This document shows positions 1 to 64,000 of a stretch of DNA of 64,000 bases, in pieces. The notes beneath the pieces are model-generated. The model was not told the origin of the DNA. It worked only from the letters and a program-made list of their open reading frames with translations, and did not search any database. How positions within the stretch are numbered: the first letter of the stretch is position 1; each line of letters opens with the position of its first letter. The translations under genes were made by a program, and so were the position numbers. Source of the stretch: a virus (lineage: Duplodnaviria; Caudoviricetes); the IMG/VR virus record IMGVR_UViG_3300028833_000053; one strand, 5' to 3'.

Positions 1-180
1 TTCCTCGAAGAAGTAGTATTTGGAAACAGCCTGCATGGCAACCTTCCCTTCGCGTTTACGTTTTCCGGTAAACAAGTTGCGCATCTCTTCTTGAACTTTC
101 TCATAGGGTGGCTTCTGGAAAATGCGCTATGTCACGTCTTTCCATTCTTCTTCGCTTCTCTATTCAATTGTTTCAGCCAT
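1..180 (-). CDS. Hypothetical protein, 5' part only (runs off the window); two in-frame TAG read as Gln
   Basis: ATG at 180, 9 nt after a GGTATAAT box. Reads MAETIE(Q)RSEEEWKDVT(Q)RIFQKPPYEKVQEEMRNLF... with TAG at 160-162 and 127-129 and no TAA/TGA to the window edge. Confidence 0.6.
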
Positions 181-238
181 ATCATATCAATTATACCACA
201 ATGTTTCATATTTGGAGAATAATGGTAAATAGCAGCGT

Positions 239-1747
239 ATGGACAATGAACAGGACATATACTACAACGAGTTTTTTGAGGGAATCCCACAAAATCTTTC
301 CGGACAGGAACTTCAAGCCTGGTTGGAGGAGAATCGGGACAAGACCTTCAAAGACCTTCCGTTGTTGAAGAAACTCACGAAGCGTGACATTTGGGAGGAC
401 AAGGCGAAATTCTACTTCTTGCCGTTTCTCATCAACTGCTATAACTTCACGCGACAGCACAAGCTCCCTTATTTTACGTTGATGTGTTCCCCAACGTTCA
501 TATTCTACCGTGACAGGTTGCATTTGAGAAATTGGATGGACACCATTCACAAGACGTTCTTCAAGTGCCTTGATATGGTCATTCCAAAGGGCGAGAAAAT
601 AATGCTTCTTGTGGAGAAGAGGTTTCACATAGAGAATCCAATTGCGGGTGGAACGCAACAACTATACAACATGCTTTGGGATTGCGATTTGACGCCCGAT
701 CCAAAGAAGGTTAGGATACTGGCAGAACAAATACCCACGTTTAATCCAGATATGCCTGTTGAAGGGGGTTTGGACTTGTGTAGAAAGACCCTTTGGCTTG
801 AGGACGATCTTCTTTTCCTTGGAAAGAAATACACGTTCATTGACCAATATGAGTCCGAGTATGAATATGATTGTGATGAGATTCTTGACCTTTCCAATTT
901 GCATGAAGATAGGCAACCGATATGGGAGAAAACGGCAAGGCACTTCTATTTCAAGGTGTTTGAACCGAAGGACGCAGGTGAACAGGAAATAATACCACCC
1001 ACACCGGATGAAGAAGATGATCCCGAATATGATGATTTTGACGTTGATTCCAGCCAGTCTGGAATGTTGGACTCCACATTGGACTTTGAGGAGGATGAAA
1101 GTGAAATGAACAAGATAGTAGCATTCTTTGCAAAAATGCCCAAAGTCACAGGACTTGTTCAGGGCATGTTGGATATGATGGCGGCGCTGGCCCGTATATT
1201 GCCGCTTGTTGCCGTGAAGTTGGAGGAAGACCCCAAACTTAAAGACGCTTTGGGAAAAACCGTGAACATCATAAACCTTGGCATTGGCAAGGTTCTCAAG
1301 ATTTGCGCATACCTCGGAATAAAGGTTGAACGCAAGGAGGGGGACGCCGTGAAGCAAATCGTGAAGAACCGATTCAAGAAGGACAAGAAGGAGTTCTTGG
1401 ACTACGAGATTGACGAGTTGAACAAGTCGCTTGACGCATTGGAGAAGGTTGACGATGAACCGGAAAATCCCAAGCCGCCAAAGGGTCAAATACCTTTGGA
1501 CGTGAAGCCAAACCACCTTTATCCGCAGAAGATGCCACTTGGTCCGCATCCACCACATCCAATAGTGGTGCCGCCTGAACCACCACCGGTTCAGGTACCG
1601 CCACCACCTCCACCAAAGCCACCCAAACCGGAGGATGACCCGCCATAGTCAAGCGAGTCTGAATTAAACCCGGAACCCCCACCAATTCCACCCGTGACGC
1701 CGGAACCACCAAACCATCCACCCAAGGACGAAAATGGAATATAGTAA
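239..1747 (+). CDS. Hypothetical late protein with Pro-rich C-terminus (502 aa with TAG=Gln)
   Basis: The track ORF stops at TAG 1646-1648, but the Pro-rich tail continues (SSESELNPEPPPIPPVTPEPPNHPPKDENGI) to TAG-TAA at 1742-1747. GTAAATA at 225-231. Confidence 0.75.
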
Positions 1748-1780
1748 TGTAAACACATCTAACCAACGAGGAAAATTGAA

Positions 1781-1951
1781 ATGAAGAAACTAAACATAAC
1801 GAAGGAGCAGTTCAACCGTATCAGCTACTTCCAGAGGAAATACGGCAAACTGGAGTGTGTGTCCGAATCAGGAAGACTGATCAAGACGAACAAAGGCAAG
1901 GTTCTGATGTTCAAGGAATCCACCAGAAAGTTCAGAAGGAAATTTGCCTGA
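1781..1951 (+). CDS. 56-aa MKKLNIT-leader family protein (leader only, no cargo domain)
   Basis: MKKLNITKEQFNRISYFQRKYGKLECVSESGRLIKTNKGKVLMFKESTRKFRRKFA; GAGG RBS; paralogous to the N-termini at 31391, 33106 and 50973. Confidence 0.8.
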   Translation: MKKLNITKEQFNRISYFQRKYGKLECVSESGRLIKTNKGKVLMFKESTRKFRRKFA

Positions 1952-1989
1952 TAGAATCATATGATTCCATTATTGTTGGATAAACAATC

Positions 1990-2019
1990 AAATGGACTGG
2001 ATTTCTCCAGTCCATTTTT
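1990..2019. terminator. Bidirectional intrinsic terminator
   Basis: Perfect 12-bp stem AAATGGACTGGA-TTTC-TCCAGTCCATTT with T-run, between convergent genes. Confidence 0.8.
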
Positions 2020-2022
2020 GCT

Positions 2023-2916
2023 TTATGCAGGAACTTTCAACACCTGCCCTTGCTTGATGGTGTCGGACTTCAATCCGTTAAGTTCCTTTATCTTGGCAAC
2101 TTTTTTCATGTCCTTTCCAGAAATGCTCCAAAGAGTGTCCCCGTCTTTTACCGTATAAGTTTGGGTTTTTCCTTTCAATCTATTTGCCGTGCGTGTGACA
2201 TCCTTGAGTTCACCTACCTTGTGCCTACCAACCATTTCGGCATTCAACAATTGGCTTGCCCAATCCGGATTTGCCTTATTGGGGTTGTAGTATGCGTTCC
2301 AATGCGAGTCCACTGGCTTGAACGTTCCATCTATTGCTGACTTTGCAAGGTTCACGCAAACGTCCCATGAACTTGCCTCCTTGCCTGAGCCATTCACAGC
2401 CCCCTTTGGAAATTGAATTGAATATGTGGAAGGTGTCTTTCCGGTTATTTTGTTCCAGCAAGAGAATTGAAGTGGCTTAAGGCAAACGTCTGCCAAGTTC
2501 TCAGCTTTACCACCAGCGCGGTTCCATATCACGGTCAAAACCATGTTCAACCCCACGTCCCCTTCGCCACGAGCCTCCATGTACAACGTCCTTGCAAGGA
2601 TGTTCAACGCGAAATCCTTACGCCACTTCCCCAACATTTCGGGTTTCTTCTTTGACTGTTCTATGACATCCTTCAATTCGCTTTGCGTGATGTTGATCTT
2701 TCCGTTTTCAACTTTCTTGTCTTGCACAAGATGCAGGATTCCTTTCTTGAATTCCGCGCCCTCCACTATGCTTGAAGAACCGAGAAGGAACGCCAGAACG
2801 CCAAATGCTATGGCTTTGCCAGCTCCTTCTTCTACAAGTTCATCGTCAACTATGTTCAATACAAGGTTGTCTAGGTCAATGGTATTTTCTTCCAACATTA
2901 TCCGTTTCCACTTCAT
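2023..2916 (-). CDS. SleB/Hydrolase_2-type cell wall hydrolase with C-terminal LysM
   Basis: LARTLYMEARGEG...V..NR, QFSCWN and YYNP...P.WA motifs; LysM YTVKDGDTLWSI...NGLKSDTIKQGQVLKVP. Confidence 0.9.
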   Translation of the reverse strand: MKWKRIMLEENTIDLDNLVLNIVDDELVEEGAGKAIAFGVLAFLLGSSSIVEGAEFKKGILHLVQDKKVENGKINITQSELKDVIEQSKKKPEMLGKWRKDFALNILARTLYMEARGEGDVGLNMVLTVIWNRAGGKAENLADVCLKPLQFSCWNKITGKTPSTYSIQFPKGAVNGSGKEASSWDVCVNLAKSAIDGTFKPVDSHWNAYYNPNKANPDWASQLLNAEMVGRHKVGELKDVTRTANRLKGKTQTYTVKDGDTLWSISGKDMKKVAKIKELNGLKSDTIKQGQVLKVPA

Positions 2917-2922
2917 ATGAAC

Positions 2923-2961
2923 TATTTACCATCTTAATTTGAAGTCCCTTTTTTGTAAATA
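2923..2961. promoter_or_regulatory. Divergent pair of putative late promoters (GTAAATA)
   Basis: TATTTAC at 2923-2929 and GTAAATA at 2955-2961 between divergent genes; resembles the T4 late -10 box TATAAATA. Confidence 0.65.
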
Positions 2962-3001
2962 CAATGTGAGATTGAAAACACCAAACAGAAGGTGAAACAA
3001 C

Positions 3002-4369
3002 ATGGCAGTTAACAACGATAAGCACAAAAGACCACCACCAAGACCTTATGGTCTTCCACCTCCGCCACCCCCGATGTATGGATACCCTCCGATACCGGGA
3101 ACCTATGGCGTGTATCCCTATCCCGGTGGATATGGAATTCCGCCCCCGCCTGCTCCAGAGCCACCACCTCATGTGCAGGAACCCCAGGAACAAGAGGATT
3201 TGACCCCACCCGATCCAACTCCAACATATGACAACAACGTGGTTGCAACGCAATCTTGGGTGAAGTCCATGTTGAACAAGTTCAGGGATTGGACGAAGTT
3301 CTTTGCCACCGAGCAGCTTGAGGTTGGTGGAACGATAAACGCAGGAAGGTTGAAGACGGTTGACCTTCAGACAAACGACATCTATGCTTCAAGGCTCACG
3401 TTGCTTGACCCCAACGGACGTCCGGCGCAAGTATACATTGACGAAAAGGGCAACCTTCAAATCAACTACGACTTCCAGGACGTGTTCATCTATCCCGGAC
3501 TTGGCGACGTGGAAATCAAGAGGTATGTGTACAGATATGGTTTCTTGCCTGAGCAGATTGCGTCCAACTTTGTTGGACTTACGCCATATCAGACACTTGC
3601 AAACTTCGTTCCCTATGACGCGACCGAGGCGAAGAAGTTCAACGACAAGATTTGCTTCAAGTTTTGCGAGGCGGATGGACGTGACGTTCTCATTGACAAG
3701 ACGATGCTCTTTATGTGCAACCAGACAAAGAGGATTGTTGGAATTGACGTTTGGGACGAGTACGGGGAGCTTATCCCACAGAAGTGCATTGTCCTGCCAA
3801 CCGACAAGGTTTACAGGAAGGTGACGTTGAACATGCCCAGCTTCATAAACGACATTCCTTTCCCATGTCCGCATAACCACGAGCATTGCCCCGAGCATGA
3901 CAAGACGCATGAGCAGGAACACGAGGCTGTTGCGCATAGTGAAGATGGAACTTGTGGCGAGACGCAAGATGGAAACTTGCATCCTGGACATGTCACAACC
4001 GGACACATCCATCATGGAATTGCCCGCGTGATTCTTCCTGGCGACTATCCAATGTCGGCAAGTGGCGATGAATGGGAGGCGTTCCAGCCGCCATACTTGA
4101 ATCCTTGCAGGCCGTCCTATTTGTGGCATCCTTCCCCGTTTGTACCACCGATGCCACCTCATCCATATCCTCACTTGACACATGACATCTACGAGGATTA
4201 CGGTGGGTTGACTTGCGAGGCGTTCAACAAGCCCTTGAACATAGAACCTGGCTACAAGGTTGTGTATGAGGACTATGAGACGAACACCTATTACAACATC
4301 TGCTTGAAGAGAAGCTATTTCCTTTAGAACAAAAAACAGTTCATTGCAATCAAGACGGCAGATGCCTAA
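3002..4369 (+). CDS. Hypothetical Pro/His-rich late (probably virion) protein
   Basis: Track ORF 3002-4327 extended through TAG 4325-4327 (QNKKQFIAIKTADA) to TAA 4367-4369, followed by a terminator. Confidence 0.75.
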
Positions 4370-4397
4370 TGGGTTTGTGTAGATTGAAAAACAAAAG

Positions 4398-4429
4398 AAG
4401 GTCCGACATTTGTCGGACCTTTTGCTTTT
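4398..4429. terminator. Bidirectional intrinsic terminator
   Basis: AAGGTCCGAC-ATTT-GTCGGACCTT stem flanked by A- and T-runs between convergent genes. Confidence 0.8.
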
Positions 4430-4443
4430 ATATGGAAAAGCAA

Positions 4444-6531
4444 TCAATAGTTGTTTCTTGACAAGATGTTGATGTTCTTGTTCACCACCCTTATTCTCTT
4501 GCGCAATTCGTATTCCGTGTTGGTGTAGAGAACCGGGAACATGAAAGGTTCAAGGCTGATGTTTCCACTGTGAATCTTCAAGTCGTCGCCAAGGTTTATG
4601 AGCGAGGTGTTTGTGGTGAAAGATGCCATTGAAATGCCATGCGTGTATGTTGGGTTCTCGTTCAATCCAGATTGATACACAGTGTATATGTCGGAAATGG
4701 CCGGCACTTTCTCCATTATGAGGTTCACGATGTCGTTTGTGTTGAAGGAGCCGAAACCAACTTGCCTGTTCTTCACGTTGAAGAAGTACGTGAACAATGA
4801 GCAAACGCGCTCAATCACTTCATATGACGATATGGAATAGTCGTCGTTCACGCGGATTTCCAACCATGAAGCATCGTAAGTTGTATCGTCCTCCTTGCGT
4901 ATTTGCGGAACAGTTGTGGAACGGTTTGATTGAAGATATTGCTTTGCCATTTCCTCCGGAACGCTGGAAATTTCACAACGTATTGGCAAGGCTGGCAAAA
5001 ACACGGGTTCGTGGCACAAGTCCTTTATGTCAACCATCATGGACTTGCAACGTTGAACCATCTGGTCGTAGTTGATGTCAGAAACGTCTCCGAAGTTGGT
5101 TATGTACCAAACATATACGTTGTTGGAGTCAACGGCGTCGGACAATGACGCGCCGCCATACTTCGTGAACCTTGCGGGGTTGAGGTAGAACCTTGGGTTG
5201 TTGTGCTTTGTCACGCCAAGTTGGTTCAACCATCGGTAGAACGTTGCGGCGTATTCCCAGTTGTTCATCACCTTCACGGAGTTGAACATGCCGTTGATGG
5301 AAGGTTCGTTCATTATGAAGAACTCGTAGTCCTCTTTTGTCACAAGGCGGTTGTTCAACTTGAACCAATGCGGAGCACGTTCCCGTATGTTCTCCACAGT
5401 TTCCTCTTGCATTGCGGACGTTGAACCGGTAAGAACCTTGCAAGAGATTTCCGTTACGTTGTATGCGTCCTCTCCGAATATGGCTCTGTAAAGTTCTTCG
5501 CTTATGTTGAACAAGGCGGGACCGTGCTGGAACTCCAATTCCGATGCACTCGGTTGAACTCCCCCATCCATGCCCTGCGTTTCCAGATAAAACACGTAGA
5601 GTTCAGAATTTGGCGTGAGTTTCTTGGTTGTGATGCCATCACCGAATTTCAATACCAGTTGTTTTATCTCGTTCAGTTCAACGTTGAACACGTTGCAGTC
5701 GTCGCCTCCCAAGCCATTGTACAAGAAATTGTGCAATTGGTCGGTGTCGTTCATGTTGGGAAGCCCCTTGAACAATCCCGCGTTTGTTGGGTGGAAGATG
5801 TTTATGGTGGTTTGCGTCCAATCAACTTCGTTGGGGTTGTCTGGCATCATTTTCTTTATGACTTCCACGGCGAAGATGTGTGAGGTTGTGGCGTATTTTT
5901 GCTCCGCCAGTTCGCTTCTCACCATTGGCATCACGAACGTCTCGAAGTCGGAGCCGTTCGGTGTGAAGATGGTTTGGTATCTTTTCCACATACCATTGTG
6001 CAGAACAATGTCATAGGGTTCATCTTCATCCAAGTTCCGAGGGATTATGCAGCTTTGCCACCTGTAGGGCGAATAGGAATAGTATTTTCCGCCGCTTGTT
6101 GTCACAAGCGAAAATGGTGGTATGCTAACTTCCTTGTCAAGGTTTGCCTTTACAAGTTCTCCTGCGTTTTCAATTCGGAACATCGCCGTTGATGGCGTTA
6201 TGCCCTGGGCGTTGTAGCCCAGCAACTTCGCTATGCGAACGATGTTCTCGTAGTATTGCGATTGGCTGAACATGGATTCGGACGCCGCGTGGTTCAACTG
6301 GTATGTCAAGGTTTGGTACATCGTGGCAACCAGGTCAACCAATATCGCTATGTTGGAACCTGGATATACCTAGTCCCTTGTAGCCGGGTCTTCAATCAAC
6401 TTCCTTATAATCAAGTCGCGCATTTGGTATGCGTTGAAGGTGGCGTACTTTACCGGAAAATCCTTTGAAAGCGAGACGTTCTCCTTGGAAAACCTCTTTT
6501 CGTCGTCGTAGTTTGTCTTTGAAACACTCAT
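4444..6531 (-). CDS. gp6: Baseplate wedge subunit, T4 gp6-like (695 aa with TAG=Gln)
   Basis: From ATG 6531: ...ATRD(Q)VYPGSNIAILVDLVATMY...ESMFSQSQYYENIVRIAKLLGY; also FGDG and ETVENIRERAP...NRLVTKEDY. TAG at 6370-6372 lies inside the conserved N-terminal gp6 motif. Confidence 0.85.
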
Positions 6532-6563
6532 GTCTGGTGATACCTTTCAGATTTCTCAAACGT

Positions 6564-6637
6564 TATTTACCATTCAGAGGATTTTTACGAGATTTTTGTA
6601 AAACGCATACAAGTTTTTGAACATATTTGCGTAAATA
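6564..6637. promoter_or_regulatory. Divergent putative late promoters for gp6 and the gp22-gp23 operon
   Basis: TATTTAC at 6564-6570 and GTAAATA at 6631-6637. Confidence 0.65.
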
Positions 6638-6670
6638 TAGATAGTATCTAAAAAGAAAGTTGGTTATTCA

Positions 6671-7717
6671 ATGAAAGTCTCTGAAACAACGCAAAAGATA
6701 TATGATGGGATTTCAACCATTCTCAAGGAGAATGGGCAACCCTTGACAAAGGCTCAGGCGTATGCCATTGAAAGCCTTGTTGAGACGGTTGAGGAATCCA
6801 CGGAGAAGAGGTGCTGCGAAGTGACCGAGCAGATTTTGGCGAAGAAGGATCAATTGGTGAAGGAAGCCGAGAGCAAGGTTACGGACAATGTTGTTTCCGA
6901 GGCTACGATTGAAAAAGTCAACGCGATGGTGGAAAGCAGGATTGAGCAGTTGAAGAAGGAAATCCCCCAGGTGCTGGACTATGCGAGGATGAAGAAGCTG
7001 GAGGGCTGCGTGGAAACCATCAAGGAATGCGTTGGATACAGGGCTGACGAGCAGGTTGAAAAGGTGGCGAACGAAAGCGCGAAAATGCTGAAGTCCACCA
7101 AGACCCTGATTGAGACGCAGGCAAAGCAGATTTCTGAGAAGGTTGCATCGTTGAACGAGAGTACAAAGAAGATTGACGAACTGGAGAAGAAGGTCAAGCA
7201 GATGCAAATGACGATAGATGCGAAGGAAAAACAGATAGTTGAAAGCACGAAGAAGAACCTGGAGTTGGTAAAGGACGTTCAGGGGCTTCAGAAGAAAGTT
7301 GAAGAGAGCAAGAAGGTAAACGAGACGATTGAGGAAAAGAGGAAAAACGAAGCGTTGAAGTTCTATTTGGAACAGAAGATAGCAAGTTATCCGAAGTACG
7401 AGGCAACTCTTCTCAGAAAACATTTTCAAAACGCAAGGTCGCGGGCCGAGATAGATGAGAACTTCCAAAAGGTGCTGTCCATGGTACAGGAGAAAAGGGA
7501 CGCAATGAGGACGGTCCAGGCGATTCCGGTGGCGAAAGTCAACGTGAATGAAACGACCAAGAAAGAACAGATTTCAGGTGAAACTATTGTCGGAGAAAGT
7601 GGTGGTTCCGAACAGGAAGTGTCTGGCTCAATGCTGGATGATTCGTTCGTGGACATTGATATGGACAATGACGTAATCAGCAACGAACAGATGCAGAACT
7701 GGATGGACCGTCTCTGA
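6671..7717 (+). CDS. gp22: Prohead core scaffold protein, T4 gp22-like
   Basis: Charged coiled-coil protein directly upstream of the major capsid gene, with many hydrophobic-x-E-S/A/T sites (VEES, ANES, LNES, IVES). Confidence 0.7.
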   Translation: MKVSETTQKIYDGISTILKENGQPLTKAQAYAIESLVETVEESTEKRCCEVTEQILAKKDQLVKEAESKVTDNVVSEATIEKVNAMVESRIEQLKKEIPQVLDYARMKKLEGCVETIKECVGYRADEQVEKVANESAKMLKSTKTLIETQAKQISEKVASLNESTKKIDELEKKVKQMQMTIDAKEKQIVESTKKNLELVKDVQGLQKKVEESKKVNETIEEKRKNEALKFYLEQKIASYPKYEATLLRKHFQNARSRAEIDENFQKVLSMVQEKRDAMRTVQAIPVAKVNVNETTKKEQISGETIVGESGGSEQEVSGSMLDDSFVDIDMDNDVISNEQMQNWMDRL

Positions 7718-7758
7718 CATACTTCACACCAAAGCAAATAACAAACAGGTAAACTAAC

Positions 7759-9366
7759 ATGTTTAAGACAAACTCAGATTATCAGAAGAAGCTGCTCAAG
7801 CGTTGGGCGCCGATTCTTGAAAAGGGTGCGCCAATTGAGAGCGTCGAGAAGAAGCTCGTGGTTGCGCAGTGCCTTGAGAACACCCGCAAGGAGTTCTGCA
7901 AGAAGGGTCTCTTCACGGAGGCCGCTCCTTCCAACACGAACAACCTCGATGCACGTCATCCTACCTACAATGCTCCTATTTCTGGTCAGGGCGTGTTGAC
8001 GGCGAACGACTACATCCTTCCTAACGTTGTGATGCCTATGCTCCGCCGTATTTTCCCAACCCTCATGGCTCACGAACTCGTCGGAGTCCAGGCGATGACC
8101 GGTCCTACGGGACTTGTCATGGCTCTTCGTGCAGTTGCTGCTAACCCAGAGCGCGTTGGTCTTCCTCAGGGATATGAATTCGGCTACGGCAACAAGGGTC
8201 GTGCCAACCAGAGCATCTTCACGGGCGACGTCGCATCCAAGACCGCAGTGAAGGGTTATGGCAATAACGATGAGGAGAAGGAAGCCAACCTCATGAACAA
8301 GCTCTACAGAGAGAATGGTCCGCTTGATGAAATCGGCGCGTTCTTGAATGGTCAGTATGGTTCTCAGTCTGGCCGTGGCGTTGCTACGGGCAATGGCGAG
8401 GGCTTTGCAAGGGGAACCGATGGCACTTACACTGGCATTGATGGTAAAGATTATCCTTATGGAAATGGAGCTGGTGGTTATGCCAAGGGTTATGCCGGCG
8501 CTTCTGGCGACATTGACCCAACCTTCGGTCACTGGAGGAACAACACGTATCCTCAGGCTACCATCAAGTTCGAGAAGCGTCTGGTCGCCGCCGAGACCCG
8601 TAAGCTGGGTTCCGAGTGGACACCAGAGGACGCCGAGGACTTGGAGGCAATGCAGGGTATTGACCTTGAGACGGAGATGACCAACCTCATTTCCTATCAG
8701 ATTGGCGCTGAAATCGACCAGCAGATCAAGGAGTCCATGATTCTCGCCGCTTGGAAGGACAGCAAGGTTCTTGACGTTTCCAAGCTCGATGGTCTTGACC
8801 AGATGGGCCGTATCGCCGCGATGTTGACCTTCGTGACCCGTGAGGCTAACGAGATCTCCATCAAGACCCGCCGTGGCGCAGGTAACTTCGTTCTTGCTTC
8901 CACAACGGTCTGCTCTTGCTTGCAGCAGCTTGGCACATCCAAGCTCGTCAGCGATGGCAAGACGATGCCTTCTGTTCCTGCTTCCGCAATCGGAGCAATG
9001 ACGAAGGAAGGTCTCATCAACGATGGCCGTCAGTTGCTCGTCCGCGACACCAACACGTTCGGTTCCTACGCCCTCGTTGGCTACAAGGGAACTCACGCCG
9101 GTGACAGTGGTATCATCTACTGCCCATACATCCCTGTGACCCTCTACAAGGCTATCAAGCCTGAGAACGGCCTCAGCGTGATTGGCGCACGTACCCGCTA
9201 TGGCTTGGTTGACAACCCATACGATGCTGAGAACTTCTATTCTCTCATCAAGTTCACGGGCTTCGACCAGGGTTACAGCCTTGGAAACTCCAACCGCACC
9301 TTCTTCGGTGACGCGACGGATTCTTCCGACTCTAACTTCAGCCACCGTAGTGGTCTCATTGGCTAA
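7759..9366 (+). CDS. gp23: Major capsid protein, T4 gp23-like
   Basis: KRWAPILE...LEN propeptide, probable cleavage at FTE/AAP, PMLRRIFPTLMAHELVGVQAMTGPTGL, TRKL..EWT.E..EDL.AMQGID, TRRGAGNF, YCPYIP, RTRYG; strong codon bias. Confidence 0.97.
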   Translation: MFKTNSDYQKKLLKRWAPILEKGAPIESVEKKLVVAQCLENTRKEFCKKGLFTEAAPSNTNNLDARHPTYNAPISGQGVLTANDYILPNVVMPMLRRIFPTLMAHELVGVQAMTGPTGLVMALRAVAANPERVGLPQGYEFGYGNKGRANQSIFTGDVASKTAVKGYGNNDEEKEANLMNKLYRENGPLDEIGAFLNGQYGSQSGRGVATGNGEGFARGTDGTYTGIDGKDYPYGNGAGGYAKGYAGASGDIDPTFGHWRNNTYPQATIKFEKRLVAAETRKLGSEWTPEDAEDLEAMQGIDLETEMTNLISYQIGAEIDQQIKESMILAAWKDSKVLDVSKLDGLDQMGRIAAMLTFVTREANEISIKTRRGAGNFVLASTTVCSCLQQLGTSKLVSDGKTMPSVPASAIGAMTKEGLINDGRQLLVRDTNTFGSYALVGYKGTHAGDSGIIYCPYIPVTLYKAIKPENGLSVIGARTRYGLVDNPYDAENFYSLIKFTGFDQGYSLGNSNRTFFGDATDSSDSNFSHRSGLIG

Positions 9367-9391
9367 TCCAACGTTTGATTGGTCAAATGCA

Positions 9392-9430
9392 AAAAGATGG
9401 TTGGATGAAAAATCCAGCCATCTTTTGTTT
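9392..9430. terminator. Bidirectional intrinsic terminator
   Basis: AAAAGATGGTTGGAT-GAAAA-ATCCAGCCATCTTTT after gp23. Confidence 0.8.
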
Positions 9431-9753
9431 TATGGTCTTTCCACGTTGAACTTTACGTGGTGTTTCTCGCACCATTCCTTCAATGCATCGTATTCCACTA
9501 TCTCAATAGTTCCCTTGAACCAAAGACTTGAAAACCTGCCTGTCATACGTCTGTGCGTGAAATGGCGTATCTTCTTGTCCTTTTTGTCAAGCCACATCAC
9601 ATGGAAGCCGCGTGGTCCGCTTATGACAATGAAATCAACGTTCTCTGGGTTTTTCCAATAGTGCTTAATTGCCTGTATGAGGCAATTTGACCAGAATGGC
9701 TTGTGGTTGTTTTCAGTTTCATATTCTTGAAAATCAGGATAGTATGCTGACAT
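9430..9753 (-). CDS. Hypothetical protein
   Basis: 107-aa ORF with AGGAG RBS, tightly packed operon. Confidence 0.7.
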   Translation of the reverse strand: MSAYYPDFQEYETENNHKPFWSNCLIQAIKHYWKNPENVDFIVISGPRGFHVMWLDKKDKKIRHFTHRRMTGRFSSLWFKGTIEIVEYDALKEWCEKHHVKFNVERP

Positions 9754-9765
9754 TCTTTTCTCCTA

Positions 9766-10131
9766 TCAATAAAGTCCAAAGTCGTAATCGTTCTTGATGC
9801 AAAACCTTTTCGCCTGTTCAATGCTGTCAAATCCCTCTATGGTTTCATCCGTTGAAGCATCCACTACATACCACTTGAAGTGTTCAAGCTTCATTCTCTT
9901 TCCGGGATTTTTCTTGGTCTTTCTGTACTTTGCCAACCTGTCTTGGTATTTCTTGTAGTATTTCTCCCCAAATGCAAAGTCCTTGCCCATTTCATTTGCC
10001 ACGATGTTGCAAAGTTTCTTTTCATATTCGGAATGCGTCCAGTTGTTGAATGGTGAGTTTTCGTTGTACTCAACCTTGTCCGTTTTCCTCACTATGCGGA
10101 CTTTTCTGAATGGCAGGTTTTTCAAGGTCAT
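9766..10131 (-). CDS. Hypothetical protein
   Basis: 121-aa ORF, ATGA overlap with the upstream gene. Confidence 0.7.
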   Translation of the reverse strand: MTLKNLPFRKVRIVRKTDKVEYNENSPFNNWTHSEYEKKLCNIVANEMGKDFAFGEKYYKKYQDRLAKYRKTKKNPGKRMKLEHFKWYVVDASTDETIEGFDSIEQAKRFCIKNDYDFGLY

Positions 10132-10337
10132 GCCTTTCTCTCAACATAGTAGTCGCCCAAAGTGTCCTTCTTGACGTTACAGACAACCCCACATTGTTTC
10201 TTCATTATGCCACGGAGACATTTGAGCAAGCCCCATTGCTTTTGGGTGTCAAGCCCCTCGAATTCCTTCATCTGTATCAGGGAGATAATGTCCGCCACTA
10301 TCTCCATGTAGGTGGAATACTCGATGTCAATTGTCAT
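10128..10337 (-). CDS. Hypothetical protein
   Basis: 69-aa ORF in the same operon. Confidence 0.6.
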   Translation of the reverse strand: MTIDIEYSTYMEIVADIISLIQMKEFEGLDTQKQWGLLKCLRGIMKKQCGVVCNVKKDTLGDYYVERKA

Positions 10338-10620
10338 TGGGATTCCTTGAAGGGTTTGTTAAGCGAAGTTCAACGCGGTGCTTGTCCATACTGTACTGCC
10401 TGTCGATGAAGTTGGTCTCCACGTTACTCACTTCAAGCAACTGGCGGAACAGTTTGCGCTCGTATTCCTTGCCAGGGCAGTGGTATTTGATTACGAGTTT
10501 CTCCGCATAGCCGGAATTCTCGTAGTTGCTTATCATCACAGATGATATAATCCAAATCAATCCTACGAGAAACGCGCCCATAAGAAAGCCAAAAAACAGG
10601 GATTTTGTGTCTTCTTCCAT
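10327..10620 (-). CDS. Hypothetical membrane protein
   Basis: N-terminal hydrophobic helix LFFGFLMGAFLVGLIWIISSV; RBS and GTATAAT upstream. Confidence 0.7.
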   Translation of the reverse strand: MEEDTKSLFFGFLMGAFLVGLIWIISSVMISNYENSGYAEKLVIKYHCPGKEYERKLFRQLLEVSNVETNFIDRQYSMDKHRVELRLTNPSRNPNDN

Positions 10621-10679
10621 TTGAAGTGATTTCCTTTCACTTCATTATACATCTTTTTTGCAATGATGTAAAGTGTGGA

Positions 10680-12431
10680 TTATATTTCAATGTCCACAAT
10701 CTTGTCAAACTTCCCCTTGTCGTAGAATTCCTTGTAAAGGCGTTTTCTTTCGGTTCCGTGCCGCTTGGAGTATTTCATGGAATAGACGGAATCTATGACC
10801 TCGCACTGCTTGCCCTCCTTCAAGCGCAGAATTCTTCCAATTGACTGTATGGTTCTCGCCATGGACTTGCCGCCGACGAACAGAACCAGTTTTGACAGGG
10901 ACTTGATGTTGATTCCTGTTGAAAGGATTGCGGATTGTCCCACAAGGAGGCAACCCGAATTGTCCTCAACGTACTTTCTCACACGTTCGCGTTCCGCGAC
11001 TGGAATTGAGCCGTCAATGAACAACGGCGTTCTGTCAATCAACTTGCGCTCTTTCAACAAGTCAAGGTAGTTGAAGAGCCTTTCGCCCATTTCCGTTCTG
11101 TCAAACAAGATGATGGCGTTGTCTTCCGGCGTTGTTTCGTTGATGATGTAGTTCAACACAGGTTGGAACAACTTTTCGCAGTTGTCAACCATGTACTTCT
11201 GCTCCGCCCTGAATGGGTCTCCGCTTCCAACCAAGGACATTCCAGTTTCGTCAACGGAATTCACCTTGTAGATGGAATTGGGGTGGAAGAGCAGTTCCCT
11301 GTTTGACATGACATCCTTCACCTCTATGTTCAATCTTGTGATGTCGCAATGGGAAATGAAGCCCTGGTCTTGAAGTTCTGTAACTGACGTGTCAAACACC
11401 TTCGGTCCCGTCAACCCCACCATCTGGTAGAACTTGAACCCCTTTGGCAATGTACCGGACAACCCAACGCGCAACTTGGTTTCAATCAAGAAGTTCTCCA
11501 ATACGGAGAAACCCGCCGTTCCGTGGTTGAAGGTCTTGTGAGCCTCGTCCCCAATCACCATGTCAATCTTCCCAATCTCCGCTATGTGCTGGAGGCAGTA
11601 GGTTGAGTTTGCAATCACGATGTTTGCGGTCAGAAGGTTTGCCTTGTCCTTCTTCTTTGTCGCGCCCGAAAACCTGCACACCTCGCTGTCCTTGAAGCCG
11701 TACTCCAGCAAGTCCTTGTAGAACTGCTCCACCAACTGGATGTTGGGGACGTAAATCAACGTGCGGAAGGTTTCACCCTTGAAGAATTGCTGTTGCAGAG
11801 TGTATATGAGATTCGCTATGATGAAGGACTTGCCTGAACCCGTCGGGGATTGAATCAAGCACCTTCCATTCCCCTTGAGTATTATGGCGCGTATGGCATC
11901 TTCCTGGTATGGGCGCATGACGCGCACGTTGGGATCTTCGGGATCTTCCGCGCGGTCAAGGGAAATGTTGTCAACCTCGAAGTTGTCCTTGTCAATGTTC
12001 AACTCTGTCATCTTCTTGGCAAGTGGAACAAGGTACTCGTAGATGTAGGACTTCGCCCTTGGTCCGATTAGAACCATTTGGCTTGAAGCCATCTTCATGG
12101 GGTTCAACTCGAAGTCGTTCACGATGAAGTTCAATACCTCAAAGAGAAGCCCAGTGGGGAAATAGCCAAACGGTGATACCGCATATAGATACAACGGCTC
12201 CCTTCTTCCAGTGAAGAAACTGGACTGGTCAATCTCCCTGAAATGGCGAACAATCTTGTCAAGGTGTATGGCGTTGCGCACGTACATCCGGAACATCATC
12301 TGCTGGTTGTCAAATCCAACGTAGAACTTGAAGTTCGGGTTTGTGTACATCAAGTCGTCCATATCGTCCACGTATGGAAGATACTTGCGCTGGATTGTCT
12401 GAGATATGTTGTTATGTCCTGTTGTTGCCAT
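10680..12431 (-). CDS. uvsW: SF2 DNA helicase, UvsW-like
   Basis: RPYQ, SPTGSGKS (Walker A), DEAH, SGT, STGINI, QSIGRILR. Confidence 0.92.
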   Translation of the reverse strand: MATTGHNNISQTIQRKYLPYVDDMDDLMYTNPNFKFYVGFDNQQMMFRMYVRNAIHLDKIVRHFREIDQSSFFTGRREPLYLYAVSPFGYFPTGLLFEVLNFIVNDFELNPMKMASSQMVLIGPRAKSYIYEYLVPLAKKMTELNIDKDNFEVDNISLDRAEDPEDPNVRVMRPYQEDAIRAIILKGNGRCLIQSPTGSGKSFIIANLIYTLQQQFFKGETFRTLIYVPNIQLVEQFYKDLLEYGFKDSEVCRFSGATKKKDKANLLTANIVIANSTYCLQHIAEIGKIDMVIGDEAHKTFNHGTAGFSVLENFLIETKLRVGLSGTLPKGFKFYQMVGLTGPKVFDTSVTELQDQGFISHCDITRLNIEVKDVMSNRELLFHPNSIYKVNSVDETGMSLVGSGDPFRAEQKYMVDNCEKLFQPVLNYIINETTPEDNAIILFDRTEMGERLFNYLDLLKERKLIDRTPLFIDGSIPVAERERVRKYVEDNSGCLLVGQSAILSTGINIKSLSKLVLFVGGKSMARTIQSIGRILRLKEGKQCEVIDSVYSMKYSKRHGTERKRLYKEFYDKGKFDKIVDIEI

Positions 12432-12472
12432 TTATATTATTATACCACAAATGGGATATTTCATAAAGGATG

Positions 12473-13759
12473 TCATTTGTTCTTCTTTGCCTTGTCAACC
12501 AAGAAGAATATCTTGAACGTTATTTCACTTTTCCCTGAAATTGTATGGAATCCAACCGAAATGTTCTTGTCCGCCAAAAGTTTCAAGGTTTTGCATCCAA
12601 TGTCATACCAATTCCCCGAATAGGAAGATGGGCCCGGAATTTTGAGAAGTGGCGTTGTGAACAAGTCTCTGCTGTTTTTAGAAGTGTTCAATCCTATGAT
12701 AAGGTTGTATTGCTGTGGATAGTTGCAAAACGCCCAAGAGAACAAAACCCGGAACTTAAGAACGCGCTTCCACATACTGTCTTTTCCAGTGTCATCCATT
12801 CCAGAAATGTTCTTCAATATTTCATCCACATCGTCAATGCTCTTTGGCATTTTCGTTGGAATCCATTTCTTGAGGTCTTTTGGCGGAATTGGAATGTCAG
12901 TGAAGTTCGCTACGTCTTTTGTGTTCAGTCCGTTGAACATACCTTGGGGAAATTTGCCTGTTGGAAGACGGGCTGTTATTGAACCACTGTCACCCTTTAT
13001 TTCATATTTTCCACCCGACATGTCTATGTCACCTTCATCGGACGCAAGTTTGCAATCCTTGAAGAACAATGCCACCGCGATTTCACCTTTTCCTATGTCT
13101 GTTCCGTTTTTCTTGAAGTTGGACATTCCAGTTATTGCATCAAAGCAACGTATGATGGCTTCTGCAGTTGGTTTCTTCAACTTGTTGTAAAATGCCTGTC
13201 CCAATGTGCCTTCTGCTTCTTGCAGGATTTCATTGAGGGTAAGTTGGCTTTTTGGATTGCATATGTAATTGAAAAACGCCATGTAATCGTTGTTGTTTTC
13301 CGGGTTCTCGCTTATTTTGTCAAAAATTGCCTACACTTCAAGTTTTGGCTTAAGCCCTTCCGTTTTTTGATCAACTATCTAAATGAATTGGTTGAATTTT
13401 TTGTATCCGTTTTCTGCCTCACCGCCTATTTGCTGAAATACATTTTCCATACGTACAAGTTTTTCGTCAAGAAACTCCTCTTTTATTCCGAGCATTCTTC
13501 CAGTGCTTTTGGCATTTTTCTTGAATTGCTCCCAAGATTGAGACAATATATTGGAATTTCCAGTTGGGGCAGTTCCTTCACATATCAATCCCTGACCACG
13601 AAGGGCGTTGTCCCAGAACACACCTTCTTTTTCCAGATTTCTTGGTTTATCGTCCTTGTTTGGTTCAGGATGCGAACTTTCCGAATTCAAGTTCTTGAAA
13701 GTGTATTCCTTCTTTACAGGTGCATTGATGTCAACCCAGTGGTATTTGTCGAATCTCAT
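12473..13759 (-). CDS. Late protein with possible PD-(D/E)XK nuclease-like domain (428 aa with two TAG=Gln)
   Basis: Track ORFs 13379-13759 and 12473-13282 are in frame, separated only by TAGs at 13379-13381 and 13331-13333. Motif IGKGE...EGDID...YEIKG. TATTTAC at 13790-13796. Confidence 0.65.
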
Positions 13760-13839
13760 TGTATATTTCCTCTATACGTGTTCTTGAAGTATTTACTATT
13801 TACCAACTTGTCATAAAGGGGTATAATTCAGATAAGAAC

Positions 13840-14853
13840 ATGAAAGACTATTATAAGATATTGGGCGTTGAGAAGACTGCCACGGAAGATGAAATCAAGT
13901 CAGCTTACCGCAAGTTGGCTATGAAGTGGCATCCGGACCGCAATCCCGACAACGTTGAGGAGGCGAAGAACAAGTTTGCCGAAATCAACGAGGCTTATGA
14001 AACCCTTTCCAACCCCGAAAAGCGTCAACAATACGACAATCCCAGTCCGTTTGGGGGTGGTTTTGGCGATATGGGCGATGGCGAGATGCATCAATGGACT
14101 GACGAGAACGGAAACATGCACTTTGAGTTCCGTGGTTCTCCTGGGGGAATGGGTGGCTTTGGAAGTCCCTTCATGGGCGGTTTCGGTCCGATGGGGGGAA
14201 TGGGTGGCTTTGGTCCGTTTGGAAGAAGGATGCATAGAATGGACCCGAACGCCCCAAGACCTGGCGAGTCCATGATATTCAATTTGTCAGTTGGTTTCAT
14301 GGAAGCCATAAATGGCTGCTCAAAGAAAGTGAAGTTGAACATAGAGGACAACTGCACTTGCTTGAATGGCTGCGACAAATGCAATCACACGAAGAGAATC
14401 CAAAAGACCGTCACGTTGGAAGTGAAGATTCCAAGGGGTTGCCCAGATGGTCAGCGTTTGCGCATACCCGGCCAGGGCAATCGTGGATACAATGGCGGTC
14501 CCAACGGGGACATCTACTTTCAGATAGACATTGGCGAAGATCCAAATGGAGTTTTCATCCGCGATGGCTTTGACGTTATTCAGAAGGTTGACCTTCCCTT
14601 TGAGTTGTTTGTGCTGGGTGGTGACATAACGTACCATACTTTGACCGGGATAGAGACCTATCACGTTTCCCCAATGACAAACCCCGGCAAGGTTTTGGTT
14701 TTACGGGGCAAGGGTTCTCCGATAATGAATTCAATAAACTCCTATGGGGACTTGAAGGTATTGCTGAACCTTGTCATGCCAACTTCATTGACCGACAAGG
14801 AACGTGAGAAGTTGGAAGCGTACCGCGACGAACGCAAGAGAAATGGTAAATAA
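13840..14853 (+). CDS. dnaJ: DnaJ-family co-chaperone
   Basis: MKDYYKILGV...KWHPDRN J-domain, G/F-rich linker, C-terminal GQRLRIPGQG...GPNGD; zinc finger reduced. Start reassigned to ATG 13840. Confidence 0.93.
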   Translation: MKDYYKILGVEKTATEDEIKSAYRKLAMKWHPDRNPDNVEEAKNKFAEINEAYETLSNPEKRQQYDNPSPFGGGFGDMGDGEMHQWTDENGNMHFEFRGSPGGMGGFGSPFMGGFGPMGGMGGFGPFGRRMHRMDPNAPRPGESMIFNLSVGFMEAINGCSKKVKLNIEDNCTCLNGCDKCNHTKRIQKTVTLEVKIPRGCPDGQRLRIPGQGNRGYNGGPNGDIYFQIDIGEDPNGVFIRDGFDVIQKVDLPFELFVLGGDITYHTLTGIETYHVSPMTNPGKVLVLRGKGSPIMNSINSYGDLKVLLNLVMPTSLTDKEREKLEAYRDERKRNGK

Positions 14854-14874
14854 TTCTATACGAGGTAATTTACT

Positions 14875-15579
14875 ATGATGAAGTGGAAGAAACTGATAAA
14901 CGAGTCTGTTGACGAAAAGGCGTTCAAGAAACTGCTCAGGTAGAATGGCATCACAAAACTTCCATCTGGGATGAGTTCCCGTAGGGATGGCATGATGGAA
15001 TGGCGCAAGGAACGTGGCTATGCTGGGGAAAAGATCATTGACGCGATGCGCAAGCAGGCCGAAGATGCAGGATGGAAACGCCAGAAGGAAATGGATGATG
15101 CCCATCCAGATGGTTCGTGGGTGGCAAGGGGTGATGGATATATTTCACCTGATGGTCAGATTGAGATGACCTATTATTCGCATTATGGCGCAACTTCCTA
15201 TGAGAACAGTTTCTCCATCACGTTCAAGTTGGTTGGTAGCGTGAACGAATCCAGTAGGTTTGGATTTGACGTTGGCGATCAAGTTGAATTGACGAAGGAC
15301 AAGGTGAATTCATTGAGTGGGGACACCGTGAAGGCCGGCACGCAGGGCGAGATTGTGGCAATCAACAAGCCCATGCCCGGTGTCATCAAGGTGAAGATTG
15401 ATGGTGGCAAGGTGATTTCTGTTCCCGAACGTCAGTTGAAGAAGGCTGGCGAGGATGAAGAGCCTTGGAAGAAATTGAAGAAGCCTGAAGAGCCAAAACG
15501 CCATATTAGACCCGAACGCCCAGAGGACTACTACATGCGTCCAACGTCCTATGGTTCTCCAAGGTTTACGGGCGATTAA
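14875..15579 (+). CDS. Hypothetical late protein, probable internal head protein (TAG=Gln at codon 23)
   Basis: GTAAATA 14846-14852 and GAGGT RBS precede ATG 14875 (MMKWKKLINES...); TAG 14941-14943 is in frame with track ORF 14971-15579. Confidence 0.75.
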
Positions 15580-15588
15580 GGAGCGTGA

Positions 15589-16290
15589 ATGTTGAACATA
15601 GACAATTTGATTGAAGCCGGCGTCCAAACAACGTAGGACATGGAAAAAGCGAAGAAGGGGAAGAACAGAAACGCAAAGGAAATCCCCTTTGAGATTGACG
15701 GTCACACCTACCTTTTGGACTCACAGGAGGAATGGTGCATGTTCAACTGGATTAAGGAAATGAAGGAACGTGGACTGATCTTGGATTATGTCTACCAGCC
15801 GGAGCACTGGGAATTGACCCCAAGGTTCGAGTACACGCCATATCCAACGGTTGTGGATAAGAAGAAACGCCCCGTTGACGAGAAGTACGCGAATGTCCCA
15901 AAGCCATTCAAGACGAAGTTCTTGATGCATCCCCATATCTACACAGCTGACTTCACGTTGAAGTTTGACGCGAACAACCTGAAGTTGATGGAGTATTTGT
16001 CCCAAGCGTTCAAGTTGAGGTTGGACGATGTTTACGATGGGGTTCTGACTTTGGTGGTGGATGTGAAGGGAACGTTCATGAGCAATGACGGTGGACGTTC
16101 CTTCTCCATAAACCAGAAGTTGATGATGGCGGTTCACAACGTGTATGTCAACAAGTTTGTTCCGAAGGAGGCTTTCAAGAAGTTGGGCGTTCCAAAACGC
16201 TGCACAACCACCATGAAGTCCGGCAAGGCAAGCAAGGTGTTCAAGGGGATGAACTTCCTGGAGACCGTGTTGAAAGGATATGGACTATGA
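15589..16290 (+). CDS. PD-(D/E)XK endonuclease-like protein (DUF1064-like)
   Basis: DSQEE...YQP...YTADF...VDVKG. AAGGAG RBS before ATG 15589; TAG 15634-15636 read through. Alternative start at 15640. Confidence 0.65.
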
Positions 16291-17195
16291 TTCAATTGGG
16301 TAGTCATGCTATCCATTTGGGGGATTGCATTGAAGTTCTCCCAAAATATGATGTTCCCGTTGCTGACCTTGTTATAGCGGACCCGCCGTATTTCAAGGTG
16401 GTAGGGGAGAAATGGGATTATCAATGGCGCACGGAGGAAGATTACCTTGAATGGTCTAGGAAATGGTTGACAGAGATTTTCAACAAATTGCGCATTGGGG
16501 GTTCTTTCTATTTGTTCGGGTATTTCCGCATGTTGGCGTTGCTTCTTTCCATGTTGAAGGAAATTGGATTCACTTTGCGCCAGCAAATAGTCATTGACAA
16601 GGGAATGAAGGCCGTTGCTGGAAGGGCAACAAAAAACTATCGCATGTTTCCTTGCGTCACGGAGTCCGTGTTGTTCTTGACGAAAGACAACATAGCGTTT
16701 TCACGTCAGTTGTTGAAGGGCAGGCAAAAGGAACTTGGATTGTCCGCCAAGGAGATAAACGAGCGTTTGGGTGTGAAGTCCAATGGTGGTGGAATGTGGT
16801 CTATCTACACTGGCAAGAACGTTTGCGAACAATTCCCAACGAGGGAACTCTGGGAGAAGTTGCAGGAAATACTTGAATTCGATTATCCATACGAGGACAT
16901 ATCGCAAACTTTTCATCCACAAATGGGATTGACAGACGTTTGGACGGACATTGACTTCTATTCGGAGAAAAGGTGGCATCCAACTCAAAAACCCTTGAAG
17001 TTGGTTGAACGTATAATGTCGGCTTCATCAAATCCAGGTGACGTTGTGATTGATCCCTTTGGTGGTTCGGGCTCAACTTTGATTGCTGCGGAATGTCTCG
17101 GAAGGAAATCCGTTATCGTGGAAATGGACGAGAAATATGTCAATGCCATGACCGATAGGTTTACAAAAGGGAAAGAAACTGGTATAATAAGTTGA
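16287..17195 (+). CDS. DNA N6-adenine/N4-cytosine methyltransferase (beta class) with internal HTH-like insertion
   Basis: ADPPY, HPTQKP, DPFGGSGST. Confidence 0.92.
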   Translation: MIQLGSHAIHLGDCIEVLPKYDVPVADLVIADPPYFKVVGEKWDYQWRTEEDYLEWSRKWLTEIFNKLRIGGSFYLFGYFRMLALLLSMLKEIGFTLRQQIVIDKGMKAVAGRATKNYRMFPCVTESVLFLTKDNIAFSRQLLKGRQKELGLSAKEINERLGVKSNGGGMWSIYTGKNVCEQFPTRELWEKLQEILEFDYPYEDISQTFHPQMGLTDVWTDIDFYSEKRWHPTQKPLKLVERIMSASSNPGDVVIDPFGGSGSTLIAAECLGRKSVIVEMDEKYVNAMTDRFTKGKETGIIS

Positions 17196-17209
17196 AAGGA
17201 CACATCAAA

Positions 17210-17425
17210 ATGGCAAAGGAAAAATTACTGAAGGAAAAGGCCGTGAAAGCTTTCAAACGCGATGAAGGAACGCTTGAAAAGACCATTCTTATAAAGAGTG
17301 GTGAAGTGTTGAACATCCTTGACGAGGATTCCCAAACAAAGAAGATTATCGTTTCATTTGAGGATGGCGTAATCAAGGTTGTGCGCCAGCACAAGGAATT
17401 GCAGTATGCGTGGGTCAATGACTAA
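17210..17425 (+). CDS. Hypothetical protein, paralog of the C-terminal half of the next gene
   Basis: GEVLNIL...IIVSFEDGVIKVVRQHK...WVND; AAGGA RBS; TGGTATAAT upstream. Confidence 0.7.
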   Translation: MAKEKLLKEKAVKAFKRDEGTLEKTILIKSGEVLNILDEDSQTKKIIVSFEDGVIKVVRQHKELQYAWVND

Positions 17426-17445
17426 ATTTCAAAGTGGAATTCATT

Positions 17446-17757
17446 ATGGCAACTGACAAATCGTATTCTGAATTGAAGGATGATGCAAAGAAGATTCTCA
17501 CCAAATGGGCGCCGATTTTTGACAAGTGCGGGCACCTTGAGGAACTTGACGAGAAACTGTTTCTTGCAAATACCTTGGAGAATCTGAGGGTAAAGGCTAT
17601 GGGCGCAAATGGGGGTTCAACGGAATCCTATACCCTTCAGCCCAATGAGGTGTTGAACATCGTCAATACCACGGGAACTAACCGGCTTGTGCTTTCCTAT
17701 GACGAAAAGGGGTACTTCAATATCGTACATCAGCATAAGGATTGGATAAACGATTAA
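17446..17757 (+). CDS. Small protein with gp23-propeptide-like N-terminus
   Basis: KKILTKWAPIFDK...KLFLANTLENLR is 16/34 identical (ungapped) to the gp23 N-terminus in this window. Confidence 0.75.
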   Translation: MATDKSYSELKDDAKKILTKWAPIFDKCGHLEELDEKLFLANTLENLRVKAMGANGGSTESYTLQPNEVLNIVNTTGTNRLVLSYDEKGYFNIVHQHKDWIND

Positions 17758-17807
17758 ATCAATCGTTTTTGGCACTTTTGGTTGATAAAATATTCGGGCC
17801 AGGGGTA

Positions 17808-17836
17808 TTGACTTCCGGGCCCGTTTTTGGTATACT
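17808..17836 (+). promoter_or_regulatory. Sigma70-type early promoter
   Basis: TTGACT-17 nt-TATACT. Confidence 0.8.
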
Positions 17837-17869
17837 GTAGGTGTTCTGAGGAAAACAAGGAGTAAAGCC

Positions 17870-18022
17870 ATGATGAACTACAACTACATTGAAGCCAGCG
17901 ATGCCTATGACGCGGAGCGCGAGTACGCCGATTGGCTGCGCTACGTTGAGGATGAGGCTTACAACAAGGTCATCATCCCCGCTTACATGGCGGACCTTGA
18001 CGCCGAGGCCGAGACACTTTAA
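17870..18022 (+). CDS. 50-aa acidic early protein
   Basis: AAGGAG RBS; MMNYNYIEASDAYDAEREYADWLRYVEDEAYNKVIIPAYMADLDAEAETL; below the ORF-track cutoff. Confidence 0.75.
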   Translation: MMNYNYIEASDAYDAEREYADWLRYVEDEAYNKVIIPAYMADLDAEAETL

Positions 18023-18033
18023 GGAGGTTCAAG

Positions 18034-18228
18034 ATGAACGAGAAGGTTGCAAAGTACGAAGAGGCTCTCCGTGCAGCGGAGAGAAACATTGAGCAGGCTT
18101 GCCAAGCCATCTGCTCTCTGCGCGGTCCATTCCCCCACAGGGAATTGAACGACACCCTTGTAGTAATTTCGGAGTTGATTCGTGGTGCGTGGCGTTTCTA
18201 TGACAATCCCGAAGTTGAGGAGGCTTGA
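18034..18228 (+). CDS. Hypothetical early protein
   Basis: AAGGAGGT RBS, 64 aa. Confidence 0.75.
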   Translation: MNEKVAKYEEALRAAERNIEQACQAICSLRGPFPHRELNDTLVVISELIRGAWRFYDNPEVEEA

Positions 18229-18230
18229 AT

Positions 18231-18614
18231 ATGAAGATGGATATTGGAGAACTTCTGCTGAAGTTGGCAGACCCTTCCATTCCCCTTCGAGAGAAGAAGG
18301 ATGCCTTTCATGATTGGCGTTGCCTGGGGTACAATCCCGACGCCGTTCATGAGTTTTTCTCCGATTCCCTTTTCAGCCCTGAGAACACCAACTACCTTGA
18401 CGTGATGTTGAAAACGGACTATCGCAATTTCTATGAAATGGTGATGTCCCTTGACCTTGCGAACATCGACCCACGCGCATACTACATCTACTGGGTTTTG
18501 ACCTATGGCAACGATTCAATCAGTGAGAACTTCCTTAAGGAAGCCCTGGAGTATGACCCCGACACGATTTGTGCCATATTCCCCGACATCAAGGAAATCC
18601 TATTTACGGAGTGA
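18231..18614 (+). CDS. Hypothetical early protein
   Basis: GAGGAGG RBS before ATG 18231. Confidence 0.7.
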   Translation: MKMDIGELLLKLADPSIPLREKKDAFHDWRCLGYNPDAVHEFFSDSLFSPENTNYLDVMLKTDYRNFYEMVMSLDLANIDPRAYYIYWVLTYGNDSISENFLKEALEYDPDTICAIFPDIKEILFTE

Positions 18615-18619
18615 AAGCA

Positions 18620-18898
18620 ATGAATGGTTTTATAACAGTGGCAATCGCACATGACGCAACTTGCGAACCTGGCGAGGAATGGCTATTTCATGGAATGGCA
18701 AAGCCCTTTGATGTTCATGGCAGTCTGGAATCCCCCATTGACCCGAAGGACAAGGAGATTTTGGACAGGGACATGGAGGAATTGCGCTTGAGGGAAGCAA
18801 AGGAACAAGCCGATGCTGATTTCAACGCCTTTGGCTGCATAATGGCATTCGTGTTCGGGGCGTTCTTGGTTGGGGTTGCAATCTGGGCATTGACGTAA
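18620..18898 (+). CDS. Small C-terminally anchored membrane protein (paralog 1)
   Basis: MNGFITVAIAHDATCEPGEEW; C-terminal hydrophobic helix. Confidence 0.7.
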   Translation: MNGFITVAIAHDATCEPGEEWLFHGMAKPFDVHGSLESPIDPKDKEILDRDMEELRLREAKEQADADFNAFGCIMAFVFGAFLVGVAIWALT

Positions 18899-18910
18899 GG
18901 AGAATGACAA

Positions 18911-19108
18911 ATGAATGATTTTATAACTATTGCAATTGCGCATGATGCCACCTGCGAACCTGGCGAGGAATGGATTTTTCCCGGAATGTCGGGCTCAAAA
19001 GATGGTGGCTCCGGCTGGGAGCCTTCCAATGTTGGGTGTGGATGCTTGATGGCGTTCGTGGCAATTGTCATTTGCTTTGTAATTTGGGCTATATGGAGAC
19101 TGATATGA
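18911..19108 (+). CDS. Small C-terminally anchored membrane protein (paralog 2)
   Basis: MNDFITIAIAHDATCEPGEEW; C-terminal hydrophobic helix; AAGGAG RBS. Confidence 0.7.
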   Translation: MNDFITIAIAHDATCEPGEEWIFPGMSGSKDGGSGWEPSNVGCGCLMAFVAIVICFVIWAIWRLI

Positions 19109-19308
19109 TAAAGCGGTTCAACAACTACATTCTGAACAGCATGAAGGTTGCCATTGTTGGCTTTATATGGTATGGACTTTTCAAGTTTCCATGGAAATCA
19201 TTGGTGAACGCCCCGGTTGGTGGAAAGATTTTCGTTGGGGTTATGATGTGGGCAATCTGGAGTTTCATGGTGATGATTGTGTCAGGGGAGCTGGACAAGA
19301 ACAAGTAA
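19105..19308 (+). CDS. Small two-helix membrane protein
   Basis: ATGA overlap with the previous gene; two hydrophobic segments. Confidence 0.6.
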   Translation: MIKRFNNYILNSMKVAIVGFIWYGLFKFPWKSLVNAPVGGKIFVGVMMWAIWSFMVMIVSGELDKNK

Positions 19309-19333
19309 ATACAATTAAACGAGGAAATTGAAA

Positions 19334-19642
19334 ATGGACAGAGAATACACTATGCCCCGTGCAATTCAAAAGAAACTCCACGACATCTACGATGCCGAGA
19401 AGCATGGGGATTTGGCGGAGATTGCCTTGCTTGACGCAGCTTCGGAACTTGGGTATGAGGTGGAGGACGAGAACGATACTCCTTCCAAGGAGGAGAAGGG
19501 AACGGTCCTTCACAACGTGAAGTTGGTGAAGCGCGAACCTGGGAAGTATGGCGATGTCTGCCATGTTGGTTGGGCGCATTTCAACCACCCGGGACCCGAT
19601 TATGAGGACCGCCGGGGCGAGTGGTACATGTATTTCCTGTAA
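19334..19642 (+). CDS. Hypothetical late protein
   Basis: GTAAATA 19305-19311 and GAGG RBS upstream. Confidence 0.7.
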   Translation: MDREYTMPRAIQKKLHDIYDAEKHGDLAEIALLDAASELGYEVEDENDTPSKEEKGTVLHNVKLVKREPGKYGDVCHVGWAHFNHPGPDYEDRRGEWYMYFL

Positions 19643-19649
19643 ATTGGAT

Positions 19650-20111
19650 TTACAATTTGTGGATGAACGCCCTTGTTTGGCTCTTGCCGAACAGGCGTTC
19701 AATTTTTTCTGACATTACGTTCCAATCCCCTCCAGCAAGTCCACATCCAATCATGTATGGGAAGTGGATGTCAAGGGAGAAGTAAGTACCCAAGTCCTGC
19801 ACCTTGTTCAACATGATGTCCCAAGCCTCGTAGTCTGTTTGTTTTCCTATATGTGATGGAAATACTTGTCCAAAGCAGTTCGCCACAATAAGGTCGGGTT
19901 CAACCATAACGTCAAGCACATGTCCAAGCATCTTGTCTGGATGCGTCATGAACTGCTTGCAATCATCTTGATATTTCTTGTAGACCACCGGCCACTTGTT
20001 GCGTATTTGAAGTGCCAACCCTGCACCCATTGCGCCAATGCAGTTCACTTGATGGCATATTATCCCAGACTTCACGTCAAGAAGGTTGGAATGTTCTACA
20101 ATCTCTACCAT
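19650..20111 (-). CDS. Macrodomain (ADP-ribose processing) protein
   Basis: IICHQVNCIGAMGAGLALQIR and IGCGLAGGDW motifs. Confidence 0.9.
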   Translation of the reverse strand: MVEIVEHSNLLDVKSGIICHQVNCIGAMGAGLALQIRNKWPVVYKKYQDDCKQFMTHPDKMLGHVLDVMVEPDLIVANCFGQVFPSHIGKQTDYEAWDIMLNKVQDLGTYFSLDIHFPYMIGCGLAGGDWNVMSEKIERLFGKSQTRAFIHKL

Positions 20112-20114
20112 AAC

Positions 20115-20513
20115 TCAACGGCTGATTTCGTTCATTAGGATTGGGGCAAGTTCACCCATATAAGGAAGTGATCGTGCAGTGTTATATGAAGTCCAGTCTT
20201 CAGCTTCTTCATGTGTCATACCTTCCCTCATCAAGCATTCCTGGAATCTCTCAACGGAATAGATTATGTGGTTTCCGTCATAGGTGACGCCGATGATGGC
20301 ATCGGCGTACTGTTCCGGCGTGTCGCCAATGAATATCAAGTCCTCGTTGATGCTCTTCAATTCCTCCACGCATCTGGTTTTTTCCATTTGCTCCTGCTGT
20401 TGCAGAAGGGTTTTCGTTTCTTCCACAACGTCAATTCCCATTTCCTTCAATCCTTCTGGGTTTTCAACAACGGCGTGAATCTTTCCGTTGTCTGAGGTAA
20501 ATTCCATTTTCAT
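20115..20513 (-). CDS. Hypothetical phage protein
   Basis: 132-aa ORF, AAGGAG RBS, DAIIGV...GMTHEEAEDW.SYN. Confidence 0.75.
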   Translation of the reverse strand: MKMEFTSDNGKIHAVVENPEGLKEMGIDVVEETKTLLQQQEQMEKTRCVEELKSINEDLIFIGDTPEQYADAIIGVTYDGNHIIYSVERFQECLMREGMTHEEAEDWTSYNTARSLPYMGELAPILMNEISR

Positions 20514-20824
20514 CAGATTTGTTCTCCTTTCAAGTCCACCTTTGACACGATATGGTCCGTGTCGAAAATCTTGTACTTCTTCCCTTCAAGGGTGATGTCA
20601 ATTCCAACAGCTTCCGTTATGACAACATCCCCAACCTTCAGGGTTATCTTGGGATAGGCGAATTCCTCTCCTCCGCCATATACCCATTTCACCCTGTAGA
20701 ATTTCAGGTTCTCCTTGCAAAGCCTGTCGTCAAGTTTGGTTGAAGTGATGAAGAAACTGCCCTAGTCGGTGTTTCCGCATTCTTCGCAAATGACGCGCTT
20801 CTCTCTGGTTATCGTCAAGTCCAT
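20513..20824 (-). CDS. GroES-like co-chaperonin, single domain (absent from ORF track; TAG=Gln at codon 21)
   Basis: MDLTITREKRVICEECGNTD(Q)GSFFITS...LKVGDVVITEAVGIDITLEGKKYKIFDTDHIVSKV. TAG at 20762-20764; exactly fills the gap between its neighbours. Confidence 0.75.
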
Positions 20825-20826
20825 TT

Positions 20827-21420
20827 TTAACCCTCGTTGATTTTGCAGATGATGCAGTCGGTCTTGTAGATGTAGATTGGCTTTGTCGGGTCAAGGTCCG
20901 CGTCACCGCGAAAACCATGAAGAACGTCACATTCCTCCTTTGTCATGAGAACCTTGTCCCCAACCTTGAATGGAATGGCATTTGCGGTCATCGTGTATGG
21001 AGGCGTTATTGACTTTATCACCCCAATCTTCATTTCGTCAGACGTTGGCACTACAAACCCGGAGGTTTCCTTTTCCTCGTCAACCGCCTGAACGATGCAA
21101 CGTCCACCCAATGCGCGGTACTTCGTCTTTTCCAGATTGGATTCCATTATAAGGGCGTTGTATCTCATCAAGGCTATGGGTTCTGTGTGGTAGAAAGCAG
21201 CCAGCTTGTCGGCGAAAACGTATGAGCCAACGTCAAGTCCAGTCATTTCCTTTGCTTCAGAACCAATTTTCAGTATCTGGTAGAAGCCCACGCGCAGGTT
21301 GCGCAATGAATCGTCTCCGATGGTGAAACCCGTGTTTTTGGACGACAACGTGTCGTTGTCAACTATCTTAAGAACCACAACGTCGTTTGCGGGTTCGCAG
21401 TCTTTGTCAAAATATGCCAT
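20827..21420 (-). CDS. Tandem double-GroES co-chaperonin
   Basis: Two GroES-like units: EPANDVVVLK...TGFTI...KIG...LDVGSYV and RALGGRCIVQAVDEEKETSGFVVP...FKVGDKVLM. Confidence 0.75.
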   Translation of the reverse strand: MAYFDKDCEPANDVVVLKIVDNDTLSSKNTGFTIGDDSLRNLRVGFYQILKIGSEAKEMTGLDVGSYVFADKLAAFYHTEPIALMRYNALIMESNLEKTKYRALGGRCIVQAVDEEKETSGFVVPTSDEMKIGVIKSITPPYTMTANAIPFKVGDKVLMTKEECDVLHGFRGDADLDPTKPIYIYKTDCIICKINEG

Positions 21421-21457
21421 GTGATTATTCTTATCCTTCCAGTTCAATTATACCAAA

Positions 21458-21482
21458 AGACGCACCCCGGTGGATGCGTCTC
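21458..21482 (-). terminator. Probable intrinsic terminator
   Basis: AGACGCA...TGCGTCT stem with T-run on the minus strand, downstream of the 21510 stop. Confidence 0.55.
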
Positions 21483-21509
21483 TATTATGAATTGAATTTG
21501 ATACTGGCA

Positions 21510-23438
21510 TTACAAGCCAAACTTCTTCAATTTGTCGTTCAATTTACGAGCGGTGTTTGTTGTGCGCTCTACAATTACAACGTCTTCTTCGGGATCAAGT
21601 TGGCTACCTGAGCTTTCCTTGTCTCCGTCATCGTTGTGTACCTGCTTGTAAGTCATTACAACGCCAGAACCCTCGGATTCATGTGCGTCACGGAATCCAA
21701 TCTTGTACTTCTTTCCTGTTGTGGAATCCACGAATGTAAGGCGGTTGATGTCAAGTTCAACGTCACCGTTCATCTTCATGGTTGTACTGGAGCCAAGGTC
21801 AAGATTTGCTCCGTTCTTCAACACAAGCGATGCTCCGTTCTGGAACGTGACTTCGGCGCCATTTGCCACATGTACCTTGCTGTTCTATCCAACGAAAACC
21901 TCGGCGTTGGAATTGACAACGCCATTGAGTTCGGTTATTCCATCGGACTTCAAAAGGTTGTCCGTGTAGACAACGCTGGATTTCACACCGGTTGTAACAA
22001 GTTTGTCAACGTGGAAATGGTTTGCATTGAACTTGTAGGCTTCAAGCGCGGAGAATTTGCCTTTTTCCGCAACAACGTTCTTCATCAAGATGTTTCCAGA
22101 GTGATCTATTCTGTATTTCCCTTGGTTGATGGAGAACCTCTTTGGCGCATTTGGATCGTTTTGTTCGCGCAAATATGTGATTGGGTTGATGAGGGTCTTT
22201 ATGGTCTTTTGAATGGACTCGTAGTTGACTTCGTTCTTCTGCATTGCTTCGTCAACCATTGCCACGGGGTCAAAGTTCTCTTCTTCGTATGTCTCATCTT
22301 CCTCGTCGCTTGGCCCGGCTGGAATTACATTGACCATTTCATCTTCATACAAGTCCCAGTCAGTGTCAGATGTGAAACTTATGCCAGAAGATGGGTTGTC
22401 ATCCATCAATTCCTTGTCGCTTGTCAAAAGGAAGTTGCTGGTTATCAACTTGGATTCATCAAGGAACAGTTTTGAACCATGTATCGTCACGTCACCTTCA
22501 ATGAGAGACTTTATGTCGCGGTCAATCAAAAAGCCGATGTTTCCGGTGCTTGTTCCATGAATTTGCAAGGTGCTTACTCTGGACAGACCGTTCACCTCCA
22601 TTCCATCATCAAAGGAAACCTTGCCCTTGTTCACCTTGAGAGATATGCCATTGTGCAGCAACGCTCCCTTGATTGTGAGGTCGTTTTCAATTTCCACCTT
22701 GTTCTTGATTGAAAGGTAGGAGATGGTTGCAGTGTTGGTTACTTCCGCATTGATGGTGGAAAAGCCATTGGTTTTCAATTGGGTGTTTATGGTGGCTTTT
22801 TGGGCGGTCAAGCTATTTATTTCGGCCTCCTTCAACACCTCAAATTTTTCATTCGCGGTGAACTTCCGGGAAACCTCAACTTCCATTGGATAAAGTTTGT
22901 TGGTGTACAAAGTGGATAGTTTCATGGTCATTGGTTCTGCACCAATCCACCTTGTACCAATGTCTATCATGAACAGATTGGAACCGACAACCAAACGTTG
23001 TGAGGCATTTAACACGGGTGCAGTCAATGAATCTGCATTATAGAGTGAATCAAATCCAATCTTTATCTGCCCATCACCAAAGCTGATTCCACCCCTGAAG
23101 TTGCAGTTCTTGTAGAAGTTTATGGAATTGCCTGCGGATGACATGACAACACTGATGTTGTTGTTCTAGTTCTTTTCCCTTATTTCAAGGGTGTTTCCCG
23201 TAATTTGCCCGGCTGCTTCCAAGTTACCGTCCACATAGGTGTTTCCATGCACCGTGACCAAGCCCTTGTCGTCAATGGTTATTGGGCCGTCCTCTTCACT
23301 TTCGCCAGATTCCACCTGAACGGTTGTTCCCTCCGTAGTGGTTGTGCTTGTTTCACCAGTGGTGTCACCCTCGTCCTTGGAGCTGGAAGTGGGTTCATCA
23401 ATGTATACAATGCCATTCTCGTCTATTCTTTCTGCCAT
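21510..23438 (-). CDS. Beta-strand-rich virion (tail/baseplate spike- or fibre-like) protein, 642 aa with two TAG=Gln
   Basis: Track ORFs 23166-23450, 21885-23144 and 21510-21869 are in one frame, separated only by TAG at 23166-23168 and 21885-21887; late motif at 23475-23481. Confidence 0.7.
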
Positions 23439-23474
23439 GGTATTTCTCACATGTTAGGATGCGTTTTCATCTAG

Positions 23475-23515
23475 TATTTACAAAAATGGAGCATTTTACC
23501 CTATGATGGTAAATA
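23475..23515. promoter_or_regulatory. Divergent pair of putative late promoters
   Basis: TATTTAC 23475-23481 and GTAAATA 23509-23515. Confidence 0.65.
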
Positions 23516-23561
23516 GATACATTGAAGGTTCAATCCGAATAGAGAGACAAGGTAAACCACC

Positions 23562-25121
23562 ATGGCACAGCAAATTCAATTTATATATTTGACTCAAAGT
23601 GATTTTGACAATCTGACAAGTAAAGGAAACAAGATTTACTTCACGTCTGACACAAAGAGAATATACAGAGGATCGGATTTATACGCTGCAACTTCATTTG
23701 ACCAATTGAATTTCAGCTCAATAGAGGCTTCTGACATAAAGGTGAATGGAAACGCGGTGTCGCTTGAAGGACATACCCATTCCGCTTCGGAAATAGATGG
23801 ACTTGAAGCGTTTGTTTCTGCGGCAACGCAGAATTTTTCATAGAACGGACACAAACATGCCATAGCGGATGTCACAAACTTGTCGGGGATAGTTGCTGGC
23901 ATAACAAACACCACTGTGTCAAAATCGTCAGGTTCGTTCAACACATTGACCGTTGGGGGTTCAAACGTCTCGGTTGAAGGACATACGCATTCCATTGACG
24001 ACATTGAGGACTATGAGGACAACACATTTTGGATTACAGGAAGTGTCAATACATAGACATTGGAAATTCAAGTTGATTAGGATTTCGAGGATGCAGTTGA
24101 AGCTGCTGATGCAGGAAAGCACATTAGGGCAAAGCTGGACTATACAGGAAATGGTAATTATGTATGTCCTTGGGCAAATGTAATATACAACACAAATGGA
24201 ACAGTGGATTAGTTTGACTTTCACATAATGCTTGACACGGTTATGTTGAATCCTGACGCAAATTGGCATCCATATTTGATTGGTTTCACTTGGAATTCAA
24301 ATGGATTTGATGTGCGTCCATATGAACTTTCTGAAACCAACCATGAACATGACATAGAGGACATAACCAACCTGTCAACCATACTCACTGGAGTCAGTGA
24401 ATCATCCCTGACAAAGGATACCATTACGGGGGACATCGGAAACTTCAGATTGCTCTCGGTAAGTGGTTCTGCCAATTTCGCTGTGAATAACGTGTCAGCA
24501 AATGCCGTTTCTGTGAATGGAACACCAGTTTCACTTGAAGGTCACACGCATGGCGTTTCTGAGGTTACAGGACTTGCCGCTGCCATATCCGCCGCGACTT
24601 CTGGATTCGCCTCAAGTCAGCACTCGCACAGTCATGTTGACATAACGGACTTCAACAGTGCTGTTGTGACAGCCGGTTCTTCAAGTTTCGCTCCAATCAG
24701 CCATTCACACGCCATTTCCAGCATCACAGGTCTGACAGCATCCCTATCTGAACTAAGTTCGTCAATCCAAAGCCTCCAATCCCAGATTGTGCCAGTCCAA
24801 TGCATCACATTGGCGCAATACGAGGCACTTCAGCCGGCTGACGCAAGCACAATCTACTTCATTTCCGATGGAAACAGAATCTACAGAGGTTCTGTGCTAT
24901 ACGCAGCAACAACGTTCGACCAGTTGAACTTCAGCTCAATAGAGGCAAGCGGCATAACGGTGAATGGGAACGCCGTGGCACTATCTGGACACACTCACGC
25001 GATGTCTGAGATTGGAGCGTCCACTGCTGCATAGACTGCAATAAGCGCAATAACCAATGCCTCAACTATATAGTAGATGAAGTCTGCCTTGACTGCATTC
25101 CTTCAGAACTTCGTATCATGA
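23562..25121 (+). CDS. Tail-fibre-like protein with H-x-H repeats (519 aa, seven TAG=Gln)
   Basis: Repeated GHTH/GHKH/HSH...I..L units; single frame with TAG at 23841, 24054, 24078, 24210, 25032, 25071 and 25074, ending at TGA. Confidence 0.8.
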
Positions 25122-25149
25122 TGCCACATAATTGGAGATCACTTGAAAC

Positions 25150-25302
25150 ATGGAAACCAAGGAAATTTAGAATGCGTTTAGAGATGGCGAATAGACCGTG
25201 ACGATGGCTGACACACCATTTGACACGGTTCTTGCGTCTAAGGAATATGTCAATCAGTAGATTGGCGCAGCCATTGGATAGGCATTGTCAACCCAGTACT
25301 GA
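25150..25302 (+). CDS. 50-aa late peptide with four TAG=Gln
   Basis: GGAG RBS; METKEI(Q)NAFRDGE(Q)TVTMADTPFDTVLASKEYVNQ(Q)IGAAIG(Q)ALSTQY. Confidence 0.65.
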
Positions 25303-25453
25303 ACACTGGCAAACGTGTCGTTTGAGCAGTGAAATGCCGCCTGATTCCTTGTTGCTGCTCTCTTCCTTCTTGCCATTGTCAATTACCTTTCCATTAAAAT
25401 GTCACTGTGTCGTATGTCGTGCATGGTACTTAAAACAATATTCCTTTGTTTGT

Positions 25454-25491
25454 TATTTACCATTCCATTTCAAGTTACATTATGGTAAATA
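25454..25491. promoter_or_regulatory. Divergent pair of putative late promoters
   Basis: TATTTAC 25454-25460 and GTAAATA 25485-25491. Confidence 0.55.
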
Positions 25492-25518
25492 GATGTACAT
25501 TATAAAGGTAACAAACAA

Positions 25519-26781
25519 ATGGCAATACATATAGGAAACATTGGGGGTGGAAGCATAGTGGTTGATGGCAAAAAACCACTGTTTTCCTTTTCTGCAATTT
25601 CGGACATACATCTTCACGACAACAATGATGATAGTGGATACGACGATTTGGTGAATCTGTTCCGAGTTCTAGGAAACAGAATTCAAGACAAGGAATTGGA
25701 TTTGCGCTACATCTGCGCCGCCGGCGACATTGGAATGGGTGGAGCGAACAAGGAGCTGTTGACATTTTCCAAAATAGTGGACGCAAAATGCCCTATTTCC
25801 AACAAGAATGTTTTTTCTTGCACCGGAAACCATGACCAACAGCATACGTGGCAGGAATGGACGGATTACATGTTTCCCGAGTCATTGCACAGTCAAATCA
25901 CTTCTGACTTGAATTTTGTCAAGGAGGATGGAAACTTTGTGTTTGCTTTTATGTCTATGGCGCATCAGAATGACAGAAGTACAACAGTAAATGGTAGGAT
26001 ATGTTTTTTGGATGATAGTAATTCAGTTTCTGGTTCAGGAACAAGACAATGGCTTCGTAATGTTGTAGAGTAGGCAAGAAACAAAACATTGATTTTGTTT
26101 ATGCACTATCCTTTCCAGAACAGGCGTTGTTATGACAAATCCACTACATCAATCAACATATATGATTGGGCTACGGGAAATTACATACCAAAAACGGTGA
26201 ACGTGGCCGAAACAGCGGAACAATGGGCAGGTCTTCTTGATTTGGGTGGTTCTGCAGGTAGCAATGAGAGTTGTGCCAACTATGGTTTCTATTGCAAGGC
26301 TGCCGCTTCAATTGATTATTCAACACCCAGTGAGTGTGAACAAATAATGGCGATTCTGAATCAACATGTTGGGGGAAAAACCATCGTGTTTTCCGGACAC
26401 ACACATCTTGTATTTGAAACTGAGCGTTTTGATTATGTCATTGGAAAAGGCTATCCAAATGTCAATGTGGCATATGTGAGGAACTATGACCCTGACAAGA
26501 ATGAATACACACCAACCAACATCGTCACAGTTCATATTCCATCCTTGAATCATCCAAGGAAGCTCAAGGTTTCAAGCATAGGCAGTGTGAGTGGGTGGGA
26601 AACTATTTCTGGCGCAAATCCATATCGTCAACCATGTCAATCCTGGCTTGTGGATGTATATGACAACAAACTTGTGTTGAATGGTTTTGAAACTCAGGTT
26701 TCACATGACAAACGTTATGGCGATATTTTGAACGATTATATCTACACTATAGACTTGACAGATATAGTTCCGGTTGCGTAA
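25519..26781 (+). CDS. Calcineurin-like metallophosphoesterase (420 aa, one TAG=Gln)
   Basis: SDIH, AGD and GNHD lie before TAG 26071-26073; MHYP and SGHTH lie after it in the same frame. Confidence 0.88.
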
Positions 26782-26792
26782 AGGAGACCAAC

Positions 26793-27086
26793 ATGGCAAG
26801 CAAGAACAACATACCAAAGAATCCTTATGACAAGAAGATGAAGAACTCCAAGGTTGCGGTTGACAACTTTATCTACACTCAACTTCAATCCAACAAGAAG
26901 AGTTTTTACGTCTATTGTGGGAAGTCAAAGAAGAGAATATATCAAGGCTCTTGTTCCAAGGAAATTCAAAACATTTACTTTGACGGAACTTGCGTTGTGT
27001 GCATTTGCCAGAACAAGACTTATGTGTTTGGACCGAACGATTTGCGCTATCCATTGAAGAATTGGAGAAAGATTAGGGAGTTTTAA
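26793..27086 (+). CDS. Hypothetical basic protein
   Basis: AAGGAG RBS, 97 aa. Confidence 0.7.
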   Translation: MASKNNIPKNPYDKKMKNSKVAVDNFIYTQLQSNKKSFYVYCGKSKKRIYQGSCSKEIQNIYFDGTCVVCICQNKTYVFGPNDLRYPLKNWRKIREF

Positions 27087-27087
27087 G

Positions 27088-27693
27088 ATGAAACGTATTA
27101 TACAAGTGAATGAGAGTTGGGATCCTGAATACGATGACAAGCCAGTGAACCAGTTTGGGGAGAAGTGGGAGAAGATTTCGGGAACATGGCTGAACCAGGT
27201 GATAACGAACATCATGAAGGATGTCCAGATAGACCCCTTCGAGGACGGACCAAAGATGGAAAGTTTGAGTTTGGGCAGCTTGCATCTTTGTGAAGATGGG
27301 CATCTCATAGCCACTGTGTATGGCGGTGCCAACGGTGGTGGCATACGGGGCAGGGAATCCAATTGGACGTTTTACATGTCCTTGGTTAGGAAGTTTCTTG
27401 GCAAGATTCTTGACTACGACAACGGCCAGTGCTTCAAGGACGTTTGGATGATAGATTGGGACAACGATTGCTGCGATGACGTTTGGACTTTGAGACTTGG
27501 GCTTGAACTATCCGACGAAGAGAAACTCCAGTTGACCCAATGTGGATTCAAGGTGATTGATCCAACCTAGTTGAATATTGGACTTGACGCTGCAATGGAT
27601 ATGTTCACGCCATATCCCATGGCGCAGAATGTGGATTGCTCAAACCCCTACAATGAATCCAAGATAAATTGGCGCAAAATAAGTGCCAAGTGA
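27088..27693 (+). CDS. Hypothetical protein, probable internal head protein
   Basis: MKRIIQVNESWD...; extends through TAG 27568-27570 for 40 more codons to TGA. Confidence 0.7.
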
Positions 27694-27812
27694 GTTCGGT
27701 TTTTGCCCTCGGATTGTGTAAATACTTTATGACGAGGCGAAGGATAGGAAGTATCCATCTGGAGCCAAGTCAAGGATTGATTGACAATAACAACAATCGG
27801 AGGTAAAATAAA

Positions 27813-28310
27813 ATGTTTGACATGATTAGACCGTCATCCATTTGGGATGACATGTTCAGAATGGCTGACGCGCTTACGCTATATCCAGCCAAGGAAAGGA
27901 GCCTGGAAAACAACGGATTGAAGAGGCTCATATCAAGACCCCACAACATCGTGAACGTCACGAACAAGGAGGGTGAACCCATTGCCCAACGCCTTGAAGT
28001 TGTGACCACGCCGTTCAAGAAGAACGAAGTCAAGGTGTCTGTTGATAAAAACAACATGTTGACAGTGGAATGTGGGACCGAAAAGGAAATCAAAGATCCA
28101 CTAGAGGGAATCCCAATGGACGAAGAGAACGATAACTATGTCTACAAGGGCATTTCCACCCAGACATATTCCTTCTCCATCAAGTTGGGGGATAATGTTG
28201 ACAAGGACGCAATCAAGGCGAAGAACGAGGACGGTGTTCTCGTTGTGACGCTTCCGTTCAAGAAGAAAGAGGAAGAACCAAAGCAAATCACCAAAATAGA
28301 GGTTGAGTGA
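27813..28310 (+). CDS. Small heat-shock protein (Hsp20/alpha-crystallin)
   Basis: FKKNEVKVSV...LTV, YVYKGIS...FSIKL...AKNEDGVLVVTLP...KIEVE. Confidence 0.9.
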   Translation: MFDMIRPSSIWDDMFRMADALTLYPAKERSLENNGLKRLISRPHNIVNVTNKEGEPIAQRLEVVTTPFKKNEVKVSVDKNNMLTVECGTEKEIKDPLEGIPMDEENDNYVYKGISTQTYSFSIKLGDNVDKDAIKAKNEDGVLVVTLPFKKKEEEPKQITKIEVE

Positions 28311-28339
28311 CAAACAACAGGTTCAATCTTTCCTTGTGT

Positions 28340-28365
28340 GGCTGGGTTTACGAACCCAGCCTTTT
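28340..28365 (+). terminator. Intrinsic terminator
   Basis: GGCTGGGTT-TACG-AACCCAGCC-TTTT. Confidence 0.85.
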
Positions 28366-28403
28366 GTCGTATAATATACTGGGAACATAATGAGGAACGA
28401 ATA

Positions 28404-31337
28404 ATGGTTGAACCTGACTATAGATTGGATTTTGACGTAGAGAAGATACGTGATGTGATTGAACCGAACGATGGCTACACATGGGTTTACTATGACCCAA
28501 TGGGCATGGACAGGAAATTGGGGGAGAATGGGAAGATTTGGTTCAAGTGCTACGAGAAGGACACCCACAAGCCCATAGTTGTTGAAGTGAAGAACTTTCC
28601 CTCTACCCTGTGGCACCGTGTTGACAAGTCCGACGAAATGGCTAAAACCGGAATGGTGGATGCCTATGGTATGCCTGTTGTACAGGAGGTTTTCGACAAC
28701 GTGGCACTTCGCCGCCAATGGGTGAACACATGGAAGAAACGCTCCGACTATTGCGAAAAGCAGATTGTGCAGAACCAAGACCCTTGCGACGAGTTCATGC
28801 AGAAGGTGTTTTGGAGGGAGGCTCAGGAGGAAAGTTTCAACAAGGGCTTCCAGCGCGTGTTCTACATTGATATTGAGACCGAGGTTTCGTCAACGTCTCT
28901 TATGCCGTTCAAGGCTGTTGACAAGATGTTGATGATAACCATATACGACAACAAGACGGACAAGTTCTACACATGGTCTTTGAATCCCGCGGAAGTGGAG
29001 TTTCATGACAGTGTTGATGAAGAGGGGAACGTGACATGGCACAATCCCTTGAAGGACTATCCAAAGGACAAGTTTGTTCTGTATGACAACTTCAACGGGA
29101 ATGAAGCCGAACTGCTCAAGCACTTCCTCTACTTCTGGGCAACAAACTATCCAGACGTTGTGTGCGGGTGGAACAGCCGTTGGTACGATATTCCCTATAT
29201 CGTGAGGCGTATCGAGAACGTTCTTGGCAAGGCAAAGGCGCGTTTCCTCTCTCCGCTCGAAGACTACAAAATCATCCATGAGAAGTCTGACAAGAAAGAC
29301 GAAAACGGCAAGTGGATTGAGAAGGAAGAAATTGAGTGGGTGGACATCAAGGGCATATTCCAGGCGGATGAACTAATCCTCTATTCCAAGAAGTTTGGCG
29401 TGAAGCAGGCTCTTGATGGCGGCTATGGTCTTTCCAACGTAGGACAGGCGGAGGGCTTTGGTGGCAAGGTTGCGTATGAGACAACGCTTCTTGACCTGTA
29501 CAACTCCGACTGGCAGAAGTTCTATGAGTACAACGTCCGAGACGTTGAGCTGCTATGGTCTATCGAGAAGAAGTGCAAGTTGATTCCATTGGCGAGAACC
29601 GTGGCGGGGTTTGGACTCGTGAACTATGACTTCATCTATCAATCTGCCCCGTATCTTGTTCCGACCATCACCATATTCTGCATGAAGCACCGCGAGAACA
29701 TGATATTCAATTCCTACGCCAACAACTTCCGCGAGAAGGTCAAGTTTGAGGGTGCGTGGGTCATTGACCCGGTTGTTGGGCGGTATTCCTATGGCACGGC
29801 AACGGTGGACTTCAATTCACTTTATCCTTCCTGCATGAGAATGTTGAACCTCTCAATCGAGACCTATGTTGGGCGGATTGACGATGGCTATTCCGGTGTT
29901 GGCGGACTTGACAACGATTGGATGCAGCGTGGTGGAATAGACGGCTATCCAGACGACTATCTGTTCAAGTTGATTATTGACAGGGTTGACATTCAAACCC
30001 CGATTGAGAAGGAGATTGACGCGAAGACCCTACGTCATTTGCTTGACACCAAGTTGATTATCTGTCCAACGAACATGACGTTGTTCTTGAAGCATGAAAT
30101 CAAGAGGGGCGTGATTGCGGACTGGGCGGAGGTTTTCTTCAACCGACGCAAGGCAACCAAGGACGAGAGGTTCAAGTGCGACAAGGCAGCCGACAGGACT
30201 TCTGACCCAGATGAGAAGGAGAGGTTGATGACGAGAGTGGAGAATCTGGGCAACCTTCAGCAGGCGTTGAAGATTTGCCTTAACTCCATCTACGGTGCGT
30301 TGTCCACCACGGGTTGTCCGTTCCTGCATTCAATCGGATTGGCACAATCCGTGACAAGGGCTGGACGTTTCTCAAACTACAATGGAAGGTTGTTCTACCA
30401 GAAGTGGCTGCAGGAGAACTACAACATACCTGACGATTACGTTGTCACGGCGTCCGGCGACACCGATTCCTACTTCATGAACCTTGAAGCGGTCACAAAG
30501 GATTTCATGGCGAAGAATGGTTGGGACAACGACTTGAACAATTGGACTGACGAGCAGAAGTTGACCCTCTGGAACCACATGCAGAAATTCACGGACGAAT
30601 ACCTTGTCCCCCATGTCCAGGAACTCGTCACGAAGGAATTTCACACGTCAAACGCTGCCCCGATGAAGTATGGCTTGGAGTACATGACTTCCGGTGGCAT
30701 ATTTGAGTCTCCGAAGCACTACATTGTACACAAGATTGTTGACGAGGGTCCGAAGATTGTGGATAAGTTCAAGTACACTGGAATCGAGTTGAAGAAAGCC
30801 ACCGTGCCACCGGAAATCAAGAAGTTCATGAAGGACATCTACTTCACCGCCGTGCTTGACCCCAAGTTTGACCTTGAAGCCGCGAAGAAGAAGATGGACG
30901 AGGTTTACCAGGAACTTTTGAAGATGTCACCGAACGAGTTGGCGAAGTGGCAGGGCTATGGCACGGAATCCCAGATGGACGGCTTCTTGGTTGAGGCAAA
31001 GGGCGCGACCGGAATCGGCAAGTGCGCAAACTACTACAACCAGATAATGCACAAGTTGGGGTTGGACAAGAAGTACGCCCTGATAAACGTCAAGGACAAG
31101 ATTCAGACCATCTACATCAAGCCCACGAACAAGTATGGCATTTCACAGATAGGGTTTCCGCCCCGCCAATGGCCGAAGGAGTTTGACGACGTTTTTGAGA
31201 TTGACTATCCGAAGATGATGGAGAAGGTTGTCATTTCCCCGTTGAAGGGTATGCTCAAGGCTCTGCACATGGACAGTCTCATTAAGTACAACCCCAGCGT
31301 GTCAGCTTCATTGGAGTATTCGGTTGACGATATTTGA
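28404..31337 (+). CDS. gp43: Family B DNA polymerase, T4 gp43-like
   Basis: Exonuclease motifs DIETE, GWNSRWYDIPY, YNVRDV; polymerase motifs DFNSLYPS, KICLNSIYG, GDTDS. Start reassigned to ATG 28404 (GAGG RBS). Confidence 0.96.
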   Translation: MVEPDYRLDFDVEKIRDVIEPNDGYTWVYYDPMGMDRKLGENGKIWFKCYEKDTHKPIVVEVKNFPSTLWHRVDKSDEMAKTGMVDAYGMPVVQEVFDNVALRRQWVNTWKKRSDYCEKQIVQNQDPCDEFMQKVFWREAQEESFNKGFQRVFYIDIETEVSSTSLMPFKAVDKMLMITIYDNKTDKFYTWSLNPAEVEFHDSVDEEGNVTWHNPLKDYPKDKFVLYDNFNGNEAELLKHFLYFWATNYPDVVCGWNSRWYDIPYIVRRIENVLGKAKARFLSPLEDYKIIHEKSDKKDENGKWIEKEEIEWVDIKGIFQADELILYSKKFGVKQALDGGYGLSNVGQAEGFGGKVAYETTLLDLYNSDWQKFYEYNVRDVELLWSIEKKCKLIPLARTVAGFGLVNYDFIYQSAPYLVPTITIFCMKHRENMIFNSYANNFREKVKFEGAWVIDPVVGRYSYGTATVDFNSLYPSCMRMLNLSIETYVGRIDDGYSGVGGLDNDWMQRGGIDGYPDDYLFKLIIDRVDIQTPIEKEIDAKTLRHLLDTKLIICPTNMTLFLKHEIKRGVIADWAEVFFNRRKATKDERFKCDKAADRTSDPDEKERLMTRVENLGNLQQALKICLNSIYGALSTTGCPFLHSIGLAQSVTRAGRFSNYNGRLFYQKWLQENYNIPDDYVVTASGDTDSYFMNLEAVTKDFMAKNGWDNDLNNWTDEQKLTLWNHMQKFTDEYLVPHVQELVTKEFHTSNAAPMKYGLEYMTSGGIFESPKHYIVHKIVDEGPKIVDKFKYTGIELKKATVPPEIKKFMKDIYFTAVLDPKFDLEAAKKKMDEVYQELLKMSPNELAKWQGYGTESQMDGFLVEAKGATGIGKCANYYNQIMHKLGLDKKYALINVKDKIQTIYIKPTNKYGISQIGFPPRQWPKEFDDVFEIDYPKMMEKVVISPLKGMLKALHMDSLIKYNPSVSASLEYSVDDI

Positions 31338-31390
31338 TTCATCTTTGTAAATACATTCATAGGCAACCAATTTACGAAGGTGAAACAACT

Positions 31391-31882
31391 ATGAAGAAAC
31401 TGAATATCACGAAGGAGCGTTTCGAGAAGTCGCGCTATTTTTAGAGGAAGTATGGGAATCTTGAATATGTTTCCGAAAGTGGAAAGCTGTTCAAGACAAA
31501 CAAGGGCAAGGTCTTGAAGTTCAATGAGGCCGTCCATCCACATGAGACCGACGTTGATGTTCCTGTGACAGACCAGGAGAAAACTCTGTGTCAGTACATT
31601 GGAGATGAAATTGAAGGGGAATTTAACGATACAACGGGTTTGGAATTGACATGTGGTTGCAACTGGCACAATCCTGGAGAAGAGCAGCATATTGAAATTT
31701 TTGTTGGCATTCCTGAAGAGGATGATTCATCCGATCCAAAATATGACAACATCGAGACGTTCTTGGAGCAGTTTGTCAATGGAATCGGAGACGCCGAGAA
31801 CGAGGGCGAGAAGTGGGGAGATGCCAGTTTCCAGTGGATAAGCGACAATGAACTGTTTGGCGAATTGTGGCCGATTAAGTAA
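31391..31882 (+). CDS. MKKLNIT-leader family protein with acidic cargo domain (TAG=Gln at codon 18)
   Basis: MKKLNITKERFEKSRYF(Q)RKYGNLEYVSESGKLFKTNKGKVLKFNEA...; GTAAATA at 31347-31353. Confidence 0.85.
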
Positions 31883-31890
31883 GGTGAGGA

Positions 31891-32661
31891 ATGAGCATGA
31901 AAACCATAAAGGAATCATATGAGGTTTCGGATGATCTCGCCAAGAGATTGAATTCAATCCTTGCCGACGAGTTCCTGGCTGCGGAAGCCTATCGTCTTGC
32001 GATAGTTGCCATGAAGGGCAACAAGCAGCACAGGCTTGAGGAGATTGCCGAGAAGAACGGAGAGGACGAGCTTGAAGACCATTTCAAGAACCTCTCCGAC
32101 TGGATGCAGTCCAAGAACATCAAGGTTGTGACAGACACCGATGAAATGAAAGAAATTACCAATGGCACCGTCTTGAAGTTCACCGATGGAATGTCCACCA
32201 CCGAGATTGTGGACAAGTTGATTCTTTCCGAGGAAGAGGCTATTGCAGTCTACGAGGACACCATACCCCACACGGAACTTGACTTGAACACGATGCTTTG
32301 CGGATTCTTGAAGGACGAGCGAGAGCATCTCAAGGAACTTGTTGATTGCCGCGATGAAATGGGCGGTGGCGACAAGAGTGAAGAGCCAAAGCACAAGATT
32401 TACGAGGACAGGGAAATGAGAAGACACAAAGTTGTTCCAAACTACGAGGTGTACAAGGCTATTGACATCGAGTGGGATGTTGACGATGAAGCGGATTTGG
32501 CCGATCTTCCAAACGAAATCGAGGTTGAAGTTCCAAGGGATATCATAAGGGATGGCGAGGACGCAGTTGAGGAATATGTTTCCGACGCTATCACCGATGA
32601 AACGGGATTCTGCCACAATGGTTTCTACTTGAAGCAGTTTTCCAAACCAGTGAGAAGGTGA
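31891..32661 (+). CDS. Ferritin-like four-helix-bundle protein with extra acidic C-terminal domain
   Basis: LADEFLAAEAY, EDELEDH, EEEAIAVY, DEREH di-iron-type pattern. Confidence 0.75.
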   Translation: MSMKTIKESYEVSDDLAKRLNSILADEFLAAEAYRLAIVAMKGNKQHRLEEIAEKNGEDELEDHFKNLSDWMQSKNIKVVTDTDEMKEITNGTVLKFTDGMSTTEIVDKLILSEEEAIAVYEDTIPHTELDLNTMLCGFLKDEREHLKELVDCRDEMGGGDKSEEPKHKIYEDREMRRHKVVPNYEVYKAIDIEWDVDDEADLADLPNEIEVEVPRDIIRDGEDAVEEYVSDAITDETGFCHNGFYLKQFSKPVRR

Positions 32662-32662
32662 T

Positions 32663-33004
32663 ATGATTGGATTCGTCAAGATTGCGTTTGCGTCAATGTG
32701 CTTGCTCCTTGCATCGGGGTGCATGAACATCTATACAAGGTGGCCGACAACACCAAGGTAGATTGAATCAGTTTACTAGTCAACTGGGGAAATGGCTGGA
32801 ATCACGTTGATTGCGTCATTCCCATAGATGATGTCAGACAATGGTTCTCCGGATGGTTTCATCCCCGAGAACCTTATTTCAATCCCATTCCTGGGATTGC
32901 CATGTTTGATTGACACTGTTCTTGAAGTCGCGGTTGACACAGTGTGCTTGCCCTATGACTGGCCCGTTTCACATTATAGGAATCGGAAGCGCGAGGGATT
33001 TTGA
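32663..33004 (+). CDS. YceK/YidQ-like lipoprotein (absent from ORF track; three TAG=Gln)
   Basis: Signal peptide with lipobox LASG-C; C-terminal LIDTVLEVAVDTVCLPYD; TAG at 32759, 32777 and 32825. Confidence 0.75.
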
Positions 33005-33105
33005 AAGCAATTTTGTAAATAATATTTGAATTGAACATATTCAATGACTAGTCACAGAGGATTGTTCAAGGACGTTAACAAACAACTCTATAGAGGAATA
33101 CTGAA

Positions 33106-33840
33106 ATGAAGAAACTGAACATTACGAAGAAGCAGTACGATGAGAGCAAGTATTTCAACAACAAGTACGGTGCGCTCAAGTTTGTTTCTGAGAGCGGCAA
33201 GCTCTACAAGACCGACAAGGGCGTTGTTCTCGCTCTTGAGGGAACCGAAGAGGAAGTCCCCCCAAAGGAGGTCACCGAGGACGAGGACGAGCCTGGAAAA
33301 GGTGAGGGCGAAGAGGAAGTCACGGTCAAGAAGGAAGACCTGGCTAATGCTCTTCAGGGCGTGATTGATACCGTCAAGGACATCGCCGCCGAAAACGACG
33401 TTGAACTTCCCGAAGAGGAGCAGGACGACGGCGAAGGAGAGGGCGAGGATGACGATGATGAGATCGACCTTGAGTTCGATGAGGGCAACGAGGAAGTCTG
33501 CCCAACCTGCGGTGCTGCCATGAAGAAAGAATGCGGTGGTGTCAAGGAGTGCTCTGGTGCCGGTTGCGTCAAGAAGGAGTGTGGCAAGCCTGGTTTGAAG
33601 GCCGAGTCCGCCCGTATGCGCCGTGCAAAGATGGTGCGTGAGTCCCTGCTCCGCCGTGCCCGTGCGAAGAAGATTCGCGAGTCCATTGAGCGTCGTCGCC
33701 GTGCAAGGAAGGTTCTTGAGTCCATCCGCCGCCGTCGTGCAGCGAAGAAGGTTCTTGAGTCCGCCCGCAAGCGCCGTATTGCCAAGAAGGTGATGGAGTC
33801 ACGCAAGCTTCGCGCCCGCCGCGCCGGCCTGAGAAAGTAA
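33106..33840 (+). CDS. MKKLNIT-leader family protein with acidic middle and Arg-rich repeats (probable head core protein)
   Basis: Leader, D/E tract, KKECG repeats, then ES..RRR.A.K[VI].ES repeats; capsid-like codon bias; GTAAATA at 33015-33021. Confidence 0.85.
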   Translation: MKKLNITKKQYDESKYFNNKYGALKFVSESGKLYKTDKGVVLALEGTEEEVPPKEVTEDEDEPGKGEGEEEVTVKKEDLANALQGVIDTVKDIAAENDVELPEEEQDDGEGEGEDDDDEIDLEFDEGNEEVCPTCGAAMKKECGGVKECSGAGCVKKECGKPGLKAESARMRRAKMVRESLLRRARAKKIRESIERRRRARKVLESIRRRRAAKKVLESARKRRIAKKVMESRKLRARRAGLRK

Positions 33841-33866
33841 GTTCAACCCAAATTGAACCGAAAAAT

Positions 33867-33900
33867 AAATGAGGATGCCCTTTACGGACGTCCTCATTTG
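33867..33900 (+). terminator. Probable intrinsic terminator
   Basis: AAATGAGGATG...CGTCCTCATTT stem. Confidence 0.65.
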
Positions 33901-33916
33901 CTTTATAATTAACTGT

Positions 33917-34426
33917 ATGGATTATGACGCAGAAACCCAGTTCTTGAAAGACCACAAGTCCTTGATACTTGATGGCATTGAATACATTGACAACAGTGTG
34001 TTCCGACCCAACTTCCTCACGGCAATGGAGGAAATGAAGTGGAAGTGCGTCATCGTTCCAGATAATGAATGGACACCCAGCAAGTGGTTTCCAACGGAGA
34101 CCGACAACTATCGCCGCGAGACAAGGGTGTTGAATTCATATATCGCCAAGAACCCTTCTTTGTTTGGCTACACGGACAAATATGGGTGGGCGTACCATGA
34201 ACTTGTGCATGTTGCCATCTACACTGGACGTATGCCCGAAAGGTACATGAACTTGGAATCTCCGTTTGAATATCCCTTGAACCGTGATGAAATCTATTGC
34301 TATGGCTATCAGATGAAGCACTTGATTGAATTCAAGAAAAACGGAAACTTGATGAGGTTCGCCCTTGGGAAGATTCCCGGACTCAAACCCAAACTTTGCG
34401 TGTTGGCAAATGCTTTATTCAAATAA
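33917..34426 (+). CDS. HExxH-motif putative metallopeptidase
   Basis: YHELVH with a downstream DE..Y; start at ATG 33917, 7 nt after TATAAT. Confidence 0.6.
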   Translation: MDYDAETQFLKDHKSLILDGIEYIDNSVFRPNFLTAMEEMKWKCVIVPDNEWTPSKWFPTETDNYRRETRVLNSYIAKNPSLFGYTDKYGWAYHELVHVAIYTGRMPERYMNLESPFEYPLNRDEIYCYGYQMKHLIEFKKNGNLMRFALGKIPGLKPKLCVLANALFK

Positions 34427-34442
34427 ACAGAAAGAGGAATAA

Positions 34443-35525
34443 ATGATTAGTTCATCAGAATTCGTATCACAAGGACATCCCGACAGGACGTGCGACAGCG
34501 TTGCGTCCTATATCTTGGATGAGTATTTGAGGCATGACCCCAAGACAAGGTTTGCACTTGAAATCCAGATGAAAGACCAGGTGTGCAACTTGGCTGGCGA
34601 GGTTACGTCCAAGTGGCTTCCCGGAAGACTTGAGATTGAGGATATGGTCAGGTGCGCAATCCGCAAGGTTGGCTATACTTCTGAGTATGCGTCAAATTGG
34701 CCCGATGGAGCAACGCTGAACGCAGACAAGGTTGTTGTGAACAACTTCATCGGACAGCAATCTCCCAACATTGCACAGGGCGTTGACCGAGAGGGCTGGG
34801 GCGACCAGGGTTGCTTCATGGGCATGGCCACCAACGAGAAGAAGTTTTTCTGTATGCCAATGGACAAGTACCTTGCCAACAGGATTGGCAAGCATCTTTA
34901 CACCGTTGCGAAATCAGGACTTATGTACATTGGTCTTGACATCAAGGTTCTTGTCTCCATCAAGAATGAAAACGAGGTTGAGCAGGTCATTGTGGCTGCT
35001 CCCATGCTTCCAGAGCATGAAACGGATATGGTGAAGTACATCAAAAACGTTGTCAACAACATTCTTTCGGAGTGTGGCTTGACATGTGATGAAATCATTG
35101 TCAATGGAACTGGCTCTTACGTCATCCATTCCACGGTTGGTGACGCTGGCGTTGTTGGAAGGAAACTGGCAGTTGACTTCTATGGTCTGAATTGCCCTAT
35201 CGGTGGCGGTACTACATGGGGCAAGGACGGTACCAAGGCGGACGTCACGTTGAATCTCGCCGCCAGGTACTACGCCCTGCAGGAGATTTTGAGGAATCCC
35301 GACAACAAGGCAATCTACACCAAGCTTGCCTGCTGCATTGGACAGAGCAAGTGCCTTGTTTCGTTCTTCAACGAAAACCACGAAGTTTACAAGGAGGAGC
35401 AGAAGGACATTCTCCCGTCCGAGATTACTCGCAAGTTTGGACTTGATGGCTCCGTTCCAGGAATGTATTGGTCTCTCTGCCAAAACGGATTGTTCCACTA
35501 CGTTGACGAACTTGCTTTGAAGTGA
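34443..35525 (+). CDS. metK: S-adenosylmethionine synthetase
   Basis: SEFVSQGHPD, QQSPNIAQGV, GWGDQG, GDAGVVGRKL.VD.YG, GGG...GKD.TKAD. Confidence 0.95.
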   Translation: MISSSEFVSQGHPDRTCDSVASYILDEYLRHDPKTRFALEIQMKDQVCNLAGEVTSKWLPGRLEIEDMVRCAIRKVGYTSEYASNWPDGATLNADKVVVNNFIGQQSPNIAQGVDREGWGDQGCFMGMATNEKKFFCMPMDKYLANRIGKHLYTVAKSGLMYIGLDIKVLVSIKNENEVEQVIVAAPMLPEHETDMVKYIKNVVNNILSECGLTCDEIIVNGTGSYVIHSTVGDAGVVGRKLAVDFYGLNCPIGGGTTWGKDGTKADVTLNLAARYYALQEILRNPDNKAIYTKLACCIGQSKCLVSFFNENHEVYKEEQKDILPSEITRKFGLDGSVPGMYWSLCQNGLFHYVDELALK

Positions 35526-35546
35526 TAAATGGTAAATACCATTATC

Positions 35547-38500
35547 ATGAATAGCGCATTGACAAGACCATAGTCCCTACAGGAACTCTACAAGACATAC
35601 TTTTCGTTTGCCAACCGGTTCCAATTCACTTCTTTGCTGAGAAACTACATTCAGAACGAGGAATGGAAGGACCGTTCATAGGAGCCTGTATGGGAGGTCT
35701 TGTCGAAAATTTCTGACGACATTGGTGCCGTGTTGACGGATGACATCGTGAACTACACGCGAAACGTTGTTGATGTCAATACCTGCAAGGTTCCGGAACT
35801 CATTGAACATGCGCAAATGCTTTCCTACAGGCTTGACCACCTGAGGAATTCCTATGAGTTCTTTCCGAAGCGCATACAATGCCTTGTGGATATTTTTTCC
35901 GTGAATCCGGAGTATTTGTTGGGTAATCATCAGAACCACGTTCTTTCCGATACCGTCATAAAGGAAATACTGATTTACATTAGGGAGAACGTCAAGGACA
36001 GAAAGCCGTTCATCAACGACGATGCCATTGACAAGTTGCTGGATGACCCTCATAGTTTGACGGATTCGCAAACCTATTACAATTTCGTGTAGAACTTGTT
36101 TTACGTTTCCTTGGTGGAGGCGTTGTCCGCGCCATATTCTTTGGAAGATGCCCAACCAATTGTGTTCAATCTTCTTTTCAAGGAACGCCAGAACCAACAG
36201 AACGTGCTTTCGCGCATAGAGGAATACAAGTCTTGGATTGACAGATACATTTGGAACGAGATTGAATATCCCTTGAACGACTCGGGCTTGGCGAACACGA
36301 TTTACGGCAACGTTGAAACCATAAAGAATCAGAAGCAGATTTCAGTCAAGTTCAATCCATTCAAGATTGCAGACCACATCTACTTCAACGGATTGAATCC
36401 AAACAACGGGCTTTCGGACGATGAAATGTACTTGGTTGAAATGGTTCTTGACTACCACGCCAAGACGAAGTACGATTACGAAGCGGAACAGTTCGTGGAT
36501 GACCTTTCCACGCAATATGCCTATTACAAGGAGTTGGAGTTCTGTGAATACGTGAAGTTGGTGATGTTCATAGTGAACAACCTCAATCAATTCCATTTGT
36601 CCGGGTTGACATATGACATTTCCAGCAACAAGTTCATGAGCGAAAGCCGCGACGATGCCAATTGCATGAGAGTGGTGAACATCTTCAATGAGGATGGGAA
36701 CATCGTTGAATATCATGGTGGAAGAGTTGCGTTGAACCATGATATTTTGCTGAAAGTGGCGAAGTTTCTAACTGAATACGTGTTTCACATTCAGGGAATA
36801 CGCGAGAACATGAAAACCATTGCGCATAAACACGCGATGAGGGGTTCCGCGGCTTTGCTTGTGCATATTGTGAACGACTATCTCGTGAAGGAGCTGCCGT
36901 TCGTCCGTGACATGATGTATGAAGGGGAAGAGGACACCCCAATGAAGTTCCTTTGGGAGACCGACTCCCAGTTCCGAAACTATGGCAACGTCAAGGTTCT
37001 CGAATACGAGGACGACAACGAGTATTTCAACATCGACCCAGAGAAGGATGTGTTGTTCACGGAAAGAACCAATGACCGCTATTGGGAGCAGCTTGAGAAC
37101 ATGGGGTATGACGATACCTTGGGCGTTCTCACGAAGGGGCAGATAAAGGACTTCTACAGAAACGTTCTTGGAATGGGAAGGTTGCAGCCCTCGAAGTCCA
37201 TGCACTATGACGATGTTGCCGATTTCCTTGTTGACCTTTTCAAGATTGGCGCGAACCCTATTGAATGGGACAAGGGCGAGGAAGAATTCTACAATCCCAT
37301 TGACGACATAGAAAACAAGTCCGAAGAGGACTATGGCTACACCAAGGAAGAGCGTTTGGAGGTTCAGAGGAACACGGAATTGCGCAAGAACCAAGAAAAG
37401 CAATTCAAGGAATACAGTGGAAACGATGACTTGGTTGGGGACAGCATATACGATCTCTTCAACAGCAAGTTGTTCTATTGGAAGAACACGGACTATTCCT
37501 CACACGCGCTTCATCCGTTCATGTACAACTTGAAGTTGTGGAACAAGTTGAACAACATCATCATCAACGGTTACCGCGACTACATTGACAACGACCTCAT
37601 AGACTACTTGTCATCAAAGACGAAGTTTGACGAGATTTTCGGAAAGTTCGGAGAGGGAAGGAAGTTCTGGAAGTACAACGTGGTGGATTTGAGCGGCTAC
37701 ACCACACGTTATGAGGCGGCGGTCAAGGATGAACGCCTTGAAGACGACAAGAACAGCATCAGTGAACTTACTGGATATGATGGTTTGTTCTATCCAGAGG
37801 CGGCTCGGGCTTTCTTGAATTTGTATAATGCACCCAACCAGGACTTTACTCTTACAAATGAGTTCTTCAAGGAAAGTGGAAACAAATTCTATAAGGGCAA
37901 GAATGAATTTGTCGCCGCCATATATTCCATATACTGGCAAGATTAGACAACCGAGTTGTACCAAAAGGATTCGGCTACCGGGATTGAGACAAGCACAAGA
38001 GATGACTCGTTCTACACAAGATGGTATTCACACCTGAACTACACAAGGAGCGAGTACCAGAAGATAGCCCTTCAACTTTGGTATTGGCGCGACAGAATAT
38101 GGGAGTTGATTTCCATTGAATACCCAATGACCAGGTATTGCCTTGACGTTCAGGGAAATTCCTTGATATTGGTTTCCACGTTCCAGGATGGGGATGACGA
38201 AAAGAATCCCTATCTTGTTGACCTTGCCATTGCATAGGAAGATGTTGAACAGAACAGAAACAGAAACAAGAACACAAGTGTTTCGTTTTGCGACAACAAG
38301 TTGAAGCGTCCAAGCGAGTTGTGGATACGTTGGAAGTCAAATCCAATTGCCTTGCCTGCGTTTGATGCGTTGTACGACCACAAGACGGGGGATTATTGGT
38401 TTGACTTTTACCACCGCACCGATGGCAACACCGAAATGGGTCAGCTTACCCACACCAACAGCGATTGCAACGACAATTTCAAGGTTGTTCTGTTGAAGTG

Positions 38501-41500
38501 GATTGCAAAGTACGAAAAGACGATAAAGTGGACGTATTAGGAACCCGGTTCGGATTCCGAAGCCCGTGTTTTGAGTGGAAACAGGCTTCCGGTGTTCTTT
38601 GACATGGAACAGTCGGCCAACGTCCTGGCTCTTGCTTCTTGGTATATGATACCATATATTGACACGGATGGCATAGTCCATGTTGACTCCAATGGCGAGC
38701 AGTTGAACGTGGTGTGCTGCTCCAAGAATCCGATGCACATAATCTCCTTGGAGCGCACAAGCATGAATCCATCGGAGTATTGCTTGGGCGAGTATTCCAG
38801 TGAGACCTCTTTGAACAACACGGACGTCTACCTCAATTGGTTGTTTGACTCCTACCAGTATTGTCAAGCCAATGGCGCGTTGATGATTCCCTTGTATTCA
38901 TTTGACTGCACGGATGAAGAGGGAAGCGATTACCACCAATATGCCAATTTGAGGGTGTTCTTGGTTCCCGCCCAGGAGTTGAAGGGCGACACGCACGTTG
39001 TGAACGACAGGTTGGTTCAGTTGAAGGATATGTGCGTTGACTTGAACCAGCAGGTTGATTTCAACGATACGGACAAGAAATACAGGTTCGACTATCCGAT
39101 AAAGGTTTGCCGCAACACGCGCATGGTGTTCTCTGCCTATGACCGAAACGGCTCAAACAGGATGAAATGCGCGTTCCTTGGCGTGTTTGACGCGAATAAG
39201 GAACATTATCTCGGAAACAACTATGCCAACACTTCTTGCAAGGTAAGTTCTTGCATGGCGAAGACGAGGTACGAGTACGATTCACAGTCAACAGTTGACC
39301 TTGGATTGACGAAGGGAAGATACTACCTGGAAAACATTGATTCAGATCCAAGCCAGTATGGGGATGACAAGGATACGTATCTTGACAAGTATGTTGCCAA
39401 GGAGTGCTTCAATTCCTACGATTCCAACGACAAGTACGTGTTTGTGCTGGATTTCGACCCATCCATAGACCACAAGAGCATGTTTGACATTTCCTGGAAA
39501 ACGGGACTTTCAACATACACCTACAACATATTGGGTGACGCCGGCTACATTCCACATTTTGCCTACCAGTCATTGATACGCTACAGGGCCGATGACAAAG
39601 ACGCCGGAGTTGCATATACTTGGAAGAACTCCTACACCGAAAGCAAAGACCACATGCAGTTTGAGTTGTTGGGACTTGACGACAAGGCACTTCCGTTGAC
39701 ATATGAAGCCATAAGCAAACTTGTGGTTGAGGACTTGACAGACGAATGCAGTACCTTGCTTTGCCCGGCAAAGCTCATGGATGACATCTACCGCATTTGG
39801 TGCGAGACAAGGGACGTTAAAACCAGATTGTATTTCCCCCAGTACGGAGAATACCAAAACCATTTCCACAATGAATTTGTGGACTATCCCAACCCGGAAG
39901 TCAGCTTTGGATTTGACTTGAAAGACGAGATTGAGGAAAATGGTGTCAAGGTAAAACCCTGTGGCAAGGGAATTACGGTCATGGAGGTGGTGAATCCACT
40001 TGACGAAAATTACCAATACAAGGACAAGGGTTGGGGCAGCAAAACCAAGGTCATAGATTGGGATGTTTCTGAGACAGTTGGCTTGCGAGACGATAATGGG
40101 AATCCGGTTTTGCAAAAAGACAGCCGTGGAGAACCGTTGATGTTCAACAAGACCACAGGAAAGATAATCCACAAGGCATCCGGCGAAGACCATTATGAGG
40201 ACGACTTTGGCGTTGCAGTCGATCCAACGGAAGTTGAAAACAACTATGAAACGCGCCCTGTTGACATTGGCTTGTTTGAACTTGACCTGCCCCAAAGCGA
40301 ACAGGGGATAGACGAGGATGATACTCTGACTGCCGCGCAAAAGGCGCAAAGAAAGCTTGACGCTTTCAAGAAGTTGCTTGACGAATACTATGTATACGTT
40401 GTGAGGACCGAAAACGGCAACATATTGAACGAGAAGAGGTACATTCTCCCGCCGACAAGGATTTCGGAGTTCATCTTGGGAATGGGCGACCGCGATGGAT
40501 TCATGAAATGCAGTCTCAGTCCATACCAAACGCCAATCATACAAGACGAGCATTTTGTCAATACACAGGTTGTGTTTGCCGGAACGCCCAATCCGTTCTC
40601 ATACGACTTGAATGGAAACAGGATATACTCGAAGCCGGAGGAGTTGCAATATGGAAATTCCTTGGCTGGAGTTGATTCCATAGAGTTGAAGATTGACATA
40701 GTTGGGTTTGTTGACGAAGAGACGTTGAAGTACGACGACACTGGCAATCCAATTATGACAACGGACAAGGAGCCGTATGAACCAGATTGGCCCGTGTACA
40801 TGACTTCCACGCGCAAGTTCCTCAAGCCAACTTTGCGTTTTGTCAAGAACATGCCAAGCGGTGAAAGGTTGATAGACAAGGTTCAATGGAACACGAACTT
40901 GGTTCCGGATGGGGAAGTCACGGTGATGTTCTCCCACAAGAACCTTGACAACTTGGCGAAGTACCACATAATGAACAGACAGTCAAACCTGTACTTTGAT
41001 GGTTCGTTGCCCAAGAATTCCGAACACAAGAACCAATACAAGTTCTCGGACTTCAAGTACAGCGAATCCGTGATGATATACAAGGAGGGTGACAAGTGGA
41101 AGTCGATTGAGACGGATTCCGAGAACAACCCCATATTGGAGTTTGTGATGGATGACGTTGGTTCGGAAGGTGGAAGTACGTCGGATAACCTTCCTCCATA
41201 CTATGTTGAGGTGGAGAAAGAGACTGGGACGGAGAAGTGGTATATTGAACAGGACAGGCTTGTTCCAGATCAAGTGAAGACGAAGCAATTTAACGGTGGA
41301 ACGTATGTTGAAGATACCGAACACTCTGGAAAAGAGAAGTTTGTGGGCGGCGACAAGCACAAGATAGAATCCATTTGCAATCCAGACCTCAATCCAACTG
41401 ACATGATATGCCATGTTGGTAGAATAGGGAACACCATAATATACGATGTTCCAAAGCCCGGTGATGTCAACAACAACCCGTCCGACCAAGGCAATGAAAC

Positions 41501-44500
41501 AAAATGGGAAGGTGGGTTCCGCTGGGCACATAAGGTGAAGTCGGAGCCCGAGAAGTATCTTGACTACTTCTACATTGCGAACGGTGGCTTGGCGTTCAAG
41601 GTCAGCGAAGAGTCATATTCCTTCGCGGAAGCCATGTCAAGGATACCTCCTTTCTACATTGACTTTGTTACAAGAAACAAGCTCCAGGACTTGAACAACA
41701 TCCAGGTGTTGAAGGAATATTCCACGTTCATCCACCAAAGCGAGAATCCCGACAAGGTGAAGGAATGCGGTAACTTCAATCCCCTGATTGTGGATGCCAT
41801 ATTGAGGTATGGCGTTGAGCAGAGGGAATTGAGCAGACTCAAGAGAGACGGCCAGGGGATTCCGATATTGAACGGAAGTGGGGAATACATATACATTGAC
41901 GATGACAACAACATGGTTAAATATGATGCATCGGGGAACGCCATCAACCCATTGTCTGTGAAGGTCATATGCACGGAACCCTATTCAGGAGATTGGGATC
42001 GGCACATACCGACATATATGCCATACACAGGTTTCTCCAGTGTCAAGCCCGGCACTGTGGCGTCTTCCGTCAATCAAAGGCTCATAGAGTTGAACAACAC
42101 GTCTGGAACAAGCACGTTGCTTCTTCAGTTGGATGATGGCGAGATTGACGACTATCTGAGAATATACACCAACTACGTCAGAGTTGACGATGAATATGGT
42201 GATTACCACTACGACCTGTACTTCAACATACAAAATCTCTTCAATTCTCCGTTCGAGTACATTTCCACCGTGACCGGACAACCCAACGTCCTCATATTGA
42301 AGGATTCCTACCTTTATCTCACGGGTGACAAGTTCACGAAAGTCCAGGACGGGGCCACTGGAACATGGCACAACGAGATAGACGATGACAAGGTTGCCGC
42401 GATAAAGGAAGGTGGGGAACTCACGATCTATGGTCAGGTGAAGACATATTCTGGCGAGAAGTTGAGTGATGTCCAAACCATAAAGTTGTTCACTTACAAG
42501 ATTCACAACATATCCGACGACAAGCCGAAGTTCCTCATAGAGAAGACCTATGACATAACGAAGTCCACGTTGCAAGGGAACGTCACGAAGAACATCAACA
42601 TAGAGTTTTCCGACGTTTTGTGGACGTTGGACGAGGTGGATTTTGAAATAAAGGACAACAAGGACAACAAGTTCAAGGAGTTGAAGAATGACGTAACAGT
42701 TGTACAGCCCGTGAAGTTGCGCTACAACTGGGACAGAGAGGACGACTTCAGGATAAAGTCAATTTCCTTTGACCTCGTGAACGATGTCATAGACTTCAAC
42801 TAGGTTCCGAAGTTGTGTGAATATTGGGTTCAGGACAGGACTTTGCGCGACAAGACAAGTGACGGGAAGAACTACCCATACTATGACCATTGGAGCGACA
42901 AGTACATGAAGTTGGAAGTGGATGACATCACCTAGATTCCAAGAATGACCTTGATGTACGATGAACTCAACGGACACAATTTCGAGACAATCTATCTGAG
43001 GTGGAAACTTCCAGCGGGTTGCCGCATAATGGACACGATTGACCGGCTTGGTGGATATGTGTTCAGTTCCACCGCCGCGAACATAATGGCTGATTGCAAC
43101 AGCAGCAGAACAACGCCAAAGTTCAACGTCACCTTGGGTCATGTTGTTGTTCGCGTACATGAACCATAGAAAGACGGGGAACGTGGAAAGATGTATTTGG
43201 GAATGGAGCATTCCTCCACAAGGAGGCAGAATGGCTATGTATTGAAAGGATTGGCCGAAAGCATTGAAGCCGCGTTCAACCTCAATCCAAATACGTATGG
43301 GGCAGCCGCGAATCCGACCTTTGAGGACGCAAGTGGCACATACAAGGACAGGAACAACTAGACGCACAATGTAAGCACAACGCATGTTGCAGTTCCAGAA
43401 ATAGAGATAGAAGATGCGGTTCTCAGTGCCTCGTCAGGGGAATCCAACAAGCAGCACTCGATTATGCTCAACGCGAATGGCGGAACGATTGGTGGAAAGT
43501 CCCGTGTTGTGAAGGTGTTTGCCCATGGTCAGTTGTTTGGAAACTTTGTGCCTGACACTTGGGGCAGGAACATATTTGATGGATGGTACAACACAAAGGG
43601 AGTTCAAATAACTCCCGAAACGCCAATCAACTCCTCCGATACGTTGTATGCACGTTGGAAGATGGCAGAGTGCATAGTGACGTTCAAGATGAACGTAACC
43701 GGTGACATCACAGACAATGGATATATCAATGGGGACAAGGTTGTTGTTACACAGTCCTTTGACAGTGAAACGGGCGAAATGAAGAAGAAGTACCCTCACG
43801 GAACCAAGGTGGGTGAACTTCCAACGTTCTCCGCGTCTGGCGAGTGGAGTGCCTGCACACCAAATGGCTGGTGGACCGACAGCATCAATGGAGACCAAGT
43901 TGGGTCAGACAAGAGCATTGAGGACGATGTAACGTTCTATGCGCACTTGACTGGGAAGACCACCATCAAGCGCGTGAACAACAGTACTGGAAATAGATAG
44001 GACGTGACAATTGTGCGCGATGGCCGTGAACATTTGATAGCCTCGAACTTTGCACCAAACGTCTATTTGATGTCAACGGACAAACTTGACTTTGCAAAGG
44101 ACTTTGAACTTGTTGTTTGCGGTGTAACGGGTGGAAATATAACCAACAACCAAGAAATCTTTGGTATGACTGACGGCACGGCGCACGGTGGCGTTCCTCC
44201 GTATACGCATTCCGAACTTGAACTTGGCGCATATCAAAACAAGGCTATGTTTGAATTTACGCCTGGTAGAGTTGACACCTATGACGCAATAACGGCAAAT
44301 ACGTTGTATTATTACAAGGTAATCAAGAATGGTGCAAAGCTCTATGGATATCTCAGTAAAGATGGCGTGAATTGGGACTTCCAGAGAGAAGGAACGCCCA
44401 AGACAGTAAATTCCTGGTTTGTTCTTGGTTTTGATTATGATGTCACTTCTGAACAGGAGGACAGTGAATATTGGCGTGGCACGATAGACTTGACGGAATC

Positions 44501-46304
44501 CTACATCAATATTGGCGGTTGCAAGTACGAGTTCATCTTGAACATATTGATGATATTCAACGCCAACACCGGACACTTTGAGGATGGCACCGAAATAATG
44601 CGCGTTGAAAAGGATATGGGAATGTCGTTCAAGTTCCCCAACGCCTACAGGACGGGATACGTGTTGAATGGTTGGTATGACGCTTCCACCGCCGGAACAA
44701 AGATAGGAATACCCGATGGACAGTATATCCCGGACAAGTCACGCACGGTGTTTGCGCATTGGGACCCGATTAGGTACTATGTCAACTACAATGGAAACGG
44801 GAATACATCTGGAACCATGTCGAAGTCCGAGCATTTCTATGACCGTACATTGAACCTTGCGGAAAATGGCTTTGCTAGGACATACACGGTGACGTTCAAC
44901 GCCAATGGCGGTGATTGTTCAACGTCGGAGGTCACGGCAACACGTCCATTCAAGGAATGGAGAACCAATGCCGATGGAACAGGGACGAAGTTGAACAACA
45001 GACATTCTGAAGTTGTCAATTTGACGGCAATCGAAAATGAAACGAAGGAAATCTACGCCCAGTGGAGCAATGCCACAATAACGTTGCCATCCGCTACAAA
45101 GGCAAACCACACATTTTCCGGTTGGTATGATGCATTGACGGAAGGACACAAGATTGGGGACGCTGATGCAACCTATACATATGCGCCAACAGCCAACAGC
45201 ACGTTGTATGCGCATTGGGATATAGTCAAGTATGGCATTACACTCAATGCCAATGGCGGAACCATAAATGGAAAACCCCAGGACGTTGTGCAGTATGGTC
45301 ATGGTTCAGAATTTGGAAATCCATTGCCTGAAAGGGATGGATACGTCTTTGATGGTTGGTATTCAGAAGCCACCGGTGGAACCAGAATAGAGCCTACAAC
45401 AAAGATAACCGAAGCTGGAACGTACTATGCGCATTGGATTGAACAGATAGTTGTGACATTCGACAAGAACACGCCTTACAACGTCTATACGGTAAAGGGT
45501 GATGGAAGTGTCGGAGCATATTATTTCGCAGATGGTATTGTGCCAAAATTGAATGATTGGAACGGCGTTACAAAAGTGATTATGCTAGATGGAATAACCG
45601 AAGTAGGAAGTGGCGCATTTGATTCTTGGCGAAATTATCCGACGCAACCAAAACCAAACTTGCAGGAAGTGGTTTTCCCATCAACACTTAAAATCATCAG
45701 AGAAAATGCTTTCAAGGAATGTGAAAACTTGACAAGTGTGACTATACCGAACAGTGTTACGAGCATCGGGAATTATGCGTTCAGTGGGTGTAAAAAGTTG
45801 ACGAACTTGGTAATTCCTGACAGTGTAACTTATATGGGGGAAGGTGCGTTCAATCTTTGCAGTGGCATTGAAAGTATTACAATAGGCAATGGCATTACCG
45901 AACTTTCCGATCATGTGTTCCATAGTTGTGGCATGATAACCGGAACATTGAACATTCCAGATGGAGTGACTACTATTGGAGTAGCTGCGTTGGCCGGGCT
46001 GGGCGTATCAAGAATAACGTTTGGCAGTGATTTGACAACAATTAAAGATTCGGCGTTTGACTATTGTAGCAATTGCAAGATATTTGATTTTAGAAAGGTG
46101 AAAACTGTTCCGTCCTATCTAAATGAGTCTTGCTTATTCTATAGAATACCAGACGATAAGAAGATTATAGTTCCCGATGAGTTGTATGATTCTTGGAGAA
46201 GTACAGAACCCTGGAACGCAACAACAGATTATTGGGATGGTAAGATACATAATCACCAACAATGCATCGTCAAGGCAAGTGAATCTTCACTTGGGAGTTT
46301 ATAA
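35547..46304 (+). CDS. Giant 3585-aa virion protein with C-terminal InlB B-type repeats and BspA-type leucine-rich repeats (11 TAG=Gln)
   Basis: Eight track ORFs share one frame, broken only by TAG at 35571, 35679, 36090, 37944, 38235, 38538, 42801, 42933, 43167, 43359 and 43998. Repeats F.ANGG...F.GWY...LYAHW and L..V.IP.SVTSIG.YAF.GC. GTAAATA at 35532-35538. Confidence 0.85.
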
Positions 46305-46350
46305 CACGCGGTTATTGCAACCGCATTGAAGAAACAAGAGGAAACAAACA

Positions 46351-47301
46351 ATGGAAAAAACAAAAAACATAAACTAGGAGTTGGTTTCAAAGTACAAGGT
46401 TGACAATACCTTGCTTGAATCCTACTTCAAGAACGCGAGGAACCAGGACATCACTGGCGTGGTGTTCCCTCTCCGCGTTGACAACAGACAATACTGCTCT
46501 CCTACGGACTATCAAGCGGACAAGCCATCTTGCTGTGGATATTCCACGGCGCAGATTTTGGAGTCCCTCAACTGGGCCGCAACCGGAAAGGTTGTTCAGT
46601 TTGACGCAGATCAAATCTACGCGAAGTCAAAGGAGACGGACAAGCAAATGGGCATCCAGGGAACTTATCCCGACCTTGCCTTGATGAAGGGGCTTGATCT
46701 CATCCCCAATGGAAACAAGAACTACGTTGTGAAATGCTCAACTTCAAAAGACGTGGCCGAATTGAAGCGCGTGATTCACCAGAACATGTTTGCGTCCGTG
46801 AACCTCATGGTCACTGACGACATCTATGGTTTGGACAGTTCCAATTTCGTGTACCAGGGCACTGGAAAGACTGTTGGCGGACATTCCATGGTGTGTTGTG
46901 GATATGATGAAAACTCCAAGGTGTTCATCATGCAGAACCACTGGGGAACCGAATGGGGATTGAAGGGATTTTTCCTCTGTCCTTATGACGTTTGGGAGAA
47001 ACAGAGCAACATCATTTGTTGGTATGAGAAGGTGGAAGCATCTTCAATCAAGCCAGAAGTCCGTGAGGTTGTGAAGGAGGTTGTAAAGGAAGTGGTGAAG
47101 GAAGTTGTGGTGGAGGCGAAACCAGAGCCAAAGAAGGAAGAGGTGAAGCCGGAACCAAAAAAGTCCGAACCAAAAAAGCCGCTGCACCCAAAGCAGGAGC
47201 CAAAAAAGGAAGAGGTGAAGCCGGAACCCCCAAAGGAAGAGCCAAAAAAAGAAGAACCTCCAAAAGAGGAACTTCCGAAGGAAGAACCGAAGAAGGAGTG
47301 A
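46351..47301 (+). CDS. Papain-like C1 cysteine peptidase with E/P/K-rich tail (TAG=Gln at codon 9)
   Basis: Q....SC, GGHSMVCCGYD, QNHWGTEWGLKGFF; GAGG RBS before ATG 46351; TAG at 46375-46377. Confidence 0.88.
47062..47298 (+). repeat. Coding low-complexity repeats (EVVK)n and (EPKKEE)n
   Basis: REVVKEVVKEVVKEVV followed by about seven imperfect EPKKEE units. Confidence 0.8.
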
Positions 47302-47310
47302 TTCACGAAT

Positions 47311-47356
47311 TGCAATGACTGGTTGAATCGTGGGTTCATTCAACCAGTTGTTGCAT
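47311..47356. terminator. Long hairpin, possible terminator or processing site
   Basis: TGCAATGACTGGTTGAAT...ATTCAACCAGTTGTTGCA. Confidence 0.55.
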
Positions 47357-47420
47357 GGAAACCGTTGGTGATTTAGTAAATAGTACTGCAATTTGAATAT
47401 CATACGAAGGTAAAACGAAC

Positions 47421-50400
47421 ATGAGAATAATTATTGACAAGGACATTGCTGAAGTCCAGCTTCTTCAGGAAGCCTACGAGAAGGACATGCCAACCTACAA
47501 AGTGAGGGCTGTCAACCAATATGACAAGTTTGTGTACGCAAAGGACTTGAAGAAAATCAACGAGGCTTGCGATGCCGTGTATGACATCGTGTTTGATCCT
47601 GCGTTTGATGATTGCCAACAGGAAATCGTGGAAGTGTGCGAGGGAAAGGAGCGCATCATCTGGTCATCCGACAACAAGACATTGGTACAGGAATCGGTGT
47701 GGCAGGAAGCTGAGAAAGCCCAGGGTGCTGGAAAGAAAGGTGCGCAACAGAAAAACGCCAAGACCGACTAGAACAAGGGCGGTTTCTGGGACAAGGTGAA
47801 GGGTGCGGCGAAGGCCGTTGGTGGTGCGCTTGGAAAGGCACTTGACGGTCTTAAGAAGGGACTTAACATTGTCGGAGCCATGACAAAGCAGTTCTCCAAG
47901 GACATGCTTACCAAGTGGAGAAACGCAGGTTACTTCAACAAGGAAGGACGCATTACGGGACTTGGTTACAAGGTGATGATTGGCGAGGTTGAGAATACGG
48001 TCCCCGTTGAAACTGAGGACAAGACAAATGACATTACCCAGGCATGGAAGGTTGCACAGTCCAATGTGGTGAATGCCCTTAAGAAGCAGGGCTTTACGAT
48101 AAATGGTGAAGTTCAGGCGATTGTGAAGAACGATAAAGACCCCATTACTCTTTCAGCGGATGTTACCGACAAAGATGGCAATGCCTCTTCAATTGAATTC
48201 AACCAGGATGGAACAATGGTTGATGGCGGCGCGCAGAACGCCCAAAACGCCGATGGTGGAAATGGCGGAGGAAACAATGGAGGCGGTGCCAATGGTGGTG
48301 GCAACGGCGGAGGAAACAATGGCGGAGGAAACAATGGCGGAGGAAACAATGGTGGTGGAAACAATGGTGGAGGTGATGCCGGTGGTGCAGCCAATACCCA
48401 GCAAATAACCCCCGACCAGGCACAGAAGAACCCAAAGGCCGCCCTTGGCAACCTTGCAACCCGTGTGGCAAACCTTGAACAGGCTGTTGGAATAAACGAA
48501 TCCACTTCCTACAATTGGAACTATGACAACCAGGTTAATACGAACCGCCAAGGACTTGAGCGCATGGTCATCAAGAGGTTCTTCAATGACTTGAACGATC
48601 CTGACGTGAAGGAAATCAAGTTTGTTTCAGAATCCGGCAAGGTGAAGGTATATGAAACCGCAAAGGGTTCTGAAGCCTATGCCGAGTTCAAGAAGGACTT
48701 TAGGGAAGCAACCGCAAACGCCACCGGCAAGTTTGCGCAGTACAAGGTGACCGTTGAATCAGGAACGAAGTCAAGGCTCAATGGCTACAAGTTCTCTTCA
48801 TTTGGACTTGACGACGACTTTGATTCCGAAAGCAAGACCATCATATTCAGGGAAAGCGTGAAGAAACTTGTTTCCCCTGATGATACCACTAAAAAAAAAG
48901 TTGAACCAACCAAGGTAAACGAATCCGAAGTCAAGATTCCGGAAGTCCCCAACAACACGGAGACTTGTGGCTTGACTTTGGAGCTTGACAAGAAAGACCC
49001 GCTTGAACAGGTGCAGGCTTTGCTTGCCTCCATGAACAAGTACAATGGAATTGAGAAAAAGACACCCGAGAACTATGACGGAACCATTGACACTGGCGTT
49101 TCCACATATCCAGATGTCCCGACTTTTGAGACACCAAAGAAGCAGGAACCATTGGAGGTTCCCGAACAGAAAACCCCAAAGGTTGAAACTCCGGAAGTTG
49201 TGAAGGAAGCCGAGGGGGACGATGATGGTGGCGGAGACGATGGTGGCGGAGAAGCTGACCCGTTTGGTGGTGGTGACGATGCAGGTGGCGGAGACGACGC
49301 CGGTGGTGGGGATGACCCATTTGGCGGCGGTGCCGATGGGGGTGGTGACGCCGGTGGAGATGCTGGCGGTGACGCAGGGGGAGGAGAAGCTGACCCGTTT
49401 GGGGGTGGTGACGGAGGAGATGCCGGTGGAGACGCAGGCGGAGACATGGGCGGTGACGCAGGTGGTGATGCGGGAGCCGAAGGTGGTGATGAAGCCGCCG
49501 GCGAACCTGCCCCGGAACCAGCCGTGAACACGGACGCACAGGGCAACCCACAGTCCCAATATAACATCAACATTACCGAGCCTTTCAACGCCGAGCAGGA
49601 TTTTACGTTGAACGAGGAAGAGCAAAAGGAGTTCTTTGGGAAGATTGACCAGTTGGTGAAGATTCCAGACATGGACAACTATTCCCTTTACCTCTATCAA
49701 ATAACGCCAGAGAACATGAACCTTGACGATGTTCATTACATCGAGGCTCTTTACCAACTCTCCGTGAAGTTGGGTCTGCTTGAGGACGTTTACGCCGATT
49801 CCAACTTGCTTGAGAAGTACAATTCCTATAAGTATTCCGTTGTGAAGAATGGTGAGGGCGAAGATGCCACGCAGGGTGAGGATGCCTTGACCGTCCAGGA
49901 GCAGAAGACCCCAATTTGGCAGGGCAACAAGGTTCTGTCAGAAGCGAAGGAATCCGAGAAAAAGACCGTCAAGGACGACAACGAAGAGAAGAACAAGGAT
50001 TCCAAGAAAGCGGGAACTTCCGAGAAGGACGATGAACGCCGTGGTGCAAAGGACATGAAACTTGACCTTGACAAGAACGGTGCGCCAAAGCCCGTTGTGA
50101 TTGACACAACGAAGGAAGGTTGGGATTCCCTGAATGGCAAGGAACATGGCAAGTTGGTGGACTCCACGGTTGAGGGCGATTTCCACGGGCTGGGTTGGCT
50201 TGTGACGTTCAAGGCTATGCAATTCGGCTCCCCAAGGTACATGACAATGTACATCAAGAGGAATGGCAACGAAAAGGCCGAGAAGCAGTGCGAAGAATAT
50301 CTCAAGAGACTTTCCTACTCCGAGATTGAGTTTGTGAAGATTGAGGAAATCGACCCATACGAGTACATGTACAGGCAAAGCTGCTCTGGAATGAAGACGC

Positions 50401-50957
50401 CCGAGGAAATCCAACAGGCTTCCGTTGTGAACAAGGACATTCCCTATCTTGAAAGTTCCGAACCGGATTCAGTTCCAAACGACATCAAGAGGGACATCAA
50501 GAAGGTCATAACGAAGCTCAACGCGGAAATCCGCAACACAAAGCAGTTCAACTTCATGAACGAAACTGGCGTGTTCAAGCCGCAGATTGACCCACACGAA
50601 TTCATGATGGGCTACAGGACGGCGAAGGTTGACGAGACCGTTTCGGAAACCACCTACAAGTTCGTGTTCAAGAAGAACGATTCCACGTTCTCCCGCATGT
50701 TCTATTCCAACTTGAAGGAAAAGCTGTTCAAGTACCTTGGCATTTTTGCCCAGAAGTTCGGTCTTGAATGTGGTTGCGAATCTACGCCAAAGGCAATCGT
50801 CATCGACTTCATCAGGTCAGACCTTGGAAATCCTGGATATGACCTTGAAGGAATGGTTGATACTGTGGAGGAACAGCCAGTTGAGACAGACAACAAGGAA
50901 GAGGCGTCCGTTGCGCCAACACTTGACCAGGCTATGGAAATGGCAAAGAAAATTTAA
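47421..50957 (+). CDS. Large multi-segment probable internal head protein (1178 aa, one TAG=Gln)
   Basis: Track ORFs 47421-47771 and 47796-50957 are joined through TAG 47769-47771; many xxE-S/A sites; Gly-rich tracts; GTAAATA at 47376-47382. Confidence 0.8.
48255..48374 (+). repeat. 15-bp coding tandem repeat (GGGNN)n
   Basis: GGCGGAGGAAACAAT units. Confidence 0.85.
49215..49495 (+). repeat. Coding Gly/Asp repeat (GGDA)n with three DPFGGG units
   Basis: GGDDGGGEADPFGGGDDAGGG... Confidence 0.85.
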
Positions 50958-50972
50958 TTGAGGTAAAACCAA

Positions 50973-51857
50973 ATGAAAAAACTTAACATAACGAGAAAAC
51001 ATTACATGGAAAGCAGTTATTTCCAGAGAAAGTACGGAAAGTTGGAGTATGTCTCCGAATCTGGAAAGTTGTTCAAAACAAACAAGGGTAAGGTCTTGAA
51101 GTTCAACGAGTCATCCTATGAAAGCCTGCAGGAGTTCTATGATTGGTTGAATAGAAACACCGAGTTGGACAGCGGAATCCATGTCAGGTATCACGACAAC
51201 GAAGATGGAACTGAATCCCTTGAAATGACGTTTGACGACAGGTTTGCCTGGGGAGACGATGTTGATGATGGAGTCATACCAAAGGAAGAGTCCGAGAATT
51301 ATCAGCATTGGCTTCAAATGTTCAAGTCCAAGGCAAAGGAGAATGGATGGGAATTCAAGAAGGACTATGACGATACCTATGACGAATATGTGCTAATCCT
51401 CATATCTGTTGGTTCACAGAATGATTATGATGAATCAGGTAAGAGGTTTGGCAACAAGTTCGTTGGTGAATCCGATGATGGACGTTGGTCCGAATATGGC
51501 GAGTTCCTGGGTCAGCTTCCAATGGATTGCATCGAGGACTGCTCACACAGTGGCAAGTGCGATTCCGAAGTCGAGTACTGGACAGACCAATTGCAGTTTG
51601 CCGATGGACTTCCCATTGACAAGGCTATTGAGTTCATTGCCGAATATGGCGCGTGGGGCCGTGAGGAACTTTCACAGAAATCCCCAGAGGAAATAGCCCA
51701 AATCGTTCTTTGGATTTTCTGTGGAAACCTGAAGGACGAGGCTTATCAGTTCATGCGCGATGGTGACAGCGAAGACTGGCCCGACCTTGAAGATTGGGAC
51801 GAGAAGGATTGGAGGCGGTTCCAAGAGGAGCAGTGCTTTCTTGGATTGAACAACTGA
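50973..51857 (+). CDS. MKKLNIT-leader family protein with two acidic cargo domains
   Basis: MKKLNITRKHYMESSYFQRKYGKLEYVSESGKLFKTNKGKVLKFNES; internal linker DESGKRFGNKFVGES. Confidence 0.85.
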   Translation: MKKLNITRKHYMESSYFQRKYGKLEYVSESGKLFKTNKGKVLKFNESSYESLQEFYDWLNRNTELDSGIHVRYHDNEDGTESLEMTFDDRFAWGDDVDDGVIPKEESENYQHWLQMFKSKAKENGWEFKKDYDDTYDEYVLILISVGSQNDYDESGKRFGNKFVGESDDGRWSEYGEFLGQLPMDCIEDCSHSGKCDSEVEYWTDQLQFADGLPIDKAIEFIAEYGAWGREELSQKSPEEIAQIVLWIFCGNLKDEAYQFMRDGDSEDWPDLEDWDEKDWRRFQEEQCFLGLNN

Positions 51858-51871
51858 CAGGAGGTATTGAC

Positions 51872-52117
51872 ATGACTGAAATCTATACTGTCATTGAGAA
51901 GGACTACACTGGTTTCCTTACATTGGATTCATTCTATACGTTTGATGCAGCCTGCAAATGGTGCGCCAACAAGGTGTGGGATGAATGGGGACGTGAGGAT
52001 GACGAAGAAGCCGTGAAGCAGGAAGTTTGTGAATCCCTTGGTGACACGGGAGAGTACATCGACGAAAGCAACAACCACTATACCATAAAGACTGGCAAGT
52101 TGTATGAGACAAATTGA
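51872..52117 (+). CDS. Hypothetical acidic protein
   Basis: AGGAGGT RBS before ATG 51872. Confidence 0.75.
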   Translation: MTEIYTVIEKDYTGFLTLDSFYTFDAACKWCANKVWDEWGREDDEEAVKQEVCESLGDTGEYIDESNNHYTIKTGKLYETN

Positions 52118-52147
52118 TTCTGCTTTTCAGGAAGCGGATTAAAACGC

Positions 52148-52185
52148 AACCGTGGATGCCACCCAGCACCCACGGTTCGTTGTTT
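52148..52185. terminator. Probable terminator between convergent genes
   Basis: AACCGTGG...CCACGGTT stem. Confidence 0.55.
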
Positions 52186-52232
52186 CTATTTTAGGTAATA
52201 ACAATTATCATTCACTTTTTAGGCATCTGCAA

Positions 52233-53288
52233 TTATACGCCGGAACCGGGAACAAAGTTGATGGTTTTCACTTTTAATAGAAAACCGAACAGTTGAGTTT
52301 CAGCATCAACCGAGTGTTCAATCTTGTAAAGGCGTTCAACCAAATCCATGAGGTCTTCACAGGGGATGTTGTAGTTGTCAACCAGGTGGTTGAAAATCTC
52401 CTCCGCCAAGCCATAGGGGTTGCAGAGTTTCGCAAGGTTGCCGTTGTTGCCAAACGAAATGACCTCGTTGTTGTATGCCTTGCGCATGTTCAACGGTGTG
52501 TCGCTTCCCTTCACCACGTTCAGGAACTGCGTCAAGGCGTTTTTTATGGCTTCCTTGTTGTTTATGGCAATGCTTTCAACGTCTAACTTTCCACCAACGC
52601 ACGCCGCCTGCAACTGTCCCACAACCGAACGCATGTCTGGATAATAGGACTTGATGAGGCTTCCGAGGAACTGCTTGGTCTTTGTTGCCTCGCTCACAAT
52701 CTCTATGTTTTCCTCCCCCATGATGTAGAGAAGGTTGGAAATCATTTCAGAGACGGAAAAACTCAATGTCTTTGGCGGCAGCCTTGAAGGGCAAATCGGA
52801 CCAAGTACGTTCTGTTGCAAGTTTGCCGTCCCAATGAACCTGCAGTCTGGATACGCCTCAATGACGTTGCGCAGTGCCTTTTGGAACGAGTTTGCCTGTG
52901 TTGCGGACGCAGAATCCAACTCGTCCAATATGATGAATTTCCTGCCCCTTGACGCGCTCTGGCAGAAGGGAATGATTTTGGACTGGATGGACTCCACTTT
53001 ACCTTCTCCAGATGCACAGGACACGAACAGGATGTCGGAGTTGGGCGACGAGTTCGCCAATATAAGGGCAAGGGTGGTCTTTCCTATTCCGGGTCCGCCA
53101 ATCAAGCATACGTTTTGGATGTCGTCTTCCTCTATCTGCCTTTGGAACATGGTTTTCAACTTCTCGTCAAGGCAAAAATGCTCCAGGCTCTTGGGGCGGT
53201 ATTTAGTCACCCAGAGTCCAGCTTCCCTAGTTGGGGCAAATTCACCGGAACCGTTGTTTTCAAGTATGTCTTCCTCAAAGTCAATCAT
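52233..53288 (-). CDS. gp44: Clamp loader AAA+ subunit, T4 gp44/RFC-like
   Basis: WVTKYRP, GGPGIGKTT, LDELD, QKALR..IE, SR, YPDMR. Confidence 0.93.
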   Translation of the reverse strand: MIDFEEDILENNGSGEFAPTREAGLWVTKYRPKSLEHFCLDEKLKTMFQRQIEEDDIQNVCLIGGPGIGKTTLALILANSSPNSDILFVSCASGEGKVESIQSKIIPFCQSASRGRKFIILDELDSASATQANSFQKALRNVIEAYPDCRFIGTANLQQNVLGPICPSRLPPKTLSFSVSEMISNLLYIMGEENIEIVSEATKTKQFLGSLIKSYYPDMRSVVGQLQAACVGGKLDVESIAINNKEAIKNALTQFLNVVKGSDTPLNMRKAYNNEVISFGNNGNLAKLCNPYGLAEEIFNHLVDNYNIPCEDLMDLVERLYKIEHSVDAETQLFGFLLKVKTINFVPGSGV

Positions 53289-53351
53289 AATGTTCTCCAG
53301 TACTCCAAATTATACCCCAACAAGCCACATTTGTAAATATCCAAAACCCCA

Positions 53352-53380
53352 TTGACATTACCATCGGGTTTTGCTATACT
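53352..53380 (+). promoter_or_regulatory. Sigma70-type early promoter
   Basis: TTGACA-17 nt-TATACT. Confidence 0.85.
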
Positions 53381-53407
53381 GTTCGCTGTCAAGGAGAAGT
53401 AAGGCAA

Positions 53408-54505
53408 ATGAACTACGATTCCACAATTTCGCTGAAAGTCAATTTGTCCCGTGTGTTGGACGAGTTGATAATGGACGGCACTGAGCTGGAAACCATAGTG
53501 CAGTTCCTCAAATCCCATGAGAACGATATACCAGACATCTACGCCCATTCAGCCCTTGTGTATGATCTCTATGACCTTATCGCGCATCCTTTCAGGTTTG
53601 ACTCCTTCCTTTACAAGCACGTCAATGATCTGCCAACGGTGGAGTTTTGCTTTGCCGTGAATTCCCTTGCAACCTTGTGGATTGAGGATGACGTTCATTT
53701 CGGCGACACCCGCGAGTTGCAGAGGCGTTTCCACGGGACGGTTGAACTTGTGCGCTTCATCCGAGCCGGGTGGAATGGCGCGTACAAGGATGGTGAGTTT
53801 CTGGCGTTGACGGGTAAATCCGACCTTGTGGAATACTTGAACAAGCAGGACGAGCGTTCTCTGCGCGACTTTCTTCTCCATTCCTACAATGCCAAGTCCG
53901 CGTTCCAGGCAGGTACTTTCATGCGCTTGAACCCAGGTACGCAGTATATGTTGCTGACCAACGTGGTGCGTTTTTGCTCCGTTGGAAGTGGCATCTACAA
54001 CAGTGCCCGCAGGTTCTCTTCGGAGGAAGTTGCCCGCCAGTGCTATGTGGTGGCAGACCTTGTGCGTTCCTTGATGAAGCAGCTTTTGGCGTTGAACAAC
54101 ACCGAGCTTTTCAACTGGGTTGTGGACGTGTTGGGTTTTGGGCAGGAGAATTCCGACTACATCTACAAGTTTGACCGCCTTGAAAGCAACCTGCGCGATT
54201 CCATTCTTTCCACCATTCCCAAAAGCCTTGTGGAGCGTCTGCCGTCCGCCGACGAATGGGGTTTCCGTCCCGATCCCGAAGGACGTACCACCTATGAGGA
54301 AATAGTGTTTGACATGAACCTCATCGAGACGCAGTTCGAGACCTATGACCTTTTCCTCTACATCTACCTTCTTGACAACTACCTCTTGAAGGGAATGAGG
54401 GACAACTTGGACTTGATGGAGTTCTTCAACCTTCCATTTGATTGGGACGAGTTGAAGAAATTGAAACCAGATTACAAGTTGAAGGTATATGGCGTAAATG
54501 ACTGA
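53408..54505 (+). CDS. Hypothetical early protein
   Basis: 365-aa ORF directly after an early promoter and RBS. Confidence 0.8.
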   Translation: MNYDSTISLKVNLSRVLDELIMDGTELETIVQFLKSHENDIPDIYAHSALVYDLYDLIAHPFRFDSFLYKHVNDLPTVEFCFAVNSLATLWIEDDVHFGDTRELQRRFHGTVELVRFIRAGWNGAYKDGEFLALTGKSDLVEYLNKQDERSLRDFLLHSYNAKSAFQAGTFMRLNPGTQYMLLTNVVRFCSVGSGIYNSARRFSSEEVARQCYVVADLVRSLMKQLLALNNTELFNWVVDVLGFGQENSDYIYKFDRLESNLRDSILSTIPKSLVERLPSADEWGFRPDPEGRTTYEEIVFDMNLIETQFETYDLFLYIYLLDNYLLKGMRDNLDLMEFFNLPFDWDELKKLKPDYKLKVYGVND

Positions 54506-54512
54506 AGGGTAC

Positions 54513-54541
54513 TTGACATTCCGAGCCGTATTTGATATACT
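54513..54541 (+). promoter_or_regulatory. Sigma70-type early promoter
   Basis: TTGACA-17 nt-TATACT. Confidence 0.85.
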
Positions 54542-54572
54542 GTAGGTGTCAAGAGAAAACAAGGAGCAGAAA

Positions 54573-54884
54573 ATGAAAAAGACCTACATTGTAGACTGGA
54601 CGAACAAGACCCGCCGGGGCTGGCGCGACTACCGCAAGGTGGTTGAGACGGACAACATCGCCGAGTACGTCAAGGAGAAGATGAAGTTGTACTTTGGCGT
54701 GGCTTGGGGAATGGGTATGTTCCGTTCCGCCACTGAGGTTGTCAAGGCCGACAGGTTTGGCTATGCCTGGAAGGAAGTCAAGGGTGGCGAGTATTGGTTC
54801 ACCCGCGACACGAGCATTGTTTCGGGAACCGTCAGCTGGGTGGCAAACTACTTCGACTACAAGTTGAAGGAATGGATGGTTTAA
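54573..54884 (+). CDS. Hypothetical early protein
   Basis: AAGGAG RBS before ATG 54573. Confidence 0.8.
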   Translation: MKKTYIVDWTNKTRRGWRDYRKVVETDNIAEYVKEKMKLYFGVAWGMGMFRSATEVVKADRFGYAWKEVKGGEYWFTRDTSIVSGTVSWVANYFDYKLKEWMV

Positions 54885-54895
54885 GGAGAACTGAA

Positions 54896-55093
54896 ATGGG
54901 ACGTTACAGGGTTGAGTGGAAGCCGAAAGGCGAGAATGTTTGGGAGGACACCTTTCAGTACACGGATGACTTGAAGAACGCCACCCGGGTTGCAAAGGCC
55001 TGGAAGATGGGTATGTTCTGCTATGAGAAGCCGGAGGATGCCCGAATTGTGGACACCGTTGAAAACAAGGTCATTGAAGTGGAGGTAAATTGA
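54896..55093 (+). CDS. Hypothetical early protein
   Basis: AAGGAG RBS before ATG 54896. Confidence 0.75.
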   Translation: MGRYRVEWKPKGENVWEDTFQYTDDLKNATRVAKAWKMGMFCYEKPEDARIVDTVENKVIEVEVN

Positions 55094-55094
55094 A

Positions 55095-55418
55095 ATGGCT
55101 AAATTGGAGAAACGTTGGATTGTGGAAACCACGATAGCAGAGAGCTGGGATGGGAAGAACGGTGCGCCAAACGTGTGCTTTGACACCTACGATGCCACAT
55201 CCCTTGAGGACGCAAGAATGTTTGTCCAGACCAAGATTGGGAAAATTGCCATAGACGGTGACAACAAGCTGGAATGGATAAAGTGGACTACAACGCAGGT
55301 TGAAGTCCGGTTCAACTATCCAAACGAGGGCGCGGGGAGGGTTCACCAAAACTACATCATGGCAATCCTGGAGGTTGACGAGAACGGAATCCTCAAGTAC
55401 GCCGAGATTGGAGATTGA
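55095..55418 (+). CDS. Hypothetical early protein
   Basis: GGAGGT RBS, 107 aa. Confidence 0.75.
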   Translation: MAKLEKRWIVETTIAESWDGKNGAPNVCFDTYDATSLEDARMFVQTKIGKIAIDGDNKLEWIKWTTTQVEVRFNYPNEGAGRVHQNYIMAILEVDENGILKYAEIGD

Positions 55419-55420
55419 CG

Positions 55421-55930
55421 ATGCAGGGACAGTTGCCCCAGATTGAACACCGTTCCGTTGATGACCCCGAGTACCGTGGCATCAAGGAGTGTGCCAATAT
55501 GATGTCCTTCGTGGAGTATATGAAAAGCAAGGACATTGAGGAGCTTCGTTTGCCGGTGAACAACCCCGAAGCCTACAACTACCTGCGTTGGCTCAACAAC
55601 TATTTCGTGGATGACAACAACTACCTGAATTACCTTCTCAACCTGTGGGATGAGAACTACGCCGAAAAGCCCGTGCGTCCGCCCACTGCGCGTGAGGTTG
55701 CCATTTTCAATTCCCGCAGGATTGTGGAAATTGCGGATTCTGACGAAATTGACGATAAAGGCATGTATATTGACTCCAACGCCGAGCTTATACGTGACGC
55801 ATACCAATATTGGTGCTACCCCATTTGGATTGCGTCCGGACTTGCTGGATGCATCATAAAGTGGGGGACGTTCGAGGACAACGTGAAGCCGGGTGAAGAA
55901 TTCCTCACATGGGAAGAGTGGAATGCATGA
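55421..55930 (+). CDS. Hypothetical early protein
   Basis: GGAG RBS, tightly packed. Confidence 0.75.
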   Translation: MQGQLPQIEHRSVDDPEYRGIKECANMMSFVEYMKSKDIEELRLPVNNPEAYNYLRWLNNYFVDDNNYLNYLLNLWDENYAEKPVRPPTAREVAIFNSRRIVEIADSDEIDDKGMYIDSNAELIRDAYQYWCYPIWIASGLAGCIIKWGTFEDNVKPGEEFLTWEEWNA

Positions 55931-56370
55931 TGGTCTTTACAGGGGACAAGCCAGGTTGGTACATACGCAGGGAAGATCCAATATGGAGTTGGGTTGGAAG
56001 CCCGTATGTGTCCCTTGAAAAGGAAAAGATGCTTTCGGTGTTGGGTAAGTTGAAGCGCAAGTGCAGCTACATTGTGAGGATATTCAATCTCACCCAGGAA
56101 TGTTGCCGTGATTGGCAGGACCGTGAATACTTTGAATGGTTCGCGGAGGACAAGATGTACGTGTTGCCAAACTACCTTGACATGTTCGTATCCGACCTCC
56201 ACGAATTGTCCTTGACGCACAACATAGTTGGGATGGCTACAACCAACAACTACCGTTATCTGGAAATGGCGTTTGTTGAATCCAATGACCATTCAAGCAA
56301 CATTGACTCTGACATTATCGACTCCATTGTTGGGAAAGTGAAGGGCCGGAAACATGAAACTTCGGAGTGA
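55927..56370 (+). CDS. ELSLTH/NID paralog family member 1
   Basis: LHELSLTHNIVG...FVESNDHSSNIDSDII. Confidence 0.75.
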   Translation: MMVFTGDKPGWYIRREDPIWSWVGSPYVSLEKEKMLSVLGKLKRKCSYIVRIFNLTQECCRDWQDREYFEWFAEDKMYVLPNYLDMFVSDLHELSLTHNIVGMATTNNYRYLEMAFVESNDHSSNIDSDIIDSIVGKVKGRKHETSE

Positions 56371-56821
56371 TTTTGTGAGCAATTCAAGTTCATCAAGTTT
56401 CAACTTGAAGCCGGGCGAGGTCAACCTGAAGCCGGGCGAGGACGATATGATTTTCAAGATGTCGTCTTCGGAGGTTGACAGAGTTCGCTTGTGGAAGTTC
56501 TTGACGAAGGAGGAGATAATGGATTCAATTTCCAAGTGGAAGTTCAAGGGAAATGTAATCCGGATTATTGACATCCTTTGTCCCGATGGAAGTCCCGAAT
56601 ACAAGAAGACAACCGTATATGGCGTTCCCAACCAGATTGACTTGATTGCGTCAAGGTTGATGGAATTGTCAATGACGCATGGCATATTGCAGTTGGGCGA
56701 GTCCTTGTGTGGAGACAACGCAATTTGGTTTGCGGAAACGGAACACTACACCACGAACATTGACGCCGACGTTATTGAGGGAATCATCGTCCGGTTGAAA
56801 CTGGGAGCCTATTATGTCTGA
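56354..56821 (+). CDS. ELSLTH/NID paralog family member 2, with MKLRSDFVSNSSSSSF N-terminus
   Basis: LMELSMTHGIL...FAETEHYTTNIDADVI. Confidence 0.75.
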   Translation: MKLRSDFVSNSSSSSFNLKPGEVNLKPGEDDMIFKMSSSEVDRVRLWKFLTKEEIMDSISKWKFKGNVIRIIDILCPDGSPEYKKTTVYGVPNQIDLIASRLMELSMTHGILQLGESLCGDNAIWFAETEHYTTNIDADVIEGIIVRLKLGAYYV

Positions 56822-57221
56822 CAAGAAACCTTGGATTTTGGAAGCGGGCAACGCCATTGAGTCTGAGTTGCACAACATGTCAATCGCCCTTGGTGCTTTA
56901 GGGGCGACGGACATTGTTCAGAATGACGGACACTTCACGCTTGATGACATCAAGTGGATGGACCGGTCGGACTTTCCCTTGGTTGTGAAGATTATCTTGT
57001 TTGAGAATGGAAAGCCGAGCCGTTATCTTCCAAAGACCTTTGCGGAATCGGAGCCCGACAAGTTCATTGACTATCTTGCTGGAATATCCTTGACGTACAG
57101 AATCATGTTCGTGAGGAACGGCTACATTTTCGTGACCGAGTCGGAAGACCACCAGACGAACATCAACGATTTGGTCATTGATGAGTTCTTGAAACTATAT
57201 CACAGGAGTTTCACCGACTAA
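56814..57221 (+). CDS. ELSLTH/NID paralog family member 3
   Basis: LAGISLTYRI...FVTESEDHQTNINDLVI. Confidence 0.75.
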   Translation: MSDKKPWILEAGNAIESELHNMSIALGALGATDIVQNDGHFTLDDIKWMDRSDFPLVVKIILFENGKPSRYLPKTFAESEPDKFIDYLAGISLTYRIMFVRNGYIFVTESEDHQTNINDLVIDEFLKLYHRSFTD

Positions 57222-57235
57222 GAAAGGAAGTTGAA

Positions 57236-57748
57236 ATGAATGGTTTTGATGAAAATGAACACGGCGCGTCCGACTACTATATGGCGGAAGACATTATACC
57301 AATGGTAAGGCGTGTGTTTCCAACGGTGGTGAACGCAGACGGAACAATGATGGGGAAATTCCCCCTTTCTGACAACGAAAAGCGCATGTTGTGCGACAAC
57401 AAGTTCTATTCCAAGAAGAGGATGAAGAAGCTCTTCCGTCAATGGAGGCCAAGTGGGCGCAGTGTTGTCATAAACCGCGCCATATACGATGGCGACAAGC
57501 CCATTGAAGTTGAGGTGAGTTCGTTCATGCTTCCGGAGGAAATTGATGGGTTCATGGTGAAGATGGGTGATTGCGCGGACCTTCATGGAATAGTCAAGAT
57601 TACTTCTGGCGGTGTAATGGCGGGTCCTACAATTTGGGTGAAGCCGGCGTCGAATCCCTCCGAGTTGAACATTGACTGCAACATCATGGATAAGATTATC
57701 ACCGAGGTTGTGGAAAGTTGGCGCAAGAAGCACAACAGGAGCAAGTGA
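57236..57748 (+). CDS. Early protein with gp23-like N-terminal segment
   Basis: ASDYYMAEDIIPMVRRVFPTVV versus gp23 ANDYILPNVVMPMLRRIFPTLM. Confidence 0.7.
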   Translation: MNGFDENEHGASDYYMAEDIIPMVRRVFPTVVNADGTMMGKFPLSDNEKRMLCDNKFYSKKRMKKLFRQWRPSGRSVVINRAIYDGDKPIEVEVSSFMLPEEIDGFMVKMGDCADLHGIVKITSGGVMAGPTIWVKPASNPSELNIDCNIMDKIITEVVESWRKKHNRSK

Positions 57749-57749
57749 T

Positions 57750-58157
57750 ATGATGGATTTTGAGTACATTGAAAAGGACATGTTTAGGCAAAAGTCCCTG
57801 TTTCCCCTGTTCCCGTACAGAATGGGAGAGGGGTACAAGTTCCTGAAGATGCCTTTTTGGGAAGGAAGCAAGGAATACATATTATGGGGAATCAAGCAGA
57901 ACCCGGGCTACATGGTGAAGATGGTGAATGTGGTCTATTGTGGCGAAGAACCTTGCTGGCAGCAGGAGCGCACATACGTAGCATTACCAGACAGGTTTGA
58001 CAAGTTCCTGCCAGACTTGATGGAGCTTTCCTTGACACACACTATAATTGGCATACGAGGGGAGGCAGTGTTTGTCTCTCAGTCGCTTGATCACAGCACG
58101 AACATTGACCAAGACGTTGTTGCTGCGTTCCAATACCTGTTTCTTGATAAGCATTGA
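57750..58157 (+). CDS. ELSLTH/NID paralog family member 4
   Basis: LMELSLTHTIIG...FVSQSLDHSTNIDQDVV. Confidence 0.75.
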   Translation: MMDFEYIEKDMFRQKSLFPLFPYRMGEGYKFLKMPFWEGSKEYILWGIKQNPGYMVKMVNVVYCGEEPCWQQERTYVALPDRFDKFLPDLMELSLTHTIIGIRGEAVFVSQSLDHSTNIDQDVVAAFQYLFLDKH

Positions 58158-58162
58158 GGGAC

Positions 58163-58229
58163 TTGACATTTTTCCAAAAACCTGTATAATAGGTGTAAAT
58201 AATCAACATACTCATATTCTAGGTATAAT
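58163..58229 (+). promoter_or_regulatory. Stacked promoters upstream of the topoisomerase operon
   Basis: TTGACA-16 nt-TATAAT (58163-58190), GTAAATA (58195-58201), GTATAAT (58223-58229). Confidence 0.65.
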
Positions 58230-58240
58230 GAGAAAACGAA

Positions 58241-60175
58241 ATGAAGACAAACAAGCAAGCAGAAGACTTTGAAGCCATAAGTGGTGTACAACAGATACTT
58301 AAACGTAGTGGTATGTGGCTGGGTAGTATGCAGCCTTTGACGCAAAAGATGTTCATGATTGGACAAGAGGGCGTGGAGTATAAGGAGGTGACGTACATCC
58401 CGGCTTTCCGCAAGATAATGGACGAGGTGCTTGACAACTCTGTGGACGCTTTGGTGAAGTACAATGGCAGCAAGGGCAAGGTGAAGGTTGTCATTGACGA
58501 AGGCTGGGTTTACATTGAGGACAACGGACCGGGCATTCCAGTCATTTGCAAGGAATTAAAGGACATCACTGACAACAGGATGACCGAGGAAGAGAAGAAG
58601 AAGATTTCCGAGACCTACCTGCCCGAGATTGCGTGGACGAGACTTTTCTCCGGCTCCAACTTCAAGGACAGCGATGACAAGACAACGGTGGGTTCACATG
58701 GACTTGGCTCCAAATGCACTTCCATTTTCTCCAAGAAGTTCGTGGGAATATCGGACGATGGCAAGAACCTTTGCAAGGTGGTGGCGAAGAACAACCTTGA
58801 GACTGTTGAGACGGAAGTTTTCCCTTCCAAGGAGCGTGGCGTGAGAATCAAGTTCGTTCCGGACTTCGCCAGGTTTGGCATCGACAAAATAGATTCAGTT
58901 TACGTTGAGTTGATGCGCCAGCGTCTCATCTGCCTTGGAATCACGTTCCCCGGCATAAAGTTCTCCTTGAACGGCAAGCAAGTAAACGTGAACGACAAGA
59001 CGTTTCTCAATCTGTTCAGTGACAACATCACGTTCCAGGTGTTTGACCGCGGCTTCATTGGCGTATATCCAAACGAGTCCGACGAGTTCAATTTCTTCAC
59101 CTACGTTGATGGTCTGGCGTTGAACCGCGGCGGCTCCCACATTGACTACATTGTGGACAAGCTGGTAACGCCCATACGGGAGAAGCTGGCGAAGAAGTAC
59201 AAGACCATCAAGCCAGCCGACATCAAGAACCGTTTGAGCATGGTGGTGTTTCTGCGCGACTTCCCCAATTTGAAGTTCGACTCCCAGACGAAGGAGACCT
59301 TGACAAACCTTCCATCCGAAATCACGAAATACTTTGGGGATTCTGTTGACTGGGACAAGTTGTCAAAGAACATCATCAAGAACGAAAACATACTTGACCC
59401 AATCGTTGAGACGTTCAAGTTGAAGGAGGAAGTCAAGGAGCGCGTTGCGTTGAAGCAGGCCGGAAAGTCCAAGGTGAAGATTTCCGTGGACAAGTACATC
59501 AAGCCCATTGGCGGCAACGACTATTTGATGGTGTGCGAGGGGTTGTCTGCAAGGGGTGGTGTTTCCGCCGCCATTGGACGCGAGGGCTTTGGCTACTACG
59601 CATCCCGTGGCGTTGGCATAAACGCCTATGACGCGACATCAGCGCAGATTCTCAAGAACCAGGAATTTTCGGACATCATCACAATCCTTGGACTTGACAT
59701 CACCAATCCAAAGGAGCAGAACCTGAACTTCAAGAAGTTCGTCATAACGTCAGATGCGGACGCCGATGGCATCCACATTTCCTCAATCTACCTTGGGTGG
59801 TTTATGAAGTTCGCCCCGTGGATGTTTGACAAGGGCATGGTTTGCCGTTTGAGGACGCCGCTTGCCATAGTGTTCAAGGACAAGGGCATGACGAAAATAC
59901 ACAAGATGTTCTTTGACCTTGCCGAGTTCCGGGAATTTGAGAACAGTAACGATATGTCCAAGTTCGCCATACAGTACTACAAGGGACTGGGTTCTTTCCC
60001 CAAGGAAATGTTCATCAAGTTGTTCAAGGAGAATGGTGGCGTTGACCAGTTCATCCAGACGTTCCGCCTTGACGAAGAGGGCAAGGTTTACATCGACAAC
60101 TGGTTGAATGGAAGCAAGTCCGACGAGAGAAAGAAGCTGATTTCGGACTACACGTTTGACATTGACATGATTTGA
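58241..60175 (+). CDS. gp39: Type IIA topoisomerase ATPase/TOPRIM subunit (T4 gp39+60-like)
   Basis: DEVLDNSVD, EDNGPGIP, GSHGLGSK, FDSQTKE, EGLSA, DADADG, YYKGLG. Confidence 0.95.
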   Translation: MKTNKQAEDFEAISGVQQILKRSGMWLGSMQPLTQKMFMIGQEGVEYKEVTYIPAFRKIMDEVLDNSVDALVKYNGSKGKVKVVIDEGWVYIEDNGPGIPVICKELKDITDNRMTEEEKKKISETYLPEIAWTRLFSGSNFKDSDDKTTVGSHGLGSKCTSIFSKKFVGISDDGKNLCKVVAKNNLETVETEVFPSKERGVRIKFVPDFARFGIDKIDSVYVELMRQRLICLGITFPGIKFSLNGKQVNVNDKTFLNLFSDNITFQVFDRGFIGVYPNESDEFNFFTYVDGLALNRGGSHIDYIVDKLVTPIREKLAKKYKTIKPADIKNRLSMVVFLRDFPNLKFDSQTKETLTNLPSEITKYFGDSVDWDKLSKNIIKNENILDPIVETFKLKEEVKERVALKQAGKSKVKISVDKYIKPIGGNDYLMVCEGLSARGGVSAAIGREGFGYYASRGVGINAYDATSAQILKNQEFSDIITILGLDITNPKEQNLNFKKFVITSDADADGIHISSIYLGWFMKFAPWMFDKGMVCRLRTPLAIVFKDKGMTKIHKMFFDLAEFREFENSNDMSKFAIQYYKGLGSFPKEMFIKLFKENGGVDQFIQTFRLDEEGKVYIDNWLNGSKSDERKKLISDYTFDIDMI

Positions 60176-60188
60176 GGAGACCGGAACA

Positions 60189-60629
60189 ATGACTACAAGA
60201 GAAAAAGCGATTGTGTCTGCGTACACTGGATTTCTAATGTGCGATATGTCAGAAATGCTGAAGTATATGTCGGAAAAACTTGGTTGGCGGATAACAGAGT
60301 CCGAGCTGCTCTCCAAGCACAGTGATTTTGAATTCAATGATGAACTTGACCAGAAGATTCAACCCGACTTTCTTGCATCGTGCGACAGAATGACGACAAG
60401 GGAAAAAGCCATTGTGTCGGCATGGACTAAATGTTTGATAGGCAGCATGGAAGAAATGCTCAAGTATGTGTCTGAAAAGATGGGACGAACAATGTCAGAA
60501 CAGGATTTGAGGAAGTATATGTCTTATGGCGAGTTTCATAAAAAATATGACGCGGCCATTCTTCCCGATTGGCTCTCGCTTTGTGAGGGTGACGCAGAAT
60601 CTACTGACAAGGCATCATGGTGGAGATAA
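60189..60629 (+). CDS. Hypothetical protein made of two tandem ~67-aa repeats
   Basis: MTTREKAIVSA[YW]T..L...M.EMLKY.SEK.G occurs twice. Confidence 0.8.
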   Translation: MTTREKAIVSAYTGFLMCDMSEMLKYMSEKLGWRITESELLSKHSDFEFNDELDQKIQPDFLASCDRMTTREKAIVSAWTKCLIGSMEEMLKYVSEKMGRTMSEQDLRKYMSYGEFHKKYDAAILPDWLSLCEGDAESTDKASWWR

Positions 60630-60645
60630 TCAAATGAACAAAAGA

Positions 60646-60676
60646 CAGAAACTAATTTCAGACTACACGTTTGACA
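60646..60676 (+). repeat. Diverged direct repeat of the 3' end of the topoisomerase gene (60131-60161)
   Basis: 27/31 nt identical; both copies encode KLISDYTFD. Confidence 0.8.
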
Positions 60677-60696
60677 AGGTATAATGGGGATTGGCT

Positions 60697-61116
60697 ATGA
60701 AGATTTTTATTATGGCAATAATGATGGTTCTTATTTTTGTGGTAAGTGGAAAGCAAGAGGATAATAGAATAGAAGCGACTAGGAATCTCCCAAAAGGGGT
60801 TCATATCACAGAAAGAAACTGTGAAGATTGTTGTGGTTCGGGAAATAAATGGATTGAACATACTGAATATGTGGGTGGTGGTTCAGCTATTATCGAGTAT
60901 AGAGATTCTGATGGGTTTCTATTGAGAAGAAGGTTTAAGAATTACACGAAACGAAAAGTTCATACAAAAGACATGGGCAGGGTGAAAGTCCCATGTAAAA
61001 AATGTAAAGGGACTGGTAAGAGGTTAACTTATGATAAGGATTATAATGACAAGCAAAAACCAGCCCAAGGTGTTACTCAGGGTGCTGGTTGGTACAATGC
61101 AAGGCTAAGAAATTGA
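60697..61116 (+). CDS. AT-rich hypothetical protein with N-terminal hydrophobic segment and CxxCxGxG zinc-finger pair
   Basis: CEDCCGSG and CKKCKGTG. Confidence 0.7.
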   Translation: MKIFIMAIMMVLIFVVSGKQEDNRIEATRNLPKGVHITERNCEDCCGSGNKWIEHTEYVGGGSAIIEYRDSDGFLLRRRFKNYTKRKVHTKDMGRVKVPCKKCKGTGKRLTYDKDYNDKQKPAQGVTQGAGWYNARLRN

Positions 61117-61126
61117 TGGATTAAGG

Positions 61127-62521
61127 ATGTTGAATAAAATGAACGAAAAGACCGTAACTGATTTCTACAAGGAGGAGGTTCCGTCATATGCCTCCTACGA
61201 CCTCATCCGCAAGTGCAGTTCGTACATTGACGGGTTCAAGAACGCGCACCGCAAGATTATCTGGACGATGTTGGAGTATTTTGGAAACCCCAACACGAGG
61301 ACAAAGACAAGCCAGATGTCCGCCACGGTTTCCTTGAAGTCAATGTACTTGCATGGCGAAACAAACCTTGACGGTTCCCTATGCACGTTGGCGCAGTCAT
61401 TCGTTGGCTCAAACAACTACCCATTGGTGACAGGGCATGGTAACTTCGGCACAAGGTTCTCTCCGGAGCCCGCCGCTTCACGTTATACCTTTGTTTCAAT
61501 TTCACCATTGGTCGGCAAGCTGTACGACAAGGACAGGCCGTTGTGCAAGGGTCAGGAATTTGAAGGCAACGTGATTGAACCTGCCTATTACGTTCCCGTG
61601 TTTCCAACTCTGTTCCTCAATGGCTCAGATGGAATTTCAACGGGATATGCGCAGAAGATTTATCCAAGGAACCCGAAGGACATACTCAAGTACATTCGCG
61701 CCAAGTTGAATGGAACCGCGGAACCCCACGTTGAAAACGCCTTGCCTTGGTTCAGGGGGTTTGCTGGCGAGACAAAGCTGGTGAAGGAGAAGGACGCCGA
61801 CGGAAAGACCGTAAAGAAGGTCGTGAACTATGGCGTGGTGGAGAAAGTCAATTCCAACACCCTGCACATTTCCGAAATTCCCATCACCTACACCTACGCC
61901 TCCTACATCAAGGTTCTGGATGGACTTGTGGAGAAGGGAACTATCGAGGACTACGAGGACTTGTCCGATCCAAAGACCGACAGGTTTGAGTTCACGATAA
62001 AGGTCAAGCGCGTGTTCTTTGAGAGCAACGCCGACGAGGCAAGTTGGATTAAGGTGTTTGGACTTGCCAAGCCCCTGAACGAGCAGTTGAACTGCATTGA
62101 CGAGAACAACCGCATACGCGAGTTCAACGACATCAAGGAAATCTTGGATGCTTTTATCAAAATACGTTTGGAATACTACAAGAAGCGTAAGGACTACCTC
62201 TTGAAGAAGTATATGGAGGAAATCCAACTTGACGTTTCCAAGTACGTTTGGTGCAAGGGTGTTATCGACGAGACCATCTACATCAAGAACAAGAAGAAGG
62301 ATGACATCGTAAAGCAGCTTGAAAAGACCGAAAAGATTATCCAAAAAGACGGCTCCTTCAACTACCTCCTGAACATGCCAATGTCCTCAATCACGAAGGA
62401 GAAGATGGCTGAACTTACGGAGAAGATAAAGAGCCTCAAGGAACTTATCAAGACAACCCAGAGCCAGACCATAGAGCAGATGTGGCTTGCGGACCTTGAA
62501 GAGATTGAACGCGAATTCTGA
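61127..62521 (+). CDS. gp52: Type IIA topoisomerase breakage-reunion subunit (T4 gp52-like)
   Basis: IDGFK..HRK, YLHGE, G.GNFG, AASRY (catalytic Tyr), NG.DGISTGYA. Confidence 0.95.
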   Translation: MLNKMNEKTVTDFYKEEVPSYASYDLIRKCSSYIDGFKNAHRKIIWTMLEYFGNPNTRTKTSQMSATVSLKSMYLHGETNLDGSLCTLAQSFVGSNNYPLVTGHGNFGTRFSPEPAASRYTFVSISPLVGKLYDKDRPLCKGQEFEGNVIEPAYYVPVFPTLFLNGSDGISTGYAQKIYPRNPKDILKYIRAKLNGTAEPHVENALPWFRGFAGETKLVKEKDADGKTVKKVVNYGVVEKVNSNTLHISEIPITYTYASYIKVLDGLVEKGTIEDYEDLSDPKTDRFEFTIKVKRVFFESNADEASWIKVFGLAKPLNEQLNCIDENNRIREFNDIKEILDAFIKIRLEYYKKRKDYLLKKYMEEIQLDVSKYVWCKGVIDETIYIKNKKKDDIVKQLEKTEKIIQKDGSFNYLLNMPMSSITKEKMAELTEKIKSLKELIKTTQSQTIEQMWLADLEEIEREF

Positions 62522-62539
62522 TTCGCGAAAGGAGTTCTG

Positions 62540-62773
62540 ATGATTGAACTTATTGAAACCATCTTGTCTTTCCCAACGCAGGGGCATTATGGCTATCCAA
62601 TCAGGATAGACGTGTTTGATGACAAAAAGGAATGGGAATGTGGAGTTTGGTCTGACAAGGATTCCGCCATTTCCTTTTTGTTTGATAAATGCGAGTTGTT
62701 CGACTATGTATTGTATGAATGGTACAGAGCGAAGGATGAGTTGTACATAGTGTTGGGGAGAAAGGAGTTCTAA
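62540..62773 (+). CDS. Hypothetical protein
   Basis: AAGGAG RBS, 77 aa. Confidence 0.7.
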   Translation: MIELIETILSFPTQGHYGYPIRIDVFDDKKEWECGVWSDKDSAISFLFDKCELFDYVLYEWYRAKDELYIVLGRKEF

Positions 62774-63441
62774 TGCCGAGGATTGAACTGTTCAATGGCA
62801 ATTGCCTTGATCTTTTGATGAAATTGGAACCGGAATCTGTTGATCTTCTTGTCACCGATCCACCATACAAGACCATTACGGGAGGGGATTCGGGAAACAG
62901 ACCAAAGGGCATGCTTTCCGGAAACAGAAAGTTGTTTGATCATCAAAACGACGTTGAGATTTACCAATGGATGCCTCTGGTCTACCGGGCATTGAAGGAC
63001 AATACACATGCATACGTGTTCACGAATTTTCTCAACTTGCACGAAATGCTGTATGAAGCCACACACGCGGGCTTCAAGTTGCACAATCTTCTTGTGTGGG
63101 AGAAGAACAACTGCACACCTTCCCAGTTCTACATGAAGAACTGCGAGTACGTGTTGTTTATGCGCAAGGGAAAGGCGAAATGGATTAACAACATTGGCGC
63201 AAGCAAGACCGTACACCAGTTTAACAACTTATTGGGAAATAAGACGCATCCCACAGAGAAGCCAGTTGACTTGCTTAAGTTCTACATTGAGAATTCAAGC
63301 AAGGAGGGTGACGTTGTGCTTGACCCGTTCATGGGTACGGGCTCTTGTGGAGATGCCTGCAGGCAGACAAACAGGAATTTTCTTGGAATTGAACTTGACG
63401 AAAACTATTTCAACATTGCAAAGAATAGACTGGATGTATAA
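62773..63441 (+). CDS. DNA N6-adenine/N4-cytosine methyltransferase (beta class)
   Basis: TDPPY, HPTEKP, DPFMGTGS. Confidence 0.93.
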   Translation: MPRIELFNGNCLDLLMKLEPESVDLLVTDPPYKTITGGDSGNRPKGMLSGNRKLFDHQNDVEIYQWMPLVYRALKDNTHAYVFTNFLNLHEMLYEATHAGFKLHNLLVWEKNNCTPSQFYMKNCEYVLFMRKGKAKWINNIGASKTVHQFNNLLGNKTHPTEKPVDLLKFYIENSSKEGDVVLDPFMGTGSCGDACRQTNRNFLGIELDENYFNIAKNRLDV

Positions 63442-63469
63442 TTCATATGGGGGAAGAAAGGACTAAATC

Positions 63470-63649
63470 ATGAATGGAAAACAGATTAGGGTGAAGAAAA
63501 CAGGCAAAGTTGGAGTGCTTGACCACACTCAGACGATAAATGGAAAGACATTCTACCTTGTGTGCTTTGATGAAAGCAACAAAAACATTGAAAATGGTGG
63601 AACGTTGAATTTGGTTCTATATAAAGAAGACGCGATAGAGTTCATTTGA
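63470..63649 (+). CDS. 59-aa hypothetical protein
   Basis: AAGGA RBS; MNGKQIRVKKTGKVGVL...EDAIEFI. Confidence 0.65.
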   Translation: MNGKQIRVKKTGKVGVLDHTQTINGKTFYLVCFDESNKNIENGGTLNLVLYKEDAIEFI

Positions 63650-63651
63650 CA

Positions 63652-64000
63652 ATGGGATTCCAATTGTACAATGACAATTGCTTGAAAATCATGCCGACTA
63701 TTCCAGATGGCTCAATAGACATGATATTGACTGATCTTCCTTATGGCGTGACGAACAAGGAAAGCGAAGCCGGAAAGTGGGACACACCGATTGCGATGGA
63801 GCCGTTGTGGGAGAATTTCTGGAGGGTGTTGAAGCCAAACGGCGCTTGCGTTCTTTTCGCCCAGGGCATGTTCACGGCCCAGCTTATGATGTCCCAACCC
63901 AAGAACTGGCGTTACAATCTCATTTGGGACAAGTGCCGGGCGTCAGGTTTCTTGAATTCAAAGAGAATGCCTTTGCGCCGACACGAGGACATTTGCGTGT
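63652..64000 (+). CDS. DNA methyltransferase (beta class), 5' part, runs off the window
   Basis: LYNDNCLKIM..IPDGSIDMILTDLPYG...WD..I...RVLKPNG...WDK...HEDI.V. Confidence 0.88.
   Translation, partial: MGFQLYNDNCLKIMPTIPDGSIDMILTDLPYGVTNKESEAGKWDTPIAMEPLWENFWRVLKPNGACVLFAQGMFTAQLMMSQPKNWRYNLIWDKCRASGFLNSKRMPLRRHEDICV

Follow-up and report, generated by a model that had tools for sequence, protein, structure and literature searches.

Sparse in-frame TAG codons, probably read as glutamine, in late and structural genes of a T4-like large phage

Genes and in-frame TAG codons of the window

The analyzed window, a stretch of 64,000 nucleotides, belongs to a contig of 433,894 bp (approximately 434 kb) with 46% GC from a gut or rumen metagenome. 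It was compared with three syntenic IMG/VR relatives of approximately 75% nucleotide identity (G001 to G003), comprising genomes of 414 and 418 kb, both with terminal repeats, and a 201-kb fragment. Judging from a Gp23-type major capsid protein (MCP), gp6, a family B DNA polymerase, the clamp loader (phrog_168), and topoisomerase II (phrog_543 and phrog_551), the contig derives from a T4-like large phage, as an earlier note on this DNA had proposed. The main features are collected in Table 1.

Table 1. Features of the 64,000-nt window; TAG positions are those of the first letter unless a range is given.
Feature	Coordinates	Strand	Details
Late-type gene, Pro-rich C-terminus	239..1747	+	TAGs 1646, 1742; GTAAATA at 225
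Gene	3002..4369	+	TAG 4325, 14 codons 5' of TAA stop
gp6-like baseplate wedge subunit	4444..6531	-	TAG 6370-6372 (codon 54); phrog_219 (E 5e-27) spans TAG
Gp23-type major capsid protein	7759..9366	+	TAG-free; phrog_138 (E 2e-70); PF07068
Gene	12473..13759	-	TAGs 13379, 13331; one open frame if TAG = Q; two GTAAATA upstream
Gene	14875..15579	+	TAG 14941; homology on both sides; relatives L or M at column
Resolvase-like gene (phrog_190)	15589..16290	+	TAG 15634; relatives CAG, CAA, CAG (Q)
Small Cys-rich protein	20513..20824	-	TAG 20762; 59-62% identical G001/G002 homologs span TAG, with G or V
Late gene	21510..23438	-	TAGs 23166, 21885; G002 homolog spans both; GTAAATA at 23475(-)
Tail-fibre-like protein (Phage tail repeat)	23562..25121	+	PF12789 (E 6e-12); 7 TAGs: 23841, 24054, 24078, 24210, 25032, 25071, 25074
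Metallophosphoesterase	25519..26781	+	TAG 26071; PF00149 (residues 26-204) and PHROG matches across TAG
Gene	27088..27693	+	TAG 27568; 68% identical homologs extend beyond, K at column
Family B DNA polymerase	28404..31337	+	TAG-free; phrog_262 (E 7e-133); TATAAT-type promoter upstream
Member of MKKLNITKE... leader paralog family	31391..31882	+	TAG 31442-31444 (codon 18)
Small gene	32663..33004	+	TAGs 32759, 32777, 32825; no CAA or CAG codons
Giant ORF, 3591 aa	35529..46304	+	11 TAGs; Pfam and PHROG matches at C-terminus
Papain-like peptidase (PF00112)	46351..47301	+	TAG 46375; relatives K, 16/18 identical downstream residues
Virion structural protein, 1178 aa (phrog_4150)	47421..50957	+	TAG 47769; G002 CAG
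Mainly replication genes (clamp loader, topoisomerase II subunits, methylases)	50973..64000		no in-frame TAG in curated genes

With TAG read as sense, 60 genes were curated in the window, and about a quarter of them (16) carry a total of 37 in-frame TAGs. The earlier note had counted 43 in 18 genes, possibly by including TAGs upstream of likely start codons (e.g., 6638, 33091, and 54543) or within the antisense ORF 18347-18943 (-), where homology shows coding on the + strand. Its other descriptions of the reading frames held: all 60 genes end in TGA (32) or TAA (28) and none in TAG, neighboring ORFs of the same frame merge once TAG is treated as sense, and the curated genes beyond 50957, the end coordinate that it had given to the finding, are free of in-frame TAGs. 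TAG is the only triplet that interrupts these frames, as no in-frame TAA or TGA was found in the curated genes.

The same division between TAG and the other two triplets is conserved at gene ends. Aligned stop codons of G001 and G002 formed 93 columns and those of the window and these two genomes another 33, and all 126 consisted of TAA or TGA. A reverse check added 36 further columns, in which the lone TAG match was an antisense artefact.

The TAG-bearing genes are mostly late and structural, and TAG serves there as a rare codon (approximately 6% of Gln codons); the MCP, polymerase, helicase, clamp loader, and topoisomerase II are TAG-free. The heptamer GTAAATA, which occurs 21 times in the window against 3.95 expected occurrences, presumably represents a late-promoter-like motif. 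This motif precedes 10 of the 16 TAG-bearing genes at a distance of up to 110 nt, but only 7 of the 44 TAG-free genes (Fisher p = 9e-4).

Homology across the TAG codons

HMM matches and homologs cross the TAGs in gp6, the resolvase-like gene, the metallophosphoesterase, the tail-fibre-like gene, the giant protein, and others. Two of these cases had been singled out before, and both stand. In gp6, the TAG lies inside the profile match, all six relatives have CAG (Q) at this column, and 16-18 of 18 flanking residues are identical on each side. For the metallophosphoesterase, three full-length homologs (403-443 aa) and an N-terminally short one of 340 aa span the TAG column with Q, N, D, and E, the closest homolog having Q. 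Alignments also extend close to the gene ends. The G002 homolog of the late-type gene at 239..1747 aligns through 1646 up to its last residue, where the TAG at 1742, immediately 5' of the TAA stop, forms a TAG-TAA pair opposite AAA-TGA in G002. At 3002..4369, the G001 alignment continues for 10 residues beyond the TAG, which is opposite His. The G002 homology of the tail-fibre-like protein flanks the TAGs and continues even beyond the tandem TAG-TAG at 25071/25074, located 15 codons before the gene end. The gene at 12473..13759 has weak homology in the relatives and is the least supported TAG gene.

The public gene calls for this contig follow the standard code and enter the fragments as separate genes, by which at least 16 genes of the window are broken and the 3591-aa virion protein is divided into six pieces. 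These calls would agree with a reading in which a degenerating or mis-assembled genome has acquired its TAGs by nonsense mutation or assembly error, the split ORFs being pseudogenes or separate standard-code genes. However, frames are broken by TAG alone and never by TAA or TGA, and the TAGs also fall in essential genes (gp6 and the tail fibre, among others), with the exact TAG-truncated gp6 fragment present on three separate contigs. Moreover, three independently assembled relatives behave alike: 201 TAGs fall within the parts of 66 G001 genes that are covered by homology, and nine TAG:TAG columns are conserved between G001 and G002. We give this explanation virtually no chance and regard it as effectively already refuted.

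Coding density, which the earlier note had suggested comparing between codes 15 and 11, was less informative. In a stop-to-stop greedy cover, density indeed rose from 90.8% to 95.0% with TAG as sense, but it increased similarly with TGA as sense. Because the gain is small and shared with TGA, density alone is insufficient to reveal the recoding.

Amino acid assigned to TAG

Glutamine, the residue named in the earlier note, was by far the best-fitting one. Where the surroundings of a window TAG are conserved, the relatives have Q in 9 cases, K in 6, and other residues in 9, and the codons opposite the window TAGs include CAG (15), CAA (2), AAG (6), and ACG (5). The likelihood calculated from the window placed Gln ahead of Lys by 17 log-likelihood units. 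Genome-wide, G001 and G002 have Q in 50 of the 122 cells opposite TAG, and here the margin of Gln over Glu is 146 units. TAG occurs opposite CAG and CAA at 1.5% each and opposite AAG, GAG, and TAC at 0.1-0.2%. Since both Gln codons are found at an equal rate, the signal reflects more than mutational proximity and indicates amino acid equivalence. The small gene at 32663..33004 fits this picture, with K, Q, and Q in its G002 homolog opposite the three TAGs. The in-frame TAGs of the three relatives themselves sit at positions other than those of the window. Many TAG columns are non-Q in the relatives (K, T, V, N, or L), as expected at variable sites, and they are no proof of Gln at each position.

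One argument of the earlier note has to be weakened. The amino acid was said to be readable inside the window from codon 18 of the leader at 31391, where TAG indeed faces CAG in the paralogs at 1781 and 50973. However, the fourth paralog at 33106 has AAC, and as T, K, or N occupies the column in the relatives, the comparison of paralogs carries less weight than claimed. The proposed alignment of homologs at the TAG columns gave a better outcome, as the columns were Gln-enriched and homology continued past the TAGs, with the exception of a G001 homolog that ends within one or two codons of 43359. Taken together, the sequence comparisons support a reading of TAG in the window as a sense codon for Gln (code 15).

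Suppressor tRNA locus in the relatives

No tRNA genes were found in the 64-kb window. All three relatives (G001, G002, and G003) hold a tRNA or tRNA-like gene with a CUA anticodon adjoining a Pth2 gene at one syntenic locus. In G002, the tRNA(CUA) is located at 268611-268687, 1.9 kb away from the Pth2 gene. At the corresponding spot of G001 and G003, a candidate cloverleaf follows the same TATAAT and leader as in G002, with the anticodon loop CUCUAAC or CCCUAAC, G73, and an encoded CCA. All 21 pairs form in both genomes, with three compensatory changes, although this comparison comprises two sequences only. These tRNA-like genes have neither a canonical T-loop nor the D-loop GG, and they were matched by neither ARAGORN nor the Rfam tRNA model.

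Pyrrolysine, Lys, Glu, Tyr, or another amino acid could be considered instead of Gln, as ARAGORN labels the CUA tRNA 'Pyl' and Lys ranks second among the residues found opposite the window TAGs. Against this, the likelihoods and the equal share of CAA and CAG are strongly in favor of Gln, no PylS gene and no PylS_Cterm match was found in G001-G003, and the G001/G003 tRNA combines U1:A72, G2:C71, G10, and G73, which we take to be identity elements of the E. coli GlnRS. A different residue is thus very improbable. Neither release factor nor GlnRS/GluRS genes were found in the relatives, and since these phages encode no GlnRS, the host enzyme would most likely charge the suppressor with Gln.

In E. 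coli, supE-type amber suppression relies on a tRNA-Gln with a CUA anticodon. By analogy, a CUA tRNA with Gln-type acceptor features would receive Gln from the host GlnRS and insert it at UAG. Unlike in supE, the tRNA is phage-borne, in two relatives it has no canonical T-loop and no D-loop GG, and the genome that it serves never uses TAG as a terminator.

Giant virion protein and the question of leaky termination

The homologs of the giant ORF are likewise single open frames with TAGs at positions differing from those of the window, both in G001 (2421 aa, 14 TAGs) and in G002, and the residues at the window's TAG columns in the relatives are Q, Q/TAG, V, E, Q, N, and G/K. From approximately 43464, the window protein carries a C-terminal module of LRR_5/BspA and Listeria-Bacteroides repeats (Flg_new), which is missing at the corresponding site in G001 and G002 and, in a relative of 432,741 bp, starts with its own Met. 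No more than one or two codons separate the TAG at 43359 from the TGA stop of the G001 homolog, and therefore at least one TAG could be a leaky terminator.

Extended to all TAGs, this would mean partial suppression with truncated and read-through products, in which some TAGs (43359, 25071/25074, and 1742), as functional attenuators or terminators, determine how much short and how much extended protein is made. The module boundary, the tandem TAG-TAG near the gene end, the rarity of TAG and its avoidance in the most highly expressed gene (MCP), and the failure to find an RF2 gene or anti-RF1 function in the relatives speak for it. Most TAGs, however, lie early or midway in essential structural genes (codon 54 of gp6, codons 15 and 51 of the giant gene), where a truncated product would serve no purpose; at conserved gene ends, TAG is never found in place of TAA or TGA, and homology extends beyond 1646 and the tandem TAGs. 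Leaky termination is hence unlikely as a general explanation.

Proposed mechanism

TAG is a Gln-equivalent sense codon that is absent from terminal-stop positions and distributed by gene class. We are highly confident that this T4-like phage of approximately 434 kb uses TAG as a rare Gln codon in late and structural genes, with TAA and TGA as sole terminators, insofar as this can be read from sequence. Early and middle genes, TAG-free and behind sigma70-type promoters, would therefore be translatable by the unmodified host machinery. The phage-encoded amber suppressor tRNA (CUA) would also be expressed from a TATAAT-type promoter, and the TAG-containing genes behind GTAAATA would yield full-length protein only once it is present. 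That the window's own genome holds this tRNA we infer, along with the charging enzyme, the timing, and a regulatory purpose.

Combining these elements, we tentatively propose, at somewhat less than even confidence, that TAG-to-Gln recoding arose independently in a lineage of T4-like huge rumen/gut phages that branches deeply and has a moderately high GC content (46%). Its sparse TAGs would form a translational gate on late genes atop a T4-type late transcription, decoded by an early-promoter 'code-switch' locus of suppressor tRNA(CUA) and Pth2. The tRNA body would have been swapped between close relatives, two of which would have a non-canonical tRNA (no TPsiC loop or D-loop GG) missed by standard finders, and the giant virion protein may acquire an LRR/BspA adhesin module by read-through at 43359.

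Comparison with known recoded phages

TAG-to-Gln recoding in huge phages of the gut and rumen is already well documented (Lak, crAss-like, and others). The present phage resembles these and the clades of Borges et al. in its gut or rumen source, in-frame TAGs in structural and late genes with replication genes largely compatible with the standard code, the alignment of TAG with Gln, TAA and TGA as terminators, and relatives with a suppressor tRNA(CUA) but without GlnRS. It differs from them by its T4-type core (Gp23, gp6, gp43-like polymerase, and topoisomerase II), its sparse TAGs (37 in 64 kb), and relatives in which RF2 was not found. With genomes of about 414-434 kb, the lineage falls between the size classes of Borges et al. 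(Lak 562 kb, other large phages approximately 150-210 kb, small ones 22-34 kb) and, compared by published size, is smaller than the Lak megaphages (approximately 540-660 kb); its 46-47% GC deviates from the published route to recoding, which invokes low GC (bioRxiv 10.1101/2021.08.26.457843; PMC6784885; PMC9523058). In a comparison of the MCP with GenBank phages, all 2569 records matched with less than 60% identity, the best being T4-like cyanophages with at most 30%.

The Jug phages are likewise T4-like, several hundred kb in size (360-402 kb), and found in human and animal guts, but unlike the present lineage, with its 46% GC and TAG read as sense, they are described as having 27-30% GC and as showing no sign of alternative coding (PMC12363816). 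A 2026 survey of jumbo phages found 8.75% of rumen jumbo phages to be alternatively coded, a Portal_GP20 gene (T4-type portal) restored under code 15, CUA suppressor tRNAs in approximately 61% of the alternatively coded genomes, and certain recoded phages without a detectable suppressor (PMC13037316). The gain of approximately 4 points in our window falls short of the 10% rise in coding density that the survey used as its criterion, and neither the present lineage nor its suppressor locus is described there (PMC13037316). The novelty lies in the lineage, which is T4-like with 46% GC and sparse recoding, and in its variable suppressor locus. It is plausibly a separate lineage of recoded phage, as its 46% GC and size of roughly 420 kb deviate from the published values for Lak, crAss-like, and Jug phages.

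Implications

As the public calls apply the standard code and split genes, this genome and its IMG/VR relatives should be read with code 15. A density gain this small can evade the coding-density screens of surveys, and recoded phages may therefore be undercounted. Furthermore, as the relatives show, phages listed as recoded but lacking a suppressor tRNA may have one that escapes standard finders. Since the lineage is T4-like, the well-understood early, middle, and late programme of T4 provides a frame for tests of whether recoding times the translation of late genes.

Phage identity and relatives

The window carries a T4-type core, comprising a Gp23-family major capsid protein (MCP), a gp6-like wedge protein, a family B DNA polymerase, a clamp loader, a helicase and both subunits of topoisomerase II, at a GC content of 43-49%. 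The ENA contig of this phage has 433,894 bp, and the public gene calls there split genes at TAG; gp6, for instance, is present as two entries of 632 aa and 53 aa. A megablast search with 20 kb of the window gave no GenBank phage match. The MCP is at most 30% identical to those of T4-like cyanophages, and GenBank phages were distant matches only. Three IMG/VR relatives, syntenic with the window at approximately 75% nucleotide identity and taken whole, were compared: G001 (IMGVR_UViG_3300021255_002539; 414,060 bp) and G002 (418,068 bp), both with terminal repeats, and G003, a 201,557-bp fragment.

Three side observations were made on these sequences. The DNA polymerase gene of G003 contains an insertion of about 2.4 kb (28741-31195) relative to window positions 30469-30473, a candidate intein or homing-endonuclease intron. 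Over 2713 bp, a short IMG/VR sequence (L001, IMGVR_UViG_3300035054_001202; 3747 bp) matches window 6691-9403 with 100% identity; the rest of it, ~1 kb, has no alignment to the window, owing either to rearrangement at the strain level or to a chimeric contig. Antisense to the MCP gene, a 523-aa ORF without a family match was found, which most likely reflects codon bias rather than a real gene.

Table. Coordinates of the features discussed
Feature	Sequence	Position	Strand
Giant gene	window	35529-46304	+
gp6-like gene	window	4444-6531	-
Metallophosphoesterase gene	window	25519-26781	+
Gp23-family MCP gene	window	7759-9366	
ORF antisense to MCP gene (523 aa)	window	7774-9345	-
Leader-bearing protein	window	1781-1951	
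Leader-bearing protein	window	31391-31882	
Leader-bearing protein	window	33106-33840	
Leader-bearing protein	window	50973-51857	
GTAAATA, example sites (trailing -, minus strand)	window	225, 2955, 6564-, 6631, 13790-, 14846, 23475-, 23509, 25485, 31347, 47376	
LRR_5/BspA and Listeria-Bacteroides-repeat module	window	43464-46304	
tRNA(CUA) (ARAGORN)	G002	268611-268687	
tRNA-like gene	G001	~297,900-298,100 (L141:1321-1399)	-
tRNA-like gene	G003	~114,620-114,720 (L142:829-907)	-
Rejected tRNA-like sequence	G001	367853-367926	
tmRNA	G001	368037-368369	
tmRNA	G002	238260-238595	

TAG as a sense codon

Coding frames were picked by cross-genome conservation, resulting in a curated set of 60 genes and 19,708 codons. 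The earlier note had counted 43 in-frame TAGs in 18 genes; in-frame TAGs were indeed found, but the curated figure is 37 in 16 of the 60 genes. Its further statement that accepted genes all end in TAA or TGA holds for the entire set (TGA 32, TAA 28, TAG 0). Two minus-strand ORFs, 18347-18943 (7 TAGs) and 17973-18350, were rejected as antisense to conserved plus-strand genes, and the TAGs at 6638, 33091, 131/257 and 54543 were not counted, being upstream of likely starts. Many neighbouring same-frame ORFs merge once TAG is read as sense, most strikingly in the giant gene, which becomes a single 3591-aa frame with 11 TAGs. ORFs already cover 91% of the window under table 11, and in the proposed comparison of tables 15 and 11 the rise in stop-to-stop density was small and nonspecific; since reading TGA as sense increases the density too, this measure alone does not discriminate.

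The alignment of homologs at the TAG columns, which had been proposed as a check, showed that homology continues through the TAGs. In gp6, 16-18 of 18 residues on each side of the TAG are identical in six relatives. As described before, the TAG at 6370 falls within the baseplate-wedge match of this gene and that at 26071 within the Metallophos match of the metallophosphoesterase, whose homologs extend across the TAG column. The giant gene homolog in G001 is one frame of 2421 aa with 14 TAGs, at other positions than in the window, and that in G002 is also open, again with TAGs at differing positions. Altogether, G001 has 201 TAGs within homologous spans of 66 of its 275 genes, and nine TAG:TAG columns are shared by G001 and G002.

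Where gene ends are conserved, TAA and TGA replace one another freely and TAG is never seen (93 columns for G001 vs G002, 33 for the window vs both). A reverse check of conserved stops added 36 columns, the single TAG match among them being an antisense artefact, and the window TAG-TAA at 1742-1747 aligns with AAA-TGA in G002. Pseudogene mutations or assembly errors as the origin of the TAGs are contradicted by the homology past the TAGs and by the TAG-free conserved gene ends, and both are therefore excluded as general explanations; moreover, an identical TAG-truncated gp6 ORF is present on three contigs.

Amino acid inserted at TAG

Opposite the TAGs of the window, the relatives have CAG (15), AAG (6), ACG (5) and CAA (2), the other codons being scattered. 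In a likelihood fit with substitution tables derived from the same alignments, Gln was the best fit at the 15 well-flanked TAG columns of the window and led Lys by 17 log-likelihood units. For G001 vs G002, the 122 cells opposite TAG included 50 Q, 11 E and 10 K, and Gln led Glu by 146 units. TAG faces CAA, which is two changes away, as often as CAG (1.5% each), and the rate is just 0.1-0.2% for AAG, GAG and TAC, each a single change away; the signal therefore lies at the amino-acid level. Within the window, we confirmed that the gene at 31391 has TAG as its codon 18, where its paralogs at 1781 and 50973 have CAG, and a fourth paralog (33106) has AAC in this column. PylS was not found in G001-G003. 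The in-frame TAGs are real, and it is strongly supported that TAG encodes Gln.

The TAG at 43359 in the giant gene lies within one or two codons of the TGA stop of the G001 homolog. The 980 residues past it carry Listeria-Bacteroides repeats and LRR_5/BspA, a module that is fused in frame to the giant virion protein via this TAG and is missing at the giant-gene site in G001 and G002. In a 432,741-bp relative, the gene calls give it as a protein of 870 aa whose start Met corresponds to window 43464. It looks like a swapped host-adhesion cassette. If decoding of TAG as Gln is uniform, the giant product of the window is a fusion. Partial suppression at 43359 would instead yield both short and extended forms.

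Distribution of TAG among gene classes

TAGs are borne by the genes for the gp6 baseplate protein, a tail-fibre-like protein (7 TAGs), the giant protein, a 1178-aa virion protein, a papain-like peptidase, the phosphoesterase and a resolvase-like protein, and by several genes of unknown function. The genes for the MCP, polymerase, helicase, clamp loader and topoisomerase and a scaffold-like gene are TAG-free, and no curated gene beyond 50957 has an in-frame TAG. The motif GTAAATA, which we take to resemble the T4 late promoter TATAAATA, is in five-fold excess in the window (21 observed vs 3.95 expected) and is found just upstream of many genes. It lies at most 110 nt upstream of 10 of the 16 TAG-bearing genes vs 7 of the 44 TAG-free ones (Fisher p = 9e-4), and the remaining six TAG-bearing genes are situated on the same strand downstream of a GTAAATA-preceded gene. 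TTGACA/TATAAT-type sequences were found upstream of TAG-free replication genes. Judged by sequence, both types are candidate promoters. This distribution of TAG fits what has been published on such phages: recoding affects the late genes, and the early ones are compatible with both codes (10.1101/2021.08.26.457843).

An N-terminal leader of ~45 residues, MKKLNITKE..YFxRKYG.LEYVSESGKLFKTNKGKVLKF, is common to four otherwise different window proteins and has many copies in the relatives; proteins packaged into the virion may use it as a targeting or propeptide module.

Putative suppressor tRNA locus in the relatives

Neither a tRNA nor other decoding machinery was found within the 64-kb window. 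In the complete relative G002, ARAGORN detected one tRNA(CUA); it is not part of the main tRNA array and lies 1.9 kb away from a gene of the Pth2 family, which is conserved in G001 and G003. G001 gave no tRNA(CUA) with ARAGORN, relaxed thresholds included, nor with the Rfam tRNA model. At the syntenic spot of G001 and G003, a 79-nt tRNA-like sequence follows the same TATAAT box and leader (GAGAAACGAGAC..AGTTTCAA). It combines a 7-bp acceptor stem (UGAUCCA/UGGAUCA), G73 and an encoded CCA with a 4-bp D stem, a D loop without GG, a 5-bp anticodon stem, a 7-nt anticodon loop (CUCUAAC or CCCUAAC) giving the anticodon CUA, and a 5-bp T stem with an 8-nt loop lacking the TPsiC motif. The minimum-energy structure of the G001 copy is a cloverleaf, and 21 of 21 pairs are kept in both genomes, three of them changed on both sides, compared to 33-48% in slid controls. 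With E values of up to 10 allowed, Rfam still returned no tRNA match for this candidate. From these two sequences, we read it as a putative non-canonical amber suppressor tRNA. No release factor and no GlnRS/GluRS was found in the relatives, and charging by the host GlnRS is therefore likeliest, a view also held in the literature.

Pattern scans of IMG/VR for the leader of the locus matched the three known relatives only, and a metagenome scan returned only copies identical to G002 and chance matches. A 17-nt scan with the G002 anticodon stem-loop matched 33 contigs in IMG/VR, one of them the G002 record. Nine others were run through ARAGORN, and in seven the match falls in a CUA tRNA; because the bodies of these tRNAs are unrelated to that of G002, the matches are uninformative on kinship. 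The stem-loop of G002, CAGGUCUCUAAAACCUG, sits unchanged in different tRNA bodies in L096, L102, L107, L111, L127 and further IMG/VR contigs (46-167 kb). A further tRNA-like sequence of G001 (ARAGORN label 'tRNA-???') was rejected as a suppressor, its anticodon loop being 6 or 8 nt long and CAU-like. The relatives also encode a tmRNA (tag GNDYRMAA or GNDYSMAA), which lies inside arrays of 27-35 tRNAs.

Comparison with known recoded phages

TAG-to-Gln recoding, suppressor tRNAs and a late-gene bias are well established in clades of gut phages, Lak and crAss-like phages among them (PMC6784885; 10.1101/2021.08.26.457843), and in crAss-like phages the recoding was confirmed via metaproteomics (PMC9523058). 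A 2026 survey described alternative codes in 8.75% of rumen jumbo phages, with a T4-type portal gene restored under code 15 as an example (PMC13037316). The Jug phages, T4-like huge gut phages of 360-402 kb and 27-30% GC, are reported to show no sign of alternative coding (PMC12363816); the window lineage is T4-like too, but has ~414-434 kb and 46% GC and is sparsely recoded. It fits the kind of recoded phages but, by size and composition, none of the named clades. This kind of recoding is already known, and the lineage is apparently new. Of the by-products, the most interesting is the suppressor locus beside Pth2, outside the window, where the tRNA body varies among relatives and one version escapes standard tRNA detection.

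Follow-up and report, generated by a model that had tools for sequence, protein, structure and literature searches.

To our knowledge, the idea that partial stop codon recoding acts as a timer in phages is a published hypothesis without an experimental test. Late transcription in T4 involves the late sigma factor gp55, gp33, the sliding clamp and the late promoter TATAAATA. An early/late code-switch model for TAG- or TGA-recoded phages has already been published by Borges et al. (bioRxiv 10.1101/2021.08.26.457843), and clade means of genes with an in-frame TAG range from 26 to 71% (Borges et al. 10.1101/2021.08.26.457843; Peters et al. PMC9523058; jumbo phage survey PMC13037316). The DNA analysed here, a stretch of 64,000 nucleotides referred to as the window, is a clean new example of that published pattern and not a new model. 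It is probably part of a T4-like phage of ~415 kb which uses genetic code 15 and in which the transcription class of a gene sets its use of TAG. Two complete syntenic relatives with terminal repeats and genomes of 414 and 418 kb, referred to as G1 and G2 in no order of size, were compared with the window; because the three genomes are related, replication across them is only partly independent. A megablast search with 22 kb of the window found no match in a phage collection.

TAG is most likely a glutamine codon

Under code 15, 67 genes were called in the window with a purpose-built gene caller, which placed at least two starts too far upstream, and 18 of these genes carry an in-frame TAG (43 TAG vs 593 CAG or CAA codons; Table 1). 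The initial annotation had likewise counted 18 such genes, and the first-TAG codons it gave for eight of them were recovered at positions 7, 7, 9, 9, 16, 18, 21 and 23 of the genes starting at 180 (-), 25150, 35547, 46351, 15589, 31391, 20824 (-) and 14875, respectively. The recoding and its assignment to glutamine are shown by sequence comparison. Coding-like codon use and open frames persist across the TAGs, with a single 10.8-kb frame containing 11 TAG, no TAA and no TGA, and all 43 confident ORFs checked end in either TGA (22) or TAA (21). Conserved protein sequence flanks the TAGs on either side in orthologue alignments, homology carries on beyond TAGs located near the 3' ends of genes, and the PHROG match of the baseplate wedge gene runs through its TAG, which is a glutamine codon in 6/6 orthologues within an otherwise identical context. 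Glutamine lies opposite TAG at 42 of 91 well-flanked aligned sites between G2 and G1, where the background of glutamine is 3.2%, and at 9 of 16 such sites between the window and G2. TAG is a sense codon here and most likely specifies glutamine, which is far more frequent opposite it in relatives than any other residue.

It is extremely improbable that there is no recoding and that the TAGs are genuine stops, lying upstream of the true starts or within split genes or pseudogenes. Over-called starts did generate two apparent 5' TAGs (54543 and 60770), and the corresponding calls at 54498 and 60746 in the early block were rejected; the apparent TAG of the former falls within a TTGACA-N17-TATACT promoter, and the true start is the ATG at 54573, served by the ribosome-binding site AAGGAG. 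The ORF at 25150-25302 is also doubtful as a gene, given its 50 codons, four TAGs and lack of any homologue found. However, in addition to the flanking conservation and the glutamine of orthologues, the stretches of ~100 codons between successive TAGs are free of TAA and TGA although TGA is the commonest trinucleotide stop in the genome, and a tRNA with a CUA anticodon is encoded by G2. Homologue alignments extend upstream of the 5' TAG in seven of the eight genes named above, and the eighth is the doubtful ORF. Termination of the giant ORF at TAG 43359, where its orthologues end, was rejected since the codon-usage score stays positive; no start codon or ribosome-binding site was found after this TAG. 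Annotation of the window requires code 15, otherwise 18 genes fragment, including that of a 3585-residue protein.

Table 1. Coordinates of TAG-bearing genes, TAG-free units and promoters in the window
Feature	Coordinates	Strand	Details
5' part of a gene running off the window	1..180	-	TAG codons 7, 18; no GTAAATA upstream; G2 homologue aligned from Met1, Gln opposite codon-7 TAG
502-aa gene	239..1747	+	TAG 1646, 1742; GTAAATA 225, 7 nt before ATG; homology beyond 1646
Gene with TAG 4325	3074..4369	+	GTAAATA 2955
Baseplate wedge (gp6-like)	4444..6531	-	TAG codon 54 (6372); GTAAATA 6570; phrog_219 match spans TAG
gp22-like and major capsid protein	6671..9366	+	TAG-free (42 Gln codons); GTAAATA 6631
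UvsW-type helicase and four small downstream genes	9430..12431	-	TAG-free; sigma70-like promoters end 10679, 10644
Gene with TAG 13381, 13333	12473..13759	-	GTAAATA 13796, 13803
Two genes behind GTAAATA 14846	14875..16290	+	TAG codon 23 (14941) and codon 16 (15634); second gene (15589-16290) resolvase-like, Gln in 3/3 orthologues at 15634
103-aa gene, 'small GroES' of the initial annotation	20513..20824	-	TAG codon 21
642-aa gene	21510..23438	-	TAG 23168, 21887; GTAAATA 23481
Tail-fibre-like repeat protein	23562..25121	+	7 TAGs; GTAAATA 23509
Doubtful ORF, 50 codons	25150..25302	+	4 TAGs, first at codon 7; no homologue found
Metallophosphoesterase (25519-26781), small TAG-free gene, gene 27088-27693	25519..27693	+	GTAAATA 25485; TAG at codon 185 of metallophosphoesterase and at 27568
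Hsp20 and DNA polymerase	27813..31337	+	TAG-free; sigma70-like -10 ends 27809; GTAAATA 27718
Unit of three genes behind GTAAATA 31347	31391..33004	+	31391-31882, TAG codon 18; middle gene TAG-free; lipoprotein-like 32663-33004, 3 TAGs
Giant ORF, 3585 aa	35547..46304	+	11 TAGs, first at codon 9 (35571); GTAAATA 35532, 8 nt before ATG; C-terminal BspA-type LRR and Flg_new repeats
Papain-like peptidase	46351..47301	+	TAG codon 9 (46375)
Virion structural protein	47421..50957	+	TAG codon 117 (47769), Gln in G2; GTAAATA 47376
Early/replication block	52233..64000	.	18 genes, no TAG; clamp loader, topoisomerase II subunits, methyltransferase, small genes
Near-consensus sigma70 promoters, early block	53337-53309(-), 53352-53380, 54513-54541, 58163-58190		

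Two promoter motifs precede the genes of the window

Both promoter motifs were observed directly. GTAAATA occurs 21 times in the window where 3.5 occurrences are expected, and a start codon on the same strand follows within 150 nt for 18 of the 21 copies. The window, G1 and G2 share one extended consensus, aaTgGTAAATA. The motif is located at a median of 38-41 nt upstream of start codons, among them those of capsid, baseplate, tail and lysis genes, although several copies lie only 6-8 nt from the ATG, such that the transcripts look leaderless. GTAAATA represents a variant form of the late promoter of T4, and this resemblance together with the nature of the downstream genes suggests late timing. 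The motif is not a pure marker of structural genes given that it also precedes Hsp20/DNA polymerase and topoisomerase II, adjoining sigma70-like promoters. The sigma70-like promoters of the early block match the consensus at 11-12 of 12 positions.

TAG density differs between promoter classes

The early/replication block is free of TAG, as had been noted at the outset, with 0 TAG to 83 glutamine codons vs 43 TAG to 510 glutamine codons elsewhere (Fisher p=0.0037), and none of its 18 genes carries TAG vs 18 of 49 elsewhere (p=0.0016). TAG is likewise absent from the genes for DNA polymerase, UvsW, DnaJ, MetK, the methyltransferases, the 17.2-20.5 kb genes and the gp22/gp23-like genes, confirming the earlier list, and from the endolysin gene (2023-2916; nine glutamine codons). 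The initial annotation had further placed nearly all TAG genes in units behind GTAAATA. When same-strand runs are considered this applies to 17 of the 18 TAG genes, but also to 47 of the 49 TAG-free genes. Since it takes in almost all genes, position behind the motif within an operon was rejected as a criterion; it is closeness to the motif that matters. Within the window, the first gene after GTAAATA carries TAG in 11 of 17 cases, while TAG was found in 0/18 genes at run position 6 or later and in 0/6 genes with a sigma70-like promoter.

The dependence of TAG density on class is a direct observation, and the ratio by promoter class bears out the proposed split. In the two complete relatives, TAG/(TAG+Gln) is 0.087-0.089 (~9%) behind GTAAATA vs 0.013-0.015 (1.3-1.5%) behind near-consensus sigma70-like promoters. 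The ratio at run position 6 or later is 0.009-0.018. Length-stratified permutation of the partition gave p=0.001 in G2 and 0.008 in the window, and in a Poisson model that included conservation, genes first after the motif showed a rate ratio of ~1.9 with a bootstrap interval excluding 1.

TAG density might instead merely follow weak constraint or low expression and have no link to timing, with TAG accumulating in fast-evolving genes and being removed from conserved ones. Conservation does have an effect, as genes of <40% identity contain 3.4-3.6 TAG per 1000 codons and genes of >=60% identity 0.7-1.4, density is correlated with identity (Spearman -0.27 to -0.28, p<0.001), and each 10% of identity carries a Poisson coefficient of -0.15 to -0.20. 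However, the class difference holds in each conservation stratum, orthologue-less genes included, with 0-3% TAG in sigma70 genes and genes at position 6 or later, and 4-19% in genes proximal to GTAAATA. The stratified tables therefore identify conservation as a second, independent factor rather than the explanation; they largely refute a reading based on constraint or expression alone, which is unlikely.

In the preferred reading, where transcription class sets TAG use, TAG would be read as glutamine in about a quarter of the phage's genes (26%). Genes with sigma70 promoters, as well as long runs of small genes far from GTAAATA, would be essentially TAG-free, and both groups therefore translatable by the unmodified host; genes just downstream of GTAAATA would use TAG for ~9% of their glutamine codons. 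The partition would mostly reflect constraint, as TAG would arise from CAG and be tolerated only where the suppressor is already present. That TAG-bearing proteins could not be completed before suppression would be a by-product. We infer, rather than observe, when each promoter class and the suppressor are active, as well as any adaptive value. Much of the timing gate envisaged in the initial annotation is retained in this form: the standard code suffices to read early genes, TAG genes need suppression, and the promoter-class pattern recurs in both relatives. A restriction of TAG to structural genes did not hold, because the metallophosphoesterase and the resolvase-like gene carry TAG, and it is missing from the late genes for capsid, gp22-like protein and endolysin.

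TAG codons at the 5' ends of genes

Clustering of TAGs near gene starts had been a main element of the proposed gate. In the window, 10 TAGs fall within the first 25 codons vs 5-6 expected, a difference (p ~0.015) obtained with cut-offs picked after the fact. The effect shrinks in the two complete relatives, where the pooled 5' enrichment is 1.1-1.2-fold and TAG ranks 15th-17th of 62 codons. At 5' ends GAA/GAG and AAA/AAG shift to the same extent as TAG/CAG (~1.5), and the clustering in the relatives does not exceed this AT-rich 5' shift seen in codons generally, an outcome that the initial annotation had itself named as a refutation. Clustering of TAGs at gene starts is a weak signal.

An actively selected gate, in which TAGs are kept, preferably near the 5' end, to hold back certain late products until the suppressor is there, and the late sigma factor is the key switch, is rather unlikely on balance. 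Several observations point towards selection. In each of three genomes the giant gene retains TAG at codon 9, codon 12 or both, and eight G1-G2 orthologue pairs have TAG in the first 25 codons of both members, where other 25-codon windows yield 0-3 such pairs and 1.7 are expected from a shuffle null (p ~0.001). Compared with within-gene shuffles, TAGs show a 1.5-1.9-fold excess over the first 25 codons and no excess over the last 25. However, the N-termini are clearly homologous in only four of the eight concordant pairs, and when other 25-codon windows are taken as the baseline for inheritance the excess becomes marginal (estimate, p ~0.03). Further to the small pooled enrichment, only the TAG of the giant gene, among six 5' TAGs of the window with an aligned orthologue, is TAG in either relative, and the genes for capsid, gp22-like protein and endolysin carry no TAG. 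Identity of TAG at the same site in G1 and G2 (9 observed vs 1.4-3.0 expected under independence) was not counted as evidence for selection, since its baseline is independence and not the inheritance of synonymous codons.

A late sigma factor gene with TAG codons in the relatives

The capsid gene had been suggested to be gated indirectly through a TAG-bearing GroES, a route that found no support. The GroES identity of the gene at 20513-20824 is without backing: no GroES family match was found for it in Pfam or PHROGs, and it is unlike the neighbouring GroES-domain gene, which is TAG-free. A gp55-like late sigma factor is a more credible indirect gate than GroES. The strongest indication of a genuine gate comes from this gene in relatives, outside the window. 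In 5/5 related contigs the gp55-like gene (phrog_234, E 2e-19 and 3e-17) carries one to three TAGs, all of them at codons 24-33. Between codons 20 and 35 there are 10 TAG to 7 glutamine codons vs 0 to 35 outside (Fisher p=1e-6, from sequences that are not independent). The TAGs shift among nearby sites (24, 25, 26, 30 and 33), behaviour that favours selection, and in G1 no start codon is present between the TAGs and the conserved domain. The TAG codons are borne by an N-terminal extension of ~30 residues; we know of no such extension in T4 gp55.

A tentative and somewhat doubtful proposal is that amber suppression is the master switch of late development, with a selected cluster of drifting TAG sites at codons 24-33 of the gp55-like gene licensing transcription from GTAAATA, and with selected 5' TAGs also in a few other genes, that of the giant virion protein included. 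If true, the gp55-like late sigma factor would be untranslatable without a suppressor tRNA and the code change would license late transcription. As the late sigma factor of the relatives needs TAG read-through, a diffuse idea involving many genes becomes a single-gene experiment.

Suppressor tRNA and release factors

Decoding would proceed via an amber-suppressor tRNA of the phage. The tRNA-CUA gene of G2 has its own TATAAT box and a terminator-like hairpin on each side, a hint that the suppressor may be expressed ahead of the recoded genes. No tRNA was detected in the window by ARAGORN, and BLAST of the window with the G2 suppressor tRNA gave chance matches only. In the complete relative G1, which has 314 in-frame TAGs, no CUA tRNA was detectable, including by a custom anticodon-loop scan; a G1 'tRNA-?(ca)' was ruled out as the suppressor by its 6-nt loop. 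Neither RF-1/RF-2 (PF00472) nor GlnRS-type (PF00749) domains were found in three relatives, and suppression would therefore probably compete with host RF1 and stay incomplete. Incomplete suppression would explain why TAG is also avoided by late genes that are conserved and strongly expressed, for example those for capsid and the gp22-like protein.

Comparison with known systems

The resemblance to T4 includes the TAAATA common to both late promoters, an A/T-rich octamer of -10 type upstream of structural genes, and the gp55-like genes (phrog_234), which were found in five relatives and not in the window. The consensus differs, being TgGTAAATA here vs TATAAATA in T4, and some copies here lie 6-8 nt from the ATG.

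The same reading of TAG as glutamine is found in Lak megaphages, crAss-like phages and the 'gemstone' clades (bioRxiv 10.1101/2021.08.26.457843; PMC9523058; PMC13037316). Partial recoding is common to the code-15 phages of gut and rumen and to this phage, with 26% of genes affected here. Also shared are replication genes in the standard code, recoded structural genes in modules spread round the genome, and a suppressor tRNA-CUA, here in G2, for which a role as late-gene timer has been proposed. The pattern of Borges et al., with early/replication genes free of the codon and late genes recoded, is seen here with the phosphoesterase, resolvase-like, capsid and endolysin genes as exceptions. Preferential recoding of lysis genes was not observed: the endolysin gene has no TAG, whereas in crAss-like and Agate phages the strongest bias falls on lysis genes, and no holin or spanin was identified. 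The relatives yielded neither RF2 nor GlnRS, another difference from the code-15 phages. The block-wise dual coding of crAss-like phages (Mgcod, bioRxiv 10.1101/2022.06.29.495998; Yutin et al. PMC7886860) shows the same division into standard-code and reassigned stretches, but here the classes interleave per transcription unit rather than forming two large genome blocks. Unlike the code-15 phages, this phage is T4-like, of ~415 kb and 47% GC with strong TA depletion, and not of low GC. Its two gene classes are, furthermore, labelled by explicit and differing promoter motifs (sigma70-like vs GTAAATA), so that class membership is readable from sequence. With a ~six-fold difference in TAG use between classes that survives controls for gene length and conservation, the lineage is a good test case.

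Gene content and decoding of TAG

PHROG and Pfam searches recovered a T4-type gene set in the window, where a code-15 gene call gave 67 genes after curation, 18 of them with TAG. Among the IMG/VR relatives of the window capsid protein are two from complete genomes with terminal redundancy, G1 (414,060 bp) and G2 (418,068 bp); most of the window is syntenic with both, at a DNA identity of 65-90%. The window has a GC content of ~47% and is strongly depleted in the TA dinucleotide (372 TAA and 275 TAG trinucleotides vs 1718 TGA), which leaves long spurious ORFs in each of the six frames. A paralogous family with the common N-terminal motif EKS.YF..KYG.L is present in many copies in each genome.

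Features of the window and of its complete relatives G1 and G2
Feature	Position	Strand	Basis or remark
Major head protein	7759-9366		PHROG/Pfam
gp6-like baseplate wedge	4444-6531	-	PHROG/Pfam
UvsW-type helicase	10680-12431	-	PHROG/Pfam
Family B DNA polymerase	28404-31337		PHROG/Pfam
Clamp loader	52233-53288	-	PHROG/Pfam
Topoisomerase II, both subunits; two DNA methyltransferases	window		PHROG/Pfam
DnaJ, MetK, Hsp20, endolysin, tail-repeat protein	window		PHROG/Pfam
Giant gene	35547-46304	+	3585 aa
EKS.YF..KYG.L family	31391-31882; 33106-33840		also several G1/G2 genes
gp55-like late sigma gene, G2	323001-323642	-	phrog_234
gp55-like late sigma gene, G1	79305-79961	+	phrog_234
tRNA with CUA anticodon, G2	268611-268687	-	
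tmRNA, G1 (L042)	8038-8370	-	
tmRNA, G2 (L043)	9261-9596	-	

Under the standard code many window frames are interrupted by TAG, and with readthrough the fragments fuse into frames terminating only in TAA or TGA. The extreme case is the giant gene, a single frame with 11 TAGs, across every one of which the codon-usage score is positive; no start or ribosome-binding site was found after any of them. The TAG of the baseplate wedge lies within the phrog_219 match span, and nearly all window TAGs are crossed by orthologue alignments. The residue most commonly aligned to TAG is Gln, found opposite the TAG at 6372 in all six orthologues, with an otherwise identical 13-residue context, and opposite the TAG at 15634 in all three. 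Between G2 and G1 orthologues, Gln is opposite TAG at 42 of the 91 sites where 5 or more of the 8 flanking residues are identical, against a Gln background of 3.2%. The window is assigned genetic code 15.

The C-terminal ~1000 residues of the giant protein (43360-46304) consist of BspA-type LRR and Flg_new (Listeria-Bacteroides) repeats. The giant gene of G1 and G2 stops near the position of the window TAG at 43359, and LRR proteins are encoded there by separate genes elsewhere. In the window phage, a receptor-binding-like module thus appears to be fused in frame to the giant protein through TAG.

No tRNA genes were found in the 64-kb window. The tRNA-CUA of G2 has its own TATAAT box and is flanked on both sides by terminator-like hairpins, an arrangement that hints at transcription by the host polymerase. 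The whole 414 kb of G1 contains 314 in-frame TAGs; ARAGORN, Rfam tRNA and a custom scan detected no tRNA-CUA in it, and the G2 suppressor tRNA has no sequence match there. Both complete relatives carry a tmRNA inside an array of ~30 tRNAs (tag peptides GNDYRMAA and GNDYSMAA), of note as TAG-bearing messages of the phage could stall or end early.

Late-type promoters and the distribution of TAG

The late-type motif GTAAATA occurs 21 times in the window, with 3.5 copies expected from first-order Markov resampling, and 18 of these copies have a start on the same strand no more than 150 nt downstream (median ~40 nt). Its extended consensus, aaTgGTAAATA, is identical in the window, G1 and G2. The T4 late promoter is TATAAATA, with which the motif has TAAATA in common; 21 of the 24 TAAATA copies in the window are part of GTAAATA. 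Copies precede the capsid operon, the baseplate wedge, the endolysin, a tail-fibre-like gene, the giant protein and a virion protein, as well as Hsp20/DNA polymerase and topoisomerase II, each with an adjoining sigma70-like promoter. Near-consensus sigma70 promoters (11-12 of 12 positions) cluster in the early block (52.2-64 kb) and before small genes downstream of UvsW. The GTAAATA at 53333 overlaps, on the opposite strand, the -35 hexamer of the clamp loader promoter.

In three cases (225-241, 2916-2935(-) and 35532-35549) GTAAATA ends just 6-8 nt upstream of its gene's ATG, a spacing suggestive of late transcripts with little or no leader. Before topoisomerase II, GTAAATA comes no more than 5 nt after a perfect sigma70 promoter (TTGACA-N16-TATAAT; 58163-58201), which looks like a tandem early-plus-late promoter; a TATAAT-GTAAATA pair is also present at 268551-268563(-) of G2. 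The copy at 25460(-), with the full extended consensus, faces left towards 25.1-25.4 kb; the minus strand has no convincing gene there, and the plus-strand ORF 25150-25302 is doubtful.

The initial annotation had placed 16 of the 18 TAG-containing genes behind GTAAATA. When same-strand runs were traced this count did not discriminate, since nearly all genes lie behind some copy. Proximity to the motif does: the comparison of TAG ratio by promoter class that the annotation had called for showed TAG to be concentrated in GTAAATA-proximal genes in the window, G1 and G2.

Share of TAG among Gln-type codons, by promoter class
Class	Window	G2	G1
First gene after GTAAATA	0.084	0.088	0.087
First gene after GTAAATA only	0.087	0.089	0.087
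Position 6 or later in run	0	0.018	0.009
First gene after sigma70-like promoter only	0 (4 genes)	0.015	0.013

Adding the two that also have GTAAATA brings the sigma70-like first genes of the window to six, all of them TAG-free. Length-stratified permutation gave p=0.008 for the window and p=0.001 for G2. The list of TAG-free genes in the annotation was borne out in the code-15 call, as was the lack of TAG in the early block (0 TAG and 83 Gln codons vs 43 and 510 elsewhere; Fisher p=0.0037). Two apparent early-block TAGs from the gene caller were start errors; that of the 54498 call falls inside a TTGACA-N17-TATACT promoter, the true start being the ATG at 54573, preceded by an AAGGAG site.

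TAG frequency also decreases with conservation: genes below 40% identity have ~3.5 TAGs per 1000 codons, those at 60% or above ~1. The promoter-class effect remains in every conservation stratum, including genes without an orthologue, and in a Poisson model (rate ratio ~1.9, bootstrap interval excluding 1); conservation and promoter class therefore both act. A costly, incomplete suppression would fit the conservation effect, the TAG-free capsid and gp22-like genes, and the absence of an encoded RF2 or GlnRS from the relatives searched.

TAG at the 5' ends of genes

The first-TAG codons listed for eight early-TAG genes (7, 7, 9, 9, 16, 18, 21 and 23) were reproduced exactly by the code-15 call. 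In seven of the eight, homologues align upstream of the TAG, and the true starts are therefore not downstream; the eighth (25150-25302) is the doubtful ORF. In the window, 10 of 43 TAGs lie in the first 25 codons, where within-gene shuffling predicts 5-6 (p about 0.015). The pooled first-25-codon enrichment in the relatives is 1.12 (G2) and 1.22 (G1), which places TAG 17th and 15th among 62 codons. Within-gene shuffles nonetheless gave a 1.5-1.9-fold TAG excess in the first 25 codons with none in the last 25. Gene 5' ends are richer in AT (GC 0.44-0.46 vs 0.48-0.49), with AAA up 1.8-2.3-fold, GAA up 1.3-1.4-fold, and GAG and CAG depleted; the shift of TAG against CAG thus does not exceed the general shift to A/T-rich codons. 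Orthologues align at six of the window 5' TAGs; of these, just the one in the giant gene is TAG in a relative too. The general 5' clustering claimed for TAG was thus not established.

A narrower signal looks real. Eight G1-G2 orthologue pairs have TAG in the first 25 codons of both members, with 1.7 expected from shuffling and 0-3 in any other 25-codon window. In four of these pairs the N-termini are clearly homologous and TAG moves among adjacent Gln sites. One of the four is the giant virion gene (TAG at codon 9 in the window, 12 in G1 and both in G2); another is a gp55-like late sigma factor.

The late sigma factor as a candidate indirect gate

Membership of the late sigma family was confirmed by PHROG (E 2e-19 and 3e-17). 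In all five related contigs that carry it (L089-L093) the gene has 1-3 TAGs at codons 24-33 and none elsewhere, at positions varying among neighbouring sites (24, 25, 26, 30 and 33). Codons 20-35 hold 10 TAG and 7 Gln, with 0 TAG and 35 Gln outside (Fisher p=1e-6, the sequences being related). Protein sequence is conserved in the N-terminal extension. No ATG, GTG or TTG occurs in G1 between the TAGs and the conserved domain. Production of the relatives' late sigma factor therefore requires amber suppression.

The initial annotation had proposed that the TAG-free capsid gene could be gated indirectly through a small GroES (20513-20824(-), 103 residues). This gene has no GroES family match in Pfam or PHROGs and no resemblance to the adjacent gene, whose C-terminal half matches GroES and which is TAG-free; the GroES route is thus unsupported, and an indirect gate is better sought in the late sigma factor.

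Comparison with known systems

The observations of the initial annotation were mostly right, and its interpretation rediscovers a known model: Borges et al. (bioRxiv 10.1101/2021.08.26.457843) describe exactly the early/late code switch. Rumen and gut code-15 jumbo phages, T4-type portal genes included, have been surveyed (PMC13037316), and for crAss-like phages PMC9523058 reports metaproteomic evidence of Gln at TAG. No recoded gp55-type sigma factor turned up in a limited search of the literature. The promoter motifs make the known model unusually clean in the lineage of the window, and of the leads, the TAG cluster conserved in its relatives' late sigma factor most deserves to be followed.

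Follow-up and report, generated by a model that had tools for sequence, protein, structure and literature searches.

The 64,000-nucleotide stretch of DNA analysed here (the window) comes from a very large, uncultured, distantly T4-like megaphage. Four of its genes, beginning at positions 1781, 31391, 33106 and 50973, open with the same 46-residue module (the leader) and diverge from one another downstream of it. The module copies share 65–83% identity with the copy in gene 1781, 25 columns are invariant across all four, and a leader HMM run on the six-frame translation of the window recovers every copy (3e-26 to 4e-29). An initial annotation had proposed that these genes form a capsid-loading system, in which a portable leader is fused to unrelated cargo. 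The shared N-terminal module that it described is indeed present in ORFs 1781..1951, 33106..33840 and 50973..51857, all of which bear the same 46 residues. The copy at the start of gene 31391 is likewise real, but to be intact it requires an in-frame TAG, unmentioned in that annotation, to be read as Gln. The neighbours of the four leader loci are a polymerase, an endolysin, g47421 and a clamp loader.

All four genes lie on the + strand. The shortest (1781..1951, 56 aa) encodes the leader (1781–1918) followed by a 10-residue, linker-like tail, with a TAA/TGA stop directly after the tail; as annotated, it is cargo-less. Its leader contains three atypical residues (Ile14, Cys26 and Ile34), as a decaying remnant might, but scores 79.6 bits against the HMM, near the other copies. 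The tail had been likened to the inter-domain linker of the 50973 protein, and it turns out to be a linker motif that recurs in the family, 50973 included. The second gene (31391..31882, 163 aa) contains the in-frame TAG at 31442–31444, a position occupied by Gln in the copies of genes 1781 and 50973. The third (33106..33840, 244 aa) carries a leader sub-type ending in LALE-G, after which come, in order, an acidic spacer, a Cys-rich stretch and an Arg-rich tail (about 33619–33837). This tail is built of 11–13-residue units, each closing with hydrophobic-X-Glu and then Ser; the protein as a whole contains eight hydrophobic-X-Glu sites (z 4.7). The longest gene (50973..51857, 294 aa) consists of the leader (50973–51110), cargo domain A (about 51126–51407), a linker (about 51414–51473) and cargo domain B (about 51474–51854).

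A degenerate internal leader copy had also been reported in the neighbouring gene 47421 (47421..50957, + strand), which encodes a 1178-codon protein that we label late and which reads through a TAG at 47769–47771. The protein contains 13 protease-like sites of the hydrophobic-X-Glu type. Its leader-like stretch (48615–48668) is a partial match of 16 positions to the leader HMM (domain E 0.0086), and is not retained in the 60%-identical ortholog from a complete relative, G001. Because it is not conserved there, we rejected the motif as a functional leader copy; to judge from the sequences, it is probably non-functional.

Structure prediction yields a leader model with a pLDDT of about 90 over residues 1–44 and a beta-alpha-alpha-beta-beta-beta topology. 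The same fold recurs in the full-length 50973 model, which comprises three confident domains and drops below pLDDT 50 only at residues 46–48 (the junction) and 148–167 (the linker). The leader is confidently predicted to be a small, self-folding alpha/beta domain rather than a peptide, in line with the initial suggestion of a longer, possibly folded targeting domain. It is strongly basic (pI 10.1, net charge +9), and contains an invariant Ser-Glu-Ser-Gly turn. Whether the leader corresponds to a known DNA-binding or other domain, an outcome that would refute the proposal of the initial annotation, was checked, and no known fold was matched: neither a Foldseek search against the PDB (best E 0.53) nor VIA-align against 48,161 chains (best Z 3.0) gave anything significant. 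The top structural rows are VOC (glyoxalase / bleomycin-resistance) half-domains, at weak values (E >=0.5, TM about 0.4, Z <=3.0). The ESM Atlas gave no usable match to the leader, and searches of the PDB and BFVD with the full 50973 model were uninformative for the cargo domains. At the sequence level, Pfam and PHROGs searches with the four leader proteins and g47421 returned no significant family for the leader, and a tblastn search of 50,697 GenBank phage records with the 50973 protein left the leader unmatched; its sole hit, a weak one (7e-3), was to cargo domain B.

A leader HMM scan of relatives for cargo diversity, a check suggested at the outset, revealed a large family with very varied cargo. 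The leader profile matches 369 protein clusters (50% identity), 353 of them at E<=1e-10; in nearly all clusters the match spans residues 1–46, and the proteins are 62–501 aa long. In about 7% of representatives, and in three loci studied, the leader is internal, lying behind another domain or a second leader. Such internal or duplicated leaders have no T4 precedent, and form a counterpoint to capsid loading. The cargo parts (n=167; 10–444 residues) fall into 54 BLAST components, 41 of which are singletons, and are mostly acidic (median pI 4.46; 74% below pI 5). Pfam searches of 150 family members returned just a few zinc ribbons and stray matches; the leader protein in L002 has a BspA-type LRR as cargo (3.6e-69). 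Cargo domains are shuffled between family members, and one was also found leader-free—a second counterpoint to capsid loading.

Cargo at fixed loci varies between related phages. At the locus of gene 1781, which runs from the g239 gene to the endolysin, L007 encodes a 265-aa leader protein and L002 an inverted leader-LRR protein, while in G001 the locus is empty, with no leader gene. Similarly, G001 has no gene 31391 in the interval from its polymerase gene to its g31891 ortholog. Among leader copies within a genome, dS is saturated (at least 0.8 where calculable) and dN is 0.03–0.35; peptide identity stays at 65–90% despite the saturated synonymous sites. We therefore regard the copies as conserved by selection and not by recent gene conversion, which was considered as a means of keeping them alike and rejected on these values. 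On this sequence evidence, the leader peptide is under purifying selection.

Two complete relatives of the phage, G001 and G002, have genomes of 414 and 418 kb. Both encode a gp21-type head protease, and they carry 5 to 9 leader genes each (nine in G001, which was assembled from 21 stretches and used for leader counts, tRNAs and synteny). The leader genes are dispersed across the genome, outside the head cluster and distant from the protease gene; this scatter is a further counterpoint to capsid loading. The tRNA(CUA) of G001 has an identity of 0.39–0.53 to all other phage tRNAs, values at which amino-acid assignment by similarity is uninformative.

The window also contains T4-type head genes. 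A gp23-type major capsid protein is encoded at 7759..9366 (+ strand; phrog_138, 1.7e-70) and matches the T4 gp23 structure 6uzc at 9.5e-35. A candidate propeptide cut lies after Glu54 of this protein, where an LFTE motif is followed by A; LFTE-A is conserved in G001, and the sequences diverge directly after it. The T4 gp23 stretch '...SFLTEAEIGGDHGYN', which we take to be the site of the gp23 cut, aligns a few residues beyond the LFTE motif. Directly 5' of the capsid gene, and preceded by GTAAATA at 6631–6637, lies a gene for a scaffold-like protein (6671..7717, + strand). We found no family match for this protein, so its putative scaffold role is based on position and on a helical, charged composition. 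It contains eight hydrophobic-X-Glu-Ser/Ala sites (z 3.8), six of which are kept in the G001 ortholog. The protease gene was not located in the window; in both complete relatives Peptidase_S77 is matched over the cut-off (1.6e-12 and 4.2e-12). The relatives' protease also matches the T4 gp21 structure 5JBL (7.7e-4), contains ELEHP and STRGLG motifs, and has two hydrophobic-X-Glu motifs at its N-terminus.

The hydrophobic-X-Glu motif recurs at the boundaries of the leader proteins. The leader ends with it in 169/169 members, with the Glu at position 45–49. At P3 of the junction, 163 of the 169 have F, A or V (124, 20 and 19, respectively), and 152/169 have S, G or A at P1'. The basic linker (KKFGKKF) that recurs between cargo domains has the motif on both flanks; of 167 family members, 29 contain the linker motif, the 50973 protein among them, with 31 occurrences in all. 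The linker had been proposed to be cleavable, and the same cut-like motif at its flanks (candidate sites), together with its low confidence in the structural model, agrees with that proposal. Leader proteins, the scaffold-like protein and g47421 carry an excess of the hydrophobic-X-Glu motif (z 2.6–5.1) that replication enzymes lack; the enrichment is suggestive only, because the motif is short and degenerate. In T4, gp21 cleaves L/I-X-E sites behind the Glu, and scaffold proteins undergo many cuts (PMC9026906). The hydrophobic-X-Glu sites look, suggestively, like cut sites of a phage head protease.

Leader genes and head genes also have a promoter-like motif in common. GTAAATA is found 21 times where 3.95 would be expected, and either it or GTAAACA precedes gene 1781 (GTAAACA, about 1749–1755), gene 31391 (GTAAATA, 31347–31353), gene 33106 (GTAAATA, 33015–33021) and the operon containing 50973; gene 47421 has GTAAATA at 47376–47382. 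In the window and in G001, GTAAATA is also found 5' of the scaffold/capsid operon, a baseplate gene, the endolysin and giant ORFs. Replication genes carry TATAAT instead; the topoisomerase gene, however, is preceded by GTAAATA. The placement of the leader genes in "late-type units" is thus partly upheld, as regards a motif common to leader, head and lysis genes, but late timing itself is not proven, because the motif also precedes the topoisomerase gene. In-frame TAG codons show a related distribution: they occur in leader genes, g47421, the G001 scaffold and the protease, and in none of the replication genes examined. Recoded stops have been linked to late genes (bioRxiv 10.1101/2021.08.26.457843).

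The reading that we consider fairly probable is that the leader is a prohead-targeting domain which acts together with protease-cut linkers, in a counterpart of the T4 capsid-targeting system whose targeting element is longer and folded. The basic 46-residue domain would direct any protein fused to it into the assembling T4-type prohead, where it would probably bind the acidic scaffolding core. The gp21-family head protease would then cut (i) after the Glu at the leader end (mostly F-K/N-E before S, G or A), and (ii) on both flanks of the basic linker (ES-T-KKFG-K/R-KF-x-E-S) that joins cargo domains. These cuts would free individual, mostly acidic cargo proteins within the head, and the cargo would enter the cell with the DNA. 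The 33106 protein would instead be cut into short peptides rich in arginine, which would suit the neutralisation of packaged DNA. Behind the constant leader, cargo would be swapped freely. Core binding, cleavage, packaging and injection of the leader proteins are steps that we infer. All testable predictions that capsid loading makes at the sequence level came out as expected; the part of the original proposal left unsupported is the internal copy in the 47421 protein.

Other roles for the leader can be envisaged. It could be a general adaptor that binds nucleic acid, a host protein or a phage compartment/import machinery, with the family being a set of polymorphic intracellular effectors that act independently of the capsid. 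A folded, position-independent domain encoded by dispersed genes outside the head cluster is compatible with this, the charge of the leader (pI 10.1, +9) would suit nucleic-acid binding, and the cut-site case does depend on a three-residue motif. We nonetheless judge an adaptor unlikely: fold searches brought up nothing similar to the leader, nucleic-acid-binding or otherwise (best E 0.53, Z 3.0), and an adaptor leaves unexplained the invariant Glu and small residue at the junction, the motif-flanked linker, the Arg-rich tail with a motif at every unit, and the promoter-like motif common to head genes. The basic mini-domain might also be the product itself, namely an abundant internal DNA-neutralising protein whose acidic partners are charge-masking pro-regions to be discarded. 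Acidic core fragments do exit the T4 head after cleavage (PMC9026906), and both the contrast between basic leader and acidic cargo (median pI 4.46, 74% below pI 5) and the existence of the cargo-less copy 1781 would fit. Yet the cargo consists of conserved domains with confidently predicted folds, which are shuffled and include a BspA-type LRR (3.6e-69), one gene would suffice for a DNA-binding protein, and an invariant VSE-SG within the leader itself fits the cut motif; we consider this role improbable.

The combination of a single constant leader with many bodies follows the logic of leader-guided maturation, and the invariant Ser-Glu-Ser-Gly turn could serve as a recognition feature for a modifying or degrading enzyme that decides the fate of the attached proteins, as a RiPP-like leader or a degron would. 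However, no candidate maturase adjoins any of the four window loci, and the cargo (10–444 residues), with folded domains in 50973 and in the L002 LRR protein, does not consist of short core peptides, making an enzyme tag very improbable. Multiple copies could, finally, favour cargo exchange by recombination, and the repeat could be a relic of DNA-level recombination or duplication with no function of its own. A peptide that remains 65–90% identical while synonymous sites are saturated, in a domain kept across 369 clusters, renders this barely credible.

The concept of a constant targeting sequence on varied internal proteins is already known; T-even internal proteins have only the capsid-targeting sequence (CTS) in common (PMC3012670). 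Like the gp21-processed CTS on T4 IPI, IPII, IPIII and Alt, the megaphage leader is a constant element on unrelated, fast-changing proteins, and it likewise ends in hydrophobic-X-Glu. As in T4, there is a gp23-type capsid protein (here) and a gp21-family protease (in relatives), and the genes, like those for T4 internal proteins, lie scattered and vary from one related phage to another (PMC3012670, PMC9026906). The T4 CTS, however, is N-terminal and about 10 residues long, whereas the megaphage leader has 46 residues, is predicted to fold, can lie inside a chain or occur twice in it, is paired with a dedicated basic linker that strings together several cargo domains, and belongs to a far larger family (369 clusters). 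PHROGs and Pfam profiles revealed no recognisable relation of the leader to T-even CTS or internal-protein families, a negative that shows just this, because a 10-residue CTS escapes such profiles.

Giant phages carry propeptides of 79–127 residues that are thought to work as targeting sequences (PMC5694885). These are cleaved after Glu (S/A-X-E) at several sites each, and they belong to paralog families of varying size (PMC5694885, PMC9026906). The leader proteins are similar to the inner-head/ejection proteins of phiKZ, 201phi2-1 and SPN3US (cut by gp175/gp245) in that the latter bear long, CTS-like propeptides, and the LALE-G leader sub-type fits the A-X-E rule of the giant-phage proteases. 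Unlike the leader, the phiKZ/SPN3US propeptides sit on paralogous whole proteins and are not portable on unrelated cargo. The phiKZ inner-head Pfam family was unmatched in five window proteins and 150 leader-family members.

Bacterial polymorphic effector/toxin systems combine a constant N-terminal trafficking domain with a variable C-terminal module. The megaphage family resembles them in having a conserved delivery domain and swappable, fast-evolving cargo at fixed loci, but differs in its phage virion context, in having no immunity genes, and in showing no kinship to known trafficking domains.

If the prohead-targeting reading is true, the leader is a sequence handle with which to list the proteins that uncultured megaphages probably bring in with their DNA. 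The leader-based list already holds >350 cargo types, nearly all without known function, and is rich ground for anti-defence proteins. Capsid targeting by a folded, portable domain within polyproteins would, moreover, widen the T4 model, and leader and linker might be put to use in loading phage heads with foreign proteins. We tentatively suggest that the leader may represent a virion-loading device of a new class. As a self-folding domain active anywhere in the chain, rather than an N-terminal peptide, it would, with a dedicated basic linker flanked by protease sites, let TAG-recoded megaphages assemble, pack and inject mix-and-match polyproteins drawn from hundreds of small effectors, and it would also deliver a polyprotein of Arg-rich peptides that condense a 400-kb-plus genome.

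The adenovirus core peptide mu is made as a precursor that is cut by the viral protease within the capsid. By analogy, the Arg-rich units at the end of the 33106 protein and of its ortholog in G001 are each bounded by a protease-like site and could yield DNA-condensing peptides; virus and protease are unrelated in the two cases. The arginine-rich 33106 polyprotein suggests how a genome of 400 kb or more might be charge-neutralised in the capsid. Besides the ortholog present in G001, gene 33106 is kept in L014–L017 and L019.

Four genes of the window, all on the plus strand, begin with the same 46-residue module, the leader. Three are ordinary open reading frames: 1781..1951 (56 aa), 33106..33840 (244 aa) and 50973..51857 (294 aa). 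The fourth, starting at position 31391, is broken by an in-frame TAG (31442–31444) that occupies the exact column of a Gln in copies 1781 and 50973 (YF-stop-RKYG versus YFQRKYG). The leaders are 65–83% identical to the first copy and have 25 invariant columns; beyond the module, the remainders of the four proteins (the cargo) lack any common sequence. A leader HMM run against the six-frame translation of the window recovered exactly four copies (3e-26 to 4e-29) and one further weak, partial match at 48615–48668 (HMM positions 24–39, E 0.0086). Alignment and HMM thus uphold the claim of the initial annotation that four genes start with one module and then diverge, and the observation is confirmed apart from one element: a degenerate internal copy in the 47421 protein. 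The match there spans only 16 positions, and its key motif, KFVSESGKV, is replaced by KFIRPDGTF in the ortholog from the complete related genome G001; the internal motif was on this ground excluded from the leader system.

The window comes from a distant T4-like phage. Gene 7759..9366 encodes a gp23-type major capsid protein (phrog_138, 1.7e-70; T4 gp23 structure 6uzc, 9.5e-35), and other products include a gp6-like baseplate wedge protein, an endolysin, a family-B DNA polymerase (only 26% identical to those of the nearest isolated phages), a clamp loader, and topoisomerase II subunits. The leader profile retrieved 19 IMG/VR loci, among them two genomes that are complete and carry terminal repeats: G001 (418,068 bp), whose gene order matches that of the window between the baseplate gene and topoisomerase, and G002 (414,060 bp). 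Both carry a Peptidase_S77 (T4 gp21) gene above the Pfam cut-off, a protease seen in the relatives only; the G002 product matches T4 gp21 structure 5JBL and retains both ELEHP and STRGLG.

A profile built from the four leaders was searched against 1.84 billion representative proteins, giving 369 clusters at E<=0.001 (353 of them at E<=1e-10). Nearly all matches sit at residues 1–46 of proteins 62 to 501 aa long, and G001 has nine copies dispersed across its genome. Because synonymous sites are saturated among copies within one genome, with dN of 0.03–0.35, gene conversion is ruled out as the cause of their likeness, and it is selection on the peptide that keeps them alike. AlphaFold2 (150 sequences) models residues 1–44 with pLDDT ~90, as one strand followed by a pair of short helices and three further strands; the model of the full-length 50973 protein reproduces this fold. 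The initial annotation had named resemblance of the leader to a known DNA-binding or other domain as evidence against its capsid-loading proposal. No such resemblance was found: no solved structure significantly matches the leader model (the top rows are glyoxalase/bleomycin-resistance half-domains, none better than E 0.5 or above Z 3.0). The leader is, as modelled, a selected domain that is predicted to fold.

The cargo is diverse. In 150 family members Pfam recognised almost nothing except a few zinc ribbons; the cargo of one relative is a BspA-type leucine-rich repeat (3.6e-69). BLAST placed 167 cargo parts in 54 components, including 41 singletons, the largest being held together through shuffled domains. 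Cargo is mostly acidic (median pI 4.46) and the leader strongly basic (pI 10.1, net charge +9). Cargo also turns over at fixed loci. Between g239 (the gene starting at 239) and the endolysin, the window has a cargo-less copy, the relative L007 a 265-aa member, G002 an inverted member with leucine-rich-repeat cargo, and G001 no leader gene; the interval from g47421 to the clamp loader holds three different cargoes, one each in the window, G001 and G002. The G001 homolog of cargo domain B of 50973 is leaderless and lies in the neighbouring gene, and the 31391 gene is absent from G001.

Cutting of these chains is suggested by a motif at the end of the leader. T4 gp21 cleaves after Glu within L/I-X-E (PMC9026906). 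In all 169 members examined a Glu stands at leader position 45–49 (position 46 in 125), P3 is most often Phe (124 members), then Ala (20) and Val (19), and the Glu is followed by Ser, Gly or Ala in 152. The capsid protein carries the same pattern at LFTE-A (Glu54), which is conserved in G001 just ahead of where the two sequences diverge and lies near the stretch aligned to the FLTE-AEIG segment of T4 gp23, the place of gp23 cleavage in T4. Directly upstream of the capsid gene, the helical, charged product of 6671..7717, which has no family match and which we read as a candidate scaffold, has eight cut-motif sites, and six of these coincide in position with sites in its G001 ortholog (72% identical); the protease has two near its N-terminus. 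Five proteins are enriched in the motif relative to shuffled sequence: the scaffold-like protein (z 3.8), 33106 (4.7), 1781 (5.1), g47421 (2.9) and 50973 (2.6); no enrichment was found in the polymerase, helicase, topoisomerases, clamp loader or capsid shell protein.

The tail of 1781 and the inter-domain stretch of 50973 are one recurrent linker motif, which 29 of 167 members carry, with 31 occurrences in all. Its consensus (aromatic/hydrophobic-X-Glu, Ser-Thr, KKFG-K/R-KF, X, (Lys)-Glu-Ser) therefore describes a basic peptide of ~11 residues with a putative cut motif on both sides. In the 50973 model pLDDT falls below 50 in two stretches only, residues 46–48 (the leader/cargo junction) and 148–167 (the linker), which part three confident domains; this is what would be expected of a chain built for cutting into pieces. 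The 33106 gene has orthologs at the same locus in every relative sampled, and its product consists of leader, acidic spacer, Cys-rich stretch and arginine-rich tail (window 33619–33837, plus strand; counterpart gene L024:14501-15328). In the window and G001, this tail is built of 11–13-residue units, each ending in Val/Met-X-Glu before Ser. Cutting, if it occurs, would release several short polycationic peptides, consistent with a function alongside packaged DNA; the tail may be a precursor of DNA-condensing peptides.

We consider capsid loading the best explanation of the leader family and somewhat probable, a reading that draws entirely on sequence logic and T4 precedent. Its main rival, that the leader is an adaptor domain for some other partner, leaves the junction, linker and Arg-rich-tail motifs unexplained, and we rate it below capsid loading for that reason, as unlikely. 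Capsid loading of this kind would also depart from the T4 CTS model, in that the leader is a domain rather than a peptide and is not always N-terminal. At L003:2482-3552 (+), two complete leaders lie 173 codons apart in one open frame (leader-cargo-leader-linker-cargo), and the leader is thus also used within polyproteins. Two G001 leaders are preceded in frame by parts of 181 and 305 residues, each ending in a cut-like motif, and an independent cluster representative shares one of these two architectures; in 11 of 150 representatives at least 60 residues precede the leader. Giant phages of the phiKZ/SPN3US group have propeptides of 79–127 residues thought to act as targeting sequences (PMC5694885), so leader length alone has a precedent, but that work describes no portable folded domain fused to unrelated cargo.

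One 556-residue G001 chain (L042:13378-15048, minus strand) consists of a ParBc_2-like nuclease domain (a weak match, 6.8e-4, below cut-off), a cut-like motif, leader, cargo, linker and zinc-ribbon-like cargo; the N-terminal eight residues of the chain bear a loose resemblance to the leader start. The g47421 protein begins with 17 residues ending in LLQE (window 47421–47475; conserved in G001), and the leaderless cargo-B protein of G001 (L004:2048-2100) with a short stretch ending in TIKE. Such short N-termini, with hydrophobic-X-Glu before Ala/Ser, could be T4-style short targeting peptides beside the 46-residue domain.

The window contains 21 copies of the heptamer GTAAATA where 3.95 would be expected (five times over-represented), and these often form divergent pairs in intergenic gaps, for example 2923(-)/2955(+), 6564(-)/6631(+), 23475(-)/23509(+) and 25454(-)/25485(+). 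It resembles the T4 late promoter, TATAAATA, and looks like a second promoter class beside the sigma-70-like TATAAT. GTAAATA precedes the scaffold/capsid operon, the baseplate gene, the endolysin, a giant reading frame, 31391, 33106 and g47421, whose operon includes 50973; 1781 is preceded by GTAAACA. TATAAT takes its place at the polymerase, helicase and clamp loader genes, and the topoisomerase gene is also preceded by GTAAATA. G001 shows the same split: of its nine leader genes, five have a GTAAATA at a distance of 110 nt or less, and the others directly follow another ORF. Genes behind GTAAATA are likely, though not proven, to be late.

The TAG in the 31391 copy has counterparts. ORFs 47421..47771 and 47796..50957 form one frame, and the 47421 protein exists only if TAG 47769–47771, which aligns to Gln in the G001 ortholog (60% identical), is read through. 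The frame 35529–46304 (plus strand, 3,591 codons; GTAAATA at 35532–35538) is interrupted by 11 TAG codons only; homology to G001 is continuous over residues 6–1460 and 1614–2583, unbroken across six of the 11, and the C-terminal ~250 residues are a domain recurring at several places in G001. The frame encodes one giant late protein, or two or three. G001 has 33 tRNA genes, one with anticodon CUA (268611–268687). Because of the TAG/Gln alignments, the homology across TAGs and this tRNA, the clade is taken to decode TAG as an amino acid, most likely Gln, to which two alignments (paralogs and ortholog) point. The TAGs noted in the window (31442–31444, 47769–47771, 1646–1648, and those within 35529–46304) would be read in this way, and several table-11 ORFs are therefore too short; g239, for example, would reach 1747 and g3002, 4369. 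In-frame TAG occurs in seven of 23 leader genes examined, g47421, and the scaffold and protease genes of G001; none was found in the replication genes looked at. TAG recoding is known in several gut phage lineages, tied to late genes (bioRxiv 10.1101/2021.08.26.457843; PMC9523058).

The late-type genes g239 (239–1747, plus strand) and g3002 (3002–4369, plus strand) flank the endolysin and have no family match; a long proline-rich end is C-terminal in g239 and N-terminal in g3002. A papain-like peptidase (46381–47301, plus strand; phrog_16701, 6.3e-11) with a C-terminal PEPKKEE-type repeat tail lies between the giant frame and g47421. The product of 34443–35525 (plus strand), 68–72% identical in relatives, looks by eye like an S-adenosylmethionine synthetase, with a GHPD motif near its N-terminus.
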